Source of the DNA: an uncultured archaeon
GTDB taxonomy: Archaea; Nanobdellota; Nanobdellia; Woesearchaeales; UBA9642
Length of the DNA stretch: 64,000 nucleotides
NCBI GenBank assembly: GCA_963777125.1
Contig: CAVZPN010000024.1
Location: 6,596-70,595, forward strand
Reading direction: 5' to 3'
Shown: positions 1 through 64,000 of the stretch, in pieces
Numbering within the stretch: the first letter of the stretch is position 1
Layout of the letters: each line of letters opens with the position of its first letter
The notes under the pieces: generated by a model
The model's database searches: none
Told to the model about the DNA's origin: nothing
The model's input: the letters and a program-made list of their open reading frames with translations, nothing else
Position numbers and translations under genes: made by a program

Positions 1-421
1 TTATAGTCATTAATCTGTCGTCAAAATAATTTATATATTTCTCCATTAAAGAATCCCAAAATTCATGAATTTCTGCAATAGTTTTTACAATAACAAACAT
101 ACCTAAATTATATGCTACATCCATTGATGCAATCCAAGTAACATTAGACAAAGATTTTAAATAATTAATTATCTCTTCCTCTTTTTTAGGAGTAGTATTT
201 TGTAAATTTAAATATATTCGAAAGCCCATAAATCCTAATTTTCCTATATCTATTAGTGTGTGAAATCCTTTTATTATACCTACCTTTTTCATTAAGTTAA
301 TTCTATATCTAACACTATTCTTACTCAAATTTACTTTACGACCAATTTGATTAAATGATTGACGACAATTCTTATCTAATTCATATAATATTTTCTTATT
401 TTGTTTATCTAATTTATACAT
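1..421 (-). CDS. Lrp/AsnC-family transcriptional regulator, N-terminal part only; ATG at 419-421 and C-terminus beyond the window start
   Basis: Manual minus-strand translation from 421 gives MYKLDKQNKKILYELDKNCRQSFNQIGRKVNLSKNSVRYRINLMKKVGIIKGFHTLIDIGKLGF. This is an HTH_AsnC-type winged helix followed by the start of a RAM domain, similar to the N-terminus of the 41392..42393 protein. There is no in-frame stop before position 1. It is not in the ORF track because it is open-ended. Confidence 0.55.
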   Translation of the reverse strand, partial: MYKLDKQNKKILYELDKNCRQSFNQIGRKVNLSKNSVRYRINLMKKVGIIKGFHTLIDIGKLGFMGFRIYLNLQNTTPKKEEEIINYLKSLSNVTWIASMDVAYNLGMFVIVKTIAEIHEFWDSLMEKYINYFDDRLMTI

Positions 422-587
422 TTTTAATACAAAGTAGTACTTTTATATAAAAATATTACTATTTTGACCTAAAATAAACCAATAACATAGTTATATATGA
501 TACACCATACCAACAATAATAAAAGTATAACAAAAGCGATCTAAACAAATAAGATCTGGGCAAATAAGAATAAAGTATAGAAATTCA

Positions 588-971
588 GTGGGGATTGATT
601 TGATGAATACAAATAAAAGTTTAAGAAATATTATTCTAGCAGCAGGATTTGTAGGTGCATTAGGAGCAATGAACAGCTGTACACCTTATAGTAATGACTA
701 TAATAAACCTTTAGAAAAAAATATCATTCCTAAAAATATTAGCTTAAGTGTTAATCAGCACACCAGAGTAGAATACAAAGGAAGAATGTATAATTTAAAA
801 TATAATGGAATGCCTTCAGAGATAGCATTTTCAGTATCAAGAGAATCAAACAACGATGTAAATACATATTTTCCTTCAAAAACTAAAGAATTCAAATTTA
901 ACGGAGCAAAGTATGAATTAATATCAGTAACACCTGACACATTAAAAGTTAAATACTTACCAGGCAAATAA
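588..971 (+). CDS. small secreted or lipoprotein-like hypothetical protein
   Basis: N-terminal hydrophobic segment IILAAGFVGALGAMNSC resembles a signal peptide with a Cys. There is no recognisable domain. Confidence 0.4.
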   Translation: MGIDLMNTNKSLRNIILAAGFVGALGAMNSCTPYSNDYNKPLEKNIIPKNISLSVNQHTRVEYKGRMYNLKYNGMPSEIAFSVSRESNNDVNTYFPSKTKEFKFNGAKYELISVTPDTLKVKYLPGK

Positions 972-995
972 ATTTATTTTCTTTTTTTAATTTTT

Positions 996-1018
996 AAAAA
1001 TAAGATATAATCAACTTA
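996..1018 (+). promoter_or_regulatory. promoter-like motif (A-rich BRE/TATA-like AAGATATAATCAACTTA) upstream of 1055..1507
   Basis: Shares aaataagatataatcRactta with the element at 1553..1575. Confidence 0.35.
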
Positions 1019-1054
1019 TTGAAAACAATATTAACAAAATAAAAAATATGCGAA

Positions 1055-1507
1055 GTGAAAACAATGGATGATGGTTTGGAAAAAACAATTTTGAAAACAG
1101 AAACGAAAAATGAAAAAACAACTGATAGAGCTTTTAGAAAAATGTCAAGAGATATTAAATTAACAATAACTACTTTATGTGCATTTGCATACACTAGCTG
1201 CGATACACCTAGCGATAATGGTTGGGGTACTGGAAGCGACGGTAATACTTACAAAGAAGTAAAAGCCGATTCAATAGTACATAGAAGTGGTTCAACATTT
1301 TTTTATTATGGTGGAAGACCTTACATGTATGGTTCAGCTCATACCGATGGAACAGTATTTCATCCCTCAGAAAGTGGCAAAGGAGGATACTTCACAAAAC
1401 CTGGAGTTAGTGTGACTTCACATCCTAACGCCGTACGATCAAACAATATTACACGAGGAGGATTTGGAACTACTGGCAAAGGATTTGGAACTTCAGGCGG
1501 AGGATAA
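1055..1507 (+). CDS. hypothetical Gly-rich small protein with an internal hydrophobic segment
   Basis: ORF with a promoter-like motif about 40 bp upstream. C-terminus has GGFGTTGKGFGTSGGG low complexity. It could be spurious. Confidence 0.3.
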   Translation: MKTMDDGLEKTILKTETKNEKTTDRAFRKMSRDIKLTITTLCAFAYTSCDTPSDNGWGTGSDGNTYKEVKADSIVHRSGSTFFYYGGRPYMYGSAHTDGTVFHPSESGKGGYFTKPGVSVTSHPNAVRSNNITRGGFGTTGKGFGTSGGG

Positions 1508-1552
1508 TTTTAATTTACAAAATTAAATATATCTTTTAAAAATATTTTTTTA

Positions 1553-1590
1553 TAAAAAAATAAGATATAATCGACTTAGCGAGAGCTATG
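1553..1590 (+). promoter_or_regulatory. promoter-like motif plus TAGC-GAGA-GCTA dyad upstream of SPFH operon
   Basis: aaataagatataatcgacttagcgagagctat. The dyad TAGC-N4-GCTA is at 1577..1588 and is repeated at 3943..3954. Confidence 0.35.
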
Positions 1591-1694
1591 GAAGCAAATA
1601 TACGTCGATAAAATAGGGGGTTAAGTAGGTATAGAATTTAGAAAAAGGCGAAATTAGCCAAATAATATTTGTATAAAAATAATATAATAGGAGA

Positions 1695-2825
1695 GTGAAT
1701 AACATGTATAGAGGAGAAAATAGATACGAAGATAGAGATGAAGATAAAGATGAATCTATGGCAAATAATATTCAAAATATTAAGCCATTAATGGCTAAGT
1801 ATAAAAATAAGATAATAACTTGGGGTGCAGGAATTGTTGGAGGAGCAGCATTATTACTTAATACAATATATATCGTTCCTGGAGGAAGTGAAGGTGTTGT
1901 AAAAACATTCGGAAAATATACTAGTACATCACAAGAAGGACCGCACTTAAAAATTCCTATTGCGCAAACAGTAACAGTAGTTAATACAGATAAAGTATAC
2001 GAAGAAACATTTGGATATAGACAAAAAAATCCAGGCATAAAATCAGAATATATCGGTGTAGAGGATATTGAAGCCGATAAAGTTGACGAAGGAACACTAA
2101 AAGAAATCATTAAAGCTGAAGGATATACTGTCGGAGATAATCTTAAACAGCAAGCAATAGATATTCTAAAAGATGAGTATCTGATGTTAACAGGAGATTT
2201 AAACATGGCAGAAGTAGAGTACTCAGTACAATATAAAATTGTCGACCCTGTTGCATATTTATTTAATGTGAAAGATATTCGTAAACTAATCAGAGATTAC
2301 GTTCCATCTTGCACTAAAACAATAATAGGAGATGTTAGCATCGATGAAACATTAACAGTTGGAAGAAATATGATTGGACAAAATGCAAAGAAAAAAATAA
2401 ATGAGAATCTAGACTATAATCAAAGCGGAATACAAGTAATTGTATATAAATTACAATCCACTAATCCGCCTAAAGAAGTAAGACCATCATTTAGAAGTGT
2501 TAATGATGCAATAGCTGACAAACAAACCAAAATAAATGTAGCAAAAGGAACATACAATGAGCTAATTTCAAAGGCGCAAGGTACAGCAGATCAAATGATA
2601 AGTGAAGCAGAAGGATATGCAATGAAACAAATTAATATTGCTCAAGGTGATGTTAATTTATTTAGACCAGTATACGATGAATTTAGAAAAAATCCTGAAA
2701 TTACTACATCAAGAATAGTTATGGAAACCTTAGAAGAAATGATGAAAGGAACAAAAAATACTGTTGATTTAACAAAACAAGGTAACGGGTTATTACTAAA
2801 ACAATTACCTATAGGAGGAAATTAA
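1695..2825 (+). CDS. SPFH/band-7 (stomatin/prohibitin) family membrane protein, HflK-like
   Basis: N-terminal TM segment. SPFH-like core (IYIVPGGSEGVVKTFGKY...). C-terminal coiled region typical of HflK. Ends 1 nt before the next SPFH gene. Confidence 0.7.
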   Translation: MNNMYRGENRYEDRDEDKDESMANNIQNIKPLMAKYKNKIITWGAGIVGGAALLLNTIYIVPGGSEGVVKTFGKYTSTSQEGPHLKIPIAQTVTVVNTDKVYEETFGYRQKNPGIKSEYIGVEDIEADKVDEGTLKEIIKAEGYTVGDNLKQQAIDILKDEYLMLTGDLNMAEVEYSVQYKIVDPVAYLFNVKDIRKLIRDYVPSCTKTIIGDVSIDETLTVGRNMIGQNAKKKINENLDYNQSGIQVIVYKLQSTNPPKEVRPSFRSVNDAIADKQTKINVAKGTYNELISKAQGTADQMISEAEGYAMKQINIAQGDVNLFRPVYDEFRKNPEITTSRIVMETLEEMMKGTKNTVDLTKQGNGLLLKQLPIGGN

Positions 2826-2826
2826 A

Positions 2827-3864
2827 ATGAATAAGACAATAAAAAATATAGCACTATGGGCAGGAATTGGACTTGGAACAATTGGTGTATTAAAATCGTT
2901 CTATATTGTAGATCAAACAGAACAAGCAGTAGTTAGTACATTTCAAAAAAGAACAGGAGTAGTATTAAATATTCCTCAAGCAGATGAAACTAAAAAACAA
3001 ACGGAATTAAAACAGATTACTGCAGACATAGAAAAGTTTTGTACAGACAATAAAAAAGAAATGCCTACAATTAAAGAAGGTGCTGGTCTCTATTTCAAAC
3101 TACCTTGGCAATCAGTAACATATTTTGATAATAGATTACTTGCATGGGATGGTTATCCTGAGGAAATAACAACTAAAGATAAAAGATTCCTTAGTACAAC
3201 AGCAACTGCAAGATGGAGAATAAATAATCCTTACATCTATATGACTCAAGTAAAAACAGAAAGTGCCGGACATAGCAAATTAGACAATAACATAGACGGC
3301 ATTGTACGTGATCAAATAAGTATGCGTGATGCAACTGAATCTATAAGATCAAGCAACAGAAAAATGGAAGTTACAGATAAAGATCTTGAAGAAACCATCA
3401 ATGTCGGCGAAATACATGTTGGTCGAGAAGGAATTAGAGACACAATAAAATATGAATCAAAAAAACAATGTGCACAATTCGGAATCGATGTACATGATTT
3501 CCAAATAGTCGGAATAATATATGTAGGAGAAACTAGAACAAAAATAGAAAATAAAATGAAATCAGAAAGAGATAGAGTTGCAAAAAAATATTTATCTGAA
3601 GGTGTTGGAGAAGCAAATAAAATCTTAGGACAAATGAATAGAGCTAATGATAGCATAATGTCCGCTGGAGAAAAAATTGCTAAAACCATCAGAGGCGCTG
3701 CAGAAGGAGAAAAAACAAAGATTTATGCAGAGGGATATAGAGTAAATAAAGACTTTTACGAACTTACAAAGAAATCTGAAATCCTAAAAAGTGTGCCAAT
3801 TGAAAGAATGATATTGGATAAAGATAATCCAATTATTCAACCATTTGTAGGTTATCAAAAATAA
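2827..3864 (+). CDS. SPFH/band-7 family membrane protein, HflC-like
   Basis: N-terminal TM segment followed by FYIVDQTEQAVVSTFQKRTG, matching the HflC-type start of the SPFH domain. Tandem with the preceding SPFH gene. Confidence 0.7.
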   Translation: MNKTIKNIALWAGIGLGTIGVLKSFYIVDQTEQAVVSTFQKRTGVVLNIPQADETKKQTELKQITADIEKFCTDNKKEMPTIKEGAGLYFKLPWQSVTYFDNRLLAWDGYPEEITTKDKRFLSTTATARWRINNPYIYMTQVKTESAGHSKLDNNIDGIVRDQISMRDATESIRSSNRKMEVTDKDLEETINVGEIHVGREGIRDTIKYESKKQCAQFGIDVHDFQIVGIIYVGETRTKIENKMKSERDRVAKKYLSEGVGEANKILGQMNRANDSIMSAGEKIAKTIRGAAEGEKTKIYAEGYRVNKDFYELTKKSEILKSVPIERMILDKDNPIIQPFVGYQK

Positions 3865-3919
3865 ATCGTAACTTACAAATACAAAAAAAGCAACACTATT
3901 ATTTTCTTTTTTTACTTTT

Positions 3920-3955
3920 TTTAGAATAGATACGCGATTATTTAGCGTGAGCTAT
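3920..3955 (+). promoter_or_regulatory. promoter-like motif plus TAGC-GTGA-GCTA dyad upstream of 3990..4595
   Basis: tagaatagatacgcgattatttagcgtgagctat, related to the 1553..1590 element. Confidence 0.35.
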
Positions 3956-3989
3956 AAAATTAATGATTAAAGATTAAGAGGAAATTAAA

Positions 3990-4595
3990 ATGAATACAAT
4001 AAGTAAAATAATCACATATGGTGCACTCGCAACCACTTTAATTACAACAGGAATTACTACATCAGAATATGCAGATCTTCCTATGCCATTTACAGAAAAA
4101 ACAGAAATGGGAAGAACTAAAAATAGTATAGCGGCAGTAATTTCCGGAACTATCGCAAAGGAAATTTACCCGAAATCCGAAGTAAATTTAGAAATACAAA
4201 AAACGTTTTGGCCAAATGCGCACGTAACAGGATATACAACAGAAAATACTATTGCAACAGATGTTAACGACTTAGCATTTACAAGCGTACATTATAAAGC
4301 AGAAAAAAATCCTCAAGGAAATCTTAATGGACTAGTTCAAAAATCAGAATTTGATTGGGATGTTAATCAAACAGCTATAAATAAATACCATATTCACAGA
4401 TTATTATTCAAATTTGATTCGGATTTAGAATTAAAAGCACAAGATGGAAAAATAACTGGAACGTATTTTAGACATGGCCCAGCATTTAATTGGTCGATAA
4501 ATGGAAATTACGACGCTAGTGGCAATATTAAAGTACATGTAAATGTTCCGGCAGGATTAGACTTTACTTTAGAAGGTAAAATTATAGCTAAATAA
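3990..4595 (+). CDS. secreted hypothetical protein
   Basis: Signal-peptide-like N-terminus (IITYGALATTLITTGITTSEYA). Upstream carries a promoter motif and a TAGC-N4-GCTA dyad shared with the SPFH operon. Confidence 0.45.
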   Translation: MNTISKIITYGALATTLITTGITTSEYADLPMPFTEKTEMGRTKNSIAAVISGTIAKEIYPKSEVNLEIQKTFWPNAHVTGYTTENTIATDVNDLAFTSVHYKAEKNPQGNLNGLVQKSEFDWDVNQTAINKYHIHRLLFKFDSDLELKAQDGKITGTYFRHGPAFNWSINGNYDASGNIKVHVNVPAGLDFTLEGKIIAK

Positions 4596-4637
4596 TTCCA
4601 AATAACAAAATAAACTTAAATAACTAATTTTATTTTT

Positions 4638-4874
4638 TTACTTTTTATACATAATATTCATGAATGACTCATATTTTTGAAGTGTTGTATATTCAACATC
4701 TTTAGCTATGAAAGTATGATCTGCTTTTTGCATATCTCCAATAAATTCCACTAATTTCTCATTGTTTAATATTATTACTGTACCATCATGCTCTCCACCG
4801 CCAATATGTAAGGTAGTATGATTATTTAATGCGTGAAGCACTGTTATTGTGTGTTTTGTCATTTTAGCCTCCAA
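4638..4874 (-). CDS. small hypothetical protein
   Basis: 78 aa ORF with no recognisable motif. Confidence 0.3.
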   Translation of the reverse strand: MEAKMTKHTITVLHALNNHTTLHIGGGEHDGTVIILNNEKLVEFIGDMQKADHTFIAKDVEYTTLQKYESFMNIMYKK

Positions 4875-4983
4875 AAATATCTATTTTTTTAAATTAACTA
4901 ATATAGTTATATATTTTATGTTTTATTTTAATATTCTGATTAAATTATTTACTTTAATAAAGCTATTTCAACTTACATTCTTC

Positions 4984-6726
4984 TCATTTAGATACTTTGT
5001 CTTTAAAATCTGCCTTAGAAAATATTGCTTCAATCCCGAAGTTTTTACAAGCAAGCTCATATTTTTCTAAAAATAAATGTGGTGGCGTTAAAGATAACTT
5101 CTGAATAAAATTATTTATAATAGTAGAAACTTTATCATTATCAGCGGCCAAAACATAAGTTGTGCCTGATAATAAATCAGCTATCATATCATTAGATAAA
5201 ATATTTGAAAATTGAATGTTAGTTTTAGAGCGATAACTTTTCTTAGTATATGAAAATTGTCCACGAGTAGAATCTAAAAAAATCATCGTAATCATCATCG
5301 TTCCAATACGATGCAATATTCCTTTATCATAAGAATCAGTAACACTAGTAGATGAGATATCTTTATCATTTACTAATTTCACAAAATCCGTATTATTTGA
5401 TGAAGTAGAGATAAAAGAATAAGTTAATTCTATTGTAGAATAAGAGCCTGTAGTATTAATTACAGTAAATAATTTAGATATTGTGGCAAAACCTTCTGCT
5501 CTACAATGAAATAATATTTGTGCCAATAATTTAGTTCTAAGTGAAGGATCTTTTCCAGAAATCTTCACAGCAACACTACTTAAATCATCCTTATTTACCA
5601 AATAATTCTTTGAAGCAGCAACTAAAATATCTTTAGAACGATTATTGAGCATATAATCTTTTGAATGAAATAACTCATGTAAAATAGTCTTATAAGTATT
5701 ACTATCTTCAGATAATATTAATTGATTAAATTCTAATACTCTTAATAATTCTGGAGTTAAAATTATCTGTATAAATATTTCTTTAAAATCAGATTTATCT
5801 TCATAAGAACCTAACCAATTAGTATCGTAATTTAATTCTATATTTATTCTTTTAACATCAGCTTTAACATTTCCTAAATTACTTTCTAAAACTTTTAAAA
5901 ACGTATTTTTTAATATTTCTAAAGATCTTCTCTCCATTTGTCTTGCAGTCATATTTTTTATTATTAACAAATCTTTCTCTTCATTTTTACACTGTTTTAA
6001 AAATAAATTACAATCGGCCCTAATATACTCTTCCAAAATTCTTGTTTCTTCTCCAAATGAAAATTTAAATTGTGTTTTAGAAAAATCTATCTTATTAGTG
6101 AAACGTAATAATACGCGACTATTATTCAATTCTTTCCATAGATCTATTTTGTATATATAAGAAAACCCTAAAATATCAGAAACCTTTTTTTCGGATTTGG
6201 ATTCTTTTATAATTTTAATATCATTATTAATTCTAATTAAAATATCTTCCAAAAAAGCATTCATATCTGCGTGATTACGAATAAGAGCACTTACTTTATT
6301 AGTGAAATTAATGTACAAATTAACGTCATATAATCCTAAACTACGAACTAGTATAATAACAAAAGTGTGATTATTTACAAAATTAAATGCTTCATCTATA
6401 TCATTAATTAAAGCAGTAATATTAGAGCTTAATTCTTCTATAATATGCAAAATTATATCCTTTTTTGCAAGATCAACACTTTTTTGTAAGTTATCTGTTT
6501 TATAGATTATTTCATTCATAGAATTCTTCAAAGAAACAATATTACCGCTATTTAATTCTATTAAACGTGTTTTCTGCTCTAATAAATTAGCACTAACTTC
6601 TAACTTTTTTATAATATTTTCTAATTCTTCATAAAAAGATATTATTGAATATAATTCTAAAATAAACTTTTTATTAAAAGGTATTACTTTAGATTCAACA
6701 AATAAAACGTCTTTATATATGCCCAT
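4984..6726 (-). CDS. large hypothetical protein (580 aa), predicted helical or coiled-coil
   Basis: Long uninterrupted ORF with no recognisable catalytic motif. Confidence 0.5.
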   Translation of the reverse strand: MGIYKDVLFVESKVIPFNKKFILELYSIISFYEELENIIKKLEVSANLLEQKTRLIELNSGNIVSLKNSMNEIIYKTDNLQKSVDLAKKDIILHIIEELSSNITALINDIDEAFNFVNNHTFVIILVRSLGLYDVNLYINFTNKVSALIRNHADMNAFLEDILIRINNDIKIIKESKSEKKVSDILGFSYIYKIDLWKELNNSRVLLRFTNKIDFSKTQFKFSFGEETRILEEYIRADCNLFLKQCKNEEKDLLIIKNMTARQMERRSLEILKNTFLKVLESNLGNVKADVKRINIELNYDTNWLGSYEDKSDFKEIFIQIILTPELLRVLEFNQLILSEDSNTYKTILHELFHSKDYMLNNRSKDILVAASKNYLVNKDDLSSVAVKISGKDPSLRTKLLAQILFHCRAEGFATISKLFTVINTTGSYSTIELTYSFISTSSNNTDFVKLVNDKDISSTSVTDSYDKGILHRIGTMMITMIFLDSTRGQFSYTKKSYRSKTNIQFSNILSNDMIADLLSGTTYVLAADNDKVSTIINNFIQKLSLTPPHLFLEKYELACKNFGIEAIFSKADFKDKVSK

Positions 6727-6793
6727 AGTAAATAATACAAATGAGAGTTTATAAAATTTAAGATTATAATACTAAAATATCATTAAAACAAAT

Positions 6794-7426
6794 TTAAAAT
6801 TCGTACTTTAAATGGTAAGCATCATTCCATTTAACCAAATTTAATTGCTTACCATCATAATTAAATTCGCTTATTGAAGTATTTTCGAGTACTAATTTGT
6901 AAGTATATTTTGGATCAGAATTAAGTATACCTCGAAGAGCACACTTAAATGCTACGCCATGACCAAATATTACAACATTATCGTAATTTTTAGATAAAAT
7001 ATCTTCGTAAATATATTTTAACATTCTTTCTTCAACTTGTTTTTGTGATTCGCCGTTTGGCGCAGAAAAATTCCAAGGATCAGAATCAATTAATTTCATA
7101 GTCTCATTATTATATATTTCTTCTCGATGTTTACCTGTCCAATCTCCTTGATCTAGTTCTAATAATTTATCAGATAATACTATATCTTCTAAAGTATATC
7201 CTATTTTAGCTAAAGAAATTTTAGCAGTATCAATTGCGCGAATAGCAGTAGATGAATAAACCTTATCAAATTGTAATTTTTCTTTTAATAGATATTTACC
7301 TAATAATTCAGCTTGATTTTTACCATATTCAGTTAGTGGAGTGTAATTAGATTGTCCGCCAATTAAATGCCTATAATTAAGATTAATATCGCTTTCTCCG
7401 TGTCTAATAAAATATACTCTAGTCAC
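6794..7426 (-). CDS. histidine phosphatase superfamily protein (phosphoglycerate mutase-like)
   Basis: N-terminal RHGESDIN motif, which is the catalytic RHG signature. Size about 210 aa. Overlaps the next gene by 8 nt. Confidence 0.75.
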   Translation of the reverse strand: MTRVYFIRHGESDINLNYRHLIGGQSNYTPLTEYGKNQAELLGKYLLKEKLQFDKVYSSTAIRAIDTAKISLAKIGYTLEDIVLSDKLLELDQGDWTGKHREEIYNNETMKLIDSDPWNFSAPNGESQKQVEERMLKYIYEDILSKNYDNVVIFGHGVAFKCALRGILNSDPKYTYKLVLENTSISEFNYDGKQLNLVKWNDAYHLKYEF

Positions 7427-8144
7427 AATTACACCCTTTCATTTTAATATTAGTATACATTAATTTAATAATTTTCTCTAATTCTATCGATTGCTGTATC
7501 GCGTCTTCTAACGCATTATGTGTCAAATCATTTTCTTTTCTTAAATTCAACTCTTTTATTGATGCATTCAAATTATTTGTGAAACCTTTGTAAAAAGAAC
7601 CTATATCAATACCCGAATGACCTAAAGGGTTATAATTAAGAAAATTATGAAAATACCATGAAGTAAACATACCATCAAACTTTATTGGCGCAGCAACTTC
7701 AACAACATTACGATTATGACTAACATCAATTATCCAATCAGAAAAATCTTTCATAGCTTCTTTTGGAGAGATACATGTAGCATGCATAAAATCCAATACT
7801 TGTTTTGGTTGAAAATTAGTATGCTTAGGATTATATAAATTATAATTAATATCATTTTTATAAGATTTTAAACAATTAAGTCCGAGACATGCAATCTTCA
7901 TAGCCTCAAGTTCATATGACGTATTTAATGGTTTTAATTCTCTATAAAAACATGGACGTTCGTTTGAAACATAAATTCCTGCAACTGTTGCGCCAATTGA
8001 AATCATAGAATAAGGTCCTGGAATTGGACCTGTTGTTTCAACATCTATAGAAATATAACAATTCTTTTCAAAAATATTTTTTTCAAAAACATATAATGAC
8101 CTATCCGAATTATTATCAAATATATTTTCTGATATTCTTGACAT
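7419..8144 (-). CDS. DEDDh-type 3'-5' exonuclease (DnaQ/RNase T-like)
   Basis: Exo I motif ISIDVETTGP near the N-terminus and exo III motif HNALEDA near the C-terminus. Confidence 0.7.
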   Translation of the reverse strand: MSRISENIFDNNSDRSLYVFEKNIFEKNCYISIDVETTGPIPGPYSMISIGATVAGIYVSNERPCFYRELKPLNTSYELEAMKIACLGLNCLKSYKNDINYNLYNPKHTNFQPKQVLDFMHATCISPKEAMKDFSDWIIDVSHNRNVVEVAAPIKFDGMFTSWYFHNFLNYNPLGHSGIDIGSFYKGFTNNLNASIKELNLRKENDLTHNALEDAIQQSIELEKIIKLMYTNIKMKGCNCD

Positions 8145-8207
8145 ATTATACCTCCATAAATTAAATTTAATAAAAATTACTTAAATAGCATCAATCAAAA
8201 AATATTC

Positions 8208-8519
8208 TTAATCAATTTTCAAATCACCTGATTTAACATAATTACTTATATCAAAAATTCTTAAACCATATTCTCTTTTCTCTATATGGGAATACAAATT
8301 ACCACTTACTAAAACTAGTTTCGAACCAATTGGTCTTGAATATTCATCTGGTGTTTCATCAGGCATATTATCCCAATAATTTTTAATATATTTATCTGCG
8401 TCAGTAGATGTTAAATGTAATGAATATCCGTCAGGTCTTGTTCCCCAATCTCTCTCTGATTCTTCCCATTCGACTAATAAAATATTTTTTAAAACCTTAT
8501 CTAATGTCATTTTCATCAC
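8208..8519 (-). CDS. small hypothetical protein
   Basis: 103 aa ORF lying between the exonuclease and the IMPase-family gene in the same orientation. Confidence 0.4.
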   Translation of the reverse strand: MMKMTLDKVLKNILLVEWEESERDWGTRPDGYSLHLTSTDADKYIKNYWDNMPDETPDEYSRPIGSKLVLVSGNLYSHIEKREYGLRIFDISNYVKSGDLKID

Positions 8520-8528
8520 CTTATGCCT

Positions 8529-9341
8529 TTATGCTAATATAGTGTCAATTATTTTAGTGTGTTTTTTATTTATAGCAATCAATCCATTAAAGGGATTTTT
8601 ATAATCAAAAGGATTATTATCTATGTCTGTAATGTATAATCCTGCTTGTTTCATAATAAAGTATCCTGCAGCTATATCACACATATCTGTAGCACTCTGT
8701 TTTTTAGATTTCATTATGAGTCCATCATAACTTCCGGCTGCTAATTGCGCAGCGCTTAAAGCAATTGATCCTACAGGAGTTCTTACATTTACGTTATTTT
8801 CAAGTCGCGATAAATACTTGTCAGCATTATTAAATGCTATTGTTGGAACAGATAAGGGAAAGTCTATAGAGGGTAATTTTTTAGATTTATCCCATGTACT
8901 TCGTTTAATGTATGCTCCTTCATTAGTTGCGTAATACATTATGTCCTTCATAAAATCGTAGACTACGCCTACAACTAATTCGTTATTTCTCTCGAGAGCA
9001 ACACTAATACTAGTCATAAATTCGCCTCTACAATAAGATTTTGTACCATCAATTGGATCAACGTATACAGTTATGTTTGCATTTTTATTATTCATACCAT
9101 ATTCTTCACCAATTATATTTGCAGAAACTTCTTTAAGTATGTCGCTTCGTATCATTTGCTCAGCAGTTTTATCTAGATTAGTTACAGGATCATCAAGTCT
9201 CTTCCACTCGAGTGATTCTATATTAAACGCATTTTCATTTAGAAATTTCCCTGTTCTAAGACAAGTGTTTATAATTAGCTGTTCTAATTCTTTGTTTGTT
9301 TGTTTTTCGTTTGGTTTCATAACCTTAATAAACCTAAACAA
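8529..9341 (-). CDS. inositol monophosphatase / FBPase family phosphatase
   Basis: Metal-binding motifs EEYG and VYVDPIDGTKSY (DPIDGT) characteristic of the IMPase fold. Confidence 0.75.
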   Translation of the reverse strand: MFRFIKVMKPNEKQTNKELEQLIINTCLRTGKFLNENAFNIESLEWKRLDDPVTNLDKTAEQMIRSDILKEVSANIIGEEYGMNNKNANITVYVDPIDGTKSYCRGEFMTSISVALERNNELVVGVVYDFMKDIMYYATNEGAYIKRSTWDKSKKLPSIDFPLSVPTIAFNNADKYLSRLENNVNVRTPVGSIALSAAQLAAGSYDGLIMKSKKQSATDMCDIAAGYFIMKQAGLYITDIDNNPFDYKNPFNGLIAINKKHTKIIDTILA

Positions 9342-9390
9342 ATATAAATATATATCTTATATAAGTTATATAAGTTATATAACCTTAAAC
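9321..9390. repeat. AACCTTAA direct repeats flanking a TATATAAGT tandem repeat in a divergent promoter region
   Basis: aaccttaata...tatataagttatataagttatataaccttaaac, between the IMPase-like gene (minus) and the phoU-like gene (plus). Confidence 0.4.
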
Positions 9391-9424
9391 TTTTAATCAT
9401 AAAAAAATAATATAGAGAACTAAC

Positions 9425-10273
9425 ATGGAAAGAAAATTAGTAAAACAAGGACGAGATGCATTAACAGTAACCTTACCATCAAAATGGCTTAAAGATAAAG
9501 GATTAAAAGCGGGAAGGGAAGTAAATATTAACGTGGAAAAAGAGAGATTAATCATTAGCGCAGAAAATAGCATCTTATTCAAAGAAATAACTGTTGACAT
9601 AAGAAATGATGAAAAAGGTATGAGTTGGCATAAATTAATAAGTAAATATGTTGATGGATATGATAAAATAATTATACTTCATTCAAATTCCGAATTAATA
9701 CCCTTATTTTCACAAAGTTTACTCGGAATGATAATAGAAGAACATACATCTTCAAGAACAGTATTAAAATCATTAATTTCTATTCCAGAAAATAATATTG
9801 ATATAATTATTAGAAGAATAGTGCATATGCTCGAGCAACAAGCCACATTACTAGAGCAAGTAGCAAAAGGAATAACGACAGAAAAAGAAGTAAAATCTCA
9901 AGAAAAATTACTAGATGCAAACATATATTATTGTCTAAGATACATAAACAAATATCATTCGCAACAAGACTCATATAAACATTTTTTATTATGCGCGACA
10001 ATAGAATCAGCTGGTGACACTATTTCAATAATTGCACAACATATTGATAAGGATACAAAATTAGCAAAAATAATTGTAAATGCAGTACAAACATATAATA
10101 AATATTTATTTTCTGGAGACTTAGATAAATTATATTTTTCATTAAGAACATTTAGAAACAGCATACCTAAAAAGACATTTGTACAAGGATTAACATTCGA
10201 ACTAGCAGAAATATTATACAATAATTTAGGCTATTTGATGGATAATAACAAAGAGCATCAACATACTAACTAA
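9425..10273 (+). CDS. PhoU-domain regulator with N-terminal AbrB/SpoVT-type swapped-hairpin domain
   Basis: N-terminus KLVKQGRDALTVTLPSKWLKDKGLKAGREVNINV is an AbrB/MazE fold. The remainder is a helical PhoU-like repeat. This architecture is typical of archaea. Confidence 0.65.
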   Translation: MERKLVKQGRDALTVTLPSKWLKDKGLKAGREVNINVEKERLIISAENSILFKEITVDIRNDEKGMSWHKLISKYVDGYDKIIILHSNSELIPLFSQSLLGMIIEEHTSSRTVLKSLISIPENNIDIIIRRIVHMLEQQATLLEQVAKGITTEKEVKSQEKLLDANIYYCLRYINKYHSQQDSYKHFLLCATIESAGDTISIIAQHIDKDTKLAKIIVNAVQTYNKYLFSGDLDKLYFSLRTFRNSIPKKTFVQGLTFELAEILYNNLGYLMDNNKEHQHTN

Positions 10274-10324
10274 CTAAATATAAATTACCATAAAAAATAT
10301 AAAAAGGAACCATAATAGCTCAAA

Positions 10325-10681
10325 ATGACCTTAAATGATCAATTAAATATAGAGGATGCTGAGTTTCTAAAAGCACAAATCGCATTTAATCTAAATCAAA
10401 TACAAACAAAATATGCGGTTTCAGAAAAAGATAGAGATATTGCAATAGATAATATATTACAACTATATGATTCAGGCATTAAAACTGAACAAATACCTAA
10501 AGATAAGCATGAAACATTCTGTCTACTTATGGCTTATAGATATTACAATCTAATTACAGATTCATTTGCTACATTAACAAGAGAAGCTAAAGGAAGAAAA
10601 TTAATATATTCTATTACGCCCATAACCGAGATAACAATAGATTATCTTCTTGAAAATGTAGGAATACAAAAACATAAATAA
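10325..10681 (+). CDS. hypothetical protein
   Basis: 118 aa ORF, co-directional with the PhoU-like gene. Confidence 0.4.
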   Translation: MTLNDQLNIEDAEFLKAQIAFNLNQIQTKYAVSEKDRDIAIDNILQLYDSGIKTEQIPKDKHETFCLLMAYRYYNLITDSFATLTREAKGRKLIYSITPITEITIDYLLENVGIQKHK

Positions 10682-10860
10682 CTCGTTATAAAAATTTCTA
10701 AAAAAAACAGCCCTAATACAAATTGCATCTTAAATTCTAATGCATGCATATTATAATAAAACAGCATAATCTTTCTTCAAATATTTTCTTTAGTCAAATA
10801 GTATTAATAAGGGTATAAAATCACAAATAACGTATATTCATTATAACATAGAAAAATCTT

Positions 10861-10894
10861 GTTACTACGCAAAAATTTATAAATAGCAAGTAAC
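10861..10894 (+). promoter_or_regulatory. inverted repeat GTTACT-N22-AGTAAC enclosing a TATA-like box (tttataaata) upstream of 10925
   Basis: Seen directly. Spacing to the ATG is approximately 45 bp with SD gagggtg. Confidence 0.3.
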
Positions 10895-10924
10895 ATACGT
10901 TTAATATAGTATGAGGGTGTAATA

Positions 10925-11746
10925 ATGAAGTTGCGTAAAATTAAAGATTTTTTAAACAACATTTTCCATGGTGTTAAAGGCAGTGCAATATTCTTTATGC
11001 TAGGAGTAATATTTTTCGCATTCTGGAAATTAATATATATTATTACATCTAAAGATTTACTATTATCCAAATATTTAATCTCAACAGTAATGGGCAGTCT
11101 CATAATTATAGGATTTATCTATGGAGTAATAGCATATAAAAAGAAAAATCATCATTATAAAATCTATACTATGACGGGTAAAAATTTTATAATTAACTTA
11201 ATATTAACAATAATATTTACAGGATATTTCTGGTATGTATTGAGAAATAAAGTCATTCCATCAAATACCATATACTTATTCTTCTTAGGAGCATTTATCT
11301 TATTTTATGCGTTCAGTGCATTAATCAGTAACATACATCATCATGTAACTAAAAAACAACATAAAAAAATAAAGAAAAGCACAATATTTTTTGCAGTAAT
11401 ATTTAATCCAATATTTATATTAATATATCTGTGGTTATTTAGCATGGTAGTATATAACTCAGTATATGTTCCTTGCGGTGTTAGTGTTATAGGAATAGAT
11501 AAGAATGTATACACAAGTAATACTAGAAATCTTGGCATAACAGCTAATGAACGAATAATTCTTATAGATAATATAGAAATAAATTCATTACAAGACGTTA
11601 GAGATTACATGGCAAGTCTTGAATCGACAAAAGAAGTGACTGTTGAAACGACTAAAAGCATATATTTAGTTAAAACATATCAAGTAGATAATAGAAGATA
11701 TATGGGACTATTACTAAAAGAGCAAGTATGTGCTAGAGAATATTAA
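10925..11746 (+). CDS. polytopic membrane protein with C-terminal PDZ-like domain
   Basis: Multiple TM helices. C-terminal GVSVIGIDKNVYTSNTRNLGITANERIILIDNIEINSLQDVRDYM resembles a PDZ fold. SD gagggtg lies upstream of the ATG. Confidence 0.5.
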   Translation: MKLRKIKDFLNNIFHGVKGSAIFFMLGVIFFAFWKLIYIITSKDLLLSKYLISTVMGSLIIIGFIYGVIAYKKKNHHYKIYTMTGKNFIINLILTIIFTGYFWYVLRNKVIPSNTIYLFFLGAFILFYAFSALISNIHHHVTKKQHKKIKKSTIFFAVIFNPIFILIYLWLFSMVVYNSVYVPCGVSVIGIDKNVYTSNTRNLGITANERIILIDNIEINSLQDVRDYMASLESTKEVTVETTKSIYLVKTYQVDNRRYMGLLLKEQVCAREY

Positions 11747-11754
11747 TAATTTCC

Positions 11755-12618
11755 TTATTTATTAATTATTGTGCGTTTACCTTTAAAACTTATACAAGGA
11801 ATGTCTTTAGCCCTATTTTCTAAAGGAACAAATAACTTATACCTCGTTGGATCTAAATTAATATATTTTTCCCCTAATTTAATACCAACCCACATATAAC
11901 TTTCTAAACTATTATTTTTATTAACACGATTACCTAGGCATATTCCTGCATTAAAGCGATAATAAGTTAATATGGAATACAATGCTAAACTCAAATCATT
12001 ACTATCACCTAATTTACCATTAGTTAATTGTTCAAGATCAACATATGAAGGACTTAATTTTCCCGTTCGCATATGTTTTACTGATAAATTATATATTTTT
12101 CTTAATCTTTCGTCTTGAGAAGACTCAGTAGCATTTATAGAATCTAAAGAAAATACTAGTTCTTTTAAAGGAATAAATTTAGGTATAATATTATCACAAG
12201 AAGTATTAGCTACATAATAAAGCTGTTTAAAATTTTGCATAAGATTCATATTAATAGTATTTTCAAGCAATCTAAATGAATTAGCATCAAATGACCAAGT
12301 ATTAACATGTTCTAAACTATCTATAAGTCTAACATAATTTAAATATTTTGGCGTTAAATAATTACGATTAAGTTTATTTAAAACGAAGGAAGAAATACCT
12401 TTTTCATTTTCCATAAAACATGAATCAATAGAATTATAAATGCTTGGCCAAGGAGCATCATTTTTACGTTTGGAAATACTATCAGAAACTTCTCTTGTAG
12501 AATAACTATTGTTTATATTAGAAGGAATGCTTTTATTAAAATTATCAGCATACATATTACTAGTTAAAAATGTTAAGGCAGTAACAAAATACAACTTAGA
12601 TAAAGAGGATAACCCCAT
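11755..12618 (-). CDS. secreted transglutaminase-like (papain-fold) protein, predicted catalytically inactive paralog
   Basis: Signal peptide. C-terminal core aligns with the neighbouring paralog (YSILTYYRFNAGICLG...YMWVGIKLGEKYINLDPT). Leu and Met/Tyr occupy the positions of the catalytic Cys and His. Confidence 0.5.
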   Translation of the reverse strand: MGLSSLSKLYFVTALTFLTSNMYADNFNKSIPSNINNSYSTREVSDSISKRKNDAPWPSIYNSIDSCFMENEKGISSFVLNKLNRNYLTPKYLNYVRLIDSLEHVNTWSFDANSFRLLENTINMNLMQNFKQLYYVANTSCDNIIPKFIPLKELVFSLDSINATESSQDERLRKIYNLSVKHMRTGKLSPSYVDLEQLTNGKLGDSNDLSLALYSILTYYRFNAGICLGNRVNKNNSLESYMWVGIKLGEKYINLDPTRYKLFVPLENRAKDIPCISFKGKRTIINK

Positions 12619-12816
12619 AGCAAAGATAAAAACAAATATATTTAAAAATATTACTATTCATGATTAAAACAACAGTCGCAAATAAGCGCAGTTAATCATT
12701 ATTAACACAAAGAAATTCAAGGTATAATACTTCTTGCAAGAAAAAGTCATATAAATTTTTTTAATACGACATTAGTCAAGAGTTTAATATTAAGCAAAGG
12801 AAAAAAAAACAATATC

Positions 12817-13695
12817 TTAACGCACAGTAATTTTGCGCTTTACTCCAATATATTCATCCTTTACAGTATAACGTTTAATATCTTTACACCTATTTTCTAA
12901 CGGCACAAAAAAAGGATAATAAGTAGGATCTAAATCAATATATCCGTCATCTAAATTTACGCCAATCCAGGCATGATATATTACTTTTTTCCCAGAATTA
13001 TTAATTTGTTTTCCAAAACACATAACAGCATCAAATCCATAATAAGTTAAAATAGAATAAAATGCAGGAGCAACAGCATTACATTTACCTAATTGACCAC
13101 TGACCAGACTATTAATATCCACATCGTCATTTGCATCTTTATCTACACTAATTTTAGTATTCAAACAATTATACATTTTTCGTAATTTCTCTGAAAGATC
13201 TAACTTATCAACAGATATAGAATCTAAAGAAGATAATAAATATTTTAATGAAACAACTTCATTTTTTAAATCAGTTCTCGAAATAGACTCAACATTCGAA
13301 ATGAGTTGAAAATTACGTATAGCAGTATCTACAAGTTCATTACACGATTGTTCTATTAAAGAATCGGGTAGCAAGCCCCAAATACCAACATTTTCTAAAC
13401 TATCAACTCTTCTAAAATATTCTAAATAATCGTCTTTTTTGTAACGAGAATTATCAACATTATTCAAAAATCTCTCAGATATGCCTCCTTTTCGTATAAC
13501 AAAACTTCGAGCGGAAGAATCATATATCTTAGGCCAACAAATTATTTGTTGATTCTTATCAGTAGAACCACTTTGAGAAGTATTTTGAGCATTAGCATTA
13601 ATAGTAGCTATAGATACAGATGAAACAGTTAATAATGCAGCAAGAGATAAATTAGATAAATACGATAAACTCATTAAGTATAGAAAAATAAACAT
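12817..13695 (-). CDS. secreted transglutaminase-like cysteine peptidase-fold protein
   Basis: Signal peptide. GKCNAVAPAFYSILTYYGFDAVMCFG matches the G-x-C...A..F..L...G(I/V)PAR core. YHAWIGVNL...YIDLDPT matches the H-x-W and D-P-T motifs, giving a Cys-His-Asp triad. Confidence 0.55.
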   Translation of the reverse strand: MFIFLYLMSLSYLSNLSLAALLTVSSVSIATINANAQNTSQSGSTDKNQQIICWPKIYDSSARSFVIRKGGISERFLNNVDNSRYKKDDYLEYFRRVDSLENVGIWGLLPDSLIEQSCNELVDTAIRNFQLISNVESISRTDLKNEVVSLKYLLSSLDSISVDKLDLSEKLRKMYNCLNTKISVDKDANDDVDINSLVSGQLGKCNAVAPAFYSILTYYGFDAVMCFGKQINNSGKKVIYHAWIGVNLDDGYIDLDPTYYPFFVPLENRCKDIKRYTVKDEYIGVKRKITVR

Positions 13696-13751
13696 ATTTA
13701 AAAATGTTACTATGGCGGAGTACTAAAACAAACTTAATTTATTAAATGTAC

Positions 13752-15311
13752 CTATTCCTTCACACCATACATCTTATAATATTTATTTTTTAAATAAGTC
13801 GTAAAATCACTTACATCTAAATCTTTACCACACGCATTTCTTATTATTTCTTTTGATGTTTTACTTGCAGCATACTGATGTACATGTTCTTTTAGCCAGC
13901 CTCGAATAAAAGTAAAATCTAATTTTTCTATATCTTTATCTATATCAGGATGTTCTTTTTTCATAGCATTATATAACATTACAGAATAAATACTTCCAAG
14001 AGCATAAGTTGGAAAATAACCTATATTACCTCCTGACCAATGTGAATCTTGTAACACACCTTTGGAAGGTTTATTTGGAGTTATTCCTAAATAATCTTGA
14101 TATTTTGCATTCCATACTTTCTCTAAATCCTCAACACGTATTTTATTTGCAAATAAATCTTTCTCTATTTCATAACGTATTATTACATGTAAACAATAAG
14201 TTAGTTCATCAGATTCTATTCTAACTAAAGATGGTTGTGCAATATTTATTGATTTATAAAATTGTGTCAAAGGTACTTTTTTTAATTGAGGAAACTTGGA
14301 TACATAATAAGTATAATATCCTTCCCAAAAGTTTTCTGATTTACAAACAACATTTTCCCAAAATCTAGATTGTGACTCATGTAATGCTAAACTTAATGAA
14401 CCACCACCCACGAGTATAGTATTATGCATTTTTGTATCAAAACTAGACTCGTATAATGCGTGACCAGATTCATGAACTGTACTTCCAAAACTAAAAAAAG
14501 GATCATCTCGTACAGCAGTTGTTATTCTAATATCATCACTACTAATGGTTGCCATAAATGGGTGTACTGTCTTTGCAAGCATATACCTATCAGTATCAAC
14601 TAATATCTTTTTAGCAATATCAGCCGATATTTCTAATTGAGTTTCTTTTGAAAATACTCCAAATGATTCAAGTTTTTTATTATTAATAGAAACATAATTA
14701 GGCGAAGATTTAATCTTAGATAATATTTCTAAAATATCTTTTTTTAATTTTACAAACACAGTATCAATATCTTTGATAGTAATTCCGCGTTCATAATCGT
14801 CAAGAAAAATATTATAAGGATTAGCTTTTGCATCAATATACTTAGCTTCTTTCTTTTTTAAATCAAATACTTTTTTTAGATGAGGCATAAATTCTGCATA
14901 CGATTCTTTGTTTCTTGCATTTACCCAAGCATTATGTGCAATAGATAAAGTCTTAGTATATTCTTCGACATGTTCTTTCGGAACGTTTAATTGTTTTTTT
15001 AATTTCCAATTATACAAATCAACTCTTGCTTTATCGAAAGTAGATAATTTTGCATAAATATTTTTTTGTGATAAGTTACGTATTAATGAAACTGTTTTTT
15101 TTGAAGTTAATAACTCATGTATTTGAACACTAATTAAAGCTTCTTGATCAGCTCTTTGCTCAAATGCTTTTTTTGGTAAATTAACATCCTCATCCCACTG
15201 AAGTAATGCACTAATTCCCTGAAGTAAAGAAGATTCTTTTTCCAAAGCGTTAAATTCTGTTAATATTACTGACAAATTGTTGGCATTAGATTTTGTATTC
15301 ATAATTATCAC
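13752..15311 (-). CDS. M32 family metallocarboxypeptidase (carboxypeptidase Taq-like)
   Basis: HESGHALYE zinc-binding motif in an approximately 500 aa protein with the typical M32 length and layout. Confidence 0.85.
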   Translation of the reverse strand: MIIMNTKSNANNLSVILTEFNALEKESSLLQGISALLQWDEDVNLPKKAFEQRADQEALISVQIHELLTSKKTVSLIRNLSQKNIYAKLSTFDKARVDLYNWKLKKQLNVPKEHVEEYTKTLSIAHNAWVNARNKESYAEFMPHLKKVFDLKKKEAKYIDAKANPYNIFLDDYERGITIKDIDTVFVKLKKDILEILSKIKSSPNYVSINNKKLESFGVFSKETQLEISADIAKKILVDTDRYMLAKTVHPFMATISSDDIRITTAVRDDPFFSFGSTVHESGHALYESSFDTKMHNTILVGGGSLSLALHESQSRFWENVVCKSENFWEGYYTYYVSKFPQLKKVPLTQFYKSINIAQPSLVRIESDELTYCLHVIIRYEIEKDLFANKIRVEDLEKVWNAKYQDYLGITPNKPSKGVLQDSHWSGGNIGYFPTYALGSIYSVMLYNAMKKEHPDIDKDIEKLDFTFIRGWLKEHVHQYAASKTSKEIIRNACGKDLDVSDFTTYLKNKYYKMYGVKE

Positions 15312-15386
15312 CTTAAAATCAAGTAAGTACTATATTAAAATATTATTTAAAAATTAAAAACTATAAAATTATAAAAACATATAAAC

Positions 15387-16064
15387 TTATTTACTATTAA
15401 TCATAGAAGAACAAATTCTACCTGCACCAATTCTTGACTCATATGTTTGTCCTTCTCTAATATTATTTTTAGTTTCTCTGAGAGTATAAGCAATACCAAC
15501 AATAATGCCTGCAGCAAAACCTACAAGACCAGTATACAAAACATCAGGATTCAAATCCGAATAAGTATTAGCATAGTATTTATCAGAGAAAGCCATAGCT
15601 AATGACTTAACTACTGCAAAGCTCATAAAACCTAACATTCCTAAACTAACTAAATTAAAATCATAATGTGTACGTTCATTTTTTTTAGTAAGTGCCTTTT
15701 TTACTGCCTTTCGTGAACTATAATTACATAATGCATGAACAAATTCTTGTCTATATTTAGAATCTATATCAACATCAATAGATACTCTAGAAGCATTATT
15801 AAGTACATCTTTAGAATAAACATCTGCGCCCATCTTTGCAGCAATAGTATTTATTAATAAGTCTCTATGATTAGGAACTCTAGCAATATCACGATTAATA
15901 TTAACTTTATAGGAAATATTATTATTGGTATAATTAGAACTAACACCTAAATCTTCTAAACTAAGAACATTAGAATCATTTTTTAATAATTTATCTAAAG
16001 TAGAATAATTCAACTTAGACTTCTCTAAAACATCAATCTTACTTAAATTAAGTTCGGCAGTCAT
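15387..16064 (-). CDS. hypothetical protein with C-terminal TM helices
   Basis: 225 aa ORF with hydrophobic segments near the C-terminus. Confidence 0.4.
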   Translation of the reverse strand: MTAELNLSKIDVLEKSKLNYSTLDKLLKNDSNVLSLEDLGVSSNYTNNNISYKVNINRDIARVPNHRDLLINTIAAKMGADVYSKDVLNNASRVSIDVDIDSKYRQEFVHALCNYSSRKAVKKALTKKNERTHYDFNLVSLGMLGFMSFAVVKSLAMAFSDKYYANTYSDLNPDVLYTGLVGFAAGIIVGIAYTLRETKNNIREGQTYESRIGAGRICSSMINSK

Positions 16065-16159
16065 ATTAATCCCCCTATTAACAAAAGCTTAAATAAGAAT
16101 AATTAGGTAATTTATAAATATTGATAAAATATATAAAGATACTAATATGAATTAGAAAT

Positions 16160-16717
16160 ATGAGTGGTGAGTTCGAATTTTCTAAACCTAAAGATGTTGC
16201 TCCAGCAATAGAGATTAAGCTAAAAAAAATTAATCAATTATTTAATTCATTTGATCCAAGTCCCTTTTTAGATAAAGAATTAGATGATGATGCAGTAGAA
16301 TACATTGTAAGTTATGCAATGGAATATGCTAAACTAAATCAAAAAATGATTATATATATTCCAACAAATCATAAATCTAAAATGTCAGAAGTTGAAATTA
16401 GAAGATCAATCCATAATTACTTCGAGTATAAAAGATCACTTGCAGAAAAAAGAATAAAATTAAAATTTCGTGAAGGACAATTAAGTTTAATTGTAGGAAT
16501 AAGTTTTCTCGTATCATGTATATTACTCGGAGAATATGTTAGAACGCTTGCGCAAAATACTTGGACATATATAATATTTGAAGGATTACTAATTGGTGGC
16601 TGGGTTGCTATGTGGAAACCAATAAGCGATATTTTGTATGAATGGTGGCCAATATATGATGAGAAAAAAATCTATCATAAACTTTCTGAAATGCCAATAG
16701 AATTTAGATATGTATAA
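16160..16717 (+). CDS. hypothetical membrane protein
   Basis: 185 aa ORF with 2-3 predicted TM segments in the C-terminal half. Confidence 0.4.
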   Translation: MSGEFEFSKPKDVAPAIEIKLKKINQLFNSFDPSPFLDKELDDDAVEYIVSYAMEYAKLNQKMIIYIPTNHKSKMSEVEIRRSIHNYFEYKRSLAEKRIKLKFREGQLSLIVGISFLVSCILLGEYVRTLAQNTWTYIIFEGLLIGGWVAMWKPISDILYEWWPIYDEKKIYHKLSEMPIEFRYV

Positions 16718-16784
16718 ACAACTATTTGAATTAAATTTTTCTTTAAAACGATTAATTAAATTATAAAAAAAATTAAAAGAAAAA

Positions 16785-17348
16785 TTATATTTTGCCTATC
16801 AAATCAACACCAGGTTTTAATGTCTTACTTCCTGGTTTCCAACTTGCAGGGCATACTTCTCCACCATTCTTTTCAACGAATTGTGCAGCTTCAATTTTTC
16901 TTATCAATTCAGCTGAACTTCTTCCAATGCTATTGTTATGAAATTCGTATGCTTTTACAACACCATGCGGATCAATAACAAACGTCGCTCTTAAAGATAA
17001 TCCTTCTGAATCAATTAATGTACCATAATTATTACATATAGTGTGTGTTGGATCTGCAAGCATAGGATAATTTATTTTTTTAATAGTTGCTGACTCATCA
17101 TGCCATGCTTTATGTACAAATGCAGTATCAACACTAACACTCAATATTTCAGTATTTAATTTTTTAAATGTTTCATAATTATCTGCGAGTTCTCCAAGTT
17201 CAGTTGGACACACAAAAGTAAAATCGGCAGGATAAAAGAATAACACAACCCATTTTCCTTGAAAATCTTTTAATGCAATATTTTTTATTTGTCCATCATG
17301 AAATGCTTCCACATTAAATTCCGGTGCTTTTTCGTTTATTTTTACCAT
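16785..17348 (-). CDS. peroxiredoxin (typical 2-Cys, AhpC/TSA family)
   Basis: Peroxidatic FTFVCPTEL motif and resolving-Cys motif GEVCPASW near the C-terminus. Confidence 0.85.
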   Translation of the reverse strand: MVKINEKAPEFNVEAFHDGQIKNIALKDFQGKWVVLFFYPADFTFVCPTELGELADNYETFKKLNTEILSVSVDTAFVHKAWHDESATIKKINYPMLADPTHTICNNYGTLIDSEGLSLRATFVIDPHGVVKAYEFHNNSIGRSSAELIRKIEAAQFVEKNGGEVCPASWKPGSKTLKPGVDLIGKI

Positions 17349-17369
17349 TTTTATTTTCCTCCATTCTAT

Positions 17370-18131
17370 CTATTTTTTATCTTTTTTAAAATAATACTTT
17401 AAATGCCACAATATATGAAATGCAGACACTATTAACATAATCAACCCGAAGACCACATGCCAATAGGATATATTAAAAAAAGTAGGAATTATAAAATTAT
17501 ATTCAACACGTAATAACCATAATAAAGAGGTAATCATAACAGGAATAAATACAATCAATAATAACCAATTCCATATTTTTCTATGAATATTAACACTAAT
17601 AATATTTCGTTTTGATAAAATAACAGTAAATAAATATAACAAGTGTGTAGCAAGAACTATTGCAATAATCGGATATGTGTGTGTAGAAGTTGTCTTATTC
17701 GTAACATCTTTTGAATCATTAATCATAGTTAATGCAATCTGTCTTACAATCACAGGTTTTACCGCATAATTATCGTGTAAATATTGAAATGAAGAAGATT
17801 TTTTTACTGAAATTCCTGCAACAGCAGATATCTCTTTTGCAAATTGATCGCCTTCAATTTTATAATATTCTGCTACTTGTTCAACAGTCATAGATTTTAT
17901 TTGAGTGCTTGTTAAATCGCTAGCAGATATATTTATATCACAACTATCAATTAAACTTTGAGATAAATCACACAAAGAATCTACATTTTTATCTATGTAT
18001 AGGCCGCATGATCCAGGAGCCGTATCATTAATTAATCCTATCGGACAATCTAATGCATTAACATTATTTAAACTAAATAAAAAAATACTTAGAAATAATA
18101 ATATCATTAAAAAATATTTTTGTAATTTCAT
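17370..18131 (-). CDS. membrane protein with Cys-rich extracytoplasmic N-domain and His-containing TM helices
   Basis: Signal peptide. N-terminal domain has six Cys (DCPIG...GSCG...SLCD...DSCD). Four TM helices carry conserved His (HTYPIIAIVLATHLL, HVVFGLIMLIVSAFHILWH). Sits between trxB and the peroxiredoxin gene. Confidence 0.45.
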   Translation of the reverse strand: MKLQKYFLMILLFLSIFLFSLNNVNALDCPIGLINDTAPGSCGLYIDKNVDSLCDLSQSLIDSCDINISASDLTSTQIKSMTVEQVAEYYKIEGDQFAKEISAVAGISVKKSSSFQYLHDNYAVKPVIVRQIALTMINDSKDVTNKTTSTHTYPIIAIVLATHLLYLFTVILSKRNIISVNIHRKIWNWLLLIVFIPVMITSLLWLLRVEYNFIIPTFFNISYWHVVFGLIMLIVSAFHILWHLKYYFKKDKK

Positions 18132-18159
18132 ATTAGCTCACTAGTAATTTATTTGTAAA

Positions 18160-19119
18160 TTATTTTAATGTAGATAAATAATCATATACTCCTAGAGCTG
18201 CGACAGCACCATTTGAAGCAGATATTACTAATTGTTTGTAAGGATTATATACTACATCTCCTGCTGCAAAAAAACCTGCAGTTTTAGTCATGCCTTTGAC
18301 ATCTATATCTAAATATCCAGATGAATTTAATTCTACAATATTTTTTATTGGTTCAACTATAGGGTTATAACCTACATTAACTATTATACCTTCTATAGGC
18401 AATTCTTTATTTTGACCATTAATATCTAATACTAGCGCAGTAACTCTTTTATCACCAATAATACTTGTAGGTTTTGCAGAATATATTATTTCAACATTAG
18501 GATCTTTAATTAATTTATCAATTAGTACAGGATCTCCTTTTAATGTAGGATATTTACTTATCAAATAGACTTTTTTAGCAATAGATTTCATATATATTGC
18601 TGAAGTTAATCCGTTATTTCCTGCACCAACTACTGCAACAGTCTTATCTTTGTATAATGGTCCATCACATATTGAACAATAGGTTACTCCTCGACCAAGC
18701 ATTTCTTTTTCTCCGGGAACTCCTAATTCTTTATACTTTGAGCCTGTTGCCCAAATTAATGTTTTGGAAAAGTATTTACCACCATAAGTTGTTACAATAA
18801 ATTTACTTCCATCCGAACTAGAATCATTTTTTGTAACATCTGTTACAGCATCTTCAATAATTTCTACATTAAAACCTTTCATATGTGTAACAAATTTTTC
18901 AGCCAATTCTTGTCCAGAAATACTTGAAAAACCAGGATAATTTTCAACAAAAGTAGTGTTCATTATTTCTCCACCAAATTCTGGAGAAATTATTGCAAAA
19001 GTCATTTCTTTTCTTGCAGCATATATTGCAGCAGTTATTCCTGCAACCCCGCCACCAACTATTAATAAGTCGTAGACTTTATTTTCAGTTGTTTGATTTA
19101 CTTGATTTTCATTAGTCAT
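18160..19119 (-). CDS. trxB: thioredoxin-disulfide reductase (low-Mr TrxR type)
   Basis: FAD-binding GGGVAG at the N-terminus. Redox-active CSICDG at the position of CATCDG. NADPH-binding GAGNNG. Confidence 0.8.
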   Translation of the reverse strand: MTNENQVNQTTENKVYDLLIVGGGVAGITAAIYAARKEMTFAIISPEFGGEIMNTTFVENYPGFSSISGQELAEKFVTHMKGFNVEIIEDAVTDVTKNDSSSDGSKFIVTTYGGKYFSKTLIWATGSKYKELGVPGEKEMLGRGVTYCSICDGPLYKDKTVAVVGAGNNGLTSAIYMKSIAKKVYLISKYPTLKGDPVLIDKLIKDPNVEIIYSAKPTSIIGDKRVTALVLDINGQNKELPIEGIIVNVGYNPIVEPIKNIVELNSSGYLDIDVKGMTKTAGFFAAGDVVYNPYKQLVISASNGAVAALGVYDYLSTLK

Positions 19120-19321
19120 ATATTCACCTTAAATTAACTTAGTTTATGTAATATAAAAATTTGATGTTATGCAAATATAAGAAGCATATTCATATTCTCA
19201 TTAGTAGTGCAAATTATAGCACACTTATAAATGTTAAGGAGTTGTGAATAAATACTGATTGAAAATGCACAAATGACAAAAGAAATTAACAATAAAGTAC
19301 AAAATAAAAAAGTATAAAAGT

Positions 19322-20995
19322 CTATTTATCTAATTTATAAAAATGCACTTTATTGCCTGCTAGACTCGTATATGCTAAAATATTATTACTGCTTATAGCC
19401 ATTGATCTAAGAGAGGCATATCCTCCTTCACAAGGATCTTCAGGATAAATGTGTGTTGCCAATTCACCATATCTTTGTCCACGAACATATCCTTGAATAC
19501 TTTGAGCGACTTCAGAAGATAATTTATTTACAGCATATAATACTCCTTGAGAACTTACACAATGATTGGAAGGAATTGCTGCACTGTATTCATCATTTCC
19601 TATCATTAAACGCGCGTTTGTATGAGCTTTTTCTGTAAAACTTTTATCCATAGAGAATATTTTTCTTGCATGCTTAAAATAAATATCATTATTAAAAATT
19701 GCAATTCTTGGATTAGAATTAAAATTGGCATTACTAGCACCGCCGTTAGGACTATATCGCAATTGTGAACCAATTATCTCTTTTCCATTACTTGCTATTA
19801 AAATATTATCATAGCATTTAGGCTCATAATTGGGTTGAATTGCAAAATAAAAAATACCATCATTAAAATTTGTCTGAAAGATTTCATTATAACTAGTTAA
19901 AATATCTTTATTCTTTAATAAATTAATGACATCAATATATTTACTTTCATTATCTGTTAACTCAGCTAAATTACTTGAAGAAAATCTTTTAGTTCCGTTA
20001 ACATATATTACGTTATCTTGACCAACAACCAAACTGCCATCAAAATCCATAATCATGCCTAAAGTCCCTCCAAATTGAGAAGGTATCTTAGTATTTGTAG
20101 AATTTAATAATAGCCCTTTATCAATATCATATATATTCAGAATCATATGTGAATAAGCAAATTCATTTTTACTATTAATTTCTCCACCTAATAGGACTAA
20201 TTTATTATCCGAAGTAAAATCAATAGCGTAAGGCACAATATCTAAATTTAATGTTTTATCAGCTAGTAAAATTGGCGTAGATATTGTGTGTCTTTCCTTT
20301 AATTGTTTATCAATCAATAAATGATTTTCTAAATTAGTTTTAGTACGAGATAATTCGCGATGAAAATTACAATTTAAATCCCACAAACTGCCATCAGACA
20401 TCTTTTCACCAGTTACAAAATCTAATCTCCATTTAAACTCTCTTTCTAAATATCCTAGTCCTAAATTATTATTAGAATCTAAAATCTTTGAACGAATTTC
20501 TTTTACACCAAAATTTACATCTCGAGCTTTTAATACTCCTGTCAACAACATACAATAGATATAATTATCAAATTTTTCATCAGGAGGTAATCCTTTTTGG
20601 CGCATTAAATTAGTATAATCATTAGAAGTTAAAGTAAATAGTTTCATAGAATTATCCATTAATTCGTTATTATCCATATTAGAAACGGTTTTACCAAGAA
20701 GTTTTTCAAGTCCTTCCAAAAAAGTATTTTCTTGCATAATAGATGTATATACTGCAAATACTGAACTAGATTTTAATTTATGCTCGGCAAAGTTATCGAT
20801 AAACATTTCATCATAAAATATTGAACTTAAATCTTCGATAGACATTTCTTTACCAGAATACTGTTTTAAAACAGGCACTAAAGTAGATACATTTTGATTA
20901 AATAACTCATCTTCAGAAAATCTTTTTGAATAATCTAATATTCCTGCTCTTATTTGTTCAATCTCATTAAATGACAATTTCATTTTATCCCCCAA
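19322..20995 (-). CDS. hypothetical protein with N-terminal helical region and C-terminal beta-propeller-like repeats
   Basis: 557 aa. Repeated GxLxVGxDNVIYV and GIFYFA style strands suggest an NHL/SMP30-like propeller. Confidence 0.4.
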   Translation of the reverse strand: MGDKMKLSFNEIEQIRAGILDYSKRFSEDELFNQNVSTLVPVLKQYSGKEMSIEDLSSIFYDEMFIDNFAEHKLKSSSVFAVYTSIMQENTFLEGLEKLLGKTVSNMDNNELMDNSMKLFTLTSNDYTNLMRQKGLPPDEKFDNYIYCMLLTGVLKARDVNFGVKEIRSKILDSNNNLGLGYLEREFKWRLDFVTGEKMSDGSLWDLNCNFHRELSRTKTNLENHLLIDKQLKERHTISTPILLADKTLNLDIVPYAIDFTSDNKLVLLGGEINSKNEFAYSHMILNIYDIDKGLLLNSTNTKIPSQFGGTLGMIMDFDGSLVVGQDNVIYVNGTKRFSSSNLAELTDNESKYIDVINLLKNKDILTSYNEIFQTNFNDGIFYFAIQPNYEPKCYDNILIASNGKEIIGSQLRYSPNGGASNANFNSNPRIAIFNNDIYFKHARKIFSMDKSFTEKAHTNARLMIGNDEYSAAIPSNHCVSSQGVLYAVNKLSSEVAQSIQGYVRGQRYGELATHIYPEDPCEGGYASLRSMAISSNNILAYTSLAGNKVHFYKLDK

Positions 20996-21086
20996 AGATG
21001 TGCTTAAATAGGTAAGCTTAGAAGCATTTTTAAAGGTTACTATAGGTTACTACTGAATAATAAATATTAATAACATTATATTATTA

Positions 21087-21728
21087 TCAATCTCCTTCCA
21101 ATTCTAACTTAAATTCATCCAAAAAATTAAATAGAAAATCTGTTCTTCTTTTAGCTATTTCTCGTGCTGTTTTAGTATGCATTCTATTCCCAACTTTAAG
21201 CAATCTCTCGTAAAATAAATCTAAAGCAAAAGAAGTTGTATCAGATTTACGATATTCACAAAATGGATCATCTAAATTATAAAAAGGCCTTTTCATTTGT
21301 CCTGCTGAAGAATAAGTTCGCATAATAGAAATAGCGCCTGTTGCTTCAAGTCCATCAGCATCCTGTAATATTTTTGATTCCAAAGAATCAGGAATTATTC
21401 CTTTACTAAATGAACACTCTAAAATACATGACTTAATAGGAAGTATTTTATTTTTTGGAAAAGAATCAATAGTATACAATATCTGTTCTGCTTTTTCTGC
21501 ACTCTCTTCTTGCGATTTATATCTATCAGGATGATCTTTTGGATACACTATTAAATCATGAAATAATGCTGCTGGCGTTAGAATATATAAATCTCCACCT
21601 TCAATTTTAGAAATTTTTTCTACGTTTGATAAAACTCGAAATGCATGTGCAAAATCATGAGAAACATCATCTTTAGAAATAATATCTTTAGCAATTTGAA
21701 TTAAATATGTTCTTAACTCAGTATTCAT
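21087..21728 (-). CDS. HD-domain phosphohydrolase
   Basis: H...HD signature (HDFAHAFRV ... ALFHDL). Confidence 0.65.
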   Translation of the reverse strand: MNTELRTYLIQIAKDIISKDDVSHDFAHAFRVLSNVEKISKIEGGDLYILTPAALFHDLIVYPKDHPDRYKSQEESAEKAEQILYTIDSFPKNKILPIKSCILECSFSKGIIPDSLESKILQDADGLEATGAISIMRTYSSAGQMKRPFYNLDDPFCEYRKSDTTSFALDLFYERLLKVGNRMHTKTAREIAKRRTDFLFNFLDEFKLELEGD

Positions 21729-21858
21729 AAAGGTTAGGAAACTAGATTAATTTAAATAAGTTTCTTAAAGCTCAAATAAATAGATAATAAGCCCAATAAG
21801 AATAACAATAACAATAAATGCAACACAGTATAGAACATATAAGAGACATTAGGAAATA

Positions 21859-22722
21859 TTAAGAATATATTCTTTCAAACTTTAAAGTATAATCAGAAGA
21901 AAAATTCTTTAGTTTCATAAAATCTAACAATTTAGAAAATGACCCTAAAGTATTATTCGGAATAGATTCCATAATTATATTATTTTCAGGATTATGACTC
22001 CAAAAACTCTTTAATGCAGTATCAACTGGAAAAAGTTTATATCCATCTTTTGCTGGAACAAACACGTCTGTCCATACATGGCCTTCTTCATCAAGTATTT
22101 TTCCATCAACCCCTTTAGTAGGATAGCTTTTAGCATTACATAATGCACTAAAAAAAGTTTTAGATTCTTTACAATTACCAGAAAAATATCCTTGAGTCGC
22201 ATATTCATTAAACAATACAGATATTGGCTTTCCAATAGTATTTAACTCAGGCAACTGATGTTTACGAACAAAACCATAAAAAGTATATAATATTTTAATA
22301 GTACTTTTTTCTGTTCCTACAAGTTTATTTGCTAAATCACAAATTTCCTTGGGTGCTTTTTCCAAGAAATATTCTTGTATTGCAGGAGAAATATTATTTA
22401 AATGATTTATTGATAGAACATTATCTAAAGTATTAACATATTTTGTTTCAAAAATATATTTTCCTTTTTCTTTTAAAACTAAATTTTCTTCACAGAATAT
22501 TGCAGGATACAAGCGCGTTAATATATGATCTAATTTGGTGCTAGTTAAAATTAAATTTCTCTCTGTTTTTAATGTGGCCCTAATATTGCCTTGCATAGGA
22601 ATAAAAAGCGTATCCTTTGGAAATACAAGTACTTCGTCGTTATAATTACAAAAAGTTTTAGAGTTAGATACGGCGTTAGATATAATATAATCTGCTGACA
22701 TAATATATAGATAAAATAACAT
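21859..22722 (-). CDS. cytoplasmic transglutaminase-like domain protein
   Basis: GNCKESKTFFSALCNAKSYPTKGV matches G-x-C...F..ALCRA.GIPAR. GHVWTDVFV and FPVDTA match the H-x-W and D-P-T motifs. No signal peptide. Confidence 0.55.
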   Translation of the reverse strand: MLFYLYIMSADYIISNAVSNSKTFCNYNDEVLVFPKDTLFIPMQGNIRATLKTERNLILTSTKLDHILTRLYPAIFCEENLVLKEKGKYIFETKYVNTLDNVLSINHLNNISPAIQEYFLEKAPKEICDLANKLVGTEKSTIKILYTFYGFVRKHQLPELNTIGKPISVLFNEYATQGYFSGNCKESKTFFSALCNAKSYPTKGVDGKILDEEGHVWTDVFVPAKDGYKLFPVDTALKSFWSHNPENNIIMESIPNNTLGSFSKLLDFMKLKNFSSDYTLKFERIYS

Positions 22723-22883
22723 ATTTATAAATATTACTATAATTAACTACTATAAAGTAATACTTAAATTCCTTTTATTAAAAACACATTAAATAATAGC
22801 ATAAAGAATAATTTAATATTCGCACTACCCACACAAGTCATCCTCACGTAGCCTATTTAAAGCAATCAGTAAACATTTTATAT

Positions 22884-25223
22884 ATGAGCGCAGATTCTAT
22901 TCTAGTTAATGTTAGTGAGGAATATATGAGAAAAGATACTACAACTAATCATATTGAGTATTTAAAAGATTTCACACCTCGATTATATCAAGAAAATATA
23001 TTCAATACTTGCACTAAATATAATACTTTAGTTGTGCTTCCAACTGGCGTTGGTAAAACAGCAATTTTTCTTATGATGGCAGCATTTAGACTTAACATGT
23101 ATCCTAATAGTAAAATTCTTCTTTTGGGTCCTACAAGACCATTAATTGATCAATACTCGCAAGTATTTGAAAAATATTTTAATATTGATAAATCTAAAAT
23201 TGCAATATTTACAGGTTTTGTTAGTCCTGAAAAACGCGCTGAAATATGGAAAAATGCTCAAATAATATTTTCTACACCACAAGGTCTTGAGAATGATATC
23301 TTATCAAATAAAATCGACATAAGCAATATTTCATTATTAGGCTTTGACGAATCTCACAGAGCAACTGGTGAATACTCATATAATTTTATTGCAAAGCAAT
23401 ACATGAAAAAAGCTCTTCATCCAAGAATCCTGGCCCTTACAGCAAGTCCTGGAACTGATCAAGAAACAATTAATGGAGTATGTCAAAATCTATTTATTGA
23501 AAAAATAGAAGTTAGAAGTACTAAAGACGAAGATGTTGCATCCTATGTTAAAGAGATAGATATAAAAAGAGTTTTTGTGGAATTACCTGATGAATTTTTG
23601 AATATTAAAAAACATTTAGATCTATGTTATAAATCTAAGATGAATGAATTAAAAAATCTTGGATTAGTCACAGATAATATTAGTTATTCTAAAAAAAATA
23701 TTTTAGGAATGCAAGCATCCATTCATGGAAAAATTTCTAGTGGAGAAAAAGATTTCGAATTAATGAAAGCTGCAAGTATGCTAGCTGAAGCAATTAAAGT
23801 TCATCATGCAATTGAACTAGTAGAGACTCAAGGAATTGAACCATTAAAGATGTATATGGATAAATTACAGCTAGAAGCAAAAGCTGGAAAAACTAAAGCC
23901 ACAGTTAATCTTGTTCGAGACATCAATTTTAGAAATGCGTATATTTTAACTGAAAAAGTTTTTGGCAAATTCGAACATCCTAAATTTATTGAATTAAAAA
24001 AAATAATTACTGAAGAACTAGATTCAAAAATGCCTGAAAATTTAAAAAAGAAAATAATTATATTTTCGCAATATCGTGATAGCGGCAGTAAGATTACTAA
24101 AGAATTAATGAGTTTAGGATTTAAAACAAAACTATTTGTTGGTCAAGCAAAAAAGAAAGACACAGGTTTAAGTCAGAAAAAACAAAAGGAAATGATTGAA
24201 CAATTCTCTAATAGCGATTTTAACATTCTAGTTTCAAGTAGTGTCGGTGAAGAAGGCCTTGATATTCCTCAAGTAGATTTAGTTATATTTTATGAACCGG
24301 TTCCTAGTGCCATTAGAAAAATTCAACGTTCTGGAAGAACAGGAAGACTTGAGGATGGAAGAATTATAATGCTTATAACTAAAGACACTATTGATGAAGT
24401 ATATTATCATGTTGCACGAAATAAAGAAAAAATGATGTATAAAAACATTAATACAATCACAAATAATTACAACAATGGCACAACTAACCTCATTAAAAAT
24501 GTTGAAAATAAAACTAAAACATTAATGGATTATCATGAAAAATCGCAAGATGCCAACTCTAAGACAAATACAGACATGACATTAGCAAAAGTTAAAATAT
24601 TTGCAGATTATCGTGAAAAAGGAAGTAATGTATTAAAAGAACTACTAGATAAAGTAGAATTAAATTTAGAAAAATTAGCAATTGGAGATTTCTTACTCAG
24701 CACAAGAGTTGCTGTAGAATATAAAACAGTACAAGATTTCGTTGATTCAATACTTGATGGTAGATTGCTTTCTCAATTAAAAGAACTAATTAAATATGAA
24801 AGACCAATAATTATAATTGAAGGTATAGAAGATATATATTCTGTTCGTAAAATTCATCCTAACAGCATTAGAGGTATGATTGCAACCATAACAGTTTCTT
24901 ACGGTATTCCATTAATACAGACAAGAAATGCTAAAGATACTGCTGAATACTTAATTAGTATTGCAAAACGTGAACAGATAAATGAGAAGAATGAAATACA
25001 GCACCATTATAAAAAACCCGAAAGCATTAAAGAACAACAAGAATACTTCATTTCAGCATTACCAAACATCGGCATGGGTGGAGCTAGACCATTACTCAAT
25101 CATTTTAAGAGTGTAAAAAACATCGTTAATGCAACAGAAAAAGAATTGCAAGATGTTGATTTAATTGGTCCAAAGAAATCAAAAACATTAAAAGAATTGT
25201 TTGATAAAGAATGGGATGAATAA
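22884..25223 (+). CDS. hef: Hef helicase-nuclease (archaeal XPF/FANCM homolog with ERCC4 nuclease domain)
   Basis: Walker A GVGKT and DESH box in the SF2 N-terminal half. Helicase C-terminal motifs (QRSGRTGR). ERCC4 nuclease core (ADYRE...IERK). C-terminal HhH2. Confidence 0.85.
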   Translation: MSADSILVNVSEEYMRKDTTTNHIEYLKDFTPRLYQENIFNTCTKYNTLVVLPTGVGKTAIFLMMAAFRLNMYPNSKILLLGPTRPLIDQYSQVFEKYFNIDKSKIAIFTGFVSPEKRAEIWKNAQIIFSTPQGLENDILSNKIDISNISLLGFDESHRATGEYSYNFIAKQYMKKALHPRILALTASPGTDQETINGVCQNLFIEKIEVRSTKDEDVASYVKEIDIKRVFVELPDEFLNIKKHLDLCYKSKMNELKNLGLVTDNISYSKKNILGMQASIHGKISSGEKDFELMKAASMLAEAIKVHHAIELVETQGIEPLKMYMDKLQLEAKAGKTKATVNLVRDINFRNAYILTEKVFGKFEHPKFIELKKIITEELDSKMPENLKKKIIIFSQYRDSGSKITKELMSLGFKTKLFVGQAKKKDTGLSQKKQKEMIEQFSNSDFNILVSSSVGEEGLDIPQVDLVIFYEPVPSAIRKIQRSGRTGRLEDGRIIMLITKDTIDEVYYHVARNKEKMMYKNINTITNNYNNGTTNLIKNVENKTKTLMDYHEKSQDANSKTNTDMTLAKVKIFADYREKGSNVLKELLDKVELNLEKLAIGDFLLSTRVAVEYKTVQDFVDSILDGRLLSQLKELIKYERPIIIIEGIEDIYSVRKIHPNSIRGMIATITVSYGIPLIQTRNAKDTAEYLISIAKREQINEKNEIQHHYKKPESIKEQQEYFISALPNIGMGGARPLLNHFKSVKNIVNATEKELQDVDLIGPKKSKTLKELFDKEWDE

Positions 25224-25296
25224 TAACTAAATGCTTACTCCTTTATAGTGATGAACATAACATAACTTTTATAAATCACTAACCTATTCTATTTTT

Positions 25297-26238
25297 ATGA
25301 GTATTGAAGATATAACTCGAGAATTAAAAATTAAACCATACAAAAAATATGGTGACGAAATAACATATATATTCGCAGATATGTTAAAAAATACTGATAC
25401 ATGGAATGACGTTAAAATAGAAGAAGATGAACGACTTCTTGATTTTTTAAATGCATTCAATGATATAAAAATTGTAAACAATCTACCTGTATACGATCCT
25501 TCTAAACATATGCAAAAAGAATTCACAGGTTTTGTAAAAAATGAAAATCGACAAGAATTAAGTTTAAGCGAAGATCAAGAATTCTTTAAATATGCCAATT
25601 ATGCCTATATCCTAAATGGCACTACAAGATATATTCAGCACCATAAAATTACTGCATTTTTTAAAGAAAATTTTGTTTTCAAAATTAGTTCTAATCTTCC
25701 TGAATTCTTATCAAGACCTCCTGAACACTGGGCGGAAAATCCTGAAGAAATAGATTGGCATACTAGATATGCGCCACACGTAAGCTATAAAAGTAGACAA
25801 GCAGTATTCCATAATGACAATAATACTAGAATTTATGTTCAATTAAGTGATGAATTTAACGGTTTACCACCATTACTAAACATTACGGTTAACTCAACAA
25901 AAAAAGCATTATTCCATGACGGAACCGTAGGCAATAATACCATACAATTATGGATAAATCCTGAAAATACCTCAAGTCTAATTTATGAAGATTATTCTAA
26001 AGCATTAACAGAAATGCAAAAAGATCCTTATCTTTTCAATAATGCTAAAGAATTCCTAAAAACATTCGGAGAATTCTACATTGATACTCGTTCAGATATA
26101 ACGCATCCTATTGGACAAATATATTTTCCAAATAACATGCTTAAACCAAAAAATATAGATTATAGAAATATAGATAGCAATAGAATAAAATTATCTGAAA
26201 TTATAGATATAATACCTCATTACATAGAAAGAAAATAA
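25297..26238 (+). CDS. hypothetical protein
   Basis: 313 aa ORF directly downstream of hef. The next ORF starts 2 nt later. Confidence 0.45.
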   Translation: MSIEDITRELKIKPYKKYGDEITYIFADMLKNTDTWNDVKIEEDERLLDFLNAFNDIKIVNNLPVYDPSKHMQKEFTGFVKNENRQELSLSEDQEFFKYANYAYILNGTTRYIQHHKITAFFKENFVFKISSNLPEFLSRPPEHWAENPEEIDWHTRYAPHVSYKSRQAVFHNDNNTRIYVQLSDEFNGLPPLLNITVNSTKKALFHDGTVGNNTIQLWINPENTSSLIYEDYSKALTEMQKDPYLFNNAKEFLKTFGEFYIDTRSDITHPIGQIYFPNNMLKPKNIDYRNIDSNRIKLSEIIDIIPHYIERK

Positions 26239-26239
26239 G

Positions 26240-27205
26240 ATGAACGAAGAAAGTAAGATAGACAAAAAAAGACGAAAATTCTTAGAATACAGCGTATTAG
26301 CTGCAATATGCACAACAAAAATAATACTAAAACGTGAATCGGATGCTAATTTAAAGAAAACTGATGACGAGATTAATCCTGCGCCAGTAAACATGCAATT
26401 AGATCAAAAAACTATGTCAGAAATATGGGGTCAATCCAACTATACTCCACACATTTTTGAAACTAATATAAATGAAATTCAACATAAAAGTTTAGGCGTT
26501 AGTCACACAAGAAAATTTGCGCAAATATATTATGATACACTAGAAGAATTAGTTAAAAACTCTAAATACGTTATCTCTGAAGGTGGACCAGAACATTTAG
26601 AAAAAGAATATGTATTCAATGATGCCAAAGCATATTTTGGAACTATAATCAAATTATGTCAACGATATCATAAACCACTAATATTTACGGATCCCTTAAC
26701 AACAACTATAGAAAAATCTGAATTAGCATTATTTATGGTCGCTATGGCTGGAATAACACTAAATAATAAACAAACAGCCTCAAGAAGAACAATAATAAAA
26801 AATGTAGTAAAGGCAGGACTAGCATATTTAAGTATAGGCTCAAGTATAGAAAATTATATTAAAACACCCTTAGATTATGAAACATATTTTAATAGTATTG
26901 GAGCGCAAAAAGCCAGATATTTTAGTGCGATAGATCAAAGAAATGTAGAACTAACTAGAAGAATAACTGCATTATCAAAAGTATTACCACAAAAATATAC
27001 TAATGGAAATTATGTTCTATTTACCTACGGCAAATTACACACAGCAGGCATAGAATATTATCTAAAACATCCAAATATATTACAAGCAAAACATCTTCTT
27101 TATGCATCAAATTATAATCTAATAGATAATGACGATGTTAAAGAATATTCTTGGAACAATAACAGCTGGAATATGAAACCAATACAATTAACACTTAATC
27201 AATAA
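26240..27205 (+). CDS. hypothetical protein with a weak RR-F-L motif at the N-terminus
   Basis: 321 aa. N-terminus has KKRRKFLEYSVLAAI. This is a possible Tat-like signal, but the h-region is weak. Confidence 0.4.
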   Translation: MNEESKIDKKRRKFLEYSVLAAICTTKIILKRESDANLKKTDDEINPAPVNMQLDQKTMSEIWGQSNYTPHIFETNINEIQHKSLGVSHTRKFAQIYYDTLEELVKNSKYVISEGGPEHLEKEYVFNDAKAYFGTIIKLCQRYHKPLIFTDPLTTTIEKSELALFMVAMAGITLNNKQTASRRTIIKNVVKAGLAYLSIGSSIENYIKTPLDYETYFNSIGAQKARYFSAIDQRNVELTRRITALSKVLPQKYTNGNYVLFTYGKLHTAGIEYYLKHPNILQAKHLLYASNYNLIDNDDVKEYSWNNNSWNMKPIQLTLNQ

Positions 27206-27236
27206 TATTTATAAAATAAAGATCAGGTGATTTAAT

Positions 27237-27638
27237 ATGCCTAATAAAAAAGAAAAAGCATTAAGAGACATAGTAAACACAGAAATAAATAAGATACAAA
27301 AAAAGGCAGAAGAAAGAATTAAATTAGTAGAATATTCTAAAATAATTTTTGATATAAATTATAAACAAATAAAAGAAGCAAATCCTAAATATGGAAATGA
27401 TGACGTAGAATTATTCTTAATAACAAAAGAAAAAGTTGAAAAATTAATAACCCTAACTAACTCTAACTACTTTATACATTTAAATAAGAATGAAGATCAA
27501 AAAGAATTAGAAACAATTGCGGAATGGACTACTGTTGTAGGTGCTGATGAACCAAGTCTTGGATATCATAGAAGATTAAATGAATTAGGGAGAGGACTAA
27601 TGATTGGATGGCAAGAATATAAACGCACATTTAACTAA
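27237..27638 (+). CDS. hypothetical protein
   Basis: 133 aa ORF, co-directional with the two preceding genes. Confidence 0.4.
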   Translation: MPNKKEKALRDIVNTEINKIQKKAEERIKLVEYSKIIFDINYKQIKEANPKYGNDDVELFLITKEKVEKLITLTNSNYFIHLNKNEDQKELETIAEWTTVVGADEPSLGYHRRLNELGRGLMIGWQEYKRTFN

Positions 27639-27645
27639 AAATAAG

Positions 27646-28473
27646 TTATTCTCTCTCATAAACTTCTTTTTGATAATATTCTCTCAATAATAAAATTAAC
27701 TGTTTTGTTATCGGACCAACTTCTCGATTAATATCTTCATTAATTTGTCTTATAGGCAAAATACTCATACTCGTACTACTGATAAAAAATTCATCATAAT
27801 CATTTAAATTACTATAAGATATCTCTTCTTCAACTACATTAATATTATTAGCTCTAGCTAACTCTAATACTATTTTACGAATTACACCTTCTAAAACTTT
27901 TGATGAGGGCGCCGTATAAAGAATATTATTTTTTACTGCAAAAAAATTAGTACGAGTCCCTTCCGATAAAAAGCCGTTTGAATCAACGAGTAATGCATCA
28001 TGAGCATTATGCCTTGTAGCTTCCCTATAAGCTAAAAAATTTAGTAATAAATTTTTTGATTTGGATTCAGGAACTAACCTTTCACCAACGTAAGTTATAA
28101 CTTTGATTCCGGAATTATATTCTTTAGAACTATAAAATGTAAGGCCTACAGGAAACAAAAATAGTAAAGGTTTTTCATCACTCGATGCTGCGCCAATAAG
28201 TAACATTCTTATTAAAGAGTCTTTAAGATTATTTTTCTCAATTAGAAGATCAATCCACGAAATAATCTCGTCTTGTGTAAACGGATGAATTAATTCTAAA
28301 ACACGCGCTGATTCGAGTAATCTTGCAACATGAAACTTAGGGAAAAATGATTTACCTTTCACTATCTTCATAGAATCATACACTGCAAAATCAAAAAATA
28401 ATGCTTTATTAAATACAGAAATATTAGCAGAATCTTTAGGTACGATCTCGCCATTAATTATTACAAAAGACAT
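27646..28473 (-). CDS. class IV aminotransferase (branched-chain / D-amino-acid aminotransferase fold)
   Basis: Approximately 275 aa with the typical fold-type IV layout, including the EGTRTNFF motif that resembles the PLP-binding E-G-x-x-x-N-(L/F)-F region. Confidence 0.65.
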   Translation of the reverse strand: MSFVIINGEIVPKDSANISVFNKALFFDFAVYDSMKIVKGKSFFPKFHVARLLESARVLELIHPFTQDEIISWIDLLIEKNNLKDSLIRMLLIGAASSDEKPLLFLFPVGLTFYSSKEYNSGIKVITYVGERLVPESKSKNLLLNFLAYREATRHNAHDALLVDSNGFLSEGTRTNFFAVKNNILYTAPSSKVLEGVIRKIVLELARANNINVVEEEISYSNLNDYDEFFISSTSMSILPIRQINEDINREVGPITKQLILLLREYYQKEVYERE

Positions 28474-28550
28474 TTTTCACCTCTTAAAACAGCAAATAAA
28501 TATATACTCACTAAATACATAGTAGATATTAAATACGCAGTAAATATTAT

Positions 28551-29144
28551 TTAATATTTCTTCTTTAATATTTCTTTGTATATTTCATTAACATCTTTAT
28601 ATAATTTAGAATCTTCAAGTCGCGTAAATACTTCATCATTGTTTATTAAAAAATCCGCTTGTACAAGACACATTCCTACTTGTTGACCATTTAAGGGTTC
28701 ATTAAATCCTCTATCTCTTGCATCTGCAATTACAAATTTATCAGTATTTAATAATTCTGCATCACGATTTCTTGCTTGAATTCTATGCCATCTTACTTCA
28801 AAAGGTGCATCAACACCAATTAAGGTAAAATTAGAATTCTCTCTTAAATATACTATTTCATCAACATTTCGTATGCCGACAATTATTAATGGAATATCAT
28901 AAGAATCATATTTTTTTAATGCTCTTACTGCAAGTACTGAACCGCCTTCATTTTTTCGCAATTCATTACCTAAGTCCTGTTGACTGCTACGAGTTATTTC
29001 AAGACCACGTAATGTTAATTCATCTCGACAGACTTCTCCAAGACTAATTAAGTGACATCCTTTTGTTTTAAGTATTGCTGCAACTACATCTTTTCCAGAA
29101 CATATTGTTCCACTAATTCCTATAACTAATTTTTTTTGTTTCAT
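28551..29144 (-). CDS. P-loop nucleotide/nucleoside kinase (dephospho-CoA kinase-like, UPF0200-like)
   Basis: Walker A ISGTICSGKD and a lid-like R-rich region. The ATG overlaps the histone stop codon (ATGA). Confidence 0.55.
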   Translation of the reverse strand: MKQKKLVIGISGTICSGKDVVAAILKTKGCHLISLGEVCRDELTLRGLEITRSSQQDLGNELRKNEGGSVLAVRALKKYDSYDIPLIIVGIRNVDEIVYLRENSNFTLIGVDAPFEVRWHRIQARNRDAELLNTDKFVIADARDRGFNEPLNGQQVGMCLVQADFLINNDEVFTRLEDSKLYKDVNEIYKEILKKKY

Positions 29145-29356
29145 TTTTTATTTTTGGCCGCAAATTTTACATCTTCAGCTTTAATTGTTTTTCGACCAGC
29201 ATGTATTGATAATTCTGCTGCAGCCTTTGCAAGTTCAAGACCTTTTTCTTCTAAATATAATCTCAATTCTTCCTTTGCAGGCTCGCTTACACGAATATCT
29301 GAAGATCCTTTTTTTAAAATCTTTTCCATAGCTGCTAACGGCAATATTTTACTCAT
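29141..29356 (-). CDS. archaeal histone (HMf family histone fold)
   Basis: MSKILPLAAMEKILKK...RVSEPAKEELRLYLEEKGLELAKAAAELSIHAGRKTIKAEDVKFAAKNKK aligns with HMfB (LPIAP..RI.K.AGAERVS...HAGRKTIKAEDI). The ORF-track start at 29377 is probably an upstream in-frame Met. SD gagggtga lies 4 nt before the ATG at 29356. Confidence 0.85.
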   Translation of the reverse strand: MSKILPLAAMEKILKKGSSDIRVSEPAKEELRLYLEEKGLELAKAAAELSIHAGRKTIKAEDVKFAAKNKK

Positions 29357-29385
29357 GAAATCACCCTCAAATTCCAAAACAAGTT

Positions 29386-29425
29386 ATAATAAGTACTATT
29401 ATAATATTATAAGCACTATTATATT
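29386..29425. repeat. tandem 20-nt direct repeat (ATAATAAGTACTATTATAAT / ATTATAAGCACTATTATATT) in histone promoter region
   Basis: Two adjacent units with 16 of 20 positions identical, 30-70 bp upstream of the histone ATG on the minus strand. Confidence 0.4.
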
Positions 29426-29502
29426 ATTAACAATCTAGAATCGCCTATTTAAAGATTACGGAATATAAAAAAATTTAAATAGAATACTAAGTTAATCTAA
29501 AT

Positions 29503-30180
29503 ATGTGGTTAGCTAAACTCAAACTTCAACATAAAGATTGTCCTATTGTTAATCGCTGTAATAAATTTAATCTTATTGTTTATTCTTATCCGAGTACGTG
29601 GTATCAAGAAAAGAACAAAAAGTATGCCACAACTACTTGCTTTTTTCAAAGTCAAGATAAAATCAAAAAAAATAAATTCTTATTAGATCTAAAGGCAGAC
29701 CGTCGAATTACAAATATAGAAATCTCAGGAGATATGTTCACATATGAAATAAGACTTCTTGGAAACGGTGAACATGTAATGTTATATCATACTAAGCAAA
29801 TATTTTTTATTAAACCAGTTATTAATCATCCAGATGGTCATGAATATTGGGAAGTAGCTTCATGGAAAAAAGAAATCTTAAGTAAATTTATAGAAGACCT
29901 GTCAGCACATATGAATATTTGTAAAATACTTAAATTAGTAGAACAACCTGTCACAGATATTTATCTTCCAAATGTTATGCCAAAACTTTCAGACCAACAA
30001 AAAAAAGCGTTAAAAATAGCTTATGAAAATTCATACTATACATATCCTAGAAAAAATTCTTTAACAACACTTGCTAAAAAGTCAGGATTAAGCGTATCAA
30101 CATTTCAAGAACATCTCCGTAAAGCAGAACTTAAGCTTTTACCAATTATCATTGAACAACAACTTAAAGAAGAAAATTAG
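29503..30180 (+). CDS. HTH_10 (Bat-like) DNA-binding domain protein
   Basis: C-terminal LSDQQKKALKIAYENSYYTYPRKNSLTTLAKKSGLSVSTFQEHLRKAELKLL matches the HTH_10 helix-turn-helix family. Confidence 0.55.
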   Translation: MWLAKLKLQHKDCPIVNRCNKFNLIVYSYPSTWYQEKNKKYATTTCFFQSQDKIKKNKFLLDLKADRRITNIEISGDMFTYEIRLLGNGEHVMLYHTKQIFFIKPVINHPDGHEYWEVASWKKEILSKFIEDLSAHMNICKILKLVEQPVTDIYLPNVMPKLSDQQKKALKIAYENSYYTYPRKNSLTTLAKKSGLSVSTFQEHLRKAELKLLPIIIEQQLKEEN

Positions 30181-30262
30181 TGCCTAATAATTCCATTCTA
30201 TAAAAATATGTGCCGTATATGTTCGGTAAAAGCATTATATCTATAGTTCCATTCCTAACTTA

Positions 30263-31411
30263 ATGACCCAAATAGAATTAGATAATTTAGTAGCCAATAT
30301 AATCTATAATACTGAAATTATAAACGAGGCAAGAAAAACACCTCCAGTACTCACCGAGGCAGAAGCAACAGAAATTGGTAAAATAATAGGAGCAAATAAT
30401 ATAAGTATAGATGTTAATTTAGCGCAAATATTTCTAAAAGAACAGTTTGAAGTATTTTTTGAAGCATATGCCAATAGAAATATAACTGCTGCATTACAAA
30501 GTTTGACCGATCTTAAATTTAGTAATCAATTAATTCCGACACTATATTCTAAACCCAATAAGTATTTTATTACACTCGAACAAAAACTACCTATGAAAGA
30601 TCCGGAATATGAAAATTATGAAGCACCATATTTTTTATCATTTAAAGAATTACGTAAAATAATAAGACATTCAAAAGACAGTATTCCTGTAGGAAATCAA
30701 ATAACGGTTAATGGAGTAAAACCAAATAAAGACTACTTTAAAACTGGAGAAGAAATGCTTATAAATATAAAACAGGCAGAAGAATCACTAATTAAATATC
30801 ATTTTACAATACATCAACTAAGTCATAAGAAAAAACACGCCAAAGAAATAAAGATAATAGGAAATGATTTTCGTAAATACGAGAGTTGGACAGGCGATGT
30901 TAAAATAATTGATTATAGTAATAATAAGTTAAAATATACATATTCTGATTTAAAGGGAAGAGAAAAAACAGAAACAGCTTCACGAATAAATATTAAAACA
31001 TACATCGAACCAGGAAGTAGTATGAATTTACTGGTGCCAAATATAGAATTAGATACTCTGGAGTCAATAATTTCTGCAATACAAAAGAATAATCCTGAAA
31101 AAGAAATAAACATAACAACAATAAAAAAATCCTATCAAACATATTTAGCGATTACTGATTGGGAAAAAGAGCTTGTATACAATCAGTACCTAAATTGTAC
31201 ACATAATAATGATATGTATATACTTAGATACCACAAAAAAGTTTTCGCTGCAATAGCCAAAAGAATGGATACAACATATATTAGAAAAATAGACTCACTT
31301 ATTACTAAACACTGGTATTTACAACCACTTATCGGAATAGTAGCATATATAAAAGAAGAATTTCCATATAAAATAAAATTTAAAATAGATTTCTCAGTTA
31401 AGAGAAAATAA
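30263..31411 (+). CDS. hypothetical protein (382 aa)
   Basis: Uninterrupted ORF with no recognisable motif. Confidence 0.45.
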   Translation: MTQIELDNLVANIIYNTEIINEARKTPPVLTEAEATEIGKIIGANNISIDVNLAQIFLKEQFEVFFEAYANRNITAALQSLTDLKFSNQLIPTLYSKPNKYFITLEQKLPMKDPEYENYEAPYFLSFKELRKIIRHSKDSIPVGNQITVNGVKPNKDYFKTGEEMLINIKQAEESLIKYHFTIHQLSHKKKHAKEIKIIGNDFRKYESWTGDVKIIDYSNNKLKYTYSDLKGREKTETASRINIKTYIEPGSSMNLLVPNIELDTLESIISAIQKNNPEKEINITTIKKSYQTYLAITDWEKELVYNQYLNCTHNNDMYILRYHKKVFAAIAKRMDTTYIRKIDSLITKHWYLQPLIGIVAYIKEEFPYKIKFKIDFSVKRK

Positions 31412-31421
31412 CCTATTACCA

Positions 31422-31928
31422 TTAATTCTTAAGATTTATTAAATTACAAGATAAATCAAAATTAATCTTTAATAGTGACCACATATAATCATAAGAATTG
31501 TCTGTAATAATTTTCACATTATTATCATGATCTGTTGTTCTAATGGAATTTTTAGTGACTGTTCCATATTCGTGTGATAATGCACTATATACTGTTCCTT
31601 CTACCAATTGTTTTGTTTTATTTAAAAATCTAAAATCTGTAACTATATTTCTTCCATAATCTACTAATAATATCTGACCATATATTTCATCAACAACCTT
31701 ATTAGAGTAATAATTCTCTTGTGTTTTATACTTAGTCAAATTAAGGTCAAAATTTTTATAATGTTCAGGTTTATTTTTCAGAAGATAATCATAATCTTTT
31801 ATATCATCTAACTTAAACAACCCTACATGTTTGTTTTGTTGAGCGTTTACGCTAAAAGTATCAGTCAATAATAGTGCACCAATTGATGCAACAGCACTTT
31901 TCTTCAAAAAATCTCGTCTAGTTGTCAT
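31422..31928 (-). CDS. secreted protein with twin-arginine (Tat) signal peptide, paralog A
   Basis: MTTRRDFLKKSAVASIGALLL is a canonical (S/T)RRxFLK motif plus h-region. First approximately 57 aa and the upstream 70 bp are near-identical to the adjacent paralog. Confidence 0.6.
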   Translation of the reverse strand: MTTRRDFLKKSAVASIGALLLTDTFSVNAQQNKHVGLFKLDDIKDYDYLLKNKPEHYKNFDLNLTKYKTQENYYSNKVVDEIYGQILLVDYGRNIVTDFRFLNKTKQLVEGTVYSALSHEYGTVTKNSIRTTDHDNNVKIITDNSYDYMWSLLKINFDLSCNLINLKN

Positions 31929-31988
31929 AGTAATTACCTATTAAATTTTAATCGAATATAGTTTAATTAAGTATAATTATGAATAATA

Positions 31989-32510
31989 TTATTTATCATG
32001 CTTATAAAAAGTATTATTAAAAATGAAGTCATAAGCAGTATGAAATTGTGATTTCGTTTTATTCCATTCTTCAATATAACAATTTACGCTAGTCTCCGTA
32101 TTAATATTATGATTAATAGTAGTTATATTATCTTTAGTTGTTTTTTCAGACATATGTGAATTAGCAGAATATCTTGTACCTTCTACTAACTGGTTTGAAT
32201 CTATTAAAAACCTAAAATCTTTAACACTATGGTTTTCATAATCTACAACTAATATCTGACCTAATTGTTCATTTGCAGATATATTAGAATAATAACTTCT
32301 GCCATTAACAGAACTAACAACATTAAGCTTTAGGCTATTATAATGTTCAGGTTTATTTTTCAGAAGATAATCGTAATCTTTTATATCATCTAACTTAAAC
32401 AACCCCACATGTTTGTTTTGTTGAGCGTACACACTAAAAGTATCAGGCAACAATAATGCACCTACTGATGCAATAGTGCTTTTCTTCAAAAAATCTCGTC
32501 TAGTTGTCAT
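31989..32510 (-). CDS. secreted protein with twin-arginine (Tat) signal peptide, paralog B
   Basis: MTTRRDFLKKSTIASVGALLL. Tandem duplicate of 31422..31928 with a diverged C-terminal two thirds. Confidence 0.6.
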   Translation of the reverse strand: MTTRRDFLKKSTIASVGALLLPDTFSVYAQQNKHVGLFKLDDIKDYDYLLKNKPEHYNSLKLNVVSSVNGRSYYSNISANEQLGQILVVDYENHSVKDFRFLIDSNQLVEGTRYSANSHMSEKTTKDNITTINHNINTETSVNCYIEEWNKTKSQFHTAYDFIFNNTFYKHDK

Positions 32511-32759
32511 AGTAATTATCTATTAAATTTTAATTGAATATATTTTAATTAAGTATAAATTATGAATAATAATATTATTTATATAGTTTTCGTTTTTGTA
32601 ATCACTCTTTAGTGATACTCTTGATTTAATAAATAATTAAATGGTATTAAACAAAGTCAAGTAATGACACTGAATACATAATCATAAAACATATAAACAT
32701 TAAAATTACTAAATACTATTAAATTAATAAGGAATTATAAGGCAGTAATAAATTAAAAG

Positions 32760-33632
32760 GTGATTTATATGGTACGTAAAGCAGTTTTCGCAGGACAATT
32801 CTATGAACATAATGAACAAGATTTAGATAAACAAATTACTGAATGTTTTGAAGGAAAAAATGGTCCAGGAGCTTTGCCATTAAATAAACGAGCAGGAATT
32901 ATTCAAGCAATAATTGCACCACATGCAGGTTATACTTATTCAGGAGCTTGCGCAGCTTGGGCATATAAAGAAATTGCTGAATCAGAATTTGCCGATGTAT
33001 ATATTATTCTTGGTCCTAATCATGCTGGAAATGGTAACGCATTAAGTATGCAAGGTTACGAAACACCATTTGGCCTAGCAAGAGTTGATCAAGAATTTGC
33101 AAATGCATTACTTGAAAAAAATTCTGAATTAAAAGTTGATGAAACAGCACATGAAGCAGAACACAGCATAGAAGTTCAAATTCCATTTTTACAATTTGCA
33201 ACTAAAGATAAGATGCATGAATTAAAAATAGTTCCAATAATATTAAGTAATATCGACTATAATAAATTAGGTCTTGATATTAAAGAAACAATAATTGAAA
33301 GTGGGAAAAAAGTTGTTATAATAGTAAGTAGCGATTTTACTCACTACGGAAGAAACTATCATTACATTCCTTTCAGTACTGATGTTAAGAAAAATATTTA
33401 TAATAGAGATAAGCAAGGAATAGAGTTAATAGAAAAACTTAATGCGGATGCATTTATGGGCTACATTGATGAAACAATGGGAACAATATGTGGAGCATTT
33501 CCAATAGCAACATTATTAAAAAGTATTAAAAGTGATAAAATAGAATTATTACAATACTACACTAGCGCAGATCTAGAAGAAGAACAATCATACAAGAATT
33601 CAGTAAGTTATGCGGCAATGGTGTTTAGATAA
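32760..33632 (+). CDS. MEMO1 / AmmeMemoRadiSam system protein B family (UPF0103)
   Basis: AVFAGQFY...APHAGYTYSGACAAWAY...ILGPNH motifs typical of the Memo-like family. Confidence 0.7.
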   Translation: MIYMVRKAVFAGQFYEHNEQDLDKQITECFEGKNGPGALPLNKRAGIIQAIIAPHAGYTYSGACAAWAYKEIAESEFADVYIILGPNHAGNGNALSMQGYETPFGLARVDQEFANALLEKNSELKVDETAHEAEHSIEVQIPFLQFATKDKMHELKIVPIILSNIDYNKLGLDIKETIIESGKKVVIIVSSDFTHYGRNYHYIPFSTDVKKNIYNRDKQGIELIEKLNADAFMGYIDETMGTICGAFPIATLLKSIKSDKIELLQYYTSADLEEEQSYKNSVSYAAMVFR

Positions 33633-33706
33633 AGTGCATTAGAGTTAAGTATCAGTAAGATATATAAAATCAACAAGTATTCTAATGATTAAGAGTATGA
33701 TTAATC

Positions 33707-35407
33707 ATGAGTAGAGATAAGAAGGAAGCAAATTCAGAAATAGCAGCAAATACTAATATTGATAAGACTACTGGTTTGACTAAAGAACAAGTTGAAAAAA
33801 CTAAAAAATATTCTGTCAGAGATGGTTCAGCTTACAACGTCATGTTTGGATTTGGAGAACAATACGTAACGCCTTATGCGTTAAAACTTGGCGCAACAAA
33901 TTCTGAAATTGGAATACTTGCAAGCGTTCCATCATTTATTGGTTCATTATTTCAAATTGTTGGAGCAAAATTAACTGATAAGTATAAAAATAGAAAAAAA
34001 GTTGTTACATGGTTTGTATTTTTTCAAGCATTAATGATTTTACCATTATTTATTATTCCATATTTTACTAAAAGCATCATGCTATTAACATTAATATTTT
34101 CATTATATCTAATATTTAGTAATGCTGGAGCTCCTGGATGGAATTCTTGGATTGGTTCAGTTATTCCTGAAAGCGAACGTGCAGAATATTTTAGTAAAAG
34201 AAATAGGGTTACAATATTTGCGTTGCTAGTTTCTGTTCTTTGTGCAGGATTAATATTAAATTATTTTACTAATGTAAACATTTGGATTGGCTTTGCAATA
34301 TTATTTGGAATTTCATTTCTTGGAAGAATAGTTTCTTGGTATTACTTAACAAAACAATATGAACCAGAATATGTTATTAATGATAATGCTCAATTTTCTT
34401 TTAAAGATTTTTTAAAAAGAATGCCTGAAACAAATTTCGGTAACTTTGTTATGTTTAGATCATTAATGGCTCTTGCCGTAATGATTGCTTCACCATTCTT
34501 TGCAGTATATATGTTAAATGAATTAAATTTTTCTTATATTCGATTTACAATAATAATTATTGTTCCTATGATTGTTAAAGTTTTAACTATGACTTATTGG
34601 GGTAAGTATAGTAATAAATTTGGTACAAGAAATATTATGATTGTGTCAGCATTCTTAATTGCATTATTTCCATTAATTTGGTTTTTAGGCGGCTACGTAT
34701 TATATAAATATTTTAATATATTCTATATTATTATATGCGCAGAAATTCTCGGAGGATTTGCCTGGGCAGGATTTGAACTAACAACATTTAATTATGTTTT
34801 AGAAACAGTTAGTCCCCAAAAAAGAGCTCAAGCAACAGCATACTTTAATGTAGTATTTGGAACATCAGTATTAATAGGAGGATTATTTGGAAGTTGGTTA
34901 ATTAGCGTTCTTCCAACAAACTTTTACGGCATGTCAACCTTATTAATGGTTATATTAATATCCGTAATTGCAAGATTTATCGTACCATTATTATTTATTT
35001 CTAAATTAAAAGAAGTTAAAATTAAAAAGAACATTGATGAAAGAAAATTATTTATGGATTTAGTTATAAGTAAACCATTACATTCAGCAATGCATCAAAC
35101 ATCTCAAATAATGTTTTTAACAGAAAAAAGTATAACTAAAGTTAGCAGCGTAACACGCAAAGGATTAACTATTGTTAAAAAACCAATTAATCCAGTAATA
35201 TCCGGAGTTGTTAATGGAATTGATAAAGGCTTAACAAAAGTTGAACCAATACGAAAAGCATTAGAGCCAAAAAAGATACGTCATAATAAAAAACAAAGAT
35301 ATGATGACTTAGTGAGTTATGATTATACTAATCATATTAAAAGTCATCCTAAAATGGCGAAGAAACTAGATAGAAAAAGCAGAATAATAGTTGTTAAGAA
35401 AAAATAG
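33707..35407 (+). CDS. MFS-type transporter with a long cytoplasmic C-terminal tail
   Basis: Approximately 12 predicted TM helices arranged as 6+6 with a loop between them. Basic C-terminal extension. Confidence 0.65.
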   Translation: MSRDKKEANSEIAANTNIDKTTGLTKEQVEKTKKYSVRDGSAYNVMFGFGEQYVTPYALKLGATNSEIGILASVPSFIGSLFQIVGAKLTDKYKNRKKVVTWFVFFQALMILPLFIIPYFTKSIMLLTLIFSLYLIFSNAGAPGWNSWIGSVIPESERAEYFSKRNRVTIFALLVSVLCAGLILNYFTNVNIWIGFAILFGISFLGRIVSWYYLTKQYEPEYVINDNAQFSFKDFLKRMPETNFGNFVMFRSLMALAVMIASPFFAVYMLNELNFSYIRFTIIIIVPMIVKVLTMTYWGKYSNKFGTRNIMIVSAFLIALFPLIWFLGGYVLYKYFNIFYIIICAEILGGFAWAGFELTTFNYVLETVSPQKRAQATAYFNVVFGTSVLIGGLFGSWLISVLPTNFYGMSTLLMVILISVIARFIVPLLFISKLKEVKIKKNIDERKLFMDLVISKPLHSAMHQTSQIMFLTEKSITKVSSVTRKGLTIVKKPINPVISGVVNGIDKGLTKVEPIRKALEPKKIRHNKKQRYDDLVSYDYTNHIKSHPKMAKKLDRKSRIIVVKKK

Positions 35408-35454
35408 AAAATACCCCATTAAAACTTATTCAATAATAAACATAAGGCAATAAA

Positions 35455-37248
35455 TCACTTCTTACCCTTTTTCTTAGGTTTTACTTTAGAAACAGAAGGT
35501 AATTTTTTCTTTGAATGTACAGCAGATTCTTTTGATGATTTCTTTTCTTCAACTACCACTTGTTTCTTTTCAACTTTAACATCGCTTATAATAGCCTTTG
35601 TATGCATTACATTAAATAATTCTGTAATGTTAATTTCAAGAACTGCAACAGGCATATCAATTGCCCAATTCATTAATACTTGAGGATGAATCTCGCCAAT
35701 GTAAGCAATTTTTGCATTGTTTACAACAACTCTTCCTGTTCTTCCTTTAATAAATGAGCCATGATCACTATCAGTAATATCATATTTAATATTTAATGCT
35801 TCACAAATTACATCTAATATTTGTTTAATCTTAGTAAAATTAGCATCATTACCACATAATGCAATTCCAAGTCTTTCAGTTTCATGAACACCAGTTTCAA
35901 AAGCAGAATCGAGTTTAAACACTGTTCCAATTTCGAAAATATTTTGAGGATAATCGTAGTGTTTATTGTACTTTAATGTTTCCATTAAACTTGGAGTCAT
36001 CCATGCACGTAAAATATTATAATCTTGCGTCACACTATTTTCTAGTTCAACACATTCAATTGGATAATTCATTAATTTTGATTGAACATCTTTATTTGTT
36101 AGATGATAATTTTTAACTTCAATAAAGCCGAGTCCAATTAATACAGATCTTAAACTATTATTAAATATTTCAACTGGTCTTTCACGTGCTGTTGTTGAAA
36201 ATTCTGATAATTTACCATTAAAATTTTCGTAACCATATGCAATTGCAACATCTTCAACTAAATCAATTGGATGTAATATGTCAGAACGATAATTTGGAAC
36301 TAATGCTTTTTTATTTTTATAATCGTGACCCATTTTTGCAAGATATTTTTTCACATCTGACTCAGATAAATTAAAACCTAAACGCTTATTTACATACTCA
36401 ACATCTAATTTTATTTCGCGTCCAGATAGATTAGGCGTTAAATATTTTTTATCAGGATACTGTAATTCTACACTAAAAATTTGGCCACCCATATCAGCCA
36501 TTGCAGTTACAACCATATTAAGACATGTATGTAAATAATCAAATTCGAATCCAGAACACTCAATAAATACATCTTTAGTTGTAAGAGTAATTTTACCAAT
36601 ATTATTACTATTAATTATTGGCGGCATACTCATAATATTTTGTTTAGAATCAATAAATATTGGATACTTTGATTTTCCTTCAAGTAAGTGCCCATATTCT
36701 CTTCCAGTTGGATGAATTGCAAGTATCTGCGAACCAGATAAATCCTTATTCATATCAAGTGGTTTAAATCTTATTTCTTCAGGAAATAATGCCTTATAAT
36801 AAATAGGTGGTTTAATATGTTCAAGTGGATAAATACCAATAGCAGTTTTTCTTCTATTTCGACCATAAGTAATATGTAATTTTTCTTGTATTTGAATTAA
36901 CTCTTTAATTTTTTCATCAGTTAATTTTAATCCTTTAACAATTGCGCAAGCAGTATACGGCCTTACATCTTTAACAGATTTATCAACAATTACTTTAACA
37001 CCACTTTTTTTAACATCATATTTTTTAAATCCTGATTTTATACCCATAAATGAACTTAGAGCTCTTGCCATTCCTTGTTCGGATAATAAATCAGGTCTAT
37101 TAGGAAATATTTCAACTTCAATTTCTTGCTCATTAATGCCTTCAAACCCGGTTCCAAGAAATGATATTCTATCACCTAATTGTTCATCAGATATTTTTCT
37201 TCCAAGTAATTCTAAAATTGTTTTCTTATTATATTTTAATGTAGGCAT
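35455..37248 (-). CDS. pheT: phenylalanine--tRNA ligase beta subunit, archaeal type
   Basis: Domain order typical of archaeal PheT (B3/4, B5, catalytic-like core). Adjacent to pheS. K-rich C-terminal tail. Confidence 0.8.
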   Translation of the reverse strand: MPTLKYNKKTILELLGRKISDEQLGDRISFLGTGFEGINEQEIEVEIFPNRPDLLSEQGMARALSSFMGIKSGFKKYDVKKSGVKVIVDKSVKDVRPYTACAIVKGLKLTDEKIKELIQIQEKLHITYGRNRRKTAIGIYPLEHIKPPIYYKALFPEEIRFKPLDMNKDLSGSQILAIHPTGREYGHLLEGKSKYPIFIDSKQNIMSMPPIINSNNIGKITLTTKDVFIECSGFEFDYLHTCLNMVVTAMADMGGQIFSVELQYPDKKYLTPNLSGREIKLDVEYVNKRLGFNLSESDVKKYLAKMGHDYKNKKALVPNYRSDILHPIDLVEDVAIAYGYENFNGKLSEFSTTARERPVEIFNNSLRSVLIGLGFIEVKNYHLTNKDVQSKLMNYPIECVELENSVTQDYNILRAWMTPSLMETLKYNKHYDYPQNIFEIGTVFKLDSAFETGVHETERLGIALCGNDANFTKIKQILDVICEALNIKYDITDSDHGSFIKGRTGRVVVNNAKIAYIGEIHPQVLMNWAIDMPVAVLEINITELFNVMHTKAIISDVKVEKKQVVVEEKKSSKESAVHSKKKLPSVSKVKPKKKGKK

Positions 37249-37283
37249 TTTTCACCATAGTTAATTAAAACTGAATTATTTAT

Positions 37284-37526
37284 TTACAAATCCTTTATTT
37301 TATGACTTATAACTTTTAATTTCGAATCCGAATCATATATACAAACTATTCCAACAATAAATAACATTACTGAAACAAGTAATAATTGTAAATGATAACT
37401 ATATATATTTATTATATATAATATTAAGCCTATAAGCGTTATTAACATAAATCCGAACATTAATAACAATCTTTTATTATATGCAAGTTCCAAACGTTTT
37501 AGTTCGAAAACTTTTTTATCATCCAT
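37284..37526 (-). CDS. small membrane protein (2 TM)
   Basis: 80 aa ORF with two hydrophobic helices between pheT and pheS. Confidence 0.35.
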   Translation of the reverse strand: MDDKKVFELKRLELAYNKRLLLMFGFMLITLIGLILYIINIYSYHLQLLLVSVMLFIVGIVCIYDSDSKLKVISHKIKDL

Positions 37527-37623
37527 TCTTAAACTCCCAGCACCTCTTTATTAAAAATACTAAATAAATATAATATCAATCAACATCCAAAAAAACTCAT
37601 TTCAATTGTCAATCAAACATCAA

Positions 37624-39169
37624 TTATTGTGGCTGTAATAACCATTTTTTAATTGATCTTAATTGTTTCATATCGTTTCTTGTGAAATCTCTTAAATCTT
37701 TAATATCGTAATATTGAGTTGTAATTCTTCCAAATCCAAATCCCCAAGCTAAAACAGGACACTCAAATCCCATTAAAGTTTTTGTAACTTCTGGTCTAAA
37801 CATTCCAGCGCCACCAAGTTCAACCCATTCATTTCTTTCTTTATTAAATACTTCAACTTCAATACTAGGTTCAGTATAAGGGAAATGTCCAGGTCTAATT
37901 TTTATCTTGTCATAACCCATTGCTTTGAAAAATACTTTAATATAACCAATTAAATCTTCAAATGTGGCATTAGGATCAACTACTATTCCATCTGTTTGAT
38001 AAAATTCAAATGAATGTTTCCAATCTACCGCTTCATTTCTAAATACTTTACCTATGTTGAAAAATTTAATTGGAAGATCTTCTTTTTTTAATTTAGATAT
38101 TGTCTGTGCAGATAATACAGTTGTATGAGTTCTTAGCATTAATTGTTTAGCTTTTTCTTCATCCCAAGTTCCACCCCAGCCGCAGCTTCCCGTATCTGCC
38201 CCATTTTCATGAACAGCTTTTATTCTCTTTTTTAATTCTTCAGGAATTTTTGCTTTTGAAGGCTTCTTTAAATAGAATGTATCTTGCATTTCTCTTGCCG
38301 GATGATCTTGTGGTACAAATAATGAATCTAAATCCCAGAACGCACTTTGAATCATTGTGCCAGACATTTCTTGAAATCCCTTATTTAACCATATTGATCG
38401 GGCATAATCCATAGCTTCATTTTCAAAATGTTTTTTTCCATAAACAATTTTTGGAACTTGAGATTTAATATCATACGATCTAAATTCTTTATTATTCCAA
38501 GATTTATTTCTAATTATTTCTTGTGTTAACACATCAATTACATCTTTATTTATAGAATCAAAATTTTGTAATAATTCACTTCCTAGAGCTGAAATAGTAA
38601 CTGTTTTTACTTTATCAACATCAACTTTTAAGATACTCTTACGTTTAACAAGTTCATTAAATGCATAGACTTCTTCAGATGACAATGCCTTTGGATCAAG
38701 TGGGAATGATTTTTTTAAGAAAATTTCTTCAAGTGTTTCTTTTTTTAATATATTTCGACCAAGAATCAGTCATAGAAACTAATACATCATTTCCTTTCTT
38801 TGCAATATTTATTGCTCCTTTCTTTTTTAATAATCCTAAAGAAACAGATACTTCTTCTTTTGATAATTTTGATGCTTTTTCAATATCTTTAATTGACATT
38901 TCATGATTTAAAGCGGTTAAAAATAATCTTTCTGGTAATCCTTGTTTAACATACAATTTACCATTTGTATCTAGAAATATTAATTGTTTAGAATCTTCTT
39001 TTAAATCTATTAGATTCTTATTTTTAAGCCATTGTAAGGCTCTACTTACTTCTACGTCTTTTAATTTAGAATTCTTCTCTAAATCACTAATTGTACTAAA
39101 TTTAGGAATAAGTGGCAATAATTTTCTCTCTAAAGGATGCAAACTATCCACTAGCTTTTTCAAATCCAA
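37624..39169 (-). CDS. pheS: phenylalanine--tRNA ligase alpha subunit, archaeal type, reading frame interrupted by a +1 frameshift at an A7 run
   Basis: 38729..39169 encodes the winged-helix N-terminal domain. 37624..38685 encodes the class II core (motif 2 FRNEAVDWKHSFEFYQTDG, motif 3 GAGMFRPEV). Manual translation shows the catalytic frame stays open upstream through the N-ORF stop. Removing one A from the A7 tract (plus-strand T7 at 38740..38746) fuses the two parts into one approximately 510 aa protein. Confidence 0.7.
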
Positions 39170-39630
39170 TGTTATAACCCCCTAAAATTCTATCTTTAGA
39201 TATAACAAATATATAAACCTATCTATTGTATTTATAAATAAACTGAGTAGAATCGACACTAAATATAACTATTGTAGGAGGACAAAAATAAGCAAATAGT
39301 ATACTATATACACACAAAATAAGTCATAACTAGAACAAGTAAATTATTTCACTAACAATAAAACACAAAATATTAAATCATAAAAATACACTATTAATAA
39401 AATATTAAAAATAATAATTATATTTAATAAATATCAATTAAAATTAAAAGCACATCTAAATACTCACTCTACATAATTCACCCCTCTCATCCAATAACAA
39501 TAATATAACCATTCTGTAAGGGTTAAAAACCAAAACATATATAAAGTAGTATACTTATTTCATTTCTATAGAATAGCAATTTTTAAGAAAAAGGGTGAAA
39601 AATTGACTAAGTATTAGTCGAGAGGTTAAA

Positions 39631-40449
39631 ATGATTGTTAAAGAAGAATTTTTAAGCAAGTTAAGAAGATATTTTGGTTTAAATCTTTACGAAGTAAAAA
39701 TTTGGACTGCACTGTTAAGTAGAGGAGTTTCTACAGCAGGAGAATTATCCGACATTGCAAATGTTCCAAGAAGTAGAAGTTACGATATTTTAGAATCTCT
39801 TGAGAAAAAAGGATTCGTTGTAATGAAAATTGGAAAACCTATAAAGTACATAGCTGTTTCTCCAAAAGAAATTGTTGAAAGAGTAAAGAAGAATGTAAGA
39901 ATAGACTCTGATGAAAAAATAAAACGACTTGAAGACTTAAAAGGAACTGACGTTGTAGATGAATTAAATAATTTACACACACAAGGTGTTGAAATTATAG
40001 AACCATCTGATTTAAGCGGAAGTTTAAAAGGAAGACACAACTTATACAATCATCTAGAATTAACTATTAAAAATGCAGAAGAAAGCGTTACTATAATGAC
40101 TACAAATGAAGGTTTAATGAGAAAAATAGAAGGATTAAAACCAGTATTTGAACAATTAAAGAAACGTGGCGTTAAAATAAAAATTGCTGCACCATTAAAT
40201 AAAGATTCAATCCCTGCAGTTAAAGATTTAGGCAACGTTGCTGAAATAAGACACACAGATGCAAAAGCAAGATTTACAATTGTAGATAGAAAAGAATTAT
40301 TATTTATGATTGCAGATGATAAAGAAGTTCATCCAACTTACGATGTAGGAATTTGGGTAAATACTCCTTTCTTTGCTAATGCTCTTGAAGAATTATTCGA
40401 ACTAGCATGGAAAGAAATGAAACCTGCAAAGAATGTACTTAAATTATAA
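39631..40449 (+). CDS. TrmB-family transcriptional regulator
   Basis: N-terminal LYEVKIWTALLSRGVSTAGELSDIANVPRSRSYDILESLEKKGFV TrmB winged helix, followed by a C-terminal effector-like domain. Confidence 0.7.
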   Translation: MIVKEEFLSKLRRYFGLNLYEVKIWTALLSRGVSTAGELSDIANVPRSRSYDILESLEKKGFVVMKIGKPIKYIAVSPKEIVERVKKNVRIDSDEKIKRLEDLKGTDVVDELNNLHTQGVEIIEPSDLSGSLKGRHNLYNHLELTIKNAEESVTIMTTNEGLMRKIEGLKPVFEQLKKRGVKIKIAAPLNKDSIPAVKDLGNVAEIRHTDAKARFTIVDRKELLFMIADDKEVHPTYDVGIWVNTPFFANALEELFELAWKEMKPAKNVLKL

Positions 40450-40538
40450 GTACTTATTTTTTTATTTATTTTTACTTCTTAAAATATAATTAATAATTGA
40501 AAAAAATATTTTCTCTTCCAAAATTCACACAATATTAA

Positions 40539-41300
40539 TTAAAATTCAAACTCTTGTCCAGGTAACACGAAACCTGCAAAGCCATCTGCTTTAGGATTTT
40601 TTGTCTCCCAATTTCCACTAAGATGTACTAAATAAGTTTTAGCTCTGTGTTCATCAGACATTTCTCTAAGTAATTTATCATAAGATATATGTACATCTCC
40701 TGGACCAGAATAAAAACATTGACAATCTTGAAATAATATTTTTTTATTTTCAGGAGGTAATTCAATAGTATCGCCAGAATAATAAATCCCATTTGCAAAA
40801 TCTATTGCATAAGACTCCATTCCTTGAACATGCATTGTCGGTACAAATTTAATTTCAGGAATACCTGGAATATTAATTTTAGAACTTACAACCGAATTAA
40901 AATAAGTGTCGAGTGACGCATCTAATGCTAAACCATTAAAATTTTGTATTTTTTGCATCGAACCTTTTAAACAGTTATTCCAAAGCATTTGTTTAAATCC
41001 TTCTGAACCAAGATATAAGTTAGGATTTTGTTCTTCCCTTTTTTTTAATCCAAAATAATTCATAAAACCCAATCCTTCAAGTCCGCCAACATGATCGCTA
41101 TGAGAATGAGTTATTAAAATATCAGTTATACTAGCTAATTCTCCTCGTTTAAGTAATTCAGACGTTACAGTATAACCACAATCTACAAGAAGATTTCTAT
41201 TTTGATCTCCTTTAACAAGAAAACTAGTATTTCCTAGTTTAAAATTGAGTCCCGACCCTGTACCTAACCAAATTAGTTTCATAATACTATCACTACTCAA
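40539..41300 (-). CDS. MBL-fold metallo-hydrolase
   Basis: ITHSHSDHVGG (HxHxDH) zinc-binding motif and a downstream conserved His. Confidence 0.7.
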   Translation of the reverse strand: MSSDSIMKLIWLGTGSGLNFKLGNTSFLVKGDQNRNLLVDCGYTVTSELLKRGELASITDILITHSHSDHVGGLEGLGFMNYFGLKKREEQNPNLYLGSEGFKQMLWNNCLKGSMQKIQNFNGLALDASLDTYFNSVVSSKINIPGIPEIKFVPTMHVQGMESYAIDFANGIYYSGDTIELPPENKKILFQDCQCFYSGPGDVHISYDKLLREMSDEHRAKTYLVHLSGNWETKNPKADGFAGFVLPGQEFEF

Positions 41301-41391
41301 GAGTAATGGCAGTATATATAAAAAATGTTAAGATTCATTTTTCATCTTTTAACGTAATATTTATATAATATTGCGACTTTAGATATAATTA

Positions 41392-42393
41392 ATGAAATAT
41401 ATATCTAATTCAAACGTAAAAAACAATATAAATCTAGATTTAAAAGATAAAAAAATATTAGGATATTTATCAGAAGATGCCAAAATATCAAGAAATATTC
41501 TTGCAAAAAAAGTAGGTCTTTCTAAAGATTCAGTCAAATATAGAATAGAACGATTAATAAGTAAAGGCATAATTCAAGGGTATAGAACAATAATAGATAT
41601 GAGTAAAATAGGATTTGAAAATTATCATATTTTTCTAAAATTAAATCCCTTGACTACAAGTATAGAATCCGAAATAGTAAAAAAACTTCAAAAATGCGAA
41701 TTTATAAGAGCAATAATAAAATATAATGGACGCTATGATTACGAATTAGCAATACTAGTACAAGGACCATTAGAATTTGAAAAAATATTTGAAAAAATAT
41801 TTAATGAATGTGATAATCAAATAAAAGACTATGAAATAGTACAATTGACAGAATATTATATAGTTAATACATTTCCAAAGAATTTTATAGAGCTAGATGA
41901 ACAAACATTTAGTAAAACCAGTAGTCTAATAAAAATAGATGAAAAAGATAGACAAATATTAAGCATAATATCAAACGATGCAATTTTACCTAATTACAAA
42001 ATAGGGCAACAGATAAACTTATCAGGTGATGCAGTAAGTTATAGAATTAAAAAAATGACTAAAGAAGGAGTAATTCAAAAAGCAATACCAATAATAAATT
42101 ATTCTGCTCTGGATTATGGAATATTTGCAATCCTTATAAGATTTAACAATGCGATAGATAATAGAAATTTAAAAATTAAAGACTTTTTCAAAACAAACAA
42201 AAATATTCTCTGGACTGTTAGATGTTTTGGTAAATATAATATTATTGCATATATTTGTGTAAACAACGTGAAACAATACCATGAAACCATGAATGAACTT
42301 AAAAATAACTTTTCTGAAATAATTATGAACATAGAAACATTAATATCTTATGAAGAACATAAATATAGTTACGTACCAAAAGTGATGCTTTAA
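41392..42393 (+). CDS. tandem double Lrp/AsnC-family regulator (two HTH+RAM modules)
   Basis: First module LDLKDKKILGYLSEDAKISRNILAKKVGLSKDSVKYRIERL. Second module IDEKDRQILSIISNDAILPNYKIGQQINLSGDAVSYRIKKM. Each is followed by a RAM-like region. Confidence 0.6.
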   Translation: MKYISNSNVKNNINLDLKDKKILGYLSEDAKISRNILAKKVGLSKDSVKYRIERLISKGIIQGYRTIIDMSKIGFENYHIFLKLNPLTTSIESEIVKKLQKCEFIRAIIKYNGRYDYELAILVQGPLEFEKIFEKIFNECDNQIKDYEIVQLTEYYIVNTFPKNFIELDEQTFSKTSSLIKIDEKDRQILSIISNDAILPNYKIGQQINLSGDAVSYRIKKMTKEGVIQKAIPIINYSALDYGIFAILIRFNNAIDNRNLKIKDFFKTNKNILWTVRCFGKYNIIAYICVNNVKQYHETMNELKNNFSEIIMNIETLISYEEHKYSYVPKVML

Positions 42394-42444
42394 AATTAAA
42401 TAAATACTAAAACATCAAATCCAAAGAAACTAAAATATGTTTTT

Positions 42445-43446
42445 TTAAGTAGATTCTTTCTTAATAACATACAACAATTCGCTTCCTAAAGTGTATTTTT
42501 CATAAGACCAGGCTAATTTATCTAGGAGTTTTTCAAACCATTGTCTTCTATGTTCCTTAATCTCTCTTACTCCGCCAATAGATAAAGTAGGAAATGTTAC
42601 GGCAAAATATTTTGTTGAAATACTCTTTAATAAACTTTCAGTAATATTCCATTTAATTCTTTCAAGACCATCAAGTGTCTTAAAAATAAAACATATATCA
42701 ACATTAATCTTAGTTAATTTCGGAAATATCTTTTCATCAGTTAAATCTGCAGGAAATATTATTGCATCAATAGTTGTTGTGTCAAAATAATCTTTTAAAA
42801 ATTTACAATCTTCACTAGATATATCTGAAGCATAATATTTTTCTATTTTTTCAGCAAATAACACACTACTAACTGGATTCATACCACAGGCTAAATCCAT
42901 AAAAATATATTTTGCAGAGTTATCTAACTTACCTGATTTATTAAACAACTTAGAATCTTTTTCAAAATCTTCGATTTTACCAAATATGGTAGTATATAAT
43001 TGATCATAATGATCCATTCTTTCTTTTGTTGATTTATGTAATGAAAATAATTGATTATGTAAATCCATATATTCAAAATTATCTTTAGACTTATCATCTT
43101 TTGAAATTGCTTCTAATTCTTCAAGAATTTTCAAACGTTTATTATATCCTTCAAGAATAAATACACCATATACTCTACGTAACTCAGCACGTAACTCTTT
43201 TATTAAAAATTTATATTCTCGACTTTTAGTAAATTGTTTATATGTTTTGGCATTATTTAATTTTATGAGAAACTTTTCTTTTGCTTGCTCATGATTTCTA
43301 TTCTTAAAAAAAACATCTAATTTATTTTTTATAAAATCTTCATCAAGTGTTCTTAATTCTTTTTTATCCTTAATATCTTGTATTAATTCATCTTCGTGTA
43401 ATAATTTAATTTCATGTTTTGTTTCATTAATTATATCTTCGCTCAT
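42445..43446 (-). CDS. putative class I SAM-dependent methyltransferase with N-terminal coiled-coil region
   Basis: Motif I-like FMDLACGMNP and a YASDIS acidic-loop motif. The rest is unassigned. Confidence 0.35.
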   Translation of the reverse strand: MSEDIINETKHEIKLLHEDELIQDIKDKKELRTLDEDFIKNKLDVFFKNRNHEQAKEKFLIKLNNAKTYKQFTKSREYKFLIKELRAELRRVYGVFILEGYNKRLKILEELEAISKDDKSKDNFEYMDLHNQLFSLHKSTKERMDHYDQLYTTIFGKIEDFEKDSKLFNKSGKLDNSAKYIFMDLACGMNPVSSVLFAEKIEKYYASDISSEDCKFLKDYFDTTTIDAIIFPADLTDEKIFPKLTKINVDICFIFKTLDGLERIKWNITESLLKSISTKYFAVTFPTLSIGGVREIKEHRRQWFEKLLDKLAWSYEKYTLGSELLYVIKKEST

Positions 43447-43496
43447 TTTAGTGTCCTATAATATTAGTTTAAAGTTCATTAATTATGAATATAATT

Positions 43497-44544
43497 TCAA
43501 TTAGTATAATCCTTCCATCTAAATATTGCTGCAATTCCGGTTAGACCATCTAATTTTTTCATTGCATCATCGCTACTTATTAATTTAACTTCAGCATTCA
43601 TAGCTTCAACAAGAGTCATAATATTCTCTACTACATCATACTTATGCTCCTTTTTCATTTTTTTTATATAATTATCAGAAATTAATAATTTTGCAACATT
43701 TCCAGCATTTACTTTTTCAAGAACTTCATCAGTTCCGTATACTGCTTCATCCTTAGTAATTTTTCCAAGTAATTCCTCAACTAATTTTACTTCACGTGTT
43801 GCTCTATCTTTATCGAGTACTGTTTTTAATTCAGAATCTTTTTAATATCTCATTAATTGCGCCATCATCAACACTTGAACAAGTTGCCAGCACAATTTTT
43901 TTAAGTATAGTATCATCTTTAACTTCTTTGATTAAATATTCTTTCCAAAATGCAGGACTTGCAAGAATTATATTATCAAATAAATATTTATGATTATAAG
44001 CCAATATATGAGAATAGATTTCTTGATAAAAGTTTGTTTTCTTCTCCTCCATATCCTTCTTTGAAACATCTCCTTTTAAATCAAGTAAAACTTCATATCC
44101 TTGATTTTTGAGTACTGCAAATATTGCTTCCTCACAATCAAACGCAACTATTAAAATATTTACTATTTGAGCATTAATTGCTTCATCAAGCTTTTTTAAA
44201 GCATATTTTGACCAAACAGCCTTAGTAAGAGTCACAACTACGCCTGACGTTAAATCGAAAGTATGATAATCCCCTTTCGGAATATCGTCTGGTGCTTCAA
44301 TTATTTTACCAGATAATCTTAATGAATCTTCATGTTCTAACTTTTCAACTTGTATTTTTAAGAAAACTATACGTTTAATAATTTTAGATTTATCTTCAGA
44401 ACCGCCTAATTTTAATTTTCTTTCAGTTGTACCACTAATAAAATCTCCTTCTTCAATAATACCTGCAAGATGCCATAAATCCGTAGTATCATCTACTTTA
44501 AGCTTTATTTCTCCATGTTTTAAGTCCTTATCTAATATTTTCAT
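43497..44544 (-). CDS. pelA: Pelota (Dom34) mRNA surveillance factor, reading frame interrupted by a +1 frameshift at an A5 run
   Basis: 43831..44544 encodes the Pelota N-terminal and central domains (MKILDKDLKHGEIKLKVDDTTDLWHLAGII...). Manual minus-strand translation of 43497..43830 in the adjacent frame gives the eRF1-like domain 3 (ATREVKLVEELLGKITKDEAVYGTDEVLEKVNAGNVAKLLISDNY...AIFRWKDYTN*). Deleting one T from the T5 run at 43839..43843 joins them into one approximately 345 aa protein. Confidence 0.7.
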
Positions 44545-44719
44545 TATACTAAGTAAATTTATTGCATTTCACCATAATTACAGCATTTAATTATACTTAA
44601 CTAAATAAAAGTCAATACAATTATGAATTAATAGCACAATATTTGTAAAATTATCTTAGAATTTAAAGTTATTCTTTATTTGCTTAATTTAATTAAATAA
44701 AATACCTTAATATGAACAA

Positions 44720-45679
44720 TTACTTCTCACTTGCACGTAAATCTTCAATTTTATTTGCAAGTATAATTCTTTCAAAAACAATAAAATAAGTGAACTGAAC
44801 AACAAGTGCTACTATTAAAGGTATTGCAGTATGTGCTGTAAAAAGCAACAAAACTATTGCAAGACCCGTCATTTCATTTTTTTGAGTAGAATATAATGAA
44901 TAATCAATTGCATCCATTTCTGATACAAACTGACGACTAACATAATATACTATTAAACCTAAAGTAAATATTACGGTAATATTTATCAAAAAGATATGTC
45001 TTATATTAATATCGCTGATATTTAGCAGTATTGATCTATTTAAGGATACAACAATAAAAATAATTAACCCTAATAATAAATTAGTAATTATTTTAGTATA
45101 ATTAAATAGGTAATTGATTACTTTAGTCTCAATATTTCTTGTTAAATAGGCTAAAATTATTGGAATTAAAATCAATATTAAAAGTGAACGTGCGAGTAAC
45201 ATAAATTTTATATTAGTACCAAAAAGAGCATATAATGTTGTTGGAATAATTATCAATGCAAGAAAATAACTTAAAATTAAAGCACTATCAGCAACTTTTA
45301 TATCACACTTTGCTAAATAACATAATGGAACTATAGCAATAGCAGGAGGAATTATTGCAAGTAAAACATAACCTAAAAAGTAATCTGAAGATAGTGGGAA
45401 AAATATTGAAGCAATAAGCAAATAAAATCCCGACAATAAAACATAATTTAATAGAATTGAAATAATAATACTTTTTCTGTCTGAAGAAATATTATTAAAA
45501 TTAGACTTTTTTTTAAAAAAAGGTCTTATTGATAAAAACATCACAACTCCAAGACTAATTTCAGTAATAGATTTAATAGAATTAACATTTATGATAAAAA
45601 TTAAAGGTAAAATTATAGCCATAATAAAAATAAGTTCAGTACTTTCAAACAAAGATTTAATGGAAAAATTAAAGACCAT
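44720..45679 (-). CDS. polytopic membrane protein (approximately 10 TM), possible transporter
   Basis: Highly hydrophobic 319 aa ORF. Divergently transcribed from the Cys-rich pilin-like gene. Confidence 0.45.
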   Translation of the reverse strand: MVFNFSIKSLFESTELIFIMAIILPLIFIINVNSIKSITEISLGVVMFLSIRPFFKKKSNFNNISSDRKSIIISILLNYVLLSGFYLLIASIFFPLSSDYFLGYVLLAIIPPAIAIVPLCYLAKCDIKVADSALILSYFLALIIIPTTLYALFGTNIKFMLLARSLLILILIPIILAYLTRNIETKVINYLFNYTKIITNLLLGLIIFIVVSLNRSILLNISDINIRHIFLINITVIFTLGLIVYYVSRQFVSEMDAIDYSLYSTQKNEMTGLAIVLLLFTAHTAIPLIVALVVQFTYFIVFERIILANKIEDLRASEK

Positions 45680-45892
45680 TAAATAATTAAGACATAACTA
45701 GTATATATTTGTTAGGTATTATAAAATATAGCTACTAAAACAAAAAATCGTAAGCAATAATAAATCAATTTTATTAACTAAAACAATAGTAATATTTATA
45801 AAGATGAATATCAAGTTTGATAATATTATCTCGAGTATTACAAAGAGTATTACAAGAGCAGAATTATCTACATAAAAAAAGGCATATTCAAG

Positions 45893-47578
45893 GTGAACAG
45901 CATGACTCAAAGAAGAGGACAAAGTGCAGGTAATGCAGCAGCATTTGTAGCAATATTAACCGTATTAATAATTGTATACATATTATTCTTACCTCCAGAT
46001 ATAAGAACTGAATTATTAGGAGATAAAAATGGAATATTAAATGATTCTAGTACTAGCACAAATACTGAAATACTATTAAAACAAAATATTGGCAAAGTCA
46101 CCTACATCAATACTGCTGAAAAAACATACGATTTACCAACTGTTCGAATATATTCTCCAACAAGCGGTCAAGTTCTAAAAAGTATTCCGAGTTCTAATAT
46201 AAGATACGCACTTTTTGATACTGAAAAATCTAAATATACTCTTGAATTAAATATTGATAAAAGATCCACAGAAAATCTTGTTTTAGTATTTAATGTCATG
46301 GAACATACAGGACCATTAATTATTGCTCTTAATGGTAATGAAATATTTAATGGCGAAGTAAAAACAACTAATCCTAAACCAATAAAACTTGATTCTGGAT
46401 CATTACTTGAAAACAATATTATAACATTTAGTGTCCCATCCCCTGGTTTAAAATTTTGGACTGCTAATAAATACACTTTAGAAAATATACAAATTACTGG
46501 CGATGTAACTGACTATAGTAATTCTATGGCCATACAAAATTTCGTTATAAGTCAAGTCGAGAAAGAAAATCTTGAAAGTATAAAATTATTTTTTTATCCT
46601 GATTGTGATTTATCTGAAGCTGGAAGCTTAAGAATTGATTTAAACGGAAGAGCAATATATAATAGTGTAGCAGATTGTGGAACAAGAACATTTGCAACAT
46701 TAAATACCAACGATATAATTTCAGGCAGTAATGAATTAAGATTTTATAGTGCTAAAGGATCATACATGTTAGATAATATGTATATCAAAACTACAATGAC
46801 AAAACCAGCATATAAAACATACTTCTTTGACTTAAAAGATGAATATTTTACATTTAAAACAAAAACTAGTATGTGTGGAGAATATGATGGCACATGTCCT
46901 ATTGGTTGTGATGAAACAACTGATGCTGATTGCTGCTTTGATAGAAAAGGATATTGGTGCGCTCTACCATTATCAAACGTTAATGATAGATGTAGATTCT
47001 ATGTAGCAAGCGATGATTGTTCATTATGTAAAACAGGATATTATGATGACAGCGGAGATGCTCCGACTACTTGTGAAAAAAAATGCGGAGATAACAACGA
47101 TAAAATCTGTGATAGTACTTGCTCGCAACCAAATAAATATTACGATAAAGATTGCTGCTTTGCACAAAGCAAGGATAATTTCTGGTGTAAAGAAACACCA
47201 ATAACAGGAATTGCAGACAAATGTAAACCAGCAATAAATCCTAGTGAATGTGACTTATGTCCATCAGGATACATCAATAAAGATGGCTCAGAACCTAAAT
47301 CATGTACTACTACAAACTTTAATATTCAAGATGAAGATTACTTATTTTCAAGCAATTATGAATTGAAAATCGTAGTTAAATTTGTTGATAGTACAACACG
47401 TAAACGTGTAGACTTTAATATCAATGGTCATACATTTAGAATTGATACAACAAATGTTGAATATACTAAATTAATCGCAGACTACGCTACAACTGGAACT
47501 AACAGCATTGAAATAAAACCAGTAGATAAAGATGTGGATATTTCAGAAGTTAGAGTAGAATTAAGAAGAGTTAAGTAA
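45893..47578 (+). CDS. pilin-like surface protein with class III (type IV prepilin-like) signal peptide and large Cys-rich ectodomain
   Basis: Likely true start is the ATG at 45902 (MTQRRGQ|SAGNAAAFVAILTVLIIVYILFL). This gives a short basic leader, a G at the cleavage position and a hydrophobic stretch. Internal duplicated Cys motifs (CSLCKTGYYDDSGDAPTTC / CDLCPSGYINKDGSEPKSC and DADCCFDRKGYWC / DKDCCFAQSKDNFWC). SD aggtga upstream. Confidence 0.55.
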   Translation: MNSMTQRRGQSAGNAAAFVAILTVLIIVYILFLPPDIRTELLGDKNGILNDSSTSTNTEILLKQNIGKVTYINTAEKTYDLPTVRIYSPTSGQVLKSIPSSNIRYALFDTEKSKYTLELNIDKRSTENLVLVFNVMEHTGPLIIALNGNEIFNGEVKTTNPKPIKLDSGSLLENNIITFSVPSPGLKFWTANKYTLENIQITGDVTDYSNSMAIQNFVISQVEKENLESIKLFFYPDCDLSEAGSLRIDLNGRAIYNSVADCGTRTFATLNTNDIISGSNELRFYSAKGSYMLDNMYIKTTMTKPAYKTYFFDLKDEYFTFKTKTSMCGEYDGTCPIGCDETTDADCCFDRKGYWCALPLSNVNDRCRFYVASDDCSLCKTGYYDDSGDAPTTCEKKCGDNNDKICDSTCSQPNKYYDKDCCFAQSKDNFWCKETPITGIADKCKPAINPSECDLCPSGYINKDGSEPKSCTTTNFNIQDEDYLFSSNYELKIVVKFVDSTTRKRVDFNINGHTFRIDTTNVEYTKLIADYATTGTNSIEIKPVDKDVDISEVRVELRRVK

Positions 47579-47625
47579 AATTCTCTAGTAATGAGGTGTA
47601 AGCCTAAGGTGAGGCTAAAGTAAAT

Positions 47626-49182
47626 ATGGGAACAGATAAAGCCGATAAAGATACTGAGAATTCTAAAGAAACTAATAAAGTAGCTAACGCTGGTAAAAAA
47701 ACTGCTGATGCAATAAACGCAGCTGGCGACGCTACATTAAGAAGTTTACGTAATGCTGGAAAAGCAATTGGAGGAAGTGGCGATTCATCATCTAGTTCTA
47801 AATCAAGTAGCGGATCTAATGGTGCAATCGCAATATTATTTGTAATTTCATTATTTCTTCACATTCTTGATTCTATTACTAAATTTGATAGACCAGGATT
47901 TATGTTATTTTATTATATTGGTCTAATAATATTTGCTTTTTTCTTTATTTTTAATATGAAACTTAACCAAGAGGGTGAAAAACAATTATTAGTAGTTATT
48001 TTCATATCTTATTTATTGCCTTTTGCAATAAAATATTTACCAGATAACAGATGGATACTTGCAATTTCAGGAATACTATTTTTAATTCCACTATTACCAC
48101 TATATATTGGACTACAGGCACCTCAAGATTCATTTTTATATAAATTTACAAAATGGTATATTGTCTTTTGGATAATCATACTAGCATTTTATCTTGTAGC
48201 AACATTTGCACCGACACAAGTAAGTACAGCACAACTTAAAGGAAATGTATGGACAGGAGCATCATATGTTTTGGGAAATACTGGAAAAACAATAAGTACT
48301 GTTACAACATCAGCAAATAATGCTCTAGCACGTGCTATTGCGCAAGCAACTGGAGAACCATATGATGGTCAAGAAGAAAGCAGAGTTGGAATTTATGTTG
48401 AAAATGTTAAAGCACTAGAATCAGGATATAATACTAACTCGGATGTTTTTGTTGAAGCTAAAATTAAAGCAATAAATCTAAAAGAACCAGTTAGAGTTAC
48501 AACAATATGTTATATTCCTGCAGTTCGTCAAGGAATTACAAATCCAGCTATCTTACCTGAAGTTAGTGCAGATTATGAAAATATTATTGATTGTGAACTA
48601 GGAAAATTAACTGCAGGAAATCATGAAGTAAAAGTACGTGCAATATTCGAGTTTAAAAGTACATCAGATATTGAATACACTTTTGTTAGCACTAATATTA
48701 AAACTGATCAATATACTAAATTAAATATTGATCCTACAACAATTGCAACATATACAGGTGGACCAGTAGCTGTTGGTTTACCATCCATAAAACAACCATT
48801 ACGAATAGAATTAGATCCTGATAAAACTGATGCAATGACTTATCCATTTGGAGTTAGCTTACAAAATAAATGGCCGCAAGGAAAAATTATGAAAGGATTA
48901 CAGTATAAATTAAATACTCCAAAAGAAGTAAAATTAGTTGAATGTAGTAGAACACCTACTGAAGTAAAAGAACCTGATGTTGATGGAAGAAACATATACA
49001 TATTTAATATTGATACTACCAATGCTCAAGATGTATTTGATGCAGTTAGATGTAGAATGCAAATAAGTGACGCGAAAGGATTATTAGGTAATGATCTAAA
49101 AAGCGTAAAAACATTTGCTGCAGAAGCAACATACGAGTACTCAGTTGAAAGCTCTGCAAGTATTAATATTATTAAAAGTTAG
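47626..49182 (+). CDS. polytopic membrane protein whose extracellular C-terminal domain belongs to the locus-specific paralog family
   Basis: Ser-rich N-terminus and approximately 6 TM helices. Ectodomain has the family N-terminal block (VGIYVEN...NTNSDVFVEAKIKAINLKEPV) and a GGPVAVGLPSIKQP block. Confidence 0.5.
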   Translation: MGTDKADKDTENSKETNKVANAGKKTADAINAAGDATLRSLRNAGKAIGGSGDSSSSSKSSSGSNGAIAILFVISLFLHILDSITKFDRPGFMLFYYIGLIIFAFFFIFNMKLNQEGEKQLLVVIFISYLLPFAIKYLPDNRWILAISGILFLIPLLPLYIGLQAPQDSFLYKFTKWYIVFWIIILAFYLVATFAPTQVSTAQLKGNVWTGASYVLGNTGKTISTVTTSANNALARAIAQATGEPYDGQEESRVGIYVENVKALESGYNTNSDVFVEAKIKAINLKEPVRVTTICYIPAVRQGITNPAILPEVSADYENIIDCELGKLTAGNHEVKVRAIFEFKSTSDIEYTFVSTNIKTDQYTKLNIDPTTIATYTGGPVAVGLPSIKQPLRIELDPDKTDAMTYPFGVSLQNKWPQGKIMKGLQYKLNTPKEVKLVECSRTPTEVKEPDVDGRNIYIFNIDTTNAQDVFDAVRCRMQISDAKGLLGNDLKSVKTFAAEATYEYSVESSASINIIKS

Positions 49183-49195
49183 AATAATTTAACCA

Positions 49196-50671
49196 TTGAA
49201 AGGAACAGTTATGAAAATAAGTATTAAAAAAAATAATAGCGTATTAATGAGTATATTTATATTGCTTACAGTAATATTTTTAACAGGATGTCAGGGTAGT
49301 GGTACTACGGAAAAATATCGTATTGGAACTGAAGGATTAAACTTAGAATTTGCATCATCTAATGTTAAAAGTGTATACGAAAACGAAAACTTCGGAACAT
49401 CAATAATTATCAAAAATATTGGTAGTTATGATATTTTAGATCAGAGTAATCCCGCAATATTAAAAGTTAGTTTTGATGATTATAGATTAAAATTTACTAA
49501 TTCTAAAGAAAATGTTAAAGAACAACAAATGTTAATTAATGGTAAAAGCAAATATTATCCTAAAGGAGATGAAATAAACTCAGAATACTATTTTGAATCA
49601 TTAAAACTCACTGATTTGAGAGAAAAATCAACTACTGAAATTAATTATAACTTATGTTATCCATATAATACTGAAATAACCACAGTTACATGTATTGATA
49701 CAAAACTTGCTAATAAAGATCAAACTGCAGCAGCATGTGCAAGTGAAACATATAGCGGATCTCAAGGTCAAGGAGCACCAATTGTTATAACTAAAATCGT
49801 ACCAGAAATCATGTTGCAAACAGAATATGTACGTCCACAATTTAAAATATATATTGAAAATAAGGGACCTGGATATGTTAATAACGCAAATAGTTGCAAT
49901 GTTGCAGATATTAATGATAGATCATCTTCAGGAAGAGTTAACGTATACGCTACTCTTTCAGGAACTCCTTTAGAATGTGGTCCTGATAATTCAGCATCAC
50001 TAAAATTAGTTGATTCTGAATCATTTATTAGATGCTATCTTCCAAATAAAGAAAAAGGATATTCACGATTAGAAAAAAATTATTTAACTCCATTAACAGT
50101 TAGTATTGATTATACCTATACTGTAATTACTAAACAAGAAATAGAAATTAAAAGAGATGACACAATAGAACGTGTTGTAACAAAAGACTGTGATTCATAT
50201 CAAATATTAAATGAAAATAAAACATGTGTTGATAAATGCTTATATTGTACCACTCATCCAAATGAAGATGTATGTAAAGTAAATTTACCTTTTGCAGAAT
50301 TTGAATTTAAAGAAGGTTTTTCATGTAGTTGTACTCTTGATCAATGTAATAGCAGAAATAAAACAGGAAATTGTATTAAAGGATATTGCCCTGGTAGTTT
50401 GTATTGCTGTAATACTCCTGTTGTTTGTGATAAATATCAAATAGAATTTAAGGGAAAATGTATCAATAAATGCGATTACTGCAGAGATAACTGGACTACA
50501 AACCCTAATGATCCTATTTGTCTCTCTAAATATGATTTTACTAACGCAAAATGTGATTCAATTACTGCGACAACATGTGATTCATTAGCAAAAAATAATT
50601 CCTGCATAAAAGGATTTTGTGGAGGAACAGATTCAAATAAATATTGTGTAAATACCTTTCCACAAGTATAG
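49196..50671 (+). CDS. lipobox-containing (LTGC) surface protein, paralog family member with Cys-rich C-terminal repeats
   Basis: Signal peptide ending LTGCQGSG. Family N-terminal block (GTEGLNLEFASSNVKSVYENENFGTSIIIKNIG). GSQGQGAPIVITKI. Repeated CIKG(Y/F)C(P/G)G Cys motifs. Confidence 0.55.
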   Translation: MKGTVMKISIKKNNSVLMSIFILLTVIFLTGCQGSGTTEKYRIGTEGLNLEFASSNVKSVYENENFGTSIIIKNIGSYDILDQSNPAILKVSFDDYRLKFTNSKENVKEQQMLINGKSKYYPKGDEINSEYYFESLKLTDLREKSTTEINYNLCYPYNTEITTVTCIDTKLANKDQTAAACASETYSGSQGQGAPIVITKIVPEIMLQTEYVRPQFKIYIENKGPGYVNNANSCNVADINDRSSSGRVNVYATLSGTPLECGPDNSASLKLVDSESFIRCYLPNKEKGYSRLEKNYLTPLTVSIDYTYTVITKQEIEIKRDDTIERVVTKDCDSYQILNENKTCVDKCLYCTTHPNEDVCKVNLPFAEFEFKEGFSCSCTLDQCNSRNKTGNCIKGYCPGSLYCCNTPVVCDKYQIEFKGKCINKCDYCRDNWTTNPNDPICLSKYDFTNAKCDSITATTCDSLAKNNSCIKGFCGGTDSNKYCVNTFPQV

Positions 50672-50744
50672 ATTAAAAAAGCAGAATATATTATACTTAA
50701 AAAAAACATAATCTTTATATATTATACACACAGGAGTTAATAAA

Positions 50745-52046
50745 ATGGTATTCAAACTAAACAATAAAATATTCTTAATAAGCACCTTAGTAATTGTTTT
50801 AATTTTAATTACTGGATGCGGAAGCACTACAAGTAATGTTCAAAAAAAATATTACACAGGATATAACAGTTTAGAAATGAATTTTTTAAGCGATAGTCCA
50901 CCATCAATATTTTATTATGACAGTGAAGCTCATGATAGAGGGGACTATGCTGCAAATACTATACCAATACTTGTTCAAATACAAAATAAAGGTTCATCTG
51001 ACAGTTATGGTGCATTATTTATACATGGATTTGATCCAAATATAGTTGCTATTCAAGGATATACTTCAGGATTTCCAGGATATAATGGTCCAATTAGAGG
51101 AGCTAGTTCTTTTGGCGGATGGTACGGTAACAATAATAATTATGCAATTAACGCATTAAATGTTCCTATAGGTACAAATAGCTATAGTTTAAATCTTCAA
51201 AAAGTCAATGGCCAAACAGGAATATCTTTTTCATCATTTGGATCTCGTTCACAATTATTCGGATCACTCGGATTCTCTAAGACATCACAAGTAGGAACTG
51301 GCTATACTGGAATAAATGTTGGTGTAGTACAAAATCGTGTTGGCTCAGTATTAAATCCTATAACTCGAGGAATGTTTAATCAATATGGTTGGAATGGTTG
51401 GTTAAAAGAACTTGAATTAGAGGGTAGAAATTCTGAAAATCCTGCAGGCGGAATGGATGTTATAGAATTCCCTGCAACAATATTAACACTTCCTCCATCA
51501 CTAGAAGAATTTAGACAAAGAGTAATGGTTACATCATGTTTTGATTACGCAACACATTCATCAACAATGGTATGTATTGATCCAGAACCATACTCTAATG
51601 TTAAAAAATCTTGTTTAATAAATACTGTAAGCGGAGGCGCAGGTCAAGGAGCTCCTGTTGCGGTTACAAGTATTGAACAAAGACCTGGCAAGGGCAGAAC
51701 TACATTTATTATAAATATTAGACACAATAAACAAGGAACATACGATGAATTATATGATTACTTTAATTTATACAAATGTGATCCAGCATCTGGCGCAACT
51801 GTAAAAACAAATGATAAAAACATTGTATATGTTGGATATGTGTACTTATCTCAATATGATATAACAATGGATTGTATGCCTGATCAAATGATTAGACTTG
51901 ATGATTCGGGTTCAGGTCAGATAACATGTTCAATAACTTTCCCAGAAGGAATGGCAAGTAGCGCATATCAAGCACCGCTTGAAGTAGAATTATGGTATGG
52001 TTATTCGAAAACAATATACAAAGATATGATTATTAGAAGAATATAA
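50745..52046 (+). CDS. lipobox-containing (ITGC) surface protein, paralog family member
   Basis: Signal peptide ending ITGCGSTT. Family N-terminal block (TGYNSLEMNFLSDSPPS...IPILVQIQNKG) and GGAGQGAPVAVTSIEQ. Confidence 0.55.
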   Translation: MVFKLNNKIFLISTLVIVLILITGCGSTTSNVQKKYYTGYNSLEMNFLSDSPPSIFYYDSEAHDRGDYAANTIPILVQIQNKGSSDSYGALFIHGFDPNIVAIQGYTSGFPGYNGPIRGASSFGGWYGNNNNYAINALNVPIGTNSYSLNLQKVNGQTGISFSSFGSRSQLFGSLGFSKTSQVGTGYTGINVGVVQNRVGSVLNPITRGMFNQYGWNGWLKELELEGRNSENPAGGMDVIEFPATILTLPPSLEEFRQRVMVTSCFDYATHSSTMVCIDPEPYSNVKKSCLINTVSGGAGQGAPVAVTSIEQRPGKGRTTFIINIRHNKQGTYDELYDYFNLYKCDPASGATVKTNDKNIVYVGYVYLSQYDITMDCMPDQMIRLDDSGSGQITCSITFPEGMASSAYQAPLEVELWYGYSKTIYKDMIIRRI

Positions 52047-52104
52047 ATTAGTATAATAATAGTATAAACAAATATAATAATTAAATAAACCTAAAGGTGA
52101 TAAA

Positions 52105-53088
52105 ATGAATAAAGGCATAGTATTGGTAATGATTTTGGCTATAAGTTTGTTTTTAACTGGTTGCGGTAATACGGGCACAACAACCGGTAAAACATTTATT
52201 GGTGGAACAGAAGGATTAAAAACAAGTTTTCTTTCAGGAAATCCTCCAGCTGTAACAACAGACGGCGGAACTACACCATTTAGTATCGGCATAAAAATGG
52301 AAAATATGGGAGAAAGTAGTATTAAATCTAGCGACGGATATGTAGAAATTTGGGGAGCAGATGCTTCAACATATAGTTCTAAATATCCTGACTTTAAAAA
52401 AACATTTTCACAAGAAGCAACTTTTGGAGAAGAATTAAGTGGTGCTAAAATGAATTATGGTAACCAACTACACGGCGGAACCAGCACTCTTACATTTGAT
52501 GACTTAAAATATGTTCCTATAATCACTGGTGATAATCGTGAACAATTAATTAGAGCAAATGTTTGTTACAAATACTCAACACAAGCAACAGCACAAATTT
52601 GTGTAAAAAATAATATAGAACAAGCACTTAGTGGAAAAGAAATATGTACTGTTGAAGAAGAGAAAAATCCTCAAAATAGCGGCGCACCAATACATATTAC
52701 ATCATTAAAAGAATTCTATGGGGGTAATGGAAAAATAGGAATAACATTAACAATTGCTCATGTAGGAAATGGAGATGCATTTTTCAAAGATGATCAAATA
52801 AAATGCGTTGATAGCTTAAGCAACGGCGATAAAGGAAAAGTCAGAATAAAATTCAAAGACATACAATTAGGTGGAAAGAGTATTCCTGTAGTATGCCCTG
52901 GCGTTAGCGAAGATGGATATGTTAGATTGTATAGCGAAGGTGCAGGAAAAGAATCAACTAATGTTCAATGTACAATCGATGTTTCTGGCAATAAAAATGT
53001 TGTAGAGGTACCAATAGAAGCAGAATTAAGCTACGTATACTTACAACACATAGAAACTGGCTTAACAATACGACATGTAGTTCAATAA
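52105..53088 (+). CDS. lipobox-containing (LTGC) surface protein, paralog family member
   Basis: Signal peptide ending LTGCGNTG. Family N-terminal block (GGTEGLKTSFLSGNPPAV...FSIGIKMENMG) and NSGAPIHITSLKE. Confidence 0.55.
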   Translation: MNKGIVLVMILAISLFLTGCGNTGTTTGKTFIGGTEGLKTSFLSGNPPAVTTDGGTTPFSIGIKMENMGESSIKSSDGYVEIWGADASTYSSKYPDFKKTFSQEATFGEELSGAKMNYGNQLHGGTSTLTFDDLKYVPIITGDNREQLIRANVCYKYSTQATAQICVKNNIEQALSGKEICTVEEEKNPQNSGAPIHITSLKEFYGGNGKIGITLTIAHVGNGDAFFKDDQIKCVDSLSNGDKGKVRIKFKDIQLGGKSIPVVCPGVSEDGYVRLYSEGAGKESTNVQCTIDVSGNKNVVEVPIEAELSYVYLQHIETGLTIRHVVQ

Positions 53089-53255
53089 ATAATTGAACTA
53101 TAATTTTTTAATTTACTTTTTTATTTTCTTACTTCTCATTCTAAATATTATAAAAATTATTCAAACAAAAATTAACACTATTACAACTAAATACCTAACT
53201 TCTTAAAATATGCTGACGTTAAATATTATTAAAATAGACGTAAATTAAAACAAAG

Positions 53256-53273
53256 AATCCGGCATATCGGATT
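53256..53273. terminator. hairpin AATCCG-GCATAT-CGGATT between convergent genes
   Basis: 6-bp perfect stem in an otherwise AT-only intergenic region between 52105..53088 (+) and 53355..54575 (-). Confidence 0.25.
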
Positions 53274-53354
53274 AATCTCTAATATAATAAATCATAAGTA
53301 GGAGTAAATAGAAAATAGTTATTAAAATATTTGATTAAATAAAATCATTCTTAC

Positions 53355-54575
53355 TTAACTTGTTACAAACATTCCGCCCATAAGTGTTGCAAACATCATA
53401 GAAGCCACATAATAAATTATTAATGATATAATTATAAATATTGGAATAAGCTTAGTACCATCTTTAACACTGCCTTTTCTAATAACACTAATTATAGCTG
53501 CAGAAAAGAACGAAGATATAATTAATACTAACATCGAAAATCTTCTAAAATCGTTAACATTAATGCTGTCATTAGAAAAATTAAAACTAAAAGAACCCAT
53601 ACCAGAGCTGTCTAATTGCAAACTACCAAAAATTTGCTGTATGATAATTAATAATTGAGTACTTAATGCAAATAATAATGGTGCCGCAAGTACTGAAGCT
53701 ACACCAATAAATATTGCATAAGTTGTAACACTAGCACCGATTTCTTTACGCATTAATTGCGTTTCTTTAATATTACTAGATAATTTATTCAATAATACTG
53801 CCATTTCTCCGCCGCTTCTAATACCCTCTACGATTAAATTTATTGTCTCTCGCAACATTCTTGATTCATACTTAGTTCCAAGACGCAATAATGCCGTTTC
53901 TAAATCATCTCCAACAATCGTAGATTTAGCAACATTTTCCATTTCTACAGCAAGTATTCCAAATTTTGATCGTATAGCATACCATAATGCTCTATCAACA
54001 GTCATTCCTGCACTAATATTAGCAGAAGCTAATTGTAAAAAATCAGGTAATGATTCTTCAATTTGACGTACACGATTATACATTTGTACATCCAAATATA
54101 AAAATATTGCAAGTATTGATAAAAAATATATTGCTAAAAATACTAATATCCAAATTACTAGTAAAAACAAGAATAATACATCAAGAGATTTATGATTAAC
54201 AATTACAAAAGATAAGATAATAAAAGATAATATTGCAGATATTATTGCGACAATTGTTAATATCTTTTTATTAATGTCTCTCGGACTAATCTCAAGACCC
54301 ATCCTAGTAACAAAATCTGCAAATAATCCTATTAACTTTTTTTTAGGCTTTGAAACTCTATCAAATTTACTGCTATTTTTTTGTAAGGCAACTCTCTTTA
54401 AATCTTTTTCAAAAGTGGCTTGATCAAAGTGTGCTTTTAATAAATTATTAAACTTGTCTCTAAAATTATTTAATGAGTTGAATTCTTTAAACTGTACAGA
54501 ACTATCTTGACTAGATATTAACTCTTCTTTAAAGTTTTTCAAACTTCTCTTTTTGTGTTCTATTGTATCGCTCAT
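53355..54575 (-). CDS. type II secretion system F-domain membrane protein (TadC/FlaJ-like)
   Basis: T2SSF-like segment (LPDFLQLASANISAGMTVDRALWYAIRSKFGILAVEMENVAKS...LETAL) flanked by TM helices. Confidence 0.65.
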   Translation of the reverse strand: MSDTIEHKKRSLKNFKEELISSQDSSVQFKEFNSLNNFRDKFNNLLKAHFDQATFEKDLKRVALQKNSSKFDRVSKPKKKLIGLFADFVTRMGLEISPRDINKKILTIVAIISAILSFIILSFVIVNHKSLDVLFLFLLVIWILVFLAIYFLSILAIFLYLDVQMYNRVRQIEESLPDFLQLASANISAGMTVDRALWYAIRSKFGILAVEMENVAKSTIVGDDLETALLRLGTKYESRMLRETINLIVEGIRSGGEMAVLLNKLSSNIKETQLMRKEIGASVTTYAIFIGVASVLAAPLLFALSTQLLIIIQQIFGSLQLDSSGMGSFSFNFSNDSINVNDFRRFSMLVLIISSFFSAAIISVIRKGSVKDGTKLIPIFIIISLIIYYVASMMFATLMGGMFVTS

Positions 54576-54633
54576 TTTTCTATTATTAATATTATTTATA
54601 CAATCATAATATAACTACATTATAAACATCATT

Positions 54634-55425
54634 TTATGTACTTATGGATGGTCTTGATGACTTTGCAACTGATAAAAACATAAATTGTACAAATCCAATC
54701 ATCACTGCAAGTACAACGAGTATAGTCATACTAATCTTTAAACCCATAAATGAAGCAGCAATTACTAGCATAGTTATTCCGAGTGATGGTACAATTATGG
54801 AAATAGTCATATAAAACATTGCTAAAGGACTAAGTTTTTTACCATATTCTGAAACAGCAATAGCTTGTTCTCGAACAATTTGTTCAGCCACTGAATTTAA
54901 TGCTCCTGCAACTTCAGTTCCTGTTTGCAAAGAATTCATTACTTGCCATAATAATCTTCGTAAATTTGGTGAAGGCGAAGTATTTAATGTATCACTTATG
55001 GCATCTTCCATTGTGGTCCCAAAATAAACTTTATTCAATATTTCACCAAAATAATATCCTATATATTCATAATTTTTTTCCATATCCTCAAATATTTTAT
55101 GTATTGGAACACCAGATTCTATTCCAATAATTAAAAATCGTGCAGCAAAAATTATTTCTTCATCTATTTTCTTTTTTATCTTTTCTATTTTTACATCTAC
55201 ATATTTTATAAAATACATAAATAAAAAAGGAAGACTAAATGGAATAATTAATATTGCCAAAAATGACGAAGTAAAAAAAAAGAACATAAAAAATAAACCT
55301 ATAGAAATCATCACTATTGTTGCAACTGTAGATTTAATATACTCTTCAGGCTCAGCAAGTATACCTGCTTGTCTAAGTTTTAGTCTTAACTCAGGCATAC
55401 GTTTGGAAAGGTAGGAATATAGCAT
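54634..55425 (-). CDS. type II secretion system F-domain membrane protein (TadB/FlaJ N-half-like)
   Basis: T2SSF-like segment (GVPIHKIFEDMEKNYEYIGYYFGEILNKVYFGTTMEDAISDTL) plus 3 TM helices. A 58 nt gap with stops in all frames separates it from the next gene. Confidence 0.6.
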   Translation of the reverse strand: MLYSYLSKRMPELRLKLRQAGILAEPEEYIKSTVATIVMISIGLFFMFFFFTSSFLAILIIPFSLPFLFMYFIKYVDVKIEKIKKKIDEEIIFAARFLIIGIESGVPIHKIFEDMEKNYEYIGYYFGEILNKVYFGTTMEDAISDTLNTSPSPNLRRLLWQVMNSLQTGTEVAGALNSVAEQIVREQAIAVSEYGKKLSPLAMFYMTISIIVPSLGITMLVIAASFMGLKISMTILVVLAVMIGFVQFMFLSVAKSSRPSIST

Positions 55426-55541
55426 AATATCACATTTTTGTTAAAACAATAACAACCCATAATAATATATTAAGGTTAAGTACAATATACTCACACATTA
55501 CAATTAATAGAGTATAATCTTATTATAATTAAAAGTAATAC

Positions 55542-57839
55542 TTATTTAGTTTTTTTACTTAGTTTATTCGATTTAGATGAGTCTAATTTTGCTTTAGTTT
55601 TAGAAGACCCTTTTGATTTGTTTTCAGTTGATTTTGTATTGGGCTTTTTAGAGGAACTAGATTTATTCAAATTATCATCTGGAGTAGTAGAATTAACAGC
55701 AGCATTAACTGCGCTTTTTGAATCGGAAGCATTAACAGCAGCAGCACTTGAATCTACAGTTGGAATTTTTAATGCAGAATTAGATTCTGGAACTACAGGT
55801 AATTCTATTTTTAGTTGTGATGCTAGAGGGAAATCTTTATTTGAATTAACATATTTCATAAGATTTGGCTTTGCAGTATAATATTCTGCAACAATTCTTC
55901 CTACACCATCAACATCATCAATATTTTTCGAAACTAAATATTTTAACACCTTCACCTTATCATCTAATTCTTTATTTATTTCAGCCGTAGTCATACCAGT
56001 AAACAATGCAATATTATCAAATAATGATTTAGATTTACTTATTTGCACAAGAACATCTTTATTAATATCATACTGCATTATTACATTAGCTTCACCAGTA
56101 GATAATATTTCAGCAATTTGGAACGTTCTTCTTTTACCGCTTCTTCTATTTCTAAATTGTACTATTATTAAGGATATTGCTGGCAACATAATTTTTGGAA
56201 CGTCAAGCGGAGCATTTGTCAATCTCTCAACTGTCTCTTTAGCGCTATTTGCGTGAAATGTTGCATATACTGAGTGTCCAGTGTGTATTGCTTCGAATAA
56301 TGTTTCTGTTTCTCTCTTTCTTCTAACTTCTCCTACAAGAATTCTATCTGGTCTCATTCTTAAACTATTAACGAGTAAATCTCCCATATTTATTTCTCCT
56401 TTTCCTTCAGCATTTGGAAGAGTAGTATTTAATGGAACCCAATGTAAAAACTTTGGAAGAACAATTTCTCTTGTATCTTCAATACTTAAAATTCTTTGAT
56501 TTGGCGGGAAAAAATTAGCGAAAACATTTAATGCTGAAGTCTTACCTGAAGCTGTTCCTCCTGCAATTAAAGCAGATAATTCAAATTGTATTGCTGTCCA
56601 TATTAATGCTGCAGCTTCAGCTGAAATTGTTGCTGTTCTAATAAATTTAGTTATAGTCCATGGATCCTTAGAAAACTTTCTAATAGTCATAGTATTACCA
56701 TTTGTTGAAACAGGACTTAAAGTAGCATTTACTCTATCTCCAGTTCCTAAATTTGCATCTAAAAGAGGAGTTAGAACAGTAATTTGTCTTCCGACTCTTC
56801 TTCCAATAATACTTGCATAATGTCTTATTTGCTCTTCACTTTTCAGATATACATTTGTTCTAAGCCAATTGTATTTTTTATGATATACCCATGCTGGCTC
56901 AGATGATTGATTTATTACTACTTCTTCAAGTAATTCATCATTCATTAATAATTCTAAATTACCAAGACCTAAACTATGCATTTTCAAATAAGATCTTAAA
57001 AATCCTACTGTATCAATATCGCTGTCAGGAAAATATTTACCGATAAGTATATCTATTAATTGATTAAATTTATCTTCCACCATATCTGTTTTTTTAACAT
57101 TACCTATTTCTTCTGCACCCAAACTTACCCTTCTTATCAATTCTAAACGTACTTTTTCAAGAATCATTTCGGTAGTTTTACTTATTGCGGAAATTTGTAA
57201 ATTATATATAGGAACAAATTCACCAATCTTTTTAACAACAGTCACAGTTATGGGAATACCTTCTGATTTAAATTCATAAGTATCGAGTAATTTATCCTCA
57301 TTACTCTCAATATCTTCAGAATCATTAGAAACTTTAGATAACTTTTTTGTATCTACTAAAATATTTTTAGCGGATTTAGCAGACTTATTACTTTTAGAAA
57401 GTTTAACTAAATTATCAACAGAATTAGTACTCTCACCAGCAGACTTAGTTGCAGTTAAATCTATAGACTTATCTATAATTTTGGCAGATTTATTTACAGC
57501 AGAATCTTTTGATAGATCCTCTTTTTGTATATCCTTAATTATGGATGATTCTTCTAACTCTTTTTTATATTTTTTAGAATTTTCTAAAGTCTTATCAAAA
57601 AGAGAATGAATTGCGTTAGAAACAACATTAACGGGATTTTTATCATTAGAAATAATTTCTGTTTTAGAAGAATTTACAGATTTAACATCATCAGCAGGCA
57701 TATTAAGAACATCTTTTTTAGAAGTAAGAGCAGTAACTGGCTCTTCTTTAGTATTCTTCTCTTTAGTAGCATGCTCTTTAACATGCGCTTTACTAGTTGA
57801 TGATTTTTTACTCATTATTTTCAATAGTCTGTTTCCCAC
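55542..57839 (-). CDS. FlaI/TadA/VirB11-family secretion ATPase with long K/S-rich N- and C-terminal low-complexity extensions
   Basis: Walker A GGTASGKTS, RPDRILVGEVR (Asp box region), ATFHANS His box. Approximately 200 aa N-terminal and 110 aa C-terminal K/S/N-rich tails. Confidence 0.85.
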   Translation of the reverse strand: MGNRLLKIMSKKSSTSKAHVKEHATKEKNTKEEPVTALTSKKDVLNMPADDVKSVNSSKTEIISNDKNPVNVVSNAIHSLFDKTLENSKKYKKELEESSIIKDIQKEDLSKDSAVNKSAKIIDKSIDLTATKSAGESTNSVDNLVKLSKSNKSAKSAKNILVDTKKLSKVSNDSEDIESNEDKLLDTYEFKSEGIPITVTVVKKIGEFVPIYNLQISAISKTTEMILEKVRLELIRRVSLGAEEIGNVKKTDMVEDKFNQLIDILIGKYFPDSDIDTVGFLRSYLKMHSLGLGNLELLMNDELLEEVVINQSSEPAWVYHKKYNWLRTNVYLKSEEQIRHYASIIGRRVGRQITVLTPLLDANLGTGDRVNATLSPVSTNGNTMTIRKFSKDPWTITKFIRTATISAEAAALIWTAIQFELSALIAGGTASGKTSALNVFANFFPPNQRILSIEDTREIVLPKFLHWVPLNTTLPNAEGKGEINMGDLLVNSLRMRPDRILVGEVRRKRETETLFEAIHTGHSVYATFHANSAKETVERLTNAPLDVPKIMLPAISLIIVQFRNRRSGKRRTFQIAEILSTGEANVIMQYDINKDVLVQISKSKSLFDNIALFTGMTTAEINKELDDKVKVLKYLVSKNIDDVDGVGRIVAEYYTAKPNLMKYVNSNKDFPLASQLKIELPVVPESNSALKIPTVDSSAAAVNASDSKSAVNAAVNSTTPDDNLNKSSSSKKPNTKSTENKSKGSSKTKAKLDSSKSNKLSKKTK

Positions 57840-57931
57840 TTATATCCCCACACCACTCTTAACAGTCTAAATTCTAACAGGTCAATATCCTCTCAATCAT
57901 CTCAATGTAGCAATAATACCGCATAAACATA

Positions 57932-57990
57932 CAATATATACTTAATATATATTTAATATATACTTAATATATACTTAAATAAATATTACA
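57932..57990. repeat. approximately 11-nt tandem repeat (ATATACTTAAT)x3-4 upstream of the FlaI-like ATPase operon
   Basis: caatatatacttaatatatatttaatatatacttaatatatacttaaataaat. Confidence 0.4.
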
Positions 57991-59151
57991 TTACTTAGTT
58001 TTTTTAAACATTGAAATTAATTGTGATATCTTTCCTTTAATAGACATCTTTTTATTCTCAAATTCTTTAATTTTTGATTCAATATCTTTTAATTCTGATT
58101 TAATATGCACACTTGAAGTTAATAGAGTAAATGAAATAACTTTTGCCTTTAAAGCTTCGAGTTCTTTTGCTAAAGATAACTTATCACTTTCAATTTCTGT
58201 AATTAATTTTTCAATAGTAATGTTTTTGGAAAAAAAGCCTTCAAAACCCTTATGTACTTTATCACTTAATGCTGAATGTGCATTAATACTTTCTTTTTGC
58301 GAACTTAATTCTTTCTCTATTTGTGCTTGAGTTTTAAAAATCTTATCTTCGTTTGATTTTAAAGCAAGTATTTTTTTTGTTAATAAACTACTTTTTTTAT
58401 CTGAAATTTCCTGATCTAAATTATCTAAAGAAAGTTTATATTTGAGAATAGTTTTATTAGCATCATCAAATTTATTTTTATAATCTAAGATAACTTTATC
58501 GATATTTTTCAAAGATTCTTTCAAAGAAGTAACTGTTCGTTCATAATCATTACGTAATTTTACTAATTCTTCAATTTTTTTACCATATTGATCAACATTA
58601 GTTCTTTCTTTTGCAATTACATTATGTAATTCATCATATTTTTGTGATTCTAATTTTAATTTGTCTTGCGCTTCTTTAACAAAAGAATCATAATCAATTC
58701 TCTGTTTATCAATATCTTTGCCTAAATTCTTTCTTAAAGAATCATATCTATCGAGTTCAGTTAATTGAGTTTTTACTAAATTAATTTCCTCTTTAATATT
58801 GCTTTGAATTTTTGCAAATTCCGCTCTAATAGTCTCAAAATCGCTAGTTTCTTCTTGTAATGCGCTTAATGCAACATCGATTTTTCTTGCTAAAGCATCT
58901 TTTTCTGATGTTACTTCTTTAATATTTGTTAATACGTCTTCTTTGCCTATTTTTCGTTCAGAAATAAATATTTTAGAAAGATGATACTCAAGACTTACAA
59001 GTCCTTCCTCTTCTAGAAATTCAGCCCATTCTTGCACAACATTCTTACCTACACCTAAAGTTTTTGCAGCTGAATCTAGATCTAAGCGCTTTTTTTCGGA
59101 TACAAGTTCAACTAACTTATCCACACCAGTTGTAATGCTTCTTCTCACCAT
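57991..59151 (-). CDS. coiled-coil protein with N-terminal winged-helix-like domain (pilus-locus associated)
   Basis: N-terminal LDLDSAAKTLGVGKNVVQEWAEFLEEEGLVSLEY is HTH-like. Followed by approximately 300 aa of heptad-rich sequence. Confidence 0.45.
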   Translation of the reverse strand: MVRRSITTGVDKLVELVSEKKRLDLDSAAKTLGVGKNVVQEWAEFLEEEGLVSLEYHLSKIFISERKIGKEDVLTNIKEVTSEKDALARKIDVALSALQEETSDFETIRAEFAKIQSNIKEEINLVKTQLTELDRYDSLRKNLGKDIDKQRIDYDSFVKEAQDKLKLESQKYDELHNVIAKERTNVDQYGKKIEELVKLRNDYERTVTSLKESLKNIDKVILDYKNKFDDANKTILKYKLSLDNLDQEISDKKSSLLTKKILALKSNEDKIFKTQAQIEKELSSQKESINAHSALSDKVHKGFEGFFSKNITIEKLITEIESDKLSLAKELEALKAKVISFTLLTSSVHIKSELKDIESKIKEFENKKMSIKGKISQLISMFKKTK

Positions 59152-59250
59152 CTTTATAAACTAAATTCACCTTTACTTATATAATTTTGTTACAACTATT
59201 AAATTAACAAGCACAATGATGCTTAAATTAATACTTCAATCTACCTTAAG

Positions 59251-60279
59251 TTAAGGACATGCTGTTTCATTTATATTATCTAAACCATAAAATGTTTTTC
59301 TATCTCTTGGCAATATTAAAGGATACAAAGGATTATGAGTTAAATTAATACATACTTTATTAACATTTAAATCGTTAAAATAAATATAATCTACCTTTAT
59401 TCGTTTAGGATATGATGTTAATTCGGGATTCAATAAAATCCTATCATCTACAATACTTTCTATACCGTAAGGATCTGAAGTAGTTTTTCCTTCAAAACGC
59501 ATAATAAAAGTAGGAGCATTACTAGATTCAATATAATACGAACTATTAATATGATTTTGTAAAGTCATAAGACTAATATCATTAAACAAAATACTAGAAT
59601 TAATAGTAGAATTTAATCTTCGGATAGTATTTGGAACTTTATTAAATGTATTTTTACTATATAAGGGATCTCTTAAATTATCAATAGGAACGGTTGTTAC
59701 GTATTCTTTATTAATATTCCATGATGCAGTATGTTTATTATCTATAAGAGTTATATTCAAAGCCATATATACATCAATATTCCATGGATCAGATTGCACT
59801 AAATTAATATTTGAAACATTAATGTTTAAATCCATACCAGTATTACTAGATATAGCATCTACTTTAGAAACATAATCATAAAAAGTCGAATTAGCCATTA
59901 TGGGCGAGTTAGTTCCATTTATTGTACCATAATAAAACGTTTCTCTAAAAGACTCATTAATATTTGTTAAATAAACCCCGCTCGTAGTTACATAATCCTC
60001 GAGAGCCAATAAAGTCCTAAACGCAGAGATATATGTTGCACGGTGAATATCATTATTTAAATTTTTAGTAAAATCATTCATTGATCTGATCCTTATTTGT
60101 TGTAATAATTCTTGATCTTGATATCTGTAATTACTAGCAGCAAAAAATATACTAAGTAAAATAGCAACCATAAGCGTTGTAACTAAAACATAAGTAAATC
60201 CTTTACGACTTTTTCTAGAAGTAATGATTAAATTAGATAGTATATTCTTTAAATTCTTAAGTAGCATAATCATTGCCAT
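59251..60279 (-). CDS. pilin-like protein with class III signal peptide
   Basis: N-terminus ...SRKSRKG|FTYVLVTTLMVAILLSIFFAA, a basic leader with G-F then a hydrophobic helix, like prepilins. Start overlaps the end of the giant upstream gene by 10 nt. Confidence 0.5.
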   Translation of the reverse strand: MAMIMLLKNLKNILSNLIITSRKSRKGFTYVLVTTLMVAILLSIFFAASNYRYQDQELLQQIRIRSMNDFTKNLNNDIHRATYISAFRTLLALEDYVTTSGVYLTNINESFRETFYYGTINGTNSPIMANSTFYDYVSKVDAISSNTGMDLNINVSNINLVQSDPWNIDVYMALNITLIDNKHTASWNINKEYVTTVPIDNLRDPLYSKNTFNKVPNTIRRLNSTINSSILFNDISLMTLQNHINSSYYIESSNAPTFIMRFEGKTTSDPYGIESIVDDRILLNPELTSYPKRIKVDYIYFNDLNVNKVCINLTHNPLYPLILPRDRKTFYGLDNINETACP

Positions 60280-63200
60280 ACCTCAAGATTCAATACAGAT
60301 GGTCCCCACATGTAAGGTAAACCTCCGACAGTTAAAACAACGACTTCTAAATCTTCGGCAGCTAATGAAACAATTATTTTACCGTTACTATCAATATCTA
60401 ATTGTCTAAAAATATTATATACCGCTAAATCATATGCATCATCAAAATCATAATCAGGATTAAATGTTTGTGAAGAATTAGTATAATTACATACTTTCGA
60501 ACCAGCATAATTTGAAGGAATAAATATAGTCGTATTATCATTATTCTCCGATTCAACTATCCATTTACAACCAACAACTTTAGGTAAAATCTCAGATCTT
60601 GCAATAGTACTTGGAATTAAAGCAGTATAAATAAAAGAATTATTTACAGAACAATTAGTATTAACTGAAGGATCATCACCAGTAGCCAATATTAATTGAT
60701 GAGTTCCTGAATTATTTAAATAACTAGGAGGTATTTGAATAATAAAAGGATCACCTAATCTAACATAATTGCTATTATATTTAGAAAGATTATATACTTC
60801 TACATCATCAATACTTAAATAATTAGTCCAATGTTGACCTGAGTAGGAAGTTATTTTTGCATCTATAATTCGCATACCTGAAGGCAAATTTATAGTTGGA
60901 CTACAATCATTAAATTTAGAACTTTCAAAAGTAATTTCGATTTCACCAGGAACAGGAGGAGATATTAAAGAAGTATAATTATAAGCAATATAACTATCAG
61001 GATATAGCGTTGATTCAGCAAATGCAGAACCAGAAAATATCATTGCCTGAGATTCGCGAGTAGAAAAACCAGAAACTATAGATGAAGCAATATCTTGGTA
61101 TATATCTGCGATGGCAGAAACATCTGTAGTAGTATAAAAATGAGTAGAATTATCACATGCTGCACTAAGATTTAATGTTTTAGTGCCATTAATACTTGAA
61201 GAAGTACCAAAAGCCACAGAATAAATACTTATATTACGACTATTATGTAAATAGCATGATAAATTGACAACCTGAGCAAAGGCAGTTTCATTACCATCTT
61301 CGCTTCCTCCTAAATCAGCAATAGTTGGACACATAACATTAAACACTCCAGTTGTAGTATTAGGACAACATGCTCTTCCAGAACAATCATTACAATAATT
61401 TAAACTTCCAACACCATCCCATGCGCGTACACAACTATTTGCATCACCATCACTCATAATTAATATTGCGCTCTGTCTTTCAGTCATATTTGCGCGTAAT
61501 TCCACATCAATAAATCCTGAAAGATTATCATTGTTTTTTAATTTTACAGCTAAAATATTATTTCCTTCAACAAAATTAGACATTGGAACAGAAACATTCC
61601 TATTCCAATAAGATCTAACATGATTAGTCGTATCATTATCAATTAAATTCCCATTTAAATATACTTCAGTATTATTGTCAGAAGCGACATATAGACGTGC
61701 ATCAGAAAATCTTGTAAGATTAGTCATTGAAAAAGTATTTCTATAATAAGTATTTCCAACATGATTTACAAATACTATCTGCACATTATCAAAATAAAAA
61801 ATACCTGATAAAGTAGCCTTATCACGACTAAGTTTCCCTCCAAAATCTAAATAATAACTGCCCGACTGAGTTAATATAGAACTTATATCTTGACTAAACG
61901 CTAAATCATCTGCGTTTGTATCAGGATCGTCGGTTGTCCAAACTTCGTAAGTTGAATCACTTGCCGTATGTCCGCTATCTTTTTGAGAACCTAGATAAGT
62001 AATATTTCCGGAAGTATTACTTATTCTTGCTTTAATCCAAACCTGATCAGCAGTTTTGTAACTTCCTGAATTTATCCACGAATAATCAAAAGATACAACA
62101 GCATAACCCCCATTTGAAATAATCGCAAGCATTTCATCAGTTACATTAAATTGAATACCATAAGAACCATCAGAGGTTTGTCTACTCGCAACACCACCAA
62201 TATTTATTCTTAATTGACCTCCAGATATTCCTGCAATAGTTACAGCAGTACTATTTCCACTATATGCACCTGTTTTATTATCCCAACCATCATTTCCACT
62301 AACATTTAATCCATAAGTGTTTGCAGTAGAATTTAATCTTCCTGAAGTAAAATCATTTGGTGACCCTAACACATCATTAACAGAAGCACTATAATATTCC
62401 CATAAATCTGCTGAAATATTATTTGAGTTAATAACTGCACCTAATCCAGACACTTTATATCCTATAGGAACATTTCCCTCTAACCAAGAAGAATCATCAT
62501 ATGAAATAATGTTCCAATTAGAATCAGGTAAATTAAATTGATGAGTAATATCGTATTTCCATAAATCTTTATGTAATTGAGGAGCTGAAAGATTAGATAA
62601 TAAATTATATGCATCAGTAATACCGCAAGAAATACAAGTAGAACCAGACGCTGAATAAAGATCTATTTCATCGCCTAATAAATTTTGATCATTAGTTAGA
62701 TTATACTTTCGTTTAGTATCATCAGCATAAGAAACTAAACCTATTCTATTTAAAGTAGTATTTAATAATACTTCATCAATAAAAATCTTATCAACACATC
62801 TAGCAACAGATATTCTACTTGTTGATAAACTATACAATGAAGGATCAGAGCAATCAAAAATATCATCACCATCATTATCACTATCAAACTCCCAATCCAT
62901 ACTACCACTTACATCTGTTGTTATAACTATGTCTCCAAATCCTTCACCATTACCAACTCTTATGGTTTGAAGAGTAATATTTTCAAACCCTATTCTTAGC
63001 GGAATTGTCGAACTATTAAAAGAAGAATAATCTATTATTGAAAAATTTGCATCAGTCAAATTCATTCTAACTTCACCATTAGAATAATTATCTAAAAATA
63101 CTGTTTTATTACCTAACGTCATAAAAAAAGTATTTTGTACAGTACTAGTATTTATCCTATAATGTAAATATATATTTAAACTATTTAATTCTCCAGGAAC

Positions 63201-64000
63201 GTATATTGAATCATAAAGGTTTACTGCACCAGCAATTCCTGGCAAATCATTAGTTTTATGAGTACTATAAGGATCATCTTGAAAATTATTTGTTTCATAA
63301 TCTATTTTTATATATCCTCCAGAGATATATGCTTTACTAAGATCTGTAAATGAAAAAGTAAAATTATTTTTGCCTTCAATTAAAGAAGCATTACAACCAG
63401 TTATTAACCAATAATCAGAAGTCATATTAATAGTAGATGCAGTAAATATGGAAACTCCTGTAGAACTATTACACGAAATATTGTTAATAGTTAAATGAAA
63501 TACTACACCCTCAGCGACATCTAATTCTAAAATCATTTGTAATACACGAATATTATTTAAATCAAAAGTTTTAGTGATATTACCCTGTCCGACAAACCCG
63601 CCAAAATAAGCATAGGATGAAGTTTTTTTATCACTTATTTTTCGTAAATAAGAAGTTCCTGACGAACCAAGTAATGGTTTTCCCTCTTCGATACCAGATA
63701 TCATTCTACTTGCAGAAATGGAATTTATTTTTAAAGCTAAATCTTGCAATAATATAGTGCTATTACCAATAGTAGTTTTAATACCATAATTATTAGGGAT
63801 AGAATTATTAATAACGTCTTCAAGCAATAATTGCGCTTTATCTTTCCTATTTGTCGCCCAATATATACCTATCTGCTCTAAAACAGTTTTATTAGTATCA
63901 GTAATATTTTGTGAATTTGTCTCATTAATAATAAAAGTGCTATTGAGCTCATTAATTCTTAATTCTGAAATTATAGATAAAATATCTTGTGATACAAAAG
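60270..64000 (-). CDS. giant extracellular vWA-domain protein (putative adhesin/tip protein), 5' end beyond window
   Basis: Frame is open from 60270 to 64000. I translated the 63828..64000 extension by hand and found no stop, so the protein is longer than 1,240 aa. MIDAS motif ITTDVSGSMDWE. Very many N-x-S/T sequons. Cys pairs. Confidence 0.6.
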   Translation of the reverse strand, partial: FVSQDILSIISELRINELNSTFIINETNSQNITDTNKTVLEQIGIYWATNRKDKAQLLLEDVINNSIPNNYGIKTTIGNSTILLQDLALKINSISASRMISGIEEGKPLLGSSGTSYLRKISDKKTSSYAYFGGFVGQGNITKTFDLNNIRVLQMILELDVAEGVVFHLTINNISCNSSTGVSIFTASTINMTSDYWLITGCNASLIEGKNNFTFSFTDLSKAYISGGYIKIDYETNNFQDDPYSTHKTNDLPGIAGAVNLYDSIYVPGELNSLNIYLHYRINTSTVQNTFFMTLGNKTVFLDNYSNGEVRMNLTDANFSIIDYSSFNSSTIPLRIGFENITLQTIRVGNGEGFGDIVITTDVSGSMDWEFDSDNDGDDIFDCSDPSLYSLSTSRISVARCVDKIFIDEVLLNTTLNRIGLVSYADDTKRKYNLTNDQNLLGDEIDLYSASGSTCISCGITDAYNLLSNLSAPQLHKDLWKYDITHQFNLPDSNWNIISYDDSSWLEGNVPIGYKVSGLGAVINSNNISADLWEYYSASVNDVLGSPNDFTSGRLNSTANTYGLNVSGNDGWDNKTGAYSGNSTAVTIAGISGGQLRINIGGVASRQTSDGSYGIQFNVTDEMLAIISNGGYAVVSFDYSWINSGSYKTADQVWIKARISNTSGNITYLGSQKDSGHTASDSTYEVWTTDDPDTNADDLAFSQDISSILTQSGSYYLDFGGKLSRDKATLSGIFYFDNVQIVFVNHVGNTYYRNTFSMTNLTRFSDARLYVASDNNTEVYLNGNLIDNDTTNHVRSYWNRNVSVPMSNFVEGNNILAVKLKNNDNLSGFIDVELRANMTERQSAILIMSDGDANSCVRAWDGVGSLNYCNDCSGRACCPNTTTGVFNVMCPTIADLGGSEDGNETAFAQVVNLSCYLHNSRNISIYSVAFGTSSSINGTKTLNLSAACDNSTHFYTTTDVSAIADIYQDIASSIVSGFSTRESQAMIFSGSAFAESTLYPDSYIAYNYTSLISPPVPGEIEITFESSKFNDCSPTINLPSGMRIIDAKITSYSGQHWTNYLSIDDVEVYNLSKYNSNYVRLGDPFIIQIPPSYLNNSGTHQLILATGDDPSVNTNCSVNNSFIYTALIPSTIARSEILPKVVGCKWIVESENNDNTTIFIPSNYAGSKVCNYTNSSQTFNPDYDFDDAYDLAVYNIFRQLDIDSNGKIIVSLAAEDLEVVVLTVGGLPYMWGPSVLNLEVWQ

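Follow-up and report, generated by a model that had tools for sequence, protein, structure and literature searches.

A tandem pair of predicted exported transglutaminase-like proteins in a DPANN archaeon, one with an intact catalytic triad and one without its cysteine and histidine

The transglutaminase-like proteins of Pfam family PF01841 belong to the papain-like Peptidase_CA clan and share an alpha+beta core, with a cysteine at the N-terminus of a helix and a histidine and an aspartate on the strands that follow. Among the archaea-related members of this fold are PeiW and PeiP (MEROPS C71), (pro)virus-encoded Cys-His-Asp enzymes of pseudomurein-walled methanogens, which act extracellularly and cleave the epsilon-Ala-Lys isopeptide bond of pseudomurein. 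What defines them is a set of four pseudomurein-binding (PMB) motifs at the N-terminus, together with a protease domain (PMC3210951). LapG (PDB 4fgo and others) is an exported Cys-His-Asp protease with a cell-surface protein substrate, an adhesin that it cleaves in a calcium-dependent manner under LapD control. Two streptococcal transglutaminase-like structures are also relevant here: 9crn, which is S. pyogenes TglA, and 4xz7 (‘a TGase’), which we take to be the S. suis SsTGase of Yu et al. 2015. These bacterial proteins are 360-380 residues long, and envelope cross-linking has been claimed for the streptococcal enzymes; their reported role against host neutrophil killing has no archaeal counterpart. 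SsTGase is described as secreted (PMC13656463). Active-site migrations are known within the superfamily, and catalytically dead transglutaminase-fold proteins, such as EPB42 (erythrocyte band 4.2), FBXO21 and the Rad4/XPC-type scaffolds of nucleotide excision repair, serve as binding or scaffold modules (PMC10318531).

The window analysed here, a 64,000-nucleotide stretch from the 27% GC genome of a tiny, symbiotic-type DPANN archaeon close to a ‘Candidatus Woesearchaeota’ MAG, carries two minus-strand open reading frames, which we call P1 and P2, exactly where the original prediction had placed them (Table 1). They lie on the chromosome among housekeeping genes, and the locus has the same bases throughout in another assembly, which therefore shows no population variation. 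The two proteins are paralogs, as had been proposed (BLASTP, 37% identity over 246 residues, E 3e-46), and their alignment spans the entire length, keeping the family register with indels of at most one residue. The mechanically called P2 frame reaches 13695 and gives the 292-residue numbering; the start is most probably Met8, since a promoter-like motif common to P1 spans the upstream ATG at 13695. From Met8, P2 is identical to a 285-residue database protein, P0001.

Table 1. Coordinates of P1, P2 and associated features (positions in the window)
Feature	Positions	Strand	Details
P2, predicted exported transglutaminase-like protein, Cys-His-Asp intact	12817..13674	-	285 aa from Met8
P2 catalytic Cys codon, TGT	13081..13083	-	Cys205 (292-aa ORF) = Cys198 (285-aa); aligned to family GDCND Cys
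P2 catalytic His codon, CAT	12973..12975	-	His241 / His234; aligned to family HxW His
P2 catalytic Asp codon, GAT	12928..12930	-	Asp256 / Asp249, in DLDPT
P2 putative N-terminal hydrophobic export segment	13585..13674	-	MSLSYLSNLSLAALLTVSSVSIATINANA before Q; Kyte-Doolittle maximum 2.03 over 15 aa; heuristic
P2 promoter-like motif (BRE/TATA-like)	13690..13713	-	ATAGTAACATTTTTAAATATGTTT; 24 nt
T9 run	12801..12809	-	8 nt past P2 stop codon; likely archaeal oligo-T terminator
P1 promoter-like motif	12634..12657	-	exact copy of the P2 motif, same spacing from ATG
P1, paralog with Ser and Tyr at catalytic Cys and His positions, predicted non-catalytic	11755..12618	-	287 aa
P1 putative N-terminal hydrophobic export segment	12547..12618	-	MGLSSLSKLYFVTALTFLTSNMYA; Kyte-Doolittle maximum 1.19, weaker than P2; heuristic
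P1 Ser206 codon, AGT, at catalytic Cys position	12001..12003	-	single base from TGT; GKLGD-S-ND
P1 Tyr241 codon, TAT, at catalytic His position	11896..11898	-	single base from CAT; ES-Y-MW
P1 Asp256 codon, GAT, third triad residue kept	11851..11853	-	NLDPT

P2 matches the PF01841 Transglut_core profile with 28.2 bits (E 2.5e-6), above the curated gathering cut-off of 23 bits that we used as the threshold for membership; the profile search thus bears out the transglutaminase-like core that had been proposed for it. The motifs GKCNAV, YHAW and DLDPT place the Cys-His-Asp triad (C205/H241/D256 in frame numbering) at the canonical positions. A structure model of P2 built from five sequences reached a pLDDT of 51 and was set aside.

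P1 lacks both the cysteine and the histidine. The loss had been correctly anticipated, with other replacements: leucine had been named at the cysteine position, a register error of three residues, and methionine or tyrosine at the histidine position, where the aligned residues are Ser206 and Tyr241. A MAFFT alignment of five sequences puts a one-residue gap at the histidine position in place of the tyrosine, and neither alignment has a histidine there. The aspartate of the (D/N)LDPT motif is common to P1 and P2. Other consensus residues near the active site have changed (G221R, D254N and W259R), and P1 keeps 31 of 45 family-consensus columns, the non-catalytic family motifs among them, where the family median is 76%. 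Nothing in Pfam, PF01841 included, matches P1 above threshold, so its superfamily membership rests on the 37% identity to P2; its match to the family HMM has an E-value of 2e-66, in a profile that contained P1 itself. Sequencing error was considered as a source of the substitutions and rejected, because both key codons, and exactly these, have changed independently, and P1 and P2 share just 37% identity.

Each gene has its own copy of the promoter-like motif. That of P2 ends 16 nt upstream of the Met8 ATG, with its TATA-like core at about 19 nt, and three copies were observed in the window against 0.02 expected. The same motif stands at the same spacing upstream of the paralogs in two related loci, L001 and L003. 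Oligo-T runs act as archaeal terminators, and the T9 run after P2 suggests a transcript boundary between the two genes. Both would be transcribed individually, probably as leaderless mRNAs. In each protein a low-complexity linker comes after an N-terminal hydrophobic segment; export of both is likely, in line with the signal peptides originally predicted.

An exhaustive HMMER search among 1.84 billion cluster representatives recovered a rare family of 91 representatives, 68 of them at E<=1e-10 and most 215-330 residues long. Its members start with a predicted export signal or, in many relatives, with a lipobox-type anchor, and continue through a linker and a helical domain to a thiol-enzyme core at the C-terminus. 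The N-terminus is strongly hydrophobic in 54 of 74 representatives, 17 of these with a lipobox-like cysteine. The helical domain is marked by the motifs WPxxYD, GGIxExxLN, DSLE and LKxLLxSLDSI, and the core, of transglutaminase/papain fold, by GDCND, HxW and DLDPTWYxxFxPLExR. The family shares HxW and DP(T) with PF01841; it differs in adding its own N-terminal helical domain and the conserved C-terminal PLExR tail. Conservation is 91% for the GDCND cysteine, 95% for the HxW histidine and 99% for the aspartate, and the complete triad is kept in 67 of 76 aligned members; P1 reads S-Y-D at these positions and another member, P0033, Ser-His-Asp. PF01841 is matched by five of the eight members of the P1/P2 clade, and independent members match a profile of that close clade with E-values of 1e-50 to 1e-69. 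Members encoded in other genomes can be aligned with P1 and P2 over the full length, and of the motif residues P1 lacks just the cysteine and the histidine.

Full-length matches are limited to MAGs of DPANN archaea (Nanoarchaeota, Woesearchaeota or unclassified ‘archaeon’), and matches in bacteria and Iainarchaeum are restricted to the core. Family-like domains also occur inside giant DPANN proteins, one of more than 3941 residues (L012) and one of 5324 (P0075). Word-indexed protein searches returned four matches for P2, P1 itself alone for P1 and two for a 73-sequence profile. In a locus search of the genome collection, one alignment (A5) found 16 loci and another (A2) none; in metagenome contigs A2 found one distant locus and the P1 search was empty. 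Viral contigs, scanned by pattern, yielded no relative, and a literature search on DPANN archaea with transglutaminase, and on TglA, found nothing specific. P1 and P2 form a small new branch of a well-known enzyme superfamily and no new kind of system.

Other loci bear on the pairing of the two proteins. One contig of only 5 kb (L023) has two adjacent family members, both with catalytic residues lost, and two further loci (L022 and L024) have degenerate members with no paralog next door, which speaks against an obligatory pairing of an intact and a dead copy. Additional degenerate members lie on contigs that are too short for their surroundings to be informative. Copy number varies as well (2, 2 and 3 paralogs across the loci compared). 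Neighbouring genes are 72-85% identical to their counterparts in L001 and L003, against 46-51% for the best match of P2 and 37-42% for that of P1. This combination of fast divergence and changing copy number beside slowly evolving neighbours fits proteins at the cell surface or at the interface with a partner or host; weak constraint could also account for it. Functional linkage with the neighbouring genes, including an M32 carboxypeptidase and a 273-residue membrane protein, was rejected, since synteny is found only among the closest genomes.

Structure prediction, which had been suggested as a check, placed P1 among transglutaminase/papain-fold structures. The AF2 model from a 73-sequence alignment has a mean pLDDT of 87.4 and a pTM of 0.81, a confidence that stems largely from the family alignment and is no proof that P1 folds this way; the model begins with a helix of low confidence, followed by a linker. 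All of the top 15 Foldseek matches in the PDB have this fold, and the matches include 9crn and 4xz7, LapG, PeiP/PeiW, arylamine N-acetyltransferases and vasohibins. Their TM-scores of 0.25-0.36 are low since only the core superposes, and matches so remote are uninformative on the substrate. The best are 9crn (E 6.7e-5) and 4xz7 (E 9e-4), which nevertheless differ from P1 (12-17% identity, TM about 0.3, rmsd about 16 Å over two domains). The family profile matches 9crn with an E-value of 0.0027 over profile positions 55-228, with the cysteine and histidine aligned, and 9crn is the sole transglutaminase-fold chain whose profile match also spans the N-terminal helical region.

Taken together, we favour a reading in which P2 is an exported thiol enzyme and P1 a maintained non-catalytic paralog, tandem duplicates of a DPANN family, and give it a probability of roughly 65%. 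The pair would have arisen within a small exported family of about 28-kDa proteins in a low-GC DPANN archaeon. P2 is predicted to act outside the cell: the target would be a peptide bond, an isopeptide bond or a glutamine amide, attacked by the cysteine thiolate (activated by the histidine and oriented by the aspartate) to give a thioester acyl-enzyme. The outcome could be hydrolysis, with P2 as a peptidase, an isopeptidase or an amidase, or cross-linking by transfer, and the data fit both. In P1 two single-base changes have removed the nucleophile (Cys to Ser) and the general base (His to Tyr), and its rate of change since then has been about double that of P2. We infer that it still binds something, like the dead transglutaminase-fold proteins described elsewhere; P1 resembles EPB42, FBXO21 and Rad4/XPC in retaining the fold without catalytic residues, but those proteins are eukaryotic, intracellular and unrelated to it in sequence.

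That P1 is a maintained pseudo-enzyme seems most likely because it combines an intact 287-codon frame, its own promoter motif, most consensus positions and the family fold. It might instead be a functionless duplicate in decay, inactivated so recently that its frame is not yet disrupted. No branch in its clade is longer than that of P1, which carries about two unique changes for each one on P2 (Tajima relative-rate counts with nine outgroups, p 0.0004-0.08), no ortholog of it was found in any collection searched, further consensus residues around its active site are gone and its export segment is the weaker of the two. Yet the frame is uninterrupted at 34-37% identity to the closest paralog, which has a chance of about 1e-11 given that some 8% of random codons are stops at 27% GC, and P1 keeps the exact promoter motif and the family register throughout, along with its share of consensus positions; we regard decay as unlikely. 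That P1 is still enzymatic, with Ser206 as nucleophile and another base, is highly improbable. The change from cysteine to serine does retain a potential nucleophile and with it a small chance of residual chemistry, P0033 has Ser-His-Asp, and active sites do migrate in the superfamily; but P1 has lost the histidine, adjacent consensus residues have changed too, and the alignment shows no conserved substitute histidine or cysteine.

As for what P2 acts on, the surface of the archaeon itself is a possible target, a reading we consider less likely than not, with P2 as a LapG-like processing protease or an envelope-cross-linking transglutaminase and P1 as its regulator or competitor. The best fold and profile matches, 9crn and 4xz7, agree with this, as does LapG, of similar core size, which has the highest target-normalised TM of the Foldseek matches to the P1 model (0.44-0.53); the family-like domains embedded in giant DPANN proteins also favour it. 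Every one of these similarities is remote, however. The LapG-type family PF06035 is absent from the Pfam matches of P1 and P2 at E<=10, the taxa are not comparable, LapG-type partner genes are not recognisable for P2, and beyond the closest relatives there is no conserved neighbouring gene for a substrate. The original prediction had looked instead to PeiW and PeiP, and that link stands only at the level of the superfamily. Since the archaeon belongs to a group whose members are believed to live on other cells, an exported papain/transglutaminase-fold pair could be a pseudomurein-type isopeptidase that opens the host envelope together with a substrate-binding partner, P1, and PeiP and PeiW are among the fold matches (ranks 8-21, and rank 4 in another fold search), with a family-profile E-value of 0.057 against a PeiP chain (8z4f_B). 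We nevertheless find this reading very doubtful. Neither P1 nor P2 matches Peptidase_C71 or the PMB repeats in Pfam even at E<=10; the TM-scores of 0.25-0.29 fall below those of TglA, 4xz7 and LapG; P1 and P2 are chromosomal where PeiW and PeiP are (pro)viral, the scanned viral contigs yielded no relative, and degenerate members elsewhere lack a live neighbour.

On present evidence the pair represents ordinary duplication and active-site loss, in a single genome, within a very large and well-described superfamily. Attachment of DPANN archaea to partner cells, and uptake from them, are largely obscure, and a chemistry has been predicted for very few of the proteins on their surface. The family provides a small, predicted exported and probably soluble thiol enzyme with a natural dead paralog adjoining it, a pair convenient for expression, activity screening and ligand pull-down. 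A broader reading, in which the family comprises DPANN-specific, fast-diversifying exported thiol enzymes that cut or cross-link envelope proteins at host contact, with dead copies as non-cleaving binders, adhesins or decoys and a regulon under a shared promoter, is quite unlikely as a whole. In that picture the envelope proteins would be acted on during attachment, and catalytically dead copies such as P1 would emerge again and again, with 8 among the 76 aligned members. Besides both paralogs, the small regulon would include a further transglutaminase-like gene, for a cytoplasmic protein, at 21859-22701, and perhaps the large proteins without annotation that are encoded in the block from 45893 on.

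P2, a transglutaminase-like ORF, and its neighbour P1 are both real at the predicted coordinates. They align at 37% identity over 246 residues (E 3e-46), which by sequence makes them clear paralogs. Profile searching bore out the transglutaminase core for P2, which scored 28.2 bits against Pfam Transglut_core (cut-off 23; E 2.5e-6); P1 had no Pfam match above threshold, its best being the CEP76 peptidase-like domain (E 0.036), also a papain-fold family. We read the catalytic columns from alignments of the pair with its closest relatives and with 74 representatives of the family to which both belong. P2 carries the conserved Cys (GKCNAV), His (YHAW) and Asp (DLDPT). In P1, Ser206 (GDSND) occupies the Cys column and Tyr241 (SYMW) the His column, and the third triad residue, Asp, is kept (NLDPT). 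The original prediction had correctly foreseen an intact triad in P2 and a P1 without the Cys and His, but its Leu at the Cys position lies 3 residues upstream of the true column. The P2 and P1 codons differ by one base each (TGT/AGT and CAT/TAT), and P1 has further changes at strongly conserved core positions (G221R, D254N and W259R).

Features of the window discussed in the text
Feature	Positions	Strand	Remarks
P2	12817..13695	-	ORF, 292 aa
P1	11755..12618	-	ORF, 287 aa
M32 carboxypeptidase gene	13752..15311		flanks the P2/P1 pair on one side
273-aa membrane protein gene	10925..11746	+	convergent with P1; flanks the pair on the other side
Third transglutaminase-like gene	21859-22701	-	280 aa from its Met8; GNCKES / GHVWTDV / PVDTA
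Promoter-like motif of the third gene	22717-22740	-	2 mismatches; spacing as for P1 and P2
HD-domain gene	21087-21728		after the third gene
17-nt core of promoter motif	45789-45805	+	one mismatch; ~90 nt upstream of large-ORF block
Large-ORF block	45893-53088		four or five large ORFs (561, 518, 491, 433, 327 aa)
Secretion ATPase region	55542-63827	-	type II/IV secretion-family ATPase (765 aa) near a 1185-aa ORF without Pfam match

P1 is uninterrupted over 287 codons at only 34–37% identity to any paralog; at this genome's composition, by our calculation, about 8% of random codons are stops. Its upstream promoter motif is an exact copy, and it keeps 31 of 45 family-consensus positions, non-catalytic motifs included (family median 76%). 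Together, the open frame, the promoter motif and the retained positions argue for P1 being alive as a gene. With nine different outgroups, P1 accumulated about double the number of lineage-specific substitutions seen in P2 (Tajima counts for P2 versus P1 of, for example, 15 versus 41 and 26 versus 56; p 0.0004–0.08), and it has the longest branch in its clade, which argues for relaxed constraint. No P1 ortholog was found in any collection searched, and selection for its Ser/Tyr state is therefore not demonstrable.

The predicted P1 structure, modelled from a 73-sequence alignment, has an N-terminal domain of helices and, after it, a helix and β-sheet core (mean pLDDT 87.4, pTM 0.81; residues 55–280 mostly above 90). 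The family alignment is the main source of this confidence, which therefore says little about whether P1 itself still folds. The top Foldseek matches in the PDB were exclusively transglutaminase/papain-fold proteins: S. pyogenes TglA (9crn, E 6.7e-5), 'TGase' 4xz7 (E 9e-4), LapG (target-normalised TM up to 0.53), PeiP and PeiW, a Cytophaga putative cysteine protease, arylamine N-acetyltransferases, vasohibins and CPR-C4, all with query-normalised TM of 0.2–0.36. By sequence, the family profile aligned with 9crn at E 0.0027, covering the helical domain with Cys and His in register. Owing to these structural matches and this alignment, assignment to the transglutaminase superfamily is secure; no characterised protein is close enough to the family for substrate transfer.

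P2 would be a thiol enzyme, either a hydrolase or a transferase. The proposed likeness to the cell-wall isopeptidases PeiW and PeiP did not hold up: PMB repeats, a C71 profile match and a viral context were all missing, and the fold similarity is only remote. Four N-terminal PMB motifs define the PeiW/PeiP architecture (PMC3210951), whereas P1 and P2 lack them. All that remains of the idea is that P2 might work on an envelope isopeptide bond. For P1, a non-catalytic binding role is plausible, with both proteins presumably at a surface or partner interface. Dead transglutaminase-fold proteins are well known as binding or scaffold modules, including EPB42, FBXO21 and nucleotide-excision-repair scaffolds (PMC10318531), and P1 is thus a new instance of a known phenomenon. 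What is new is a small subfamily of a known superfamily, its full-length members seen only in DPANN archaea, that includes P1 as a lineage-specific, predicted pseudo-enzyme paralog.

The locus evolves fast. In two related genomes (L001/L002 and L003), the order of M32 peptidase, paralog array, 273-aa membrane protein and 118/127-aa protein is shared, reaching a PhoU-like gene and an inositol monophosphatase gene in L001 and L002. Neighbouring proteins of the window are 72–85% identical to their counterparts there, except the 118-aa protein (47–48%); the best counterparts are 46–51% identical for P2 and 37–42% for P1. The related arrays hold 3 and 2 copies, with all triads intact. More distant family members are single-copy with other neighbours, and the M32 peptidase is therefore no conserved partner. 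On the 5-kb contig L023 (2-1423), two adjacent members have both lost catalytic residues, reading Ala-His-Asp (GDAND/NHYW) and Asn-Tyr-Asp (ADNND/SPYQW), and neither of two more degenerate members (L022, L024) shares its contig with a paralog; a live/dead pair is thus no fixed design of the family. The His-to-Tyr change in the second L023 member is the same as in P1 and arose independently. In the three-copy array of L001, the first paralog (P0003, 244 aa, 6332-7066) is annotated without an export segment and has no promoter motif upstream of its called start; as the frame is open further upstream, to 6242, that start may be wrong.

Word-based searches yielded no more than three close relatives; two carry the name of 'Candidatus Woesearchaeota archaeon' proteins. 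Exhaustive HMMER searching across 1.84 billion cluster representatives yielded 91 proteins with E<=1e-3, of which 68 reached E<=1e-10, making the family a rare one; almost all are 215–330 aa long. Among 76 aligned members, 67 have Cys-His-Asp, 8 (P1 included) have lost one or more triad residues and 1 is a fragment. A strongly hydrophobic N-terminus, usually after Lys/Arg, occurs in 54 of the 74 representatives and a lipobox-like Cys in 17, for which reason the family, P1 and P2 included, is predicted to be exported or membrane-anchored. Full-length matches in the species-representative genome collection came solely from archaeal MAGs (Nanoarchaeota, Woesearchaeota and unclassified 'archaeon'); the catalytic core alone was matched in Roizmanbacteria, Gottesmanbacteria, Omnitrophica, a gammaproteobacterium and Iainarchaeum. 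One member sits on a 323-kb Nanoarchaeota contig amid ribosomal-protein, Alba, proteasome and tRNA-synthetase genes, and the search of viral contigs turned up no relative. P0033 (Ser-His-Asp), on the 24.6-kb L022 contig (JGI 3300041075), lies within a series of some 20 short ORFs, all on one strand, whose only Pfam matches are weak ones to BFN_dom and LysM; these surroundings look like a mobile element or virus. Several stretches of a giant ORF (>3941 aa) in a Woesearchaeota groundwater MAG (L012 1-11823) match the family profile, as do stretches of P0075 (5324 aa) and P0077 (1422 aa); very large DPANN proteins thus contain the domain too.

A 24-nt motif, ATAGTAAYATTTTTAAATATRTTT, precedes the P1 ATG, its end 16 nt away, and precedes Met8 in the P2 ORF by the same distance. 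Allowing up to 3 mismatches, we counted 3 occurrences in the window against 0.02 expected, and paralogs in two other genomes have the motif upstream at identical spacing. The motif resembles an archaeal BRE/TATA element whose centre is ~24–25 nt before the ATG, a distance that would imply leaderless mRNA. Given the spacing shared with P1, P2 most likely starts at 13674 (Met8, 285 aa), in agreement with the database entry P0001. A T9 run beyond the stop codon of P2 makes it probable that P2 and P1 are separate transcription units. The third transglutaminase-like gene scored 19.3 bits against PF01841, below the cut-off of 23, and matched the family by hhalign (E 4.8e-4); its 280-aa product has no export signal. 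Only the three transglutaminase-like genes have exact copies of the 17-nt motif core. A Pfam scan of three ORFs from the large-ORF block gave no match. The motif-bearing genes, this block included, may form a small co-regulated set or may simply have the strongest promoters.

The window is uniformly AT-rich (GC 25–31% throughout) and carries archaeal-type genes for a Hef-like helicase/ERCC4 nuclease, a PheRS beta subunit and a type IV ATPase. The 273-aa protein crosses the membrane several times and has a weak PDZ-like match at its C-terminus (E 0.004); its stop codon lies 8 bp from that of P1, and at 85% identity in related genomes it is much more conserved than the adjoining paralogs. Genes of the secretion ATPase region may be further surface or pilus-related genes.

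Follow-up and report, generated by a model that had tools for sequence, protein, structure and literature searches.

A tandem pair of orphan genes with conserved twin-arginine-type leaders and diverged tails in a Woesearchaeota-like archaeon

Results and Discussion

The 64-kb stretch of archaeal DNA analyzed in this study (referred to below as the window) carries two adjacent genes, designated A and B, whose products appear to constitute a new, genome-specific orphan family of two small, putatively exported proteins, a family of a kind that is already known. According to the interpretation that we favor, and to which we assign a probability of about 0.55, A and B are lineage-restricted tandem paralogs with predicted export of the Tat type, which would have arisen by an older duplication and would since have retained a homogenized leader while their tails diverged.

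Organization of the gene pair

Genes A (31422..31928) and B (31989..32510) are arranged head-to-tail on the same (minus) strand. As deduced from the list of ORFs, they encode precursors of 168 and 173 aa, respectively, each composed of a predicted 29-aa signal peptide followed by a mature protein of 139 aa in the case of A (16.5 kDa, pI 7.1) and 144 aa in the case of B (16.9 kDa, pI 6.4). Both mature proteins contain a single Cys residue. The GC content of the window is 27.9%, and that of the A/B region is 26–28%.

The ATG of gene A is preceded, at a distance of 4 nt, by the Shine-Dalgarno-like motif AGGTAAT (31933..31939, minus strand), the counterpart of which in gene B is AGATAAT (32515–32521, minus strand); both motifs were read by eye. 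Judging from its sequence, AGGTGAT, located before the ATG (32769) of the neighboring gene for a Memo-like protein, resembles the motif of gene A.

Mosaic similarity between genes A and B

Proteins A and B are 58% identical (BLASTP, E = 2e-60), and a repeat search revealed that their genes share a direct repeat of 237 nt (31740–31976 and 32322–32558; 90% identity) with a spacing of 582 nt. These results bear out the tandem duplication proposed in an earlier examination of the DNA (referred to below as the sequence-only reading).

DNA alignment revealed that the ~65 nt located 5′ of each ATG differ by only three substitutions and one 1-nt indel (~95% identity) and that there are 13 differences within coding nt 1–173; this upstream flank and the first 173 coding nt are 92–95% identical between the two genes. 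The other 328 aligned nt contain 135 differences (~59% identity). The breakpoint in similarity, at coding nt 173 (codon 58), is sharp (maximum chi-square of 61.6, equalled in 0 of 500 permutations).

On the basis of the direct repeats, the alignment and the breakpoint, we distinguished a conserved 5′ module, comprising ~65 nt of the promoter/5′ flank plus codons 1–57 (31756..31996 in copy A and 32338..32582 in copy B, both on the minus strand), and a diverged 3′ part, which corresponds to codons 58–168 of gene A (31422..31755, minus strand) and codons 58–173 of gene B (31989..32337, minus strand). At the protein level, the identity of A and B is 83% for residues 1–29, 100% for residues 30–57 (whose 28 codons differ by two synonymous changes only), 49% for residues 58–120 and 26% from residue 121 to the end. 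The shared promoter and leader DNA, and the substantial divergence of the remaining ~110 aa, both of which had been described in the sequence-only reading, are therefore upheld in every detail.

The diverged 3′ parts are still mutually homologous (phmmer, E = 3e-17). The first 32 coding nt are the same in both copies, and no third copy of this segment was detected in the window when up to three mismatches were allowed (0 expected by chance).

The upstream homology of copy A reaches into the 3′-terminal codons of gene B, which the distal end of its 5′ module overlaps. This overlap marks the duplication junction (approx. 31976–31996), and the duplicated unit therefore comprised the promoter together with the gene (~585 bp).

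Divergence, age and probable gene conversion

In order to compare the two parts of the genes, dN/dS was calculated by the Nei-Gojobori method, A against B, for codons 1–57 and for codons 58 to the end. In the 5′ part, dS is ~0.28 and dN 0.04 (ω of 0.14), and in the 3′ part, dS is ~0.74 and dN 0.56 (ω of 0.75); the value of ω for the whole gene is 0.62. With dS already at these levels in both parts, the duplication can no longer be described as recent, as had initially been suggested. The proportion of synonymous differences (pS) rises from 0.23 in the 5′ part to 0.47 in the 3′ part; however, at codons specifying identical amino acids the corresponding counts are 7/51 and 12/42 (Fisher p = 0.12), and the contrast in dS between the two parts falls short of significance.

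An older duplication, combined with gene conversion of the 5′ part and/or strong constraint acting on it, would fit these data better than a recent duplication. A sharp breakpoint, a near-identity that is not confined to coding DNA but includes the flank, and a pS that is lower in the 5′ part all suggest that the 5′ module was homogenized, by gene conversion or unequal recombination between the direct repeats, after the duplication had occurred, and that it is also under purifying selection. We infer gene conversion between A and B from these features, rather than regard it as proven.

The main alternative is a single duplication of uniform age without any conversion, in which the 5′ module is merely under strong purifying selection and the C-terminal part is under relaxed constraint or positive selection. 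This possibility has to be taken seriously, although it is not the one we prefer: the non-significant synonymous contrast is compatible with it, the values of ω in the two parts indicate very unequal constraint, and a high dN inflates the Nei-Gojobori estimate of dS. A uniform age does not readily account for the non-coding flank, which is more conserved than the synonymous sites of the 5′ part, for the abrupt end of the similarity at the breakpoint, or for the difference in pS and the almost complete lack of synonymous changes in the codons for residues 30–57.

The older duplication with a subsequently homogenized 5′ module also has a known parallel in the concerted evolution of duplicated prokaryotic genes, where tandem paralogs retain partial identity through gene conversion. 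A and B share with such genes a sharp boundary between segments of ~92–95% and ~59% identity, a high-identity tract spanning the non-coding flank and running into the coding region, and an arrangement as direct repeats with a spacing of 582 bp. They are nevertheless only two copies from one genome, for which conversion and strong constraint are statistically inseparable (p = 0.12).

The dN/dS comparison that had been proposed for the mature regions confirmed that the tails have diverged, but it yielded no ω above 1, and diversifying selection is not demonstrated. Relaxed constraint accounts for the ω of the tail as well as diversifying selection does.

The layout of a conserved 5′ part followed by a variable 3′ part is also reminiscent of programmed variation, in which A and B would be a DGR target or an expression site with a silent cassette. 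DPANN genomes are rich in DGRs, which counts in favor of this explanation. The mismatches between the two copies are, however, not adenine-specific (A, 56/140; C, 18/31; G, 26/47; T, 35/112), and the 3′ parts, with an identity of only ~59%, are unlike a pair of template and variable repeats. In addition, both copies have a full promoter, no further copies are present in the window, and no reverse transcriptase was found among the neighboring ORFs scanned against Pfam. Programmed variation of A and B is thus effectively refuted.

Signal peptides of the Tat type

The predicted signal peptide of A (31842..31928, minus strand) is composed of MTTRRDFLKK (n-region), SAVASIGALLLT (h-region) and DTFSVNA (c-region), and that of B (32424..32510, minus strand) of MTTRRDFLKK, STIASVGALLLP and DTFSVYA; both were delimited by reading of the sequence and by the match to TIGR01409. 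In each case cleavage is predicted before QQ. The cleavage site, V-N-A or V-Y-A preceding Q-Q and thus of the A-x-A type, was assigned by eye.

The twin-arginine motif had been regarded as canonical, and our analysis agrees with this assessment. The sequence T-R-R-D-F-L-K (31902–31922 in A and 32484–32504 in B, minus strand) matches the S/T-R-R-x-F-L-K Tat consensus at 7/7 positions in both proteins, and the NCBIfam model TIGR01409 (TAT_signal_seq) gave scores of 21.8 bits for A and 21.2 bits for B, above its curated cut-off of 16.7. With the Pfam model PF10518 (TAT_signal), A scored 14.2, which is under the gathering threshold of 22.7, and B gave no reported match. It should be added that, if the 5′ module is homogenized, the RR motif of the second copy does not count as independent evidence.

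The h-regions comprise 12 residues, and their best 10-residue Kyte-Doolittle means are 2.2–2.4, far below the values of 3.2–3.5 found for 5/6 of the other signal or lipoprotein leaders of the window that were compared; the sixth, from a transglutaminase-like ORF at 12817, has a mean of 2.1. The fraction of Ala+Gly+Ser+Thr in the h-region is 0.5–0.6 in A and B vs 0.12–0.38 in the compared leaders. It is established that the h-regions of Tat leaders are less hydrophobic than those of Sec leaders (reviewed in PMC6098224).

Arg is rare in this proteome (3.3%, vs 8.7% for Lys; 29 RR vs 161 KK dipeptides), and RR is therefore no compositional default. The 87 nt coding for the signal have a GC content of 36%, vs 23–26% in the two 3′ parts. 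The leader thus runs counter to the composition of the genome, where GC-rich Ala and Gly codons would be costly, which suggests that it has been maintained by selection.

When compared with the signal peptides of bacterial and haloarchaeal Tat substrates (TIGR01409, PF10518), those of A and B are alike in the motif, in the short, moderately hydrophobic and Ala/Gly-rich h-region, in the A-x-A-type cleavage site and in the length of ~29 residues. They differ in the c-region, which contains an acidic Asp and no basic “Sec-avoidance” residue, and in the sub-threshold result obtained with PF10518. The passengers differ as well, each being an orphan of ~140 aa in whose mature sequence we found no cofactor-binding motif that would account for a need for Tat. 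A further difference concerns the host lineage, Woesearchaeota, for which Tat is not known, and the window, which contains no translocase gene.

A third ORF containing RR (26240–27205; KKRRKFLEYSVLAAICTTK) was considered and rejected; its N-terminus is unconvincing as a Tat signal, and the ORF matches no family.

Export route

The absence of tatA and tatC from the window, reported in the sequence-only reading, was confirmed by phmmer searches of all six-frame ORFs with TatA, TatB and TatC of E. coli and TatAd and TatAy of B. subtilis. A search of the window ORFs for the TatA motif gave nothing, and a Pfam scan of the larger membrane ORFs of the window with at least four predicted TM segments, and of several neighbors, revealed no TatC; these polytopic ORFs were an SBF-family transporter, two T2SSF proteins and three ORFs without a family match (10925, 17370 and 47626). 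Pfam also identified an MFS transporter encoded in the window.

No other canonical RR leader was found in 1.07 Mb of related loci with a crude, TATFIND-like scan of low power. A published reconstruction of Woesearchaeota names Sec components only (PMC5994134), and we found no literature report of the use of Tat in this lineage. Among other DPANN, Tat genes have been reported in Micrarchaeota Mia14 (PMC5498576) and in some Nanohaloarchaeota (PMC9765267).

Export itself, the cleavage site and the Tat route are, for both proteins, predictions from sequence. We put the odds of the Tat pathway against export by Sec at roughly even. Provided that TatA and TatC are present in the genome, Tat would be the most likely route. 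The features that lead us to prefer the Tat route are the twin-arginine motif, the weakly hydrophobic, Ala/Gly/Ser-rich h-region and the V-x-A preceding Gln-Gln.

The opposite view is that A and B are exported by Sec in an organism without a Tat translocase, the RR being simply tolerated or else left over from a leader that had been captured or acquired horizontally. This would agree with the lack of tatA and tatC in 64 kb, the Sec-only reconstruction of Woesearchaeota, the c-region devoid of a basic Sec-avoidance residue, the lack of a cofactor motif, the sub-threshold Pfam score and the lack of further RR signals in ~1 Mb of related loci. It is more difficult to reconcile with the complete match to the Tat consensus and the TIGR01409 scores above the cut-off, with an h-region so much less hydrophobic than those of most other signal peptides of the window, with the costly GC-rich codons that point to selection on the signal, and with the fact that some DPANN do possess Tat. 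We consider Sec export in this form less likely than our favored interpretation.

Orphan status

A search for homologs of gene B in 5.8 billion protein clusters returned only the protein itself and its paralog, and an exhaustive phmmer search with gene A against 1.84 billion representatives gave the same result, plus one match judged spurious. The latter (P0003) is a protein of 2912 aa with long, near-identical Ser/Thr-rich tandem repeats, the score of which was accumulated from 22 matched repeat stretches, and it was rejected as a relative of A; by eye, it is adhesin-like.

At the DNA level, exact 32-mer scans of the genome contigs of GTDB representatives and of JGI metagenome contigs gave 0 matches each, and a scan of metagenome DNA with a back-translated peptide pattern gave 0 confirmed matches. 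The search for additional family members, which had been recommended, therefore yielded none beyond A and B in protein clusters, representatives, genome contigs or metagenome DNA. The proposal that the two genes typify a secreted effector or surface family is not supported by these data, as the family has only two members in any searched collection and the ω of its tail is below 1.

A profile search of the PDB gave 0 matches at E ≤ 10, and neither PHROGs nor PADLOC returned anything. Three Pfam candidates were dismissed: DUF4853 (17.4 for gene B, vs a gathering threshold of 34.8) and the NHL repeat (17.8 for gene B, vs a threshold of 20), both without a match in A and taken as chance, and DUF7597, a sub-threshold match not common to both copies.

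The AlphaFold2 models obtained from two-sequence alignments (full-length and mature) are unusable, with pLDDT values of 37.1 and 39.6. Besides six or seven strands, both of these low-confidence models suggest a short helix and, at the C-terminus, a long one; we give this no weight.

An orphan pair of this kind might be thought to consist of spurious or decaying, non-functional ORFs, an idea with which the lack of homologs in the searched collections, the very low AlphaFold confidence and the ω of the 3′ part are compatible. Nevertheless, two long frames have been kept open in AT-rich DNA, far above the shuffled expectation: a frame of 173 codons was observed, while in 1000 shuffles of the region the longest frames had a mean of 63 and a maximum of 120 codons, and the four frames without gene A or B contain 27–66 stops. 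The low ω of the 5′ part, the persisting homology of the 3′ parts and the presence of a canonical signal peptide and a Shine-Dalgarno-like motif also speak against non-functional ORFs, and we regard this explanation as very unlikely. From the long open frames, the 5′ ω, the 3′ homology and the Shine-Dalgarno-like motif we conclude that A and B are real protein-coding genes.

Genomic setting

The neighboring genes are archaeal in character (histone, Hef, HTH_10, TrmB and two PheRS subunits). The closest relatives of the adjacent Memo-like protein are encoded in MAGs of Woesearchaeota/Nanoarchaeota, with a best identity of 78% (locus L001, “archaeon DeMMO2_15”). Judging from the relatives of these neighboring genes, the host is a Woesearchaeota-like DPANN archaeon with a small genome, in line with the small archaeal genome assumed in the sequence-only reading.

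Three related loci (L001, L065 and L004) have histone and Memo genes that lie next to each other in divergent orientation, ~100–200 nt apart, and recognizable promoter motifs are common to these loci and to the window. The distance between the two genes in the window is 3.4 kb. The histone and Memo promoters are separated here by a lineage-specific segment of ~3.2 kb (29460..32670), which contains a gene for an HTH_10 regulator (29503–30180), an orphan ORF of 382 aa (orf382, 30263–31411), gene A and gene B. Five other relatives (L002, L003, L005, L007 and L008) carry unrelated cargo at this site, and the histone/Memo intergenic site is therefore variable.

The HTH_10 protein is conserved in Woesearchaeota (60–75% identity, >100 clusters), and its orthologs occupy different neighborhoods in other genomes. 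The HTH_10 orthologs in L076–L079 have no relatives of A, B or orf382 in their vicinity, and no homolog of orf382 was found. The ~3.2-kb segment showed no signs of a mobile element in the form of flanking repeats, tRNA, an Rfam match or a composition anomaly.

Tandem duplication of genes for exported proteins is common in the window, where two other such sets are present: three lipobox proteins (49196–53088; 22–25% mutual identity) and a transglutaminase-like pair (11755–13695; 37% identical). Like these and other lineage-specific small secreted or surface proteins of DPANN, A and B combine tandem duplication, N-terminal signals and few or no homologs with a small, AT-rich genome. In the other sets of the window, the signals are of the Sec or lipobox type, Lys-rich and very hydrophobic, and the identities are 22–37%; A and B are the sole tandem exported set with an RR leader, and a homogenized 5′ module is seen in A and B alone. 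They are also the youngest tandem exported set in the window.

Proposed explanation and significance

On the interpretation that we favor, a unit of ~585 bp (promoter plus gene) was duplicated, though not recently. The two proteins (~16.5 kDa) would be exported and then released by signal peptidase I; provided that TatA and TatC are encoded, they would be exported in a folded form via Tat. Gene conversion together with purifying selection (ω of 0.14) would have kept the two copies nearly identical from the promoter through the signal peptide to residue 28 of the mature protein, while the C-terminal ~110 residues may have drifted or diversified (ω of 0.75).

As for the role of the mature proteins, our guess is that of a surface or extracellular protein with a common N-terminal module and a variable C-terminal part. 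One might go further and envisage A and B as host-interaction or surface effectors of an episymbiotic Woesearchaeote. In this newly born, genome-specific family, the invariant 28 residues at the start of the mature proteins would serve for docking in both members, and diversifying selection would act on the C-terminal domain; export would occur either in a folded form by Tat, as yet undocumented in this lineage, or, if Tat is truly lacking, by Sec despite the RR. We consider this extended scenario improbable.

The A/B pair, a real feature but not an unusual one, neatly illustrates on a small scale a genome-specific family of orphan secreted proteins whose promoter/leader module has probably been homogenized; for now, its wider consequence is small. 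Should TatA and TatC be encoded in the genome, A and B would qualify as clear candidates for Tat substrates in Woesearchaeota. If it has no Tat, the occurrence of a canonical RR leader at 28% GC would pose a small puzzle concerning the reading or acquisition of signal peptides.

Tandem gene sets and ORFs without family matches in the window

Besides the tandem pair formed by genes A and B, two further sets of tandem paralogues are present in the window. The first (positions 49196-53088, + strand) comprises three distant paralogues, sharing 22-25% pairwise identity, whose leaders are lipobox-like (…LTGCQG, …ITGCGS and …LTGCGN); one of the three proteins was searched against Pfam, with no match. 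The second (11755-13695, − strand) is a pair with 37% identity; its downstream copy has a Sec-type signal peptide as well as a transglutaminase-core domain. An assembly cluster resembling those of type IV pili or the archaellum was also observed (53355-57839, − strand), in which two membrane proteins of the T2SSF family (53355-54575; 54634-55425) are encoded alongside a T2SSE/PilB-like ATPase of 765 aa (55542-57839).

Three consecutive ORFs of 313, 321 and 133 aa (25297-27638, + strand) had no match in Pfam or PHROG. The N-terminus of the middle ORF, KKRRKFLEYSVLAAI, bears only a loose likeness to a Tat motif.

The 382-aa orf382 (30263-31411, + strand) is convergent with gene A, the stop codons of the two being separated by 10 nt. 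It had no match in Pfam, PHROG or PADLOC, and a search for homologues in 5.8 billion clusters returned none, the self-match being absent as well.

The histone-Memo spacer

The divergent arrangement of the histone (29141-29377) and Memo (32760-33632) genes is kept across Woesearchaeota relatives, including L001 of archaeon DeMMO2_15 (9672-10876) and the related loci L065 (2038-2616) and L004 (9570-10858). Immediately upstream of Memo, these three and the window (32677-32693) have in common the motif CATAAAACATATAAA(T/C)A, which is probably the BRE/TATA promoter of this gene; a similar sequence, AAAAAATTTAAATAG, precedes the regulator gene HTH_10 (approx. position 29470).

In L002 (DASPMU010000053.1), L006, L007 and other loci, the genes for Memo and the histone share 66-71% identity with those of the window. 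Public records label these contigs "Alphaproteobacteria bacterium" or "uncultured Methanosarcinales"; they are probably mis-binned or mislabelled contigs of Woesearchaeota.

The histone-Memo spacer is a variable site between genomes: it measures approx. 100-200 nt in the closest genomes, in contrast to 3.4 kb in the window, and in five other loci (L002, L003, L005, L007 and L008) it spans 0.8-3.5 kb and holds unrelated cargo, made up of lipoproteins and a LemA-like ORF along with further ORFs.

Follow-up and report, generated by a model that had tools for sequence, protein, structure and literature searches.

The window, i.e., the whole stretch of 64,000 nucleotides analysed here, carries on its minus strand two overlapping open reading frames (ORFs) that together are one archaeal PheS alpha subunit. 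The gene pheS (37624..39169, minus strand) encodes an archaeal-type phenylalanine--tRNA ligase alpha subunit of 514 aa once a single extra base is left out. Its assignment, already made in the original prediction, agrees with matches to NF003210 and PF01409 and with the homologs. Sequence reading also confirms that the gene is interrupted by a one-base frame change and lies in two overlapping frames. The first ORF (38729..39169, minus strand) starts with TTG, covers the winged-helix domains in 146 aa and ends, as described earlier, at a TGA (38731-38729). The second, a +1-frame open stretch that holds the remainder of PheS (37624..38769, minus strand), has a TGA at 38772-38770 as its nearest upstream stop and then stays open until the stop at 37624, with no stop between that TGA and the TTG at 38685; its upstream translation reads ...GRNILKKETLEEIFLKKSFPLDPKALSSEEV. 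The N-terminal ORF and the C-terminal frame overlap by 37 nt (38732..38768). Inside this overlap lies a sense-strand run of seven A (A7), which is present where it had been reported (plus-strand T7, 38740..38746) and is read in frame as TTA AAA AAA GAA (LKKE). Since the window has a GC content of 27.9% and contains 79 A7/T7 runs, this run is not unusual.

Genes at and around the pheS locus

NF003210 (PRK04172) is the NCBIfam equivalog for the archaeal/eukaryal-type PheRS alpha subunit and has a cut-off of 350 bits. Scanned separately, the two halves match it at positions 3-126 (N-terminal part) and 155-492 (C-terminal part). The class II catalytic core (PF01409) is found at residues 232-505 with E = 7e-76 and covers profile positions 2-245 of 246. 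With this complete core and with many alignment columns that are invariant across the window's PheS and all 23 aligned relatives, the remainder of pheS looks fully functional. A tblastn search with the corrected protein found no second pheS copy within the 64-kb window. Exact-protein look-ups of the 146-aa N-terminal part (with M or L as first residue) and of the 353-aa C-terminal part returned no record, with Logan included for the N-terminal part.

Downstream of pheS, in the same gene cluster, lies pheT (35455..37248, minus strand), which encodes the PheRS beta subunit of 597 aa; B5 and tRNA_synthFbeta domains are found on the identical gene of the Logan assembly discussed below. Both genes are separated by an 80-aa hydrophobic ORF (37284..37526, minus strand) that has no Pfam match. 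The order TrmB - pheS - 80-aa ORF - pheT is conserved in relatives, and the 80-aa gene is found at the same position in L001 (4564-4806), L002 (4724-4966) and L003, the relatives in question being about 85% identical. This conserved placement suggests a small membrane protein that may be co-transcribed with the PheRS genes.

Further observations concern the rest of the window. The gene at 40539..41300 (minus strand; positions 2480-3223 of the Logan contig L053) encodes a metallo-beta-lactamase fold with precomputed matches to PF23023 (Anti-Pycsar Apyc1) and Lactamase_B; its product may just be an RNase Z-like or MBL enzyme. At 22884..25223 (plus strand), a 779-aa product combines DEAD/ResIII helicase, ERCC4 nuclease and HhH domains, i.e., a Hef-like helicase-nuclease architecture. 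Several large ORFs (1185, 342, 313 and 321 aa) in 59251..63827 (minus strand) and 25297..27205 (plus strand) show no Pfam match at E <= 0.001, and ARAGORN reports no tRNA gene in the whole 64 kb (1..64000).

Position of the frame change

To place the frame change, the window was aligned with 23 relatives on the protein level as well as with the relatives' DNA, the close relatives being 80-86% identical. Relatives read ...GNDVLVSLTD-V-GRNILKKEMLEE..., while the window's N-terminal frame reads ...GNDVLVSMTD followed by SWSKYIKKRNT and the stop, and its C-terminal frame reads GRNILKKETLEE.... That is, the N-terminal frame is authentic up to Asp135 and the C-terminal frame is already authentic at Gly137 (GRNILKK onward, from the GGT at 38760). 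The 146-aa ORF thus holds residues 1-135 of authentic PheS; the 11 residues after them, SWSKYIKKRNT, come from reading on out of frame as far as the TGA.

On the DNA level, alignment and relatives' sequences map the frame change between GAT (Asp, 38767-38765) and GGT (Gly, 38760-38758). Here, the window has the four nucleotides TCTT (38764..38761) where relatives have one codon (GTT, GTC, GTA or ATT). The closest relative, L023 (86% aa identity), reads GAT GTT GGA CGA AAT ATA TTG AAA AAA GAT, and the matching segment of the window reads GAT TCTT GGT CGA AAT ATA TTA AAA AAA GAA. This is also reflected in the tblastn alignment of the corrected protein, in which the frame switches precisely at the step from residue 135 to residue 136. 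The extra base at 38764/38765 (minus strand; sense TT, plus-strand AA) is located 18 nt upstream of the A7 run, 4-5 nt outside the interval 38686..38760 that had been given for the shift, and the UGA that ends the N-terminal ORF follows 33 nt downstream of this homology-defined frame change.

The original prediction had put the shift at the A7 tract. The relatives, the tblastn alignment and the gap in the Logan assembly (see below) all place it at 38764/38765 instead. Deleting one A was said to yield a continuous PheS of canonical length, which is correct as far as length (514 aa) and a full NF003210 match are concerned; the resulting sequence SWSKYIKKETLEE is wrong. For the seven disputed residues, the A6 repair (...SWSKYIKKETLEE...) agrees with relatives at a mean of 1.1/7 positions, compared to 5.1/7 for the upstream repair (...LGRNILKKETLEE...). 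The A6 repair furthermore substitutes Trp for a Gly shared by at least 90% of the relatives. Choosing between both repairs by the NF003210 score turned out to be useless: the A6 repair scores 499.6 bits and the T-deleted repair 498.5 bits, each in one stretch over positions 3-492 of 496. This broad archaeal model is uninformative in the linker, and it is the close relatives and the Logan contig that decide the repair.

The A7 run is normal in-frame coding sequence, since it is kept in the intact Logan contig as well as in the intact relatives L002 and L003, which have the same in-frame run (ATA AAA AAA GAA). At the matching run, L023 has A6 with a synonymous TTG. In general, a frame change can be placed anywhere within the overlap of two ORFs, and the nearest homopolymer is a tempting guess that is not necessarily right; the true site is found by alignment with close relatives.

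The pheS reading frame in relatives and in an independent assembly

The interruption is seen in no relative. The best 120 database homologs have about 503-548 aa and are all full length, the best of them being 514-aa Woesearchaeota PheS proteins that are up to 85-86% identical. We scanned the corrected protein against species-representative genomes (19 loci) and JGI metagenomes (29 loci). All 19 genome loci match without a break, and the same holds for the eight closest metagenome loci (80-86% identity), six of which match over residues 1-514. Thus, neither the best 120 homologs nor the 19 genome loci nor the metagenome loci that cover the site contain a split pheS. The exact DNA pattern TCTATGACTGAT N{3,4} GGTCGAAATATATTAAAAAAAGAAAC across the site gave 0 matches in genome contigs and 0 in metagenome contigs. 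Among the proteins compared, one archaeal-type PheS that is 76% identical to that of the window (P0020) carries the NCBI label 'Alphaproteobacteria bacterium'; its contig is probably mis-binned or mislabelled.

Exact-protein look-ups with the TrmB-family regulator, the 80-aa ORF, pheT and two other neighbours led to four Logan contigs, all from run ERR12037365, which is the only run with these exact proteins. In total, 38,137 nt of the window are represented in these contigs, namely 17096..31785, 32489..37684, 38059..43832 and 43836..56313. For three contigs (32,364 nt), identity to the window is 100%. The fourth, L053 (ERR12037365_7108398; 5,773 nt), aligns to window 38059..43832 without a mismatch and with a single 1-nt gap. 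This gap falls at 38764/38765: the sequence there is GAT CTT GGT in Logan and GAT TCTT GGT in the window; on the sense strand, the allele with the extra base is GATTCTTGG and the intact one GATCTTGG. Within L053, the site is at position 706 of 5,773, far from either contig end. A single uninterrupted pheS ORF, which is absent in the window, is present in L053 for residues 1-370: it has the same TTG start, keeps the A7 run, runs 370 aa to the contig end and reads ...TDLGRNILKKETLEE... / ...VLVSMTDLGRNILKKETLEE... across the site. Its CTT codon (Leu) differs by one substitution from the GTT (Val) of L023. The exact 370-aa product is absent from the cluster table, and a literature search gave no paper on ERR12037365.

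With L053 ending at residue 370, the stretch 37685..38058 is seen in the window alone, where it is open and in frame; for the 3' part of pheS, L054 and the window have the same sequence with an open frame. Logan contigs break at 31785|32489, 37684|38059 and 43832|43836, the second break leaving 374 nt of the pheS catalytic region uncovered; these 374 nt have no repeat elsewhere in the window, and the break may stem from coverage or from strain branching.

The lesion base is the sole difference between window and Logan in the 38,137 nt compared; the window assembly is otherwise accurate, and both assemblies are from the same strain. Logan is the one independent assembly available and probably derives from the same run. 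Logan retains only 31-mers that were seen at least twice in a run (PMC12424806), such that the intact allele is supported by reads. By our calculation, the chance that a random Logan error would fall into the 4-nt slot predicted by homology is about 4 in 5,773.

Sources of the extra base

These results bear on three ways in which the interrupted gene could be real. The first is recoding, for which two mechanisms had been suggested: full-length PheS might be restored by +1 ribosomal frameshifting in the overlap (the original prediction pointed to UGA-A) or by transcriptional slippage from A7 to A6. The 37-nt frame overlap (38732..38768) does contain the A7 run, and slippage rescue is known from the AT-rich endosymbionts Buchnera and Blochmannia (cited in PMC5009743). 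The window's genome resembles theirs in being AT-rich and reduced and in having an A run inside the frame overlap. Against this stands the finding that the break is missing from every relative and from the independent assembly of the same organism, which provides an intact allele in the same strain; a shared break in relatives had been named as support for recoding, and the ortholog comparison found it in none of them. Moreover, a shift at A7 produces SWSKYI instead of the conserved GRNIL segment, i.e., restoring the frame there does not recover the conserved peptide (1.1/7 vs 5.1/7), in contrast to poly(A) slippage rescue. The run is also short: bacterial transcriptional slippage occurs on runs of 9 A or T according to PMC5009743, a review that covers frameshifting in general, whereas the pheS run has 7 A and belongs to the normal frame of both the intact allele and relatives. 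Programmed slippage, in which a long homopolymer restores a conserved protein, is therefore not what is found here.

For ribosomal frameshifting, the site itself offers little. At GAU UCU UGG (38767..38759) there is neither a stop codon nor a slippery motif; by inspection, we infer that P-site re-pairing after a +1 slip would fail for both UCU to CUU and GAU to AUU, and no SD-like stimulator is seen upstream. The likely archaeal chromosomal case listed in PMC5009743 is Mg chelatase (Methanococcus, Methanocaldococcus), with a conserved -1 shift at A_AAA_AAR. As in pheS, an archaeal chromosomal gene has an A-rich heptamer in an ORF overlap. Its shift, however, is -1 and under purifying selection across genera, whereas pheS needs +1 (or -2) and shows its break in one assembly only. 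On archaeal chromosomes the known shifts are -1, a direction that would leave the pheS frame unrestored; for the same reason, we rejected a -1 slippery heptamer at the A7 run.

A +1 case for comparison is prfB (RF2) of bacteria, in which an SD-like stimulator directly precedes the CUU UGA where the ribosome shifts, an arrangement conserved across bacteria. pheS is similar in being an essential translation-related gene that is spread over two overlapping frames, the second of which is +1 while the first ORF ends at an in-frame UGA. It differs in that its site, GAU UCU UGG, lies 33 nt before the UGA, has no slippery codon or stimulator and is conserved in no relative; that is, both the conservation among orthologs and a shift-prone codon beside a stop or slow codon are absent. 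Taken as the way in which this organism makes PheS, we regard recoding as scarcely credible.

The second way is a functional split gene of the sort found in some DPANN genomes. Two separate polypeptides, one with the N-terminal winged-helix module and one with the catalytic module, would then assemble with PheT. Nanoarchaeum equitans is a precedent, with known split genes that include a split alanyl-tRNA synthetase, and each half of the window's pheS matches its own part of the PheS model (3-126 and 155-492). A separate C-terminal protein would nevertheless lack a start near the break. Its canonical in-frame starts are the TTG at 38685 (the first), a GTG at 38532 and an ATG at 38412, none of which is preceded by an SD-type motif, and starting at the TTG would drop about 25 conserved residues. 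The overlap of the two halves, which are out of frame with each other, looks like the result of a recent indel, without separation or own signals, and the split is found neither in any relative nor in the Logan contig of the same strain. A Nanoarchaeum-type split would call for a start and signal of its own in each part and for conservation of the split; neither is seen here. Such a split thus appears exceedingly improbable. Among the called genes of L053-L056 (window 17096..56313) in general, 15/31 have a GGTGA/GGAGG-type Shine-Dalgarno motif upstream and the others none, a pattern that fits SD-led and leaderless transcripts occurring side by side.

The third way is a real polymorphism, i.e., part of the natural population would carry a frameshifted, probably non-functional pheS allele that was taken by the deposited assembly, with the intact allele coexisting. 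De Bruijn assemblers normally output read-supported sequence, and so some reads may contain the inserted allele as a genuine polymorphism. The two assemblies, each expected to be read-supported, are otherwise identical over 38 kb and hence probably stem from the same sample. In addition, the Logan contigs break about 700 nt away inside pheS (38059|37684), which could reflect strain-level branching of the graph. On the other hand, null alleles are expected to be rare for a gene that is essential and present in a single copy (no second pheS was found in the window), the 146-aa N-terminal product of such an allele is on record from no source, Logan included, and there is no other variant in 38 kb. 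Overall, we consider a polymorphism of this kind unlikely. Still less likely is a combination in which the frameshifted allele is real and common and cells survive on little full-length PheS made via A7 slippage or low-level +1 shifting; if true, a DPANN archaeon would be compensating for an indel in one of its essential aminoacyl-tRNA synthetases.

What fits best is the other alternative of the original prediction, a sequencing or assembly error, given that both the independent assembly and the relatives are without the extra base. The organism, a Woesearchaeota-type DPANN archaeon, would then have an ordinary uninterrupted pheS. One extra base in the window's consensus, in the codon after Asp135 (sense GAT-T-CTT, 38764/38765), would set the frame off by one and thereby create the two overlapping ORFs; the A7 run 18 nt downstream would play no role beyond normal coding sequence, and PheS production would require neither frameshifting nor slippage. 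Very probably, the extra base is an error or artefact of the deposited assembly or at most a variant that is not fixed. Between these two, we infer an artefact and not a real minor allele.

A generally error-prone or noisy assembly is not the source. When five abutting same-strand ORF pairs were scanned with Pfam as a check for frameshifts, these five pairs gave no sign of further split genes, and the domains found were complete (two full Band_7 paralogs, His_Phos_1, Inositol_P). The Band_7 pair at 1695..2825 and 2827..3864 (plus strand), abutting ORFs with a complete SPFH/Band_7 domain each, was rejected as a split gene, two complete domains marking tandem paralogs. Since there are no further splits and every other base of the 38 kb agrees with Logan, the pheS lesion stands alone and does not reflect a consensus that is noisy overall.

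The case resembles single-base consensus errors in metagenome-assembled genomes (MAGs), which lead to frameshifted pseudogene calls: one extra base sits in a conserved essential gene, both pheS halves are co-linear with intact orthologs, and the break is found neither in relatives nor in a second assembly of the same strain. It differs in two respects. The insertion, T to TT, is not in a long homopolymer and is not the commonest type of sequencing error, and the lack of any other difference in 38 kb points to an isolated slip instead of a noisy long-read consensus.

A fixed frameshift allele would make pheS a rare compensated frameshift in an essential archaeal gene; the evidence points the other way. 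For annotation, pheS of the window should thus be treated as an intact gene from which the extra base at 38764/38765 is left out. It should be counted neither as a pseudogene nor as missing in assessments of completeness or metabolism, nor as a candidate for recoding.

Follow-up and report, generated by a model that had tools for sequence, protein, structure and literature searches.

An apparent frameshift in an archaeal pelota gene as a very probable consensus artefact at a GATCT site

In the 64,000-nt stretch of archaeal DNA analysed here (hereafter the window; 27.9% G+C over its whole length), the gene for Pelota is interrupted by a single-base frameshift, and this interruption is very probably an artefact of consensus calling or assembly. 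The frameshift almost certainly does not reflect the way in which the organism expresses the gene, and its DNA probably does not carry it either. According to this reading, the Pelota consensus would carry one spurious T at 43835/43836, GATCT having been written as GATTCT, and the spurious T would shift the frame, create the TGA at 43831..43833 and cut off the C-terminal domain. The break in pheS 5 kb away would be the same kind of event, with GATCTT written as GATTCTT. Both breaks would most likely represent consensus or basecalling errors at sites of ambiguous reads, and the organism would make normal full-length Pelota and PheRS-alpha through standard translation.

Archaeal Pelota (aPelota/Dom34) is a factor for mRNA surveillance and ribosome rescue, and as a paralogue of eRF1 it belongs to the release-factor superfamily. 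As assembled, the gene occupies two reading frames, and the features of the locus are as follows:

43831..44544, minus strand: Pelota 0-frame ORF, 237 aa, with eRF1_1 and eRF1_2; premature TGA at 43831..43833
43497..43830, minus strand: eRF1_3, the C-terminal domain of Pelota, read in the +1 frame and closed by the true stop, TGA (43497..43499)
43839..43843, minus strand: A5 tract (plus-strand T5), kept in the closest relatives and not the lesion
43835..43836, minus strand: extra base, TT versus a single T in relatives (AGA-TTCT-GAA versus AGA-TCT/TCC/CCN-GAA)

A sequence-only reading of this DNA had described the 237-aa minus-strand ORF ending in ...AINEILKRF-TGA, an A5 run at 43839..43843, and a Pelota C-terminal domain encoded in the +1 frame. 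These observations were borne out: the ORF is present at 43831..44544, the coordinates of the A5 run are correct, and the fused protein carries eRF1_1, eRF1_2 and eRF1_3. The +1 frame contains no stop between 43841 and 43500 (minus strand), encodes ...SELKTVLDKDRATREVKLVEELLGKITKDEAVYG... and overlaps the 0 frame by 11 nt. On the minus strand, the window sequence at 43831..43839 is GATTCTGAA, and the whole frameshift-site cassette reads AAAAGAUUCUGAAUU. After repair, the protein is 348 aa long, a length shared with 47 of the 120 best homologues, and a Pfam search found its three domains in order, namely PF03463 eRF1_1 (residues 1-123), PF03464 eRF1_2 (133-238) and PF03465 eRF1_3 (249-344); the unrepaired ORF lacks domain 3, the break falling in the linker between eRF1_2 and eRF1_3. 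The repaired protein is 81% identical to its closest orthologue, and the matches annotated as 'mRNA surveillance protein pelota' in Woesearchaeota show 81-43% identity to it. The gene order pelota-FmrO-TrmB-pheS-80aa-pheT is common to relatives, and the best protein matches of the window point to a Woesearchaeota (DPANN) archaeon as its source. Judged by its sequence, then, the window gene is an ordinary archaeal Pelota of 348 codons: the repaired product resembles the aPelota/Dom34 family in length, in its eRF1_1/2/3 domains and in conserved synteny, and differs from it only as assembled, when the C-terminal domain is missing.

The position of the lesion was determined from a DNA alignment of the window with five relatives, taken from fetched syntenic loci. 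The alignment contains a single 1-nt gap, located 2-3 bases 3′ of the A-run (AGA-[T]TCT-GAA). Both the A-run and the Arg codon that follows it are kept in relatives (AAAAAGA/AAAAAGG), whose junctions read TTAAAAAGA-TCT-GAA, ...AGA-TCC-GAA or ...AGG-CCT-GAA, compared with AGA-TTCT-GAA in the window. The spacer between the Arg and Glu codons is thus 4 nt (TTCT) in the window and 3 nt in relatives. At the protein level, the repaired window protein aligned with 119 homologues (120 sequences in all) gave the junction consensus E-[IV]-L-K-R-[P99/S6]-E-L, in which Arg and Glu are invariant (120/120). Because of the alignment gap and the invariant Arg and Glu, the extra base must be among the four nucleotides that separate the AGA and GAA codons; the simplest assignment is to the second T of the TT at 43835/43836, and the correct repair, on the same alignments, is ...EILKRSELK..., 348 aa. 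The lesion had earlier been placed in the A5 tract itself, a placement contradicted by the A-run and Arg codon retained in relatives and by the more 3′ position of the gap. The repair proposed with it, removal of one T from the T5 run (that is, deletion of an A), gives ...ILKDSELK and is wrong because it destroys the invariant Arg.

A protein search returned 621 Pelota homologues, of which the 120 best (81-46% identity) were inspected. Among these, setting aside four short hits of 226-334 aa whose contigs measure 1.6-4.6 kb, only one, P0041, stops at the Pelota site. P0041 (237 aa) is 100% identical to the window ORF, is known from one 86,813-bp contig, and is the product of this genome itself. 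The gene is unbroken in all 14 of the fetched genome loci, and residues 1-345 were recovered as one unbroken tblastn segment in 13 GTDB species representatives, the closest of which shows 69% identity. Scans of genome_contigs and metagenome_contigs with exact patterns, aimed at the source contig or another genome of the species, found no match. Furthermore, a degenerate search pattern written with four nucleotides between the Arg and Glu codons (E-[IV]-L-K-R-NNNN-E-L-K-T-V-L-D) finds a single place in the window and none in the 241 million JGI records scanned (metagenome_contigs); as a positive control, the corresponding 3-nt-spacer pattern matches 8 of 22 fetched loci. The C-terminal part of the window gene shows dN/dS values of 0.147 and 0.167 against two relatives (loci L001 and L002, respectively), compared with 0.183 between those two intact genes, and no further indel or stop is found in the 1,047 nt of Pelota. 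This absence of decay downstream of the lesion indicates that the lesion is either extremely young or not real.

The sequence-only reading had also noted a second broken gene, which is indeed pheS, an essential, single-copy gene, split into 38729..39169 and 37624..38685. Its features are the following:

38729..39169, minus strand: pheS N-terminal fragment, 146 aa, the companion break
37624..38769, minus strand: remainder of pheS in the +1 frame (stop-to-stop; listed ORF 37624..38685)
38764..38765, minus strand: TT in GATTCTTGG, the extra T being absent from Logan contig L023

The motif GATTCTTGG spans 38759..38767 (minus strand), upstream of an A7 run, and has 4 nt (TCTT) between GAT and GGT where 3 are expected. 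In nine relatives the corresponding protein segment reads L-T-D-[V/I/N]-G-R-N-[I/V/M]-[L/I]-K-K, and the +1 frame of the window already encodes G-R-N-I-L-K-K upstream of the A7 run. The gene forms one unbroken segment in 11 relatives, and repaired pheS is 514 aa long (...MTDLGRNI...). Here again, the proposal that a single A had to be removed does not stand, the extra base lying outside A7, at GAT-TCTT-GGT. The alignment of relatives rules out a lesion in the A5 run of Pelota or in the A7 run of pheS, as do the invariance of the Arg and the conservation of the GRN motif.

Direct evidence on the pheS base came from an independent assembly. Exact-protein look-ups of two neighbour genes, one of them SBF called from the ATG at 45541, led to two Logan de Bruijn contigs of run ERR12037365 (ERR12037365_3367889 and ERR12037365_7108398; hereafter L023 and L024, in no implied order). 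Exact look-ups with P0041, the 237-aa ORF, two SBF start variants and the 561-aa neighbour gave no match, and no publication was found in a literature search for the run. Over the two contigs together, the aligned bases agree with the window at 17,479 of 17,479 positions, the sole difference being the missing extra T of pheS. L023 (5,773 bp) corresponds to window 43832..38059 and, over 5,774 aligned positions, departs from it only by the missing T at 38765; it reads GATCTTGG (GATCTT versus GATTCTT in the window), which restores an intact pheS (T-D-L-G-R-N). L024 (11,706 bp shown, of a 12,478-bp contig) corresponds to window 55541..43836 at 100.000%. Since no substitution occurs over the 17,479 aligned bases, the window and run ERR12037365 represent the same population, and a strain difference made up solely of the pheS and Pelota frameshifts is much less likely than a consensus error.

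At the Pelota site, the two contigs stop and restart on either side of the window bases TCT (43835..43833). L024 ends at 43836 with ...AAAAAGAT (in a longer view, ...TTAAAAAGAT), and L023 starts at 43832 with GAATTAAAA... (in a longer view, GAATTAAAAAC). The contigs carry partial Pelota genes of 236 aa plus a leftover T and of 111 aa from base 1, which would be in one frame if they lay 2 nt apart; the window has 3 nt. No Logan contig shows the intact GATCTGAA at the Pelota site directly, the k-mers there being branched or not reproducible. Logan drops k-mers seen once and leaves contigs of 150 bp or shorter unreported (PMC12424806), and because of these filters the double contig break fits a disagreement among reads at the Pelota bases. 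Given breaks every 5-12 kb, we estimate that two contig ends would fall within 0-3 nt of the disputed bases by chance in about 1/1000 cases. The left contig ends in GAT and the right one starts with GAA, whereas a simple GATCT/GATTCT bubble predicts TCTGAA. Because the break geometry is unlike that of a simple bubble, the reads at this position probably comprise at least three variants, or two of which the second is not the expected one. The other end of L023 lies inside pheS at window 38059, with ...AAATTTTTC and AACATAGG on its two sides; the window sequence there is unremarkable, and the end suggests low coverage or microdiversity of the population in ERR12037365.

Both lesions have the form GATCT to GATTCT, that is, the insertion of a T into the palindrome GATC; they lie on one strand, separated by 5.07 kb (43833..43838 and 38762..38767). 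This form is read directly for pheS, from L023, and for Pelota it is deduced from the AGATCT/AGATCC of the closest relatives. Random base duplications would share at least 6 nt of context with P ~0.01. As a lead rather than a conclusion, the shared GATCT context points to a context-specific technical process, such as miscalling of a modified GATC or flow- or k-mer-specific overcalling. We infer that the cause is a sequencing or consensus error and not a real minority allele, and the common GATC(T) context would then reflect a context-specific error, e.g. through base modification or flow/k-mer-specific miscalling. The lesions affect 2 of ~124 GATC sites, and such a motif-linked error is therefore far from systematic. 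A systematic error at every GATC site is ruled out by the 122 sites remaining in the window (versus 156 expected, a ratio similar to that of other palindromes) and by the nine GATC sites within the Logan-covered stretch that are identical to the window.

The earlier suggestion of an artefact is thus supported in outline, but not in its attribution to homopolymers, the extra bases lying outside A5 and A7. Systematic homopolymer error fails on the same ground, T having become TT outside both runs, and on the ~650 runs that show no broken gene. The window contains ~390 homopolymer runs of 5, 156 of 6, 79 of 7 and 20 of 8, a spectrum equal to that of relatives, and none of the ~650 A/T runs of 5-9 nt in the window coincides with a gene break. 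Moreover, no other split or truncated gene was detected among the ~60 window genes by a coding-potential scan, which sought overlapping same-strand open frames, by tblastn with relatives' ORFs, or by Pfam searches of ~50 ORFs. Adjacent pairs, among them 8208/8529, 16785/17370, 6794/7419, 28551/29141, 1695/2827 and 59251/60270, proved to be separate genes, since their domains are complete or they overlap in an ATGA. The pair 25297/26240 has no Pfam hit or mutual similarity, and was judged to be separate genes solely from the ATG after the upstream stop.

Nanopore genomes of Nanobdellota carry ~5.9 split or truncated genes each, about 0.4% of loci (bioRxiv 10.64898/2026.05.13.725050), and frameshift artefacts in metagenome-assembled or long-read genomes are the subject of Watson & Warr 2019, going by the citation in that preprint. 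The Pelota break resembles such artefacts in that one inserted or deleted base divides a conserved gene into neighbouring ORFs on the same strand, and in being unique to one assembly, undecayed downstream and absent from an independent assembly. It differs from them in that T has become TT inside GATCT and not in a long homopolymer. With 2 of ~60 genes affected, both within 5 kb, the rate in the window is above the 0.4% of Nanopore genomes.

An alternative that we consider unlikely is that the extra T is real and very recent, either fixed or segregating, in which case the assembler would have picked up a newly arisen pseudogene, or a strain-level null allele, of Pelota and perhaps of pheS. The Logan graph break at the Pelota site fits at least two real alleles as well as it fits errors, the undecayed downstream part is compatible with a very young lesion, and Pelota is dispensable in some organisms. 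However, a real mutation would need two independent frameshifts within 5 kb, both in core translation genes, one of which (pheS) is essential. It would also have to be reconciled with the zero substitutions in 17.5 kb against an assembly with an intact pheS, and with the absence of both lesions from every relative. Finally, the identical GATCT to GATTCT form at the two sites resembles a technical context effect.

It is very improbable that the frameshift is real and corrected during expression, the second and, to its author, more interesting of the two explanations in the sequence-only reading, which spoke of tolerated or programmed frameshifting. Two mechanisms could bring such a correction about. 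In one, the ribosome, with tRNA-Phe in its P site and a slowly decoded UGA in its A site, would slip by +1 at AGA-UUC-UGA-A and read GAA next; the other is quadruplet decoding. A shift at UUC-U-GAA would keep the invariant Arg and Glu and yield a 348-aa product with Phe in place of Ser, and the 0-frame stop of Pelota, UGA, is rare as a genuine stop (4 of 54 genes). In these 54 window genes, the genuine stops are TAA in 42, TAG in 8 and TGA in 4, to which Pelota's own TGA is to be added. Against this proposal, the site is found in no relative examined, and it offers no re-pairing codon: UUC to UCU re-pairs poorly, and by inspection of AGA-UUC-UGA-A both UUC to UCU and AGA to GAU mispair. In the A5 run, AAA to AAA would re-pair, but a shift there destroys the invariant Arg. 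No SD-like (GGAGG-like) or other element occurs in the sequence upstream of the Pelota site, and stimulatory structure is likewise wanting, RNA folding being no better than that of shuffled sequence (z = +0.87 for the 96 nt downstream of the Pelota site and z = +2.02 for the 126 nt spanning the pheS lesion).

The companion lesion also tends to speak against recoding. At Pelota, the A-site codon is UGA after UUC, whereas at pheS it is UGG, not a stop, the 0-frame UGA lying 12 codons past the lesion; the shared GAUUCU is in a different codon register in the two genes. Moreover, pheS is intact in the independent Logan assembly, and the frameshifted sequence is not reproduced in these data, in which no reproducible k-mer path crosses the Pelota site. 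The shared 'UGA then A' stop, earlier read as a possible signal, is uninformative because it is the first 0-frame stop in 15% of random +1 insertions in window genes. UGA as a sense codon was rejected, the 0 frame reaching a TAA seven codons later.

Two known systems provide a measure of what a genuine site looks like. The bacterial prfB gene (RF2) has a programmed +1 frameshift at CUU-UGA-C that is conserved across most bacteria and relies on a re-pairing P-site codon (CUU to UUU) and an upstream SD-like stimulator. The Pelota case resembles it in that a release-factor superfamily gene requires a +1 shift at, or beside, a UGA in frame, but has neither the conservation, the re-pairing codon nor the SD-like stimulator, and no orthologue shares the site. 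The eukaryotic antizyme +1 frameshift at UCC-UGA-U is deeply conserved, with conserved 5′ and 3′ (pseudoknot) stimulators. It is likewise a +1 shift at a stop without good P-site re-pairing, to which UUC-UGA-A is formally similar, but no such structure or conservation exists at the Pelota site. There is only a very slight chance that the GATTCT alleles are real in a broader sense, with full-length Pelota and PheRS-alpha made by +1 shifting at UUC-UGA-A or by quadruplet decoding, or with GATC-targeted insertion of T in vivo creating switchable null alleles of translation genes. If real, +1 recoding in this ribosome-rescue factor would rank among the few archaeal cases of programmed frameshifting.

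Least probable of all is a true split gene, as found in Nanoarchaeum equitans, whose product would consist of two polypeptides, one comprising the N-terminal and central domains and the other the C-terminal domain. DPANN-type archaea are known to have split genes and the break does fall in the linker between eRF1_2 (133-238) and eRF1_3 (249-344), but this reading is disfavoured because no downstream start yields a complete domain 3 (the first ATG/GTG/TTG in the downstream frame, an ATG, gives 53 aa lacking half of eRF1_3), and, in addition, the frames overlap by 11 nt only, the break is exactly one base off intact orthologues, and the gene is split in no relative.

If the two breaks are consensus errors, as we consider very probable, core genes on this contig contain no fewer than two such errors, each of a single base and each at GATCT, and the contig should be flagged for quality accordingly. 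Annotators would do well to repair Pelota and pheS and not to score them as pseudogenes or losses; their correct scoring bears on inferences about gene content and 'reduced genomes' in DPANN archaea.

Several other features of the window were recorded. Between FmrO and TrmB lie two genes that are absent from this position in two relatives (loci L004 and L005, which have nothing there), a third (L002) having an unrelated 226-aa gene. The first (40539..41300, minus strand) encodes a metallo-beta-lactamase-fold protein matching Pfam Anti-Pycsar Apyc1 (PF23023; 58.6 bits, cut-off 50). The second, which adjoins it (41392..42393, plus strand), encodes a 333-aa protein with two AsnC/Lrp-type HTH domains. 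Rfam and tRNA scans detected no tRNA, rRNA or Rfam family in the 64-kb window. Tandem SPFH/Band_7 paralogues of 376 and 345 aa are encoded at 1695..2825 and 2827..3864 (plus strand), the stop of the first lying 1 nt before the next start. At 9425..10273 (plus strand), a 282-aa protein has an N-terminal, sub-threshold SymE_toxin/AbrB-like hit (25.8 bits, cut-off 29), and an ORF of more than 1,185 aa at 60270..63827 has no Pfam match. Lastly, 45893..53088 (plus strand) and 53355..57839 (minus strand) form a conserved syntenic block with five large proteins lacking Pfam hits. Its members include a 561-aa protein that is rich in Cys and has a hydrophobic segment at the N-terminus. The block adjoins genes for two T2SSF-like membrane proteins and a 765-aa T2SSE/PilB-like ATPase, and together with these it is probably a pilus or surface-appendage locus.

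Follow-up and report, generated by a model that had tools for sequence, protein, structure and literature searches.

Type IV filament loci of DPANN archaea have already been catalogued, and their gene content includes two platform genes as well as PilY-like adhesins and partners of the SMC-like or CBS kind (PMC4858521; bioRxiv 10.64898/2026.04.22.720090). The Epd-type pilus ("clade 1" of Makarova 2016; "System 1" of Sivabalasarma & Albers 2026) has been reported to occur in DPANN; subsystem 4A of the same two studies includes some DPANN loci in which a PilY-like adhesin accompanies two platform genes; and subsystem 4F, whose ATPase clade is found in nanoarchaea too, has a coiled-coil/SMC-like or CBS intracellular partner, a major pilin of the PilA family and a protein resembling adhesins. 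Bacteria offer established examples of vWA domains fused to tip minor pilins, namely TadG/CpaL, PilY1 and S. sanguinis PilB (PMC12607857, PMC12075869).

We analyzed positions 44720-64000 of a 64,000-nucleotide stretch of DNA, the whole of which is termed the window herein. The region is best read, with good though not full confidence, as two independent units lying tail-to-tail: a DPANN type IV adhesion-pilus operon on the minus strand and a separate five-gene envelope module, g1-g5, on the plus strand. The operon extends on the minus strand from 53355 past the window end at 64000; it is elaborate but otherwise ordinary for an archaeal type IV adhesion pilus, and its source is a Woesearchaeota-like DPANN archaeon. 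The pilus belongs to a known kind of system, and the real unknown here is the five-gene module. An earlier, sequence-only reading had proposed a single 19-kb apparatus with non-canonical cargo that matched no described system. The bacterial tip vWA proteins and the catalogued DPANN loci cited above contradict the last two of these claims, and the first conflicts with the conservation of the plus-strand block described below. The features are as follows.

44720..45679, minus strand: SBF (bile acid:Na+ symporter family) transporter (PF01758, E 9.8e-13, above the cut-off of 24.3 bits)
45893..47578, plus strand: g1, membrane-anchored and Cys-rich, with a [KR]GQ motif, a single TM helix and a flexible linker
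47626..49182, plus strand: g2, with a disordered cytoplasmic N-terminus, five TM helices and a ~320-aa ectodomain (TM scan)
49196..50671, plus strand: g3, lipoprotein paralogue with lipobox LTGC and a Cys-rich C-terminal extension (29 Cys)
50745..52046, plus strand: g4, lipoprotein paralogue (hhalign) with lipobox ITGC and zero N-X-S/T sequons
52105..53088, plus strand: g5, lipobox lipoprotein with two beta-sandwich domains and six invariant Cys
53089..53354, no strand: convergent, AT-rich spacer with T-runs between the transcription units (sequence reading)
53355..54575, minus strand: TadC-like platform protein, one T2SSF domain (PF00482, E 2.3e-11), last gene of the pilus operon
54634..55425, minus strand: TadB-like platform protein, one T2SSF domain (PF00482, E 1.1e-13)
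55542..57839, minus strand: type IV filament assembly ATPase of the FlaI/TadA/VirB11 superfamily (T2SSE, PF00437, E 1.8e-30)
57991..59151, minus strand: cytoplasmic coiled-coil accessory protein, an HTH-like N-terminal 60 aa followed by ~320 aa of coiled coil
59251..60279, minus strand: 342-aa pilin-like protein, conserved partner of the giant, its start overlapping the vWA gene stop by 10 nt
60270..64000, minus strand: giant minor pilin and predicted tip adhesin, the C-terminal 1243 of 1287 aa, open at the window end

The minus-strand pilus operon

The earlier description of the machinery as Tad/FlaI-type, with a FlaI/TadA-family ATPase and separate TadB-like and TadC-like membrane genes, was confirmed by the T2SSE match and by the single T2SSF domain in each of the two platform genes. 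Homology identifies the ATPase as a T2SSE protein of the hexameric type and shows the platform to be divided between a TadB-like and a TadC-like protein. The ATPase alignment shows Walker A, Asp-box, Walker B and His-box, and the N- and C-terminal tails are long and Lys/Ser-rich; the nearest PDB entries are afGspE 2OAP (222 bits), FlaI (177) and CpaF (160). The coiled-coil protein matched only coiled-coil and SMC-type proteins. Of its former label, "coiled-coil winged-helix protein", the coiled coil stands, while for the N-terminus we obtained a weak HTH match to LrpA (E 0.024). Its orthologues lie immediately 5' of the ATPase gene in L001-L005 and in Aenigmarchaeum L007, and a CBS protein precedes that gene instead in Micrarchaeota L008 and in L020.

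The giant's reading frame has no upstream stop in the window; in the same genome (L051) it is complete at 1287 aa, in keeping with the earlier claim of a vWA protein of more than 1,240 aa, and begins outside the window with a pilin-like N-terminus, MKTIKNNKA followed by FFYTMDALLASVLLL. Its vWA match lies under the Pfam threshold (18.7 vs 23.8 bits), and the assignment comes from MIDAS motifs (DxSGS...T...SDGDAN) conserved in its homologues (n = 6) and from a profile that matches the fimbrial vWA domain of Mfa5 (E 4.5e-8). The vWA domain is split by a ~390-aa insertion in this genome, and a conserved C-terminal region of ~350 aa belongs to no known family. The 342-aa protein, which had no match in a Pfam search, has a class-III-like N-terminus (SRKG followed by FTYVLVTTLMVAILL; SRKG, FTYVLV..), and its orthologues adjoin the giant gene in L001-L005; a 294-aa gene with MKG and a hydrophobic N-terminus occupies the equivalent position in L007 and is likened to it by position and N-terminus only. 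The strict FlaFind-type pattern was absent from the 342-aa protein, the giant and a 176-aa pilin. Where two pilin-like genes with class III signals had been reported, the N-terminus of the 342-aa protein upholds one; just one small pilin-like gene adjoins the vWA gene within the window, and the others are situated beyond 64000.

Past the window end, L051 carries the start of the vWA gene, genes for three small class-III pilins and one for a PilA-like major pilin of 162 aa, whose N-terminus reads MKKKGQ followed by AAMEFLMTYGWAIVVV. Loci of Woese-, Aenigm- and Altiarchaeota encode, next to the operon, a PilA-like major pilin with a strongly conserved N-terminus, and the operon architecture is kept in L001-L005. 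The Aenigmarchaeum locus L007 has a compact form without the vWA ectodomain, in which the fourth pilin (145 aa) aligns with the giant's N-terminus (E 6.6e-5). Given the pilins of the continuation and this compact operon, we therefore read the locus as encoding a type IV pilus of DPANN kind, with a vWA adhesin predicted on its tip minor pilin.

By the established type IV filament mechanism, the ATPase, with the HTH-like coiled-coil protein as its putative cytoplasmic partner, would drive the platform, so that class-III-processed pilins are pulled from the membrane and polymerized. Gene order and N-termini suggest that the 162-aa PilA-like pilin would form the filament body and that the three small minor pilins, the 342-aa protein and the giant minor pilin would prime assembly. 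The ectodomain of the giant, predicted to be heavily N-glycosylated and bearing the vWA domain with its MIDAS, may then act as an adhesin at the tip; both the adhesive role and the tip location are proposed by analogy. The suggestion of an adhesion or attachment apparatus in a DPANN archaeon fits this picture, in that the pilus is probably adhesive. No A24 prepilin peptidase was found in the window, and the peptidase must have its locus outside this operon. The gene at 44720..45679 had been put forward as either the missing peptidase or a transporter; its SBF match rules out the former and bears out the latter. It is missing between pelota and g1 in L053, L061 and L065, and is a lineage-specific insertion that is part of neither module.

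The five-gene module g1-g5

The g1-g5 genes are a Woesearchaeota-wide envelope module. The structure model of g1, whose true start is likely the ATG at 45902, contains jelly-roll/beta-sandwich domains like those of carbohydrate-binding modules, plus a Cys-rich module; g5 was modelled as well. With 22 Cys and a conserved [KR]GQ before a hydrophobic N-terminus, g1 agrees with its earlier description as a Cys-rich pilin-like protein. Of the four paralogous surface proteins formerly counted, three are paralogues (g3 vs g4 and g5, hhalign probability 99.8-100), and the 518-aa g2 falls outside, its relation to g3-g5 being not significant in hhalign (E 0.1-0.3). In some lineages g2 orthologues bear peptidoglycan-glycosidase domains, namely Glucosaminidase in L045 (PF01832, E 5e-15) and SLT in L046 (PF01464, E 6e-7). 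From fold resemblance and these domain fusions in relatives, we infer that g1-g5 probably form a constitutive cell-surface complex that binds glycans.

Evidence for two units, and alternative readings

That the whole of 44720-64000 is one integrated surface apparatus, with the plus-strand proteins as cargo for the type IV machinery to assemble or display, is unlikely in our view, even though adjacency is kept in the window and 13 related loci, every product is predicted to be extracytoplasmic and the g1 N-terminus resembles a class III signal. The units, first described as two divergent blocks, are convergent by their coordinates and by sequence reading, with the g5 stop at 53088 (+) and the TadC-like stop at 53355 (-). 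Moreover, g1-g5 stand in unchanged order between pelota and RFC in distant Woesearchaeota, where 11 or more loci lack pilus genes within 10 kb; g5 is followed by RFC, again without pilus genes, in L045, L046, L048, L049, L050, L063, L066, L067, L069, L070, L072 and L074, and the gene tables of L045-L050 contain no T2SSE or T2SSF within 10 kb. The operon lies between g5 and RFC in 13 loci of the window's subclade (loci with g5 at least 52% identical), and RFC is found just past the pilins in L003, L005 and L051; on our reading, the adjacency arose in this one subclade by insertion of the operon between the g1-g5 module and the RFC gene. Lipoboxes, and no pilin signals, are present in g3-g5, contrary to the idea that the plus-strand paralogues are pilin-type cargo, and g1 was modelled with a short TM helix, a conserved LFLPP break and a disordered linker, where a pilin would have its alpha1 helix packed on a head domain. 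Sequon bias is also opposite in the two units: the vWA protein has 52 sequons vs 24 expected (z = 7), its homologues are enriched (z 3.7-9.3), and the 342-aa protein is weakly so here (z 1.3; orthologues z 2.1-4.9), whereas the plus-strand proteins have 6 vs 26.5 expected, and g1-g5 in six genomes 32 vs 111. The heavy N-glycosylation potential named in the sequence-only reading is thus clear for the giant, weak for the 342-aa protein and not upheld for the plus strand. Under the two-unit reading, some functional coupling is still possible, since each of the 13 subclade loci keeps the adjacency; because g1 keeps its [KR]GQ before the TM helix, it could be a class-III substrate dependent on the pilus machinery or its peptidase.

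Two other functions for the minus-strand machinery were weighed. Archaeal type IV filament machineries have been proposed to display class-III substrate-binding proteins (bioRxiv 10.64898/2026.04.22.720090), and this operon has many minor pilins vs one major pilin gene, as might suit a short pseudopilus, a bindosome-like array presenting binding proteins, or DNA uptake or secretion. We consider this quite improbable, as a dedicated PilA-like major pilin accompanies the operon in all three phyla noted above, no ABC transporter or ComEC-type gene is linked, and adhesive pili show the same vWA tip-adhesin architecture (PMC12607857, PMC12075869). The reading as a motility archaellum, intact or degenerate, has a negligible chance of being correct. 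Among NCBIfam models the ATPase matches FlaI best, and ArlJ models give weak matches to the TadC-like protein, but the scores are far under the equivalog cut-offs (250 vs 550 bits and 41 vs 400-550, respectively), the platform is split in two genes, and the filament genes encode PilA-like pilins together with a vWA adhesin. Archaellin, ArlF/G, ArlH and ArlC/D/E/X were absent among the scanned window ORFs of at least 100 aa and the seven ORFs scanned in the L051 continuation, in line with the sequence-only reading, which had also excluded a motility archaellum.

Comparison with known filament systems

Like bacterial Tad systems (TadA/CpaF, TadB, TadC, Flp, TadE/F, TadG/CpaL), the locus has a single ATPase and no retraction ATPase gene, a platform of two one-domain T2SSF proteins, small minor pilins and a large vWA minor pilin proposed at the tip (PMC12607857, PMC12075869). 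Unlike them, it gives no Pfam TadE, TadG or Flp matches and has no secretin, TadZ or TadV genes; its major pilin, at 162 aa, includes a globular part (vs ~50-70 aa for Flp), and its ATPase scores higher against archaeal ATPases (310 bits, Thermococcus type) than against CpaF (160). With Epd-type pili it shares two platform genes, numerous minor pilins and large adhesins, and among the non-DPANN ATPases found, those of Thermococcales and Methanobacteriales score highest (310 and 255-279 bits); however, its major pilin is not of the ~70-aa EpdE type, an NJ tree keeps a DPANN ATPase clade apart from those of Thermococcales/Methanobacteriales, and neither the EppA 9-TM peptidase nor DUF2341 adhesins were detected. 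Resemblance to subsystem 4F lies in the SMC-like coiled-coil protein preceding the ATPase gene, or the CBS protein in L008 and L020.

The locus shares traits with System 1, 4A and 4F and may belong to any of the three, and none of the published descriptions joins a split platform, a coiled-coil partner and a pilin-vWA giant. PilY1/PilC, S. sanguinis PilB and P. gingivalis Mfa5 likewise carry a MIDAS-bearing vWA domain on a tip subunit, a position that is predicted for the giant, which differs from them in being archaeal, in its 1287 aa, in its class-III-like N-terminus and in its interrupted vWA domain (~390 aa). The g1-g5 module corresponds to no described system; it can best be likened to S-layer-associated or lipoprotein surface complexes of archaea and to BcsB-type CBM carriers.

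Two gene units between 44720 and 64000

The window is AT-rich (GC ~0.25-0.31). Its source is a DPANN archaeon, since the public genomes closest to it are MAGs that bear the label Woesearchaeota or Nanoarchaeia. A search against Rfam returned no RNA families in the window. Twelve substantial ORFs lie within 44720-64000, and the genes of this region and its immediate flank are as follows.

down to ~43450, minus strand: eRF1_3-like C-terminus of pelota, in a different frame from 43831-44544
43831-44544, minus strand: ORF with the N-terminal part of pelota (eRF1_1/eRF1_2 domains)
44720-45679: polytopic membrane gene
45893-47578, plus strand: g1
47626-49182, plus strand: g2
49196-50671, plus strand: g3
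50745-52046, plus strand: g4
52105-53088, plus strand: g5
53355-54575, minus strand: TadC-like platform gene
54634-55425, minus strand: TadB-like platform gene
55542-57839, minus strand: ATPase
57991-59151, minus strand: coiled-coil protein
59251-60279, minus strand: 342-aa protein
60270 to beyond 64000, minus strand: giant vWA protein

The sequence-only reading had treated 44720-64000 as a single, undescribed combined system, and this did not hold: the region resolves into two units. The blocks are convergent, with g5 ending at 53088, TadC ending at 53355, and a T-rich spacer between them. In distant relatives the gene order is FmrO, pelota, g1-g5, and RFC, and neither a T2SSE nor a T2SSF gene occurs within 10 kb; such pilus-free g1-g5 loci were identified from gene tables (L045, L046, L048, L049, and L050) and by tblastn (L063, L066, L067, L069, L070, L072, and L074). 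A pilus operon was present between g5 and RFC only where g5 was at least 52% identical to the window copy (13 loci), and RFC was found just past the pilins in L003, L005, and L051, the last being the contig of the same genome that runs past the window end. These gene orders indicate that the pilus operon entered the interval from g5 to RFC in a single subclade.

The two units also have opposite biases in N-X-S/T sequons. The giant carries 52, versus 24 expected (z = 7), with z values of 3.7-9.3 in its homologues and 2.1-4.9 in orthologues of the 342-aa protein, and pilus adhesins beside g1-g5 were enriched 2- to 3.6-fold. Conversely, g1-g5 from six genomes (the window, L045, L046, L048, L049, and L050) had 32 sequons where 111 were expected, and zero were found in all 12 of the g4 and g5 proteins. 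Splitting off g1-g5 averts a false 'super-locus' annotation and reveals a large family that is free of annotation.

Upstream of g1-g5 is a conserved neighbourhood of housekeeping genes (PheRS, TrmB, FmrO, and pelota). In the window, pelota is seemingly split by a frameshift (43450-44544, minus strand), its orthologues being one ORF of 346-353 aa; a sequencing error, pseudogenisation, or recoding may lie behind the split. The gene at 44720-45679, earlier put forward as a candidate prepilin peptidase or transporter, had a sole match, to the SBF symporter family (PF01758, scoring 48.6 bits where the cut-off is 24.3), and no Peptidase_A24 or archaeal PibD/FlaK/EppA domain was matched in it by Pfam, so the peptidase assignment was set aside. 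Related loci lack this gene, and there pelota abuts g1; 44720-45679 is a predicted lineage-specific transporter insertion. Farther away, 40 kb from the pilus operon, we observed a transglutaminase-core protein (12817-13695, minus strand; PF01841, E 2.5e-6). [quoted passage not shown]

The five-gene envelope module

None of g1-g5 had a Pfam or NCBIfam match, and their homologues are all annotated as 'hypothetical', none with a Pfam domain. Profile comparisons showed g3, g4, and g5 (49196-53088) to be paralogous (hhalign probability 99.8-100). The sequence-only reading counted four paralogous surface proteins, which stands for these three but not for g2 (47626-49182), as its profile-profile comparisons with g3-g5 gave E values of 0.1-0.3. 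A lipobox ([LVI][ASTVI][GAS]C) follows the N-terminal hydrophobic stretch in g3 (LTGC), g4 (ITGC), and g5 (LTGC), and a lipobox-type Cys was similarly placed in most of the 18 g3-g5 proteins from six genomes. This Cys (C20) was invariant across 60 homologous sequences, and g3-g5 are thus predicted lipobox lipoproteins. The lipoprotein family comprises 3167 representative clusters at E <= 1e-3; it probably forms a core structure of the woesearchaeotal surface and merits study by structural and proteomic means.

The g2 protein has five predicted TM helices. Two of its orthologues, from distant lineages, carry an additional domain in the extracytoplasmic part, namely Glucosaminidase (PF01832, E 5e-15) in L045 6190-8121 and SLT (PF01464, E 6e-7) in L046 4471-7911. 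To our knowledge, the archaea of these two loci lack murein, yet the domains are peptidoglycan-cleaving ones, which suggests action on bacterial cell walls.

We regard g1-g5 as an independent, uncharacterised envelope module, more novel than the pilus, with a function that we infer only weakly. Speculatively, and with the odds clearly against it, g1-g5 could be an undescribed, Woesearchaeota-wide envelope machine, made of a class-III-like anchored protein with CBM-like domains, a 5-TM protein (which in some lineages bears a muramidase or lytic-transglycosylase domain), and three lipoprotein paralogues that are rich in disulfides and free of sequons. Such a machine would contact the wall polysaccharide of a partner cell and in some lineages cleave it. 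If true, g1-g5 would be a core organelle for host interaction in these DPANN archaea, and the adjacent pilus would serve long-range attachment.

The pilus operon and its giant vWA protein

The minus-strand operon encodes a T2SSE ATPase (55542-57839; PF00437, E 1.8e-30, 106 bits, cut-off 24.9) whose catalytic boxes are intact in the alignment, and for which the nearest solved structures in the PDB are A. fulgidus GspE (afGspE), FlaI, and CpaF. T2SSF (PF00482, cut-off 25.2) was matched once in each of 54634-55425 (51.7 bits) and 53355-54575 (44.2 bits), and the platform is therefore split as in TadB/TadC. Looking up exact matches to the coiled-coil protein led to L051, showing that the operon runs on beyond the window with the following genes.

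L051, upstream of the giant: three small pilins (148, 139, and 176 aa), of which two have strict class III motifs (RAQVSM and KAQIAV)
L051, past the small pilins, divergent orientation: 162-aa pilin starting MKKKGQ/AAMEFLMTYGWAIVVV, the candidate major pilin
L051, beyond the 162-aa pilin: a GNAT gene, then the RFC small subunit

A strict FlaFind-like class III pattern was found in this candidate major pilin (KGQAAM) and in the two minor pilins, and weak matches to PF04021 occurred among the L051 continuation ORFs. The 342-aa protein, which had no match in Pfam or NCBIfam, has a class-III-like N-terminus (SRKG/FTYVLV); like the giant, it fits only a loose class III pattern. Pfam detected no A24 prepilin peptidase among the polytopic ORFs of the window, most of its remaining ORFs that reach 100 aa, or the seven ORFs scanned in the L051 continuation.

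With the ATPase and both platform genes recovered by Pfam search and class III pilins in L051, the earlier call of a type IV pilus was borne out, as was its claim that the locus is not an archaellum. The scanned ORFs, which were window ORFs of 100 aa or longer and seven from the L051 continuation, gave no match to an archaellin or to any ArlF/ArlG, ArlH (KaiC-like), ArlC/D/E, or ArlX domain. Pilins, the two platform genes, the ATPase, and the coiled-coil protein account for the whole content of the operon. Moreover, the NCBIfam FlaI model scored 250 bits on the ATPase against an equivalog cut-off of 550, and the ArlJ models reached 41 bits against cut-offs of 400-550, on a platform that is split.

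The affinity of the ATPase within the wider family depended on the approach. Outside DPANN, it scored highest against Thermococcales (310 bits) and Methanobacteriales (255-279 bits), with 222 for afGspE and 177 for FlaI; at odds with these scores, a neighbour-joining tree placed a DPANN-specific ATPase clade nearer afGspE and FlaI. Because of this conflict, assignment to a published clade was dropped. The ATPase ORFs of Thermococcus (L013 1401-4655) and Pyrohabitans (L015 9725-12979) are ~1084 aa, about twice the usual length, and an intein or additional domain may lie within them.

Apart from a weak match of residues 11-53 to an HTH (LrpA, E 0.024), the coiled-coil protein (57991-59151) had coiled-coil or SMC-like matches only. 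Candidate orthologues from jackhmmer in Micrarchaeota and L011 were dropped, being CBS-domain or TM proteins on inspection. Immediately upstream of the pilus ATPase, a CBS-domain protein takes the place of the coiled-coil protein in a micrarchaeotal locus (L008 3971-4642) and an unclassified archaeal one (L020 6570-7250), echoing the 'CBS or SMC homolog' partners described for subsystem 4F (bioRxiv 10.64898/2026.04.22.720090).

The giant's ORF has no in-frame stop from 60270 to the window end; its full length in L051 is 1287 aa, starting MKTIKNNKA/FFYTMDALLASVLLL. Alone, it scored 18.7 bits against the Pfam vWA model, below the cut-off of 23.8, but a profile of the six-homologue alignment matched the vWA domain of Mfa5, a P. 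gingivalis fimbrial tip subunit (E 4.5e-8), and the elements TDVSGSM, GGTCICCGI, and SDGDAN of the MIDAS motif (DxSxS...T...D, in a Rossmann-like domain) are conserved in that alignment. On this sequence evidence the giant is a vWA protein. An insertion of ~390 aa inside the vWA domain was found in this genome only and is missing from the 897-920-aa orthologues (L003 4910-7603, L004 65-2761, and L005 2455-5217), while two paralogues in L009 have different insertions at the same site, a putative hot spot of adhesin diversification.

Conservation and relation to known filament systems

The order giant, 342-aa protein, coiled-coil protein, ATPase, TadB, and TadC was kept in L001-L005 at 35-83% identity. 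Some deposited contigs with this archaeal locus bear bacterial names (Alphaproteobacteria, Allocoleopsis, Bacteroidota), namely L001 (DASPMU010000053.1), P0017, and P0084, and are probably mis-binned DPANN. A compact form of the same operon occurs in Candidatus Aenigmarchaeum subterraneum (L007 6371-13953), with three small pilins, a 145-aa pilin, a 294-aa protein, an HTH-like coiled-coil, ATPase, TadB, TadC, and a major pilin sharing the GQxAMEYLMTYGWAI N-terminus. Its fourth, 145-aa pilin has no vWA ectodomain and can be aligned with the giant's N-terminus (hhalign E 6.6e-5), so the vWA ectodomain looks like an extension of an older minor pilin, and the short pilin looks like the ancestral state of the giant adhesin. 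This short form would show how adhesins get bolted onto minor pilins in archaea, as in bacteria.

Pili of DPANN archaea have been seen by microscopy. The locus offers a concrete candidate for how these archaea attach to partner cells, and a conserved one: in this type IV pilus, the minor pilin at the tip would have grown into a glycosylated vWA adhesin of giant size.

Published censuses already list DPANN loci for type IV filaments that have two platform genes (System 1 and 4A), and they catalogue PilY-like adhesins for 4A/B and partners of the coiled-coil, SMC-like, or CBS type for 4F as well; the 4F set includes the arCOG07564 coiled-coil and arCOG02981 pilin, and the 4A set the arCOG11238/06117 pilins and a PilY-like adhesin (PMC4858521; bioRxiv 10.64898/2026.04.22.720090). 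Our operon, with its coiled-coil partner and vWA adhesin, resembles 4F and 4A by description only. It shares the split TadB-like and TadC-like platform with the Tad/Epd-type (System 1), which however has a very short, headless major pilin of the Flp/EpdE type, whereas the candidate here is 162 aa with no Flp or TadE match in Pfam. By analogy, the minus-strand operon putatively encodes a type IV adhesion pilus of DPANN archaea, of a kind already known, whose tip pilin is modular and carries a vWA domain, and its giant fits the bacterial modular minor pilins at pilus tips, such as TadG/CpaL, S. sanguinis PilB, and PilY1 (PMC12607857, PMC12075869).
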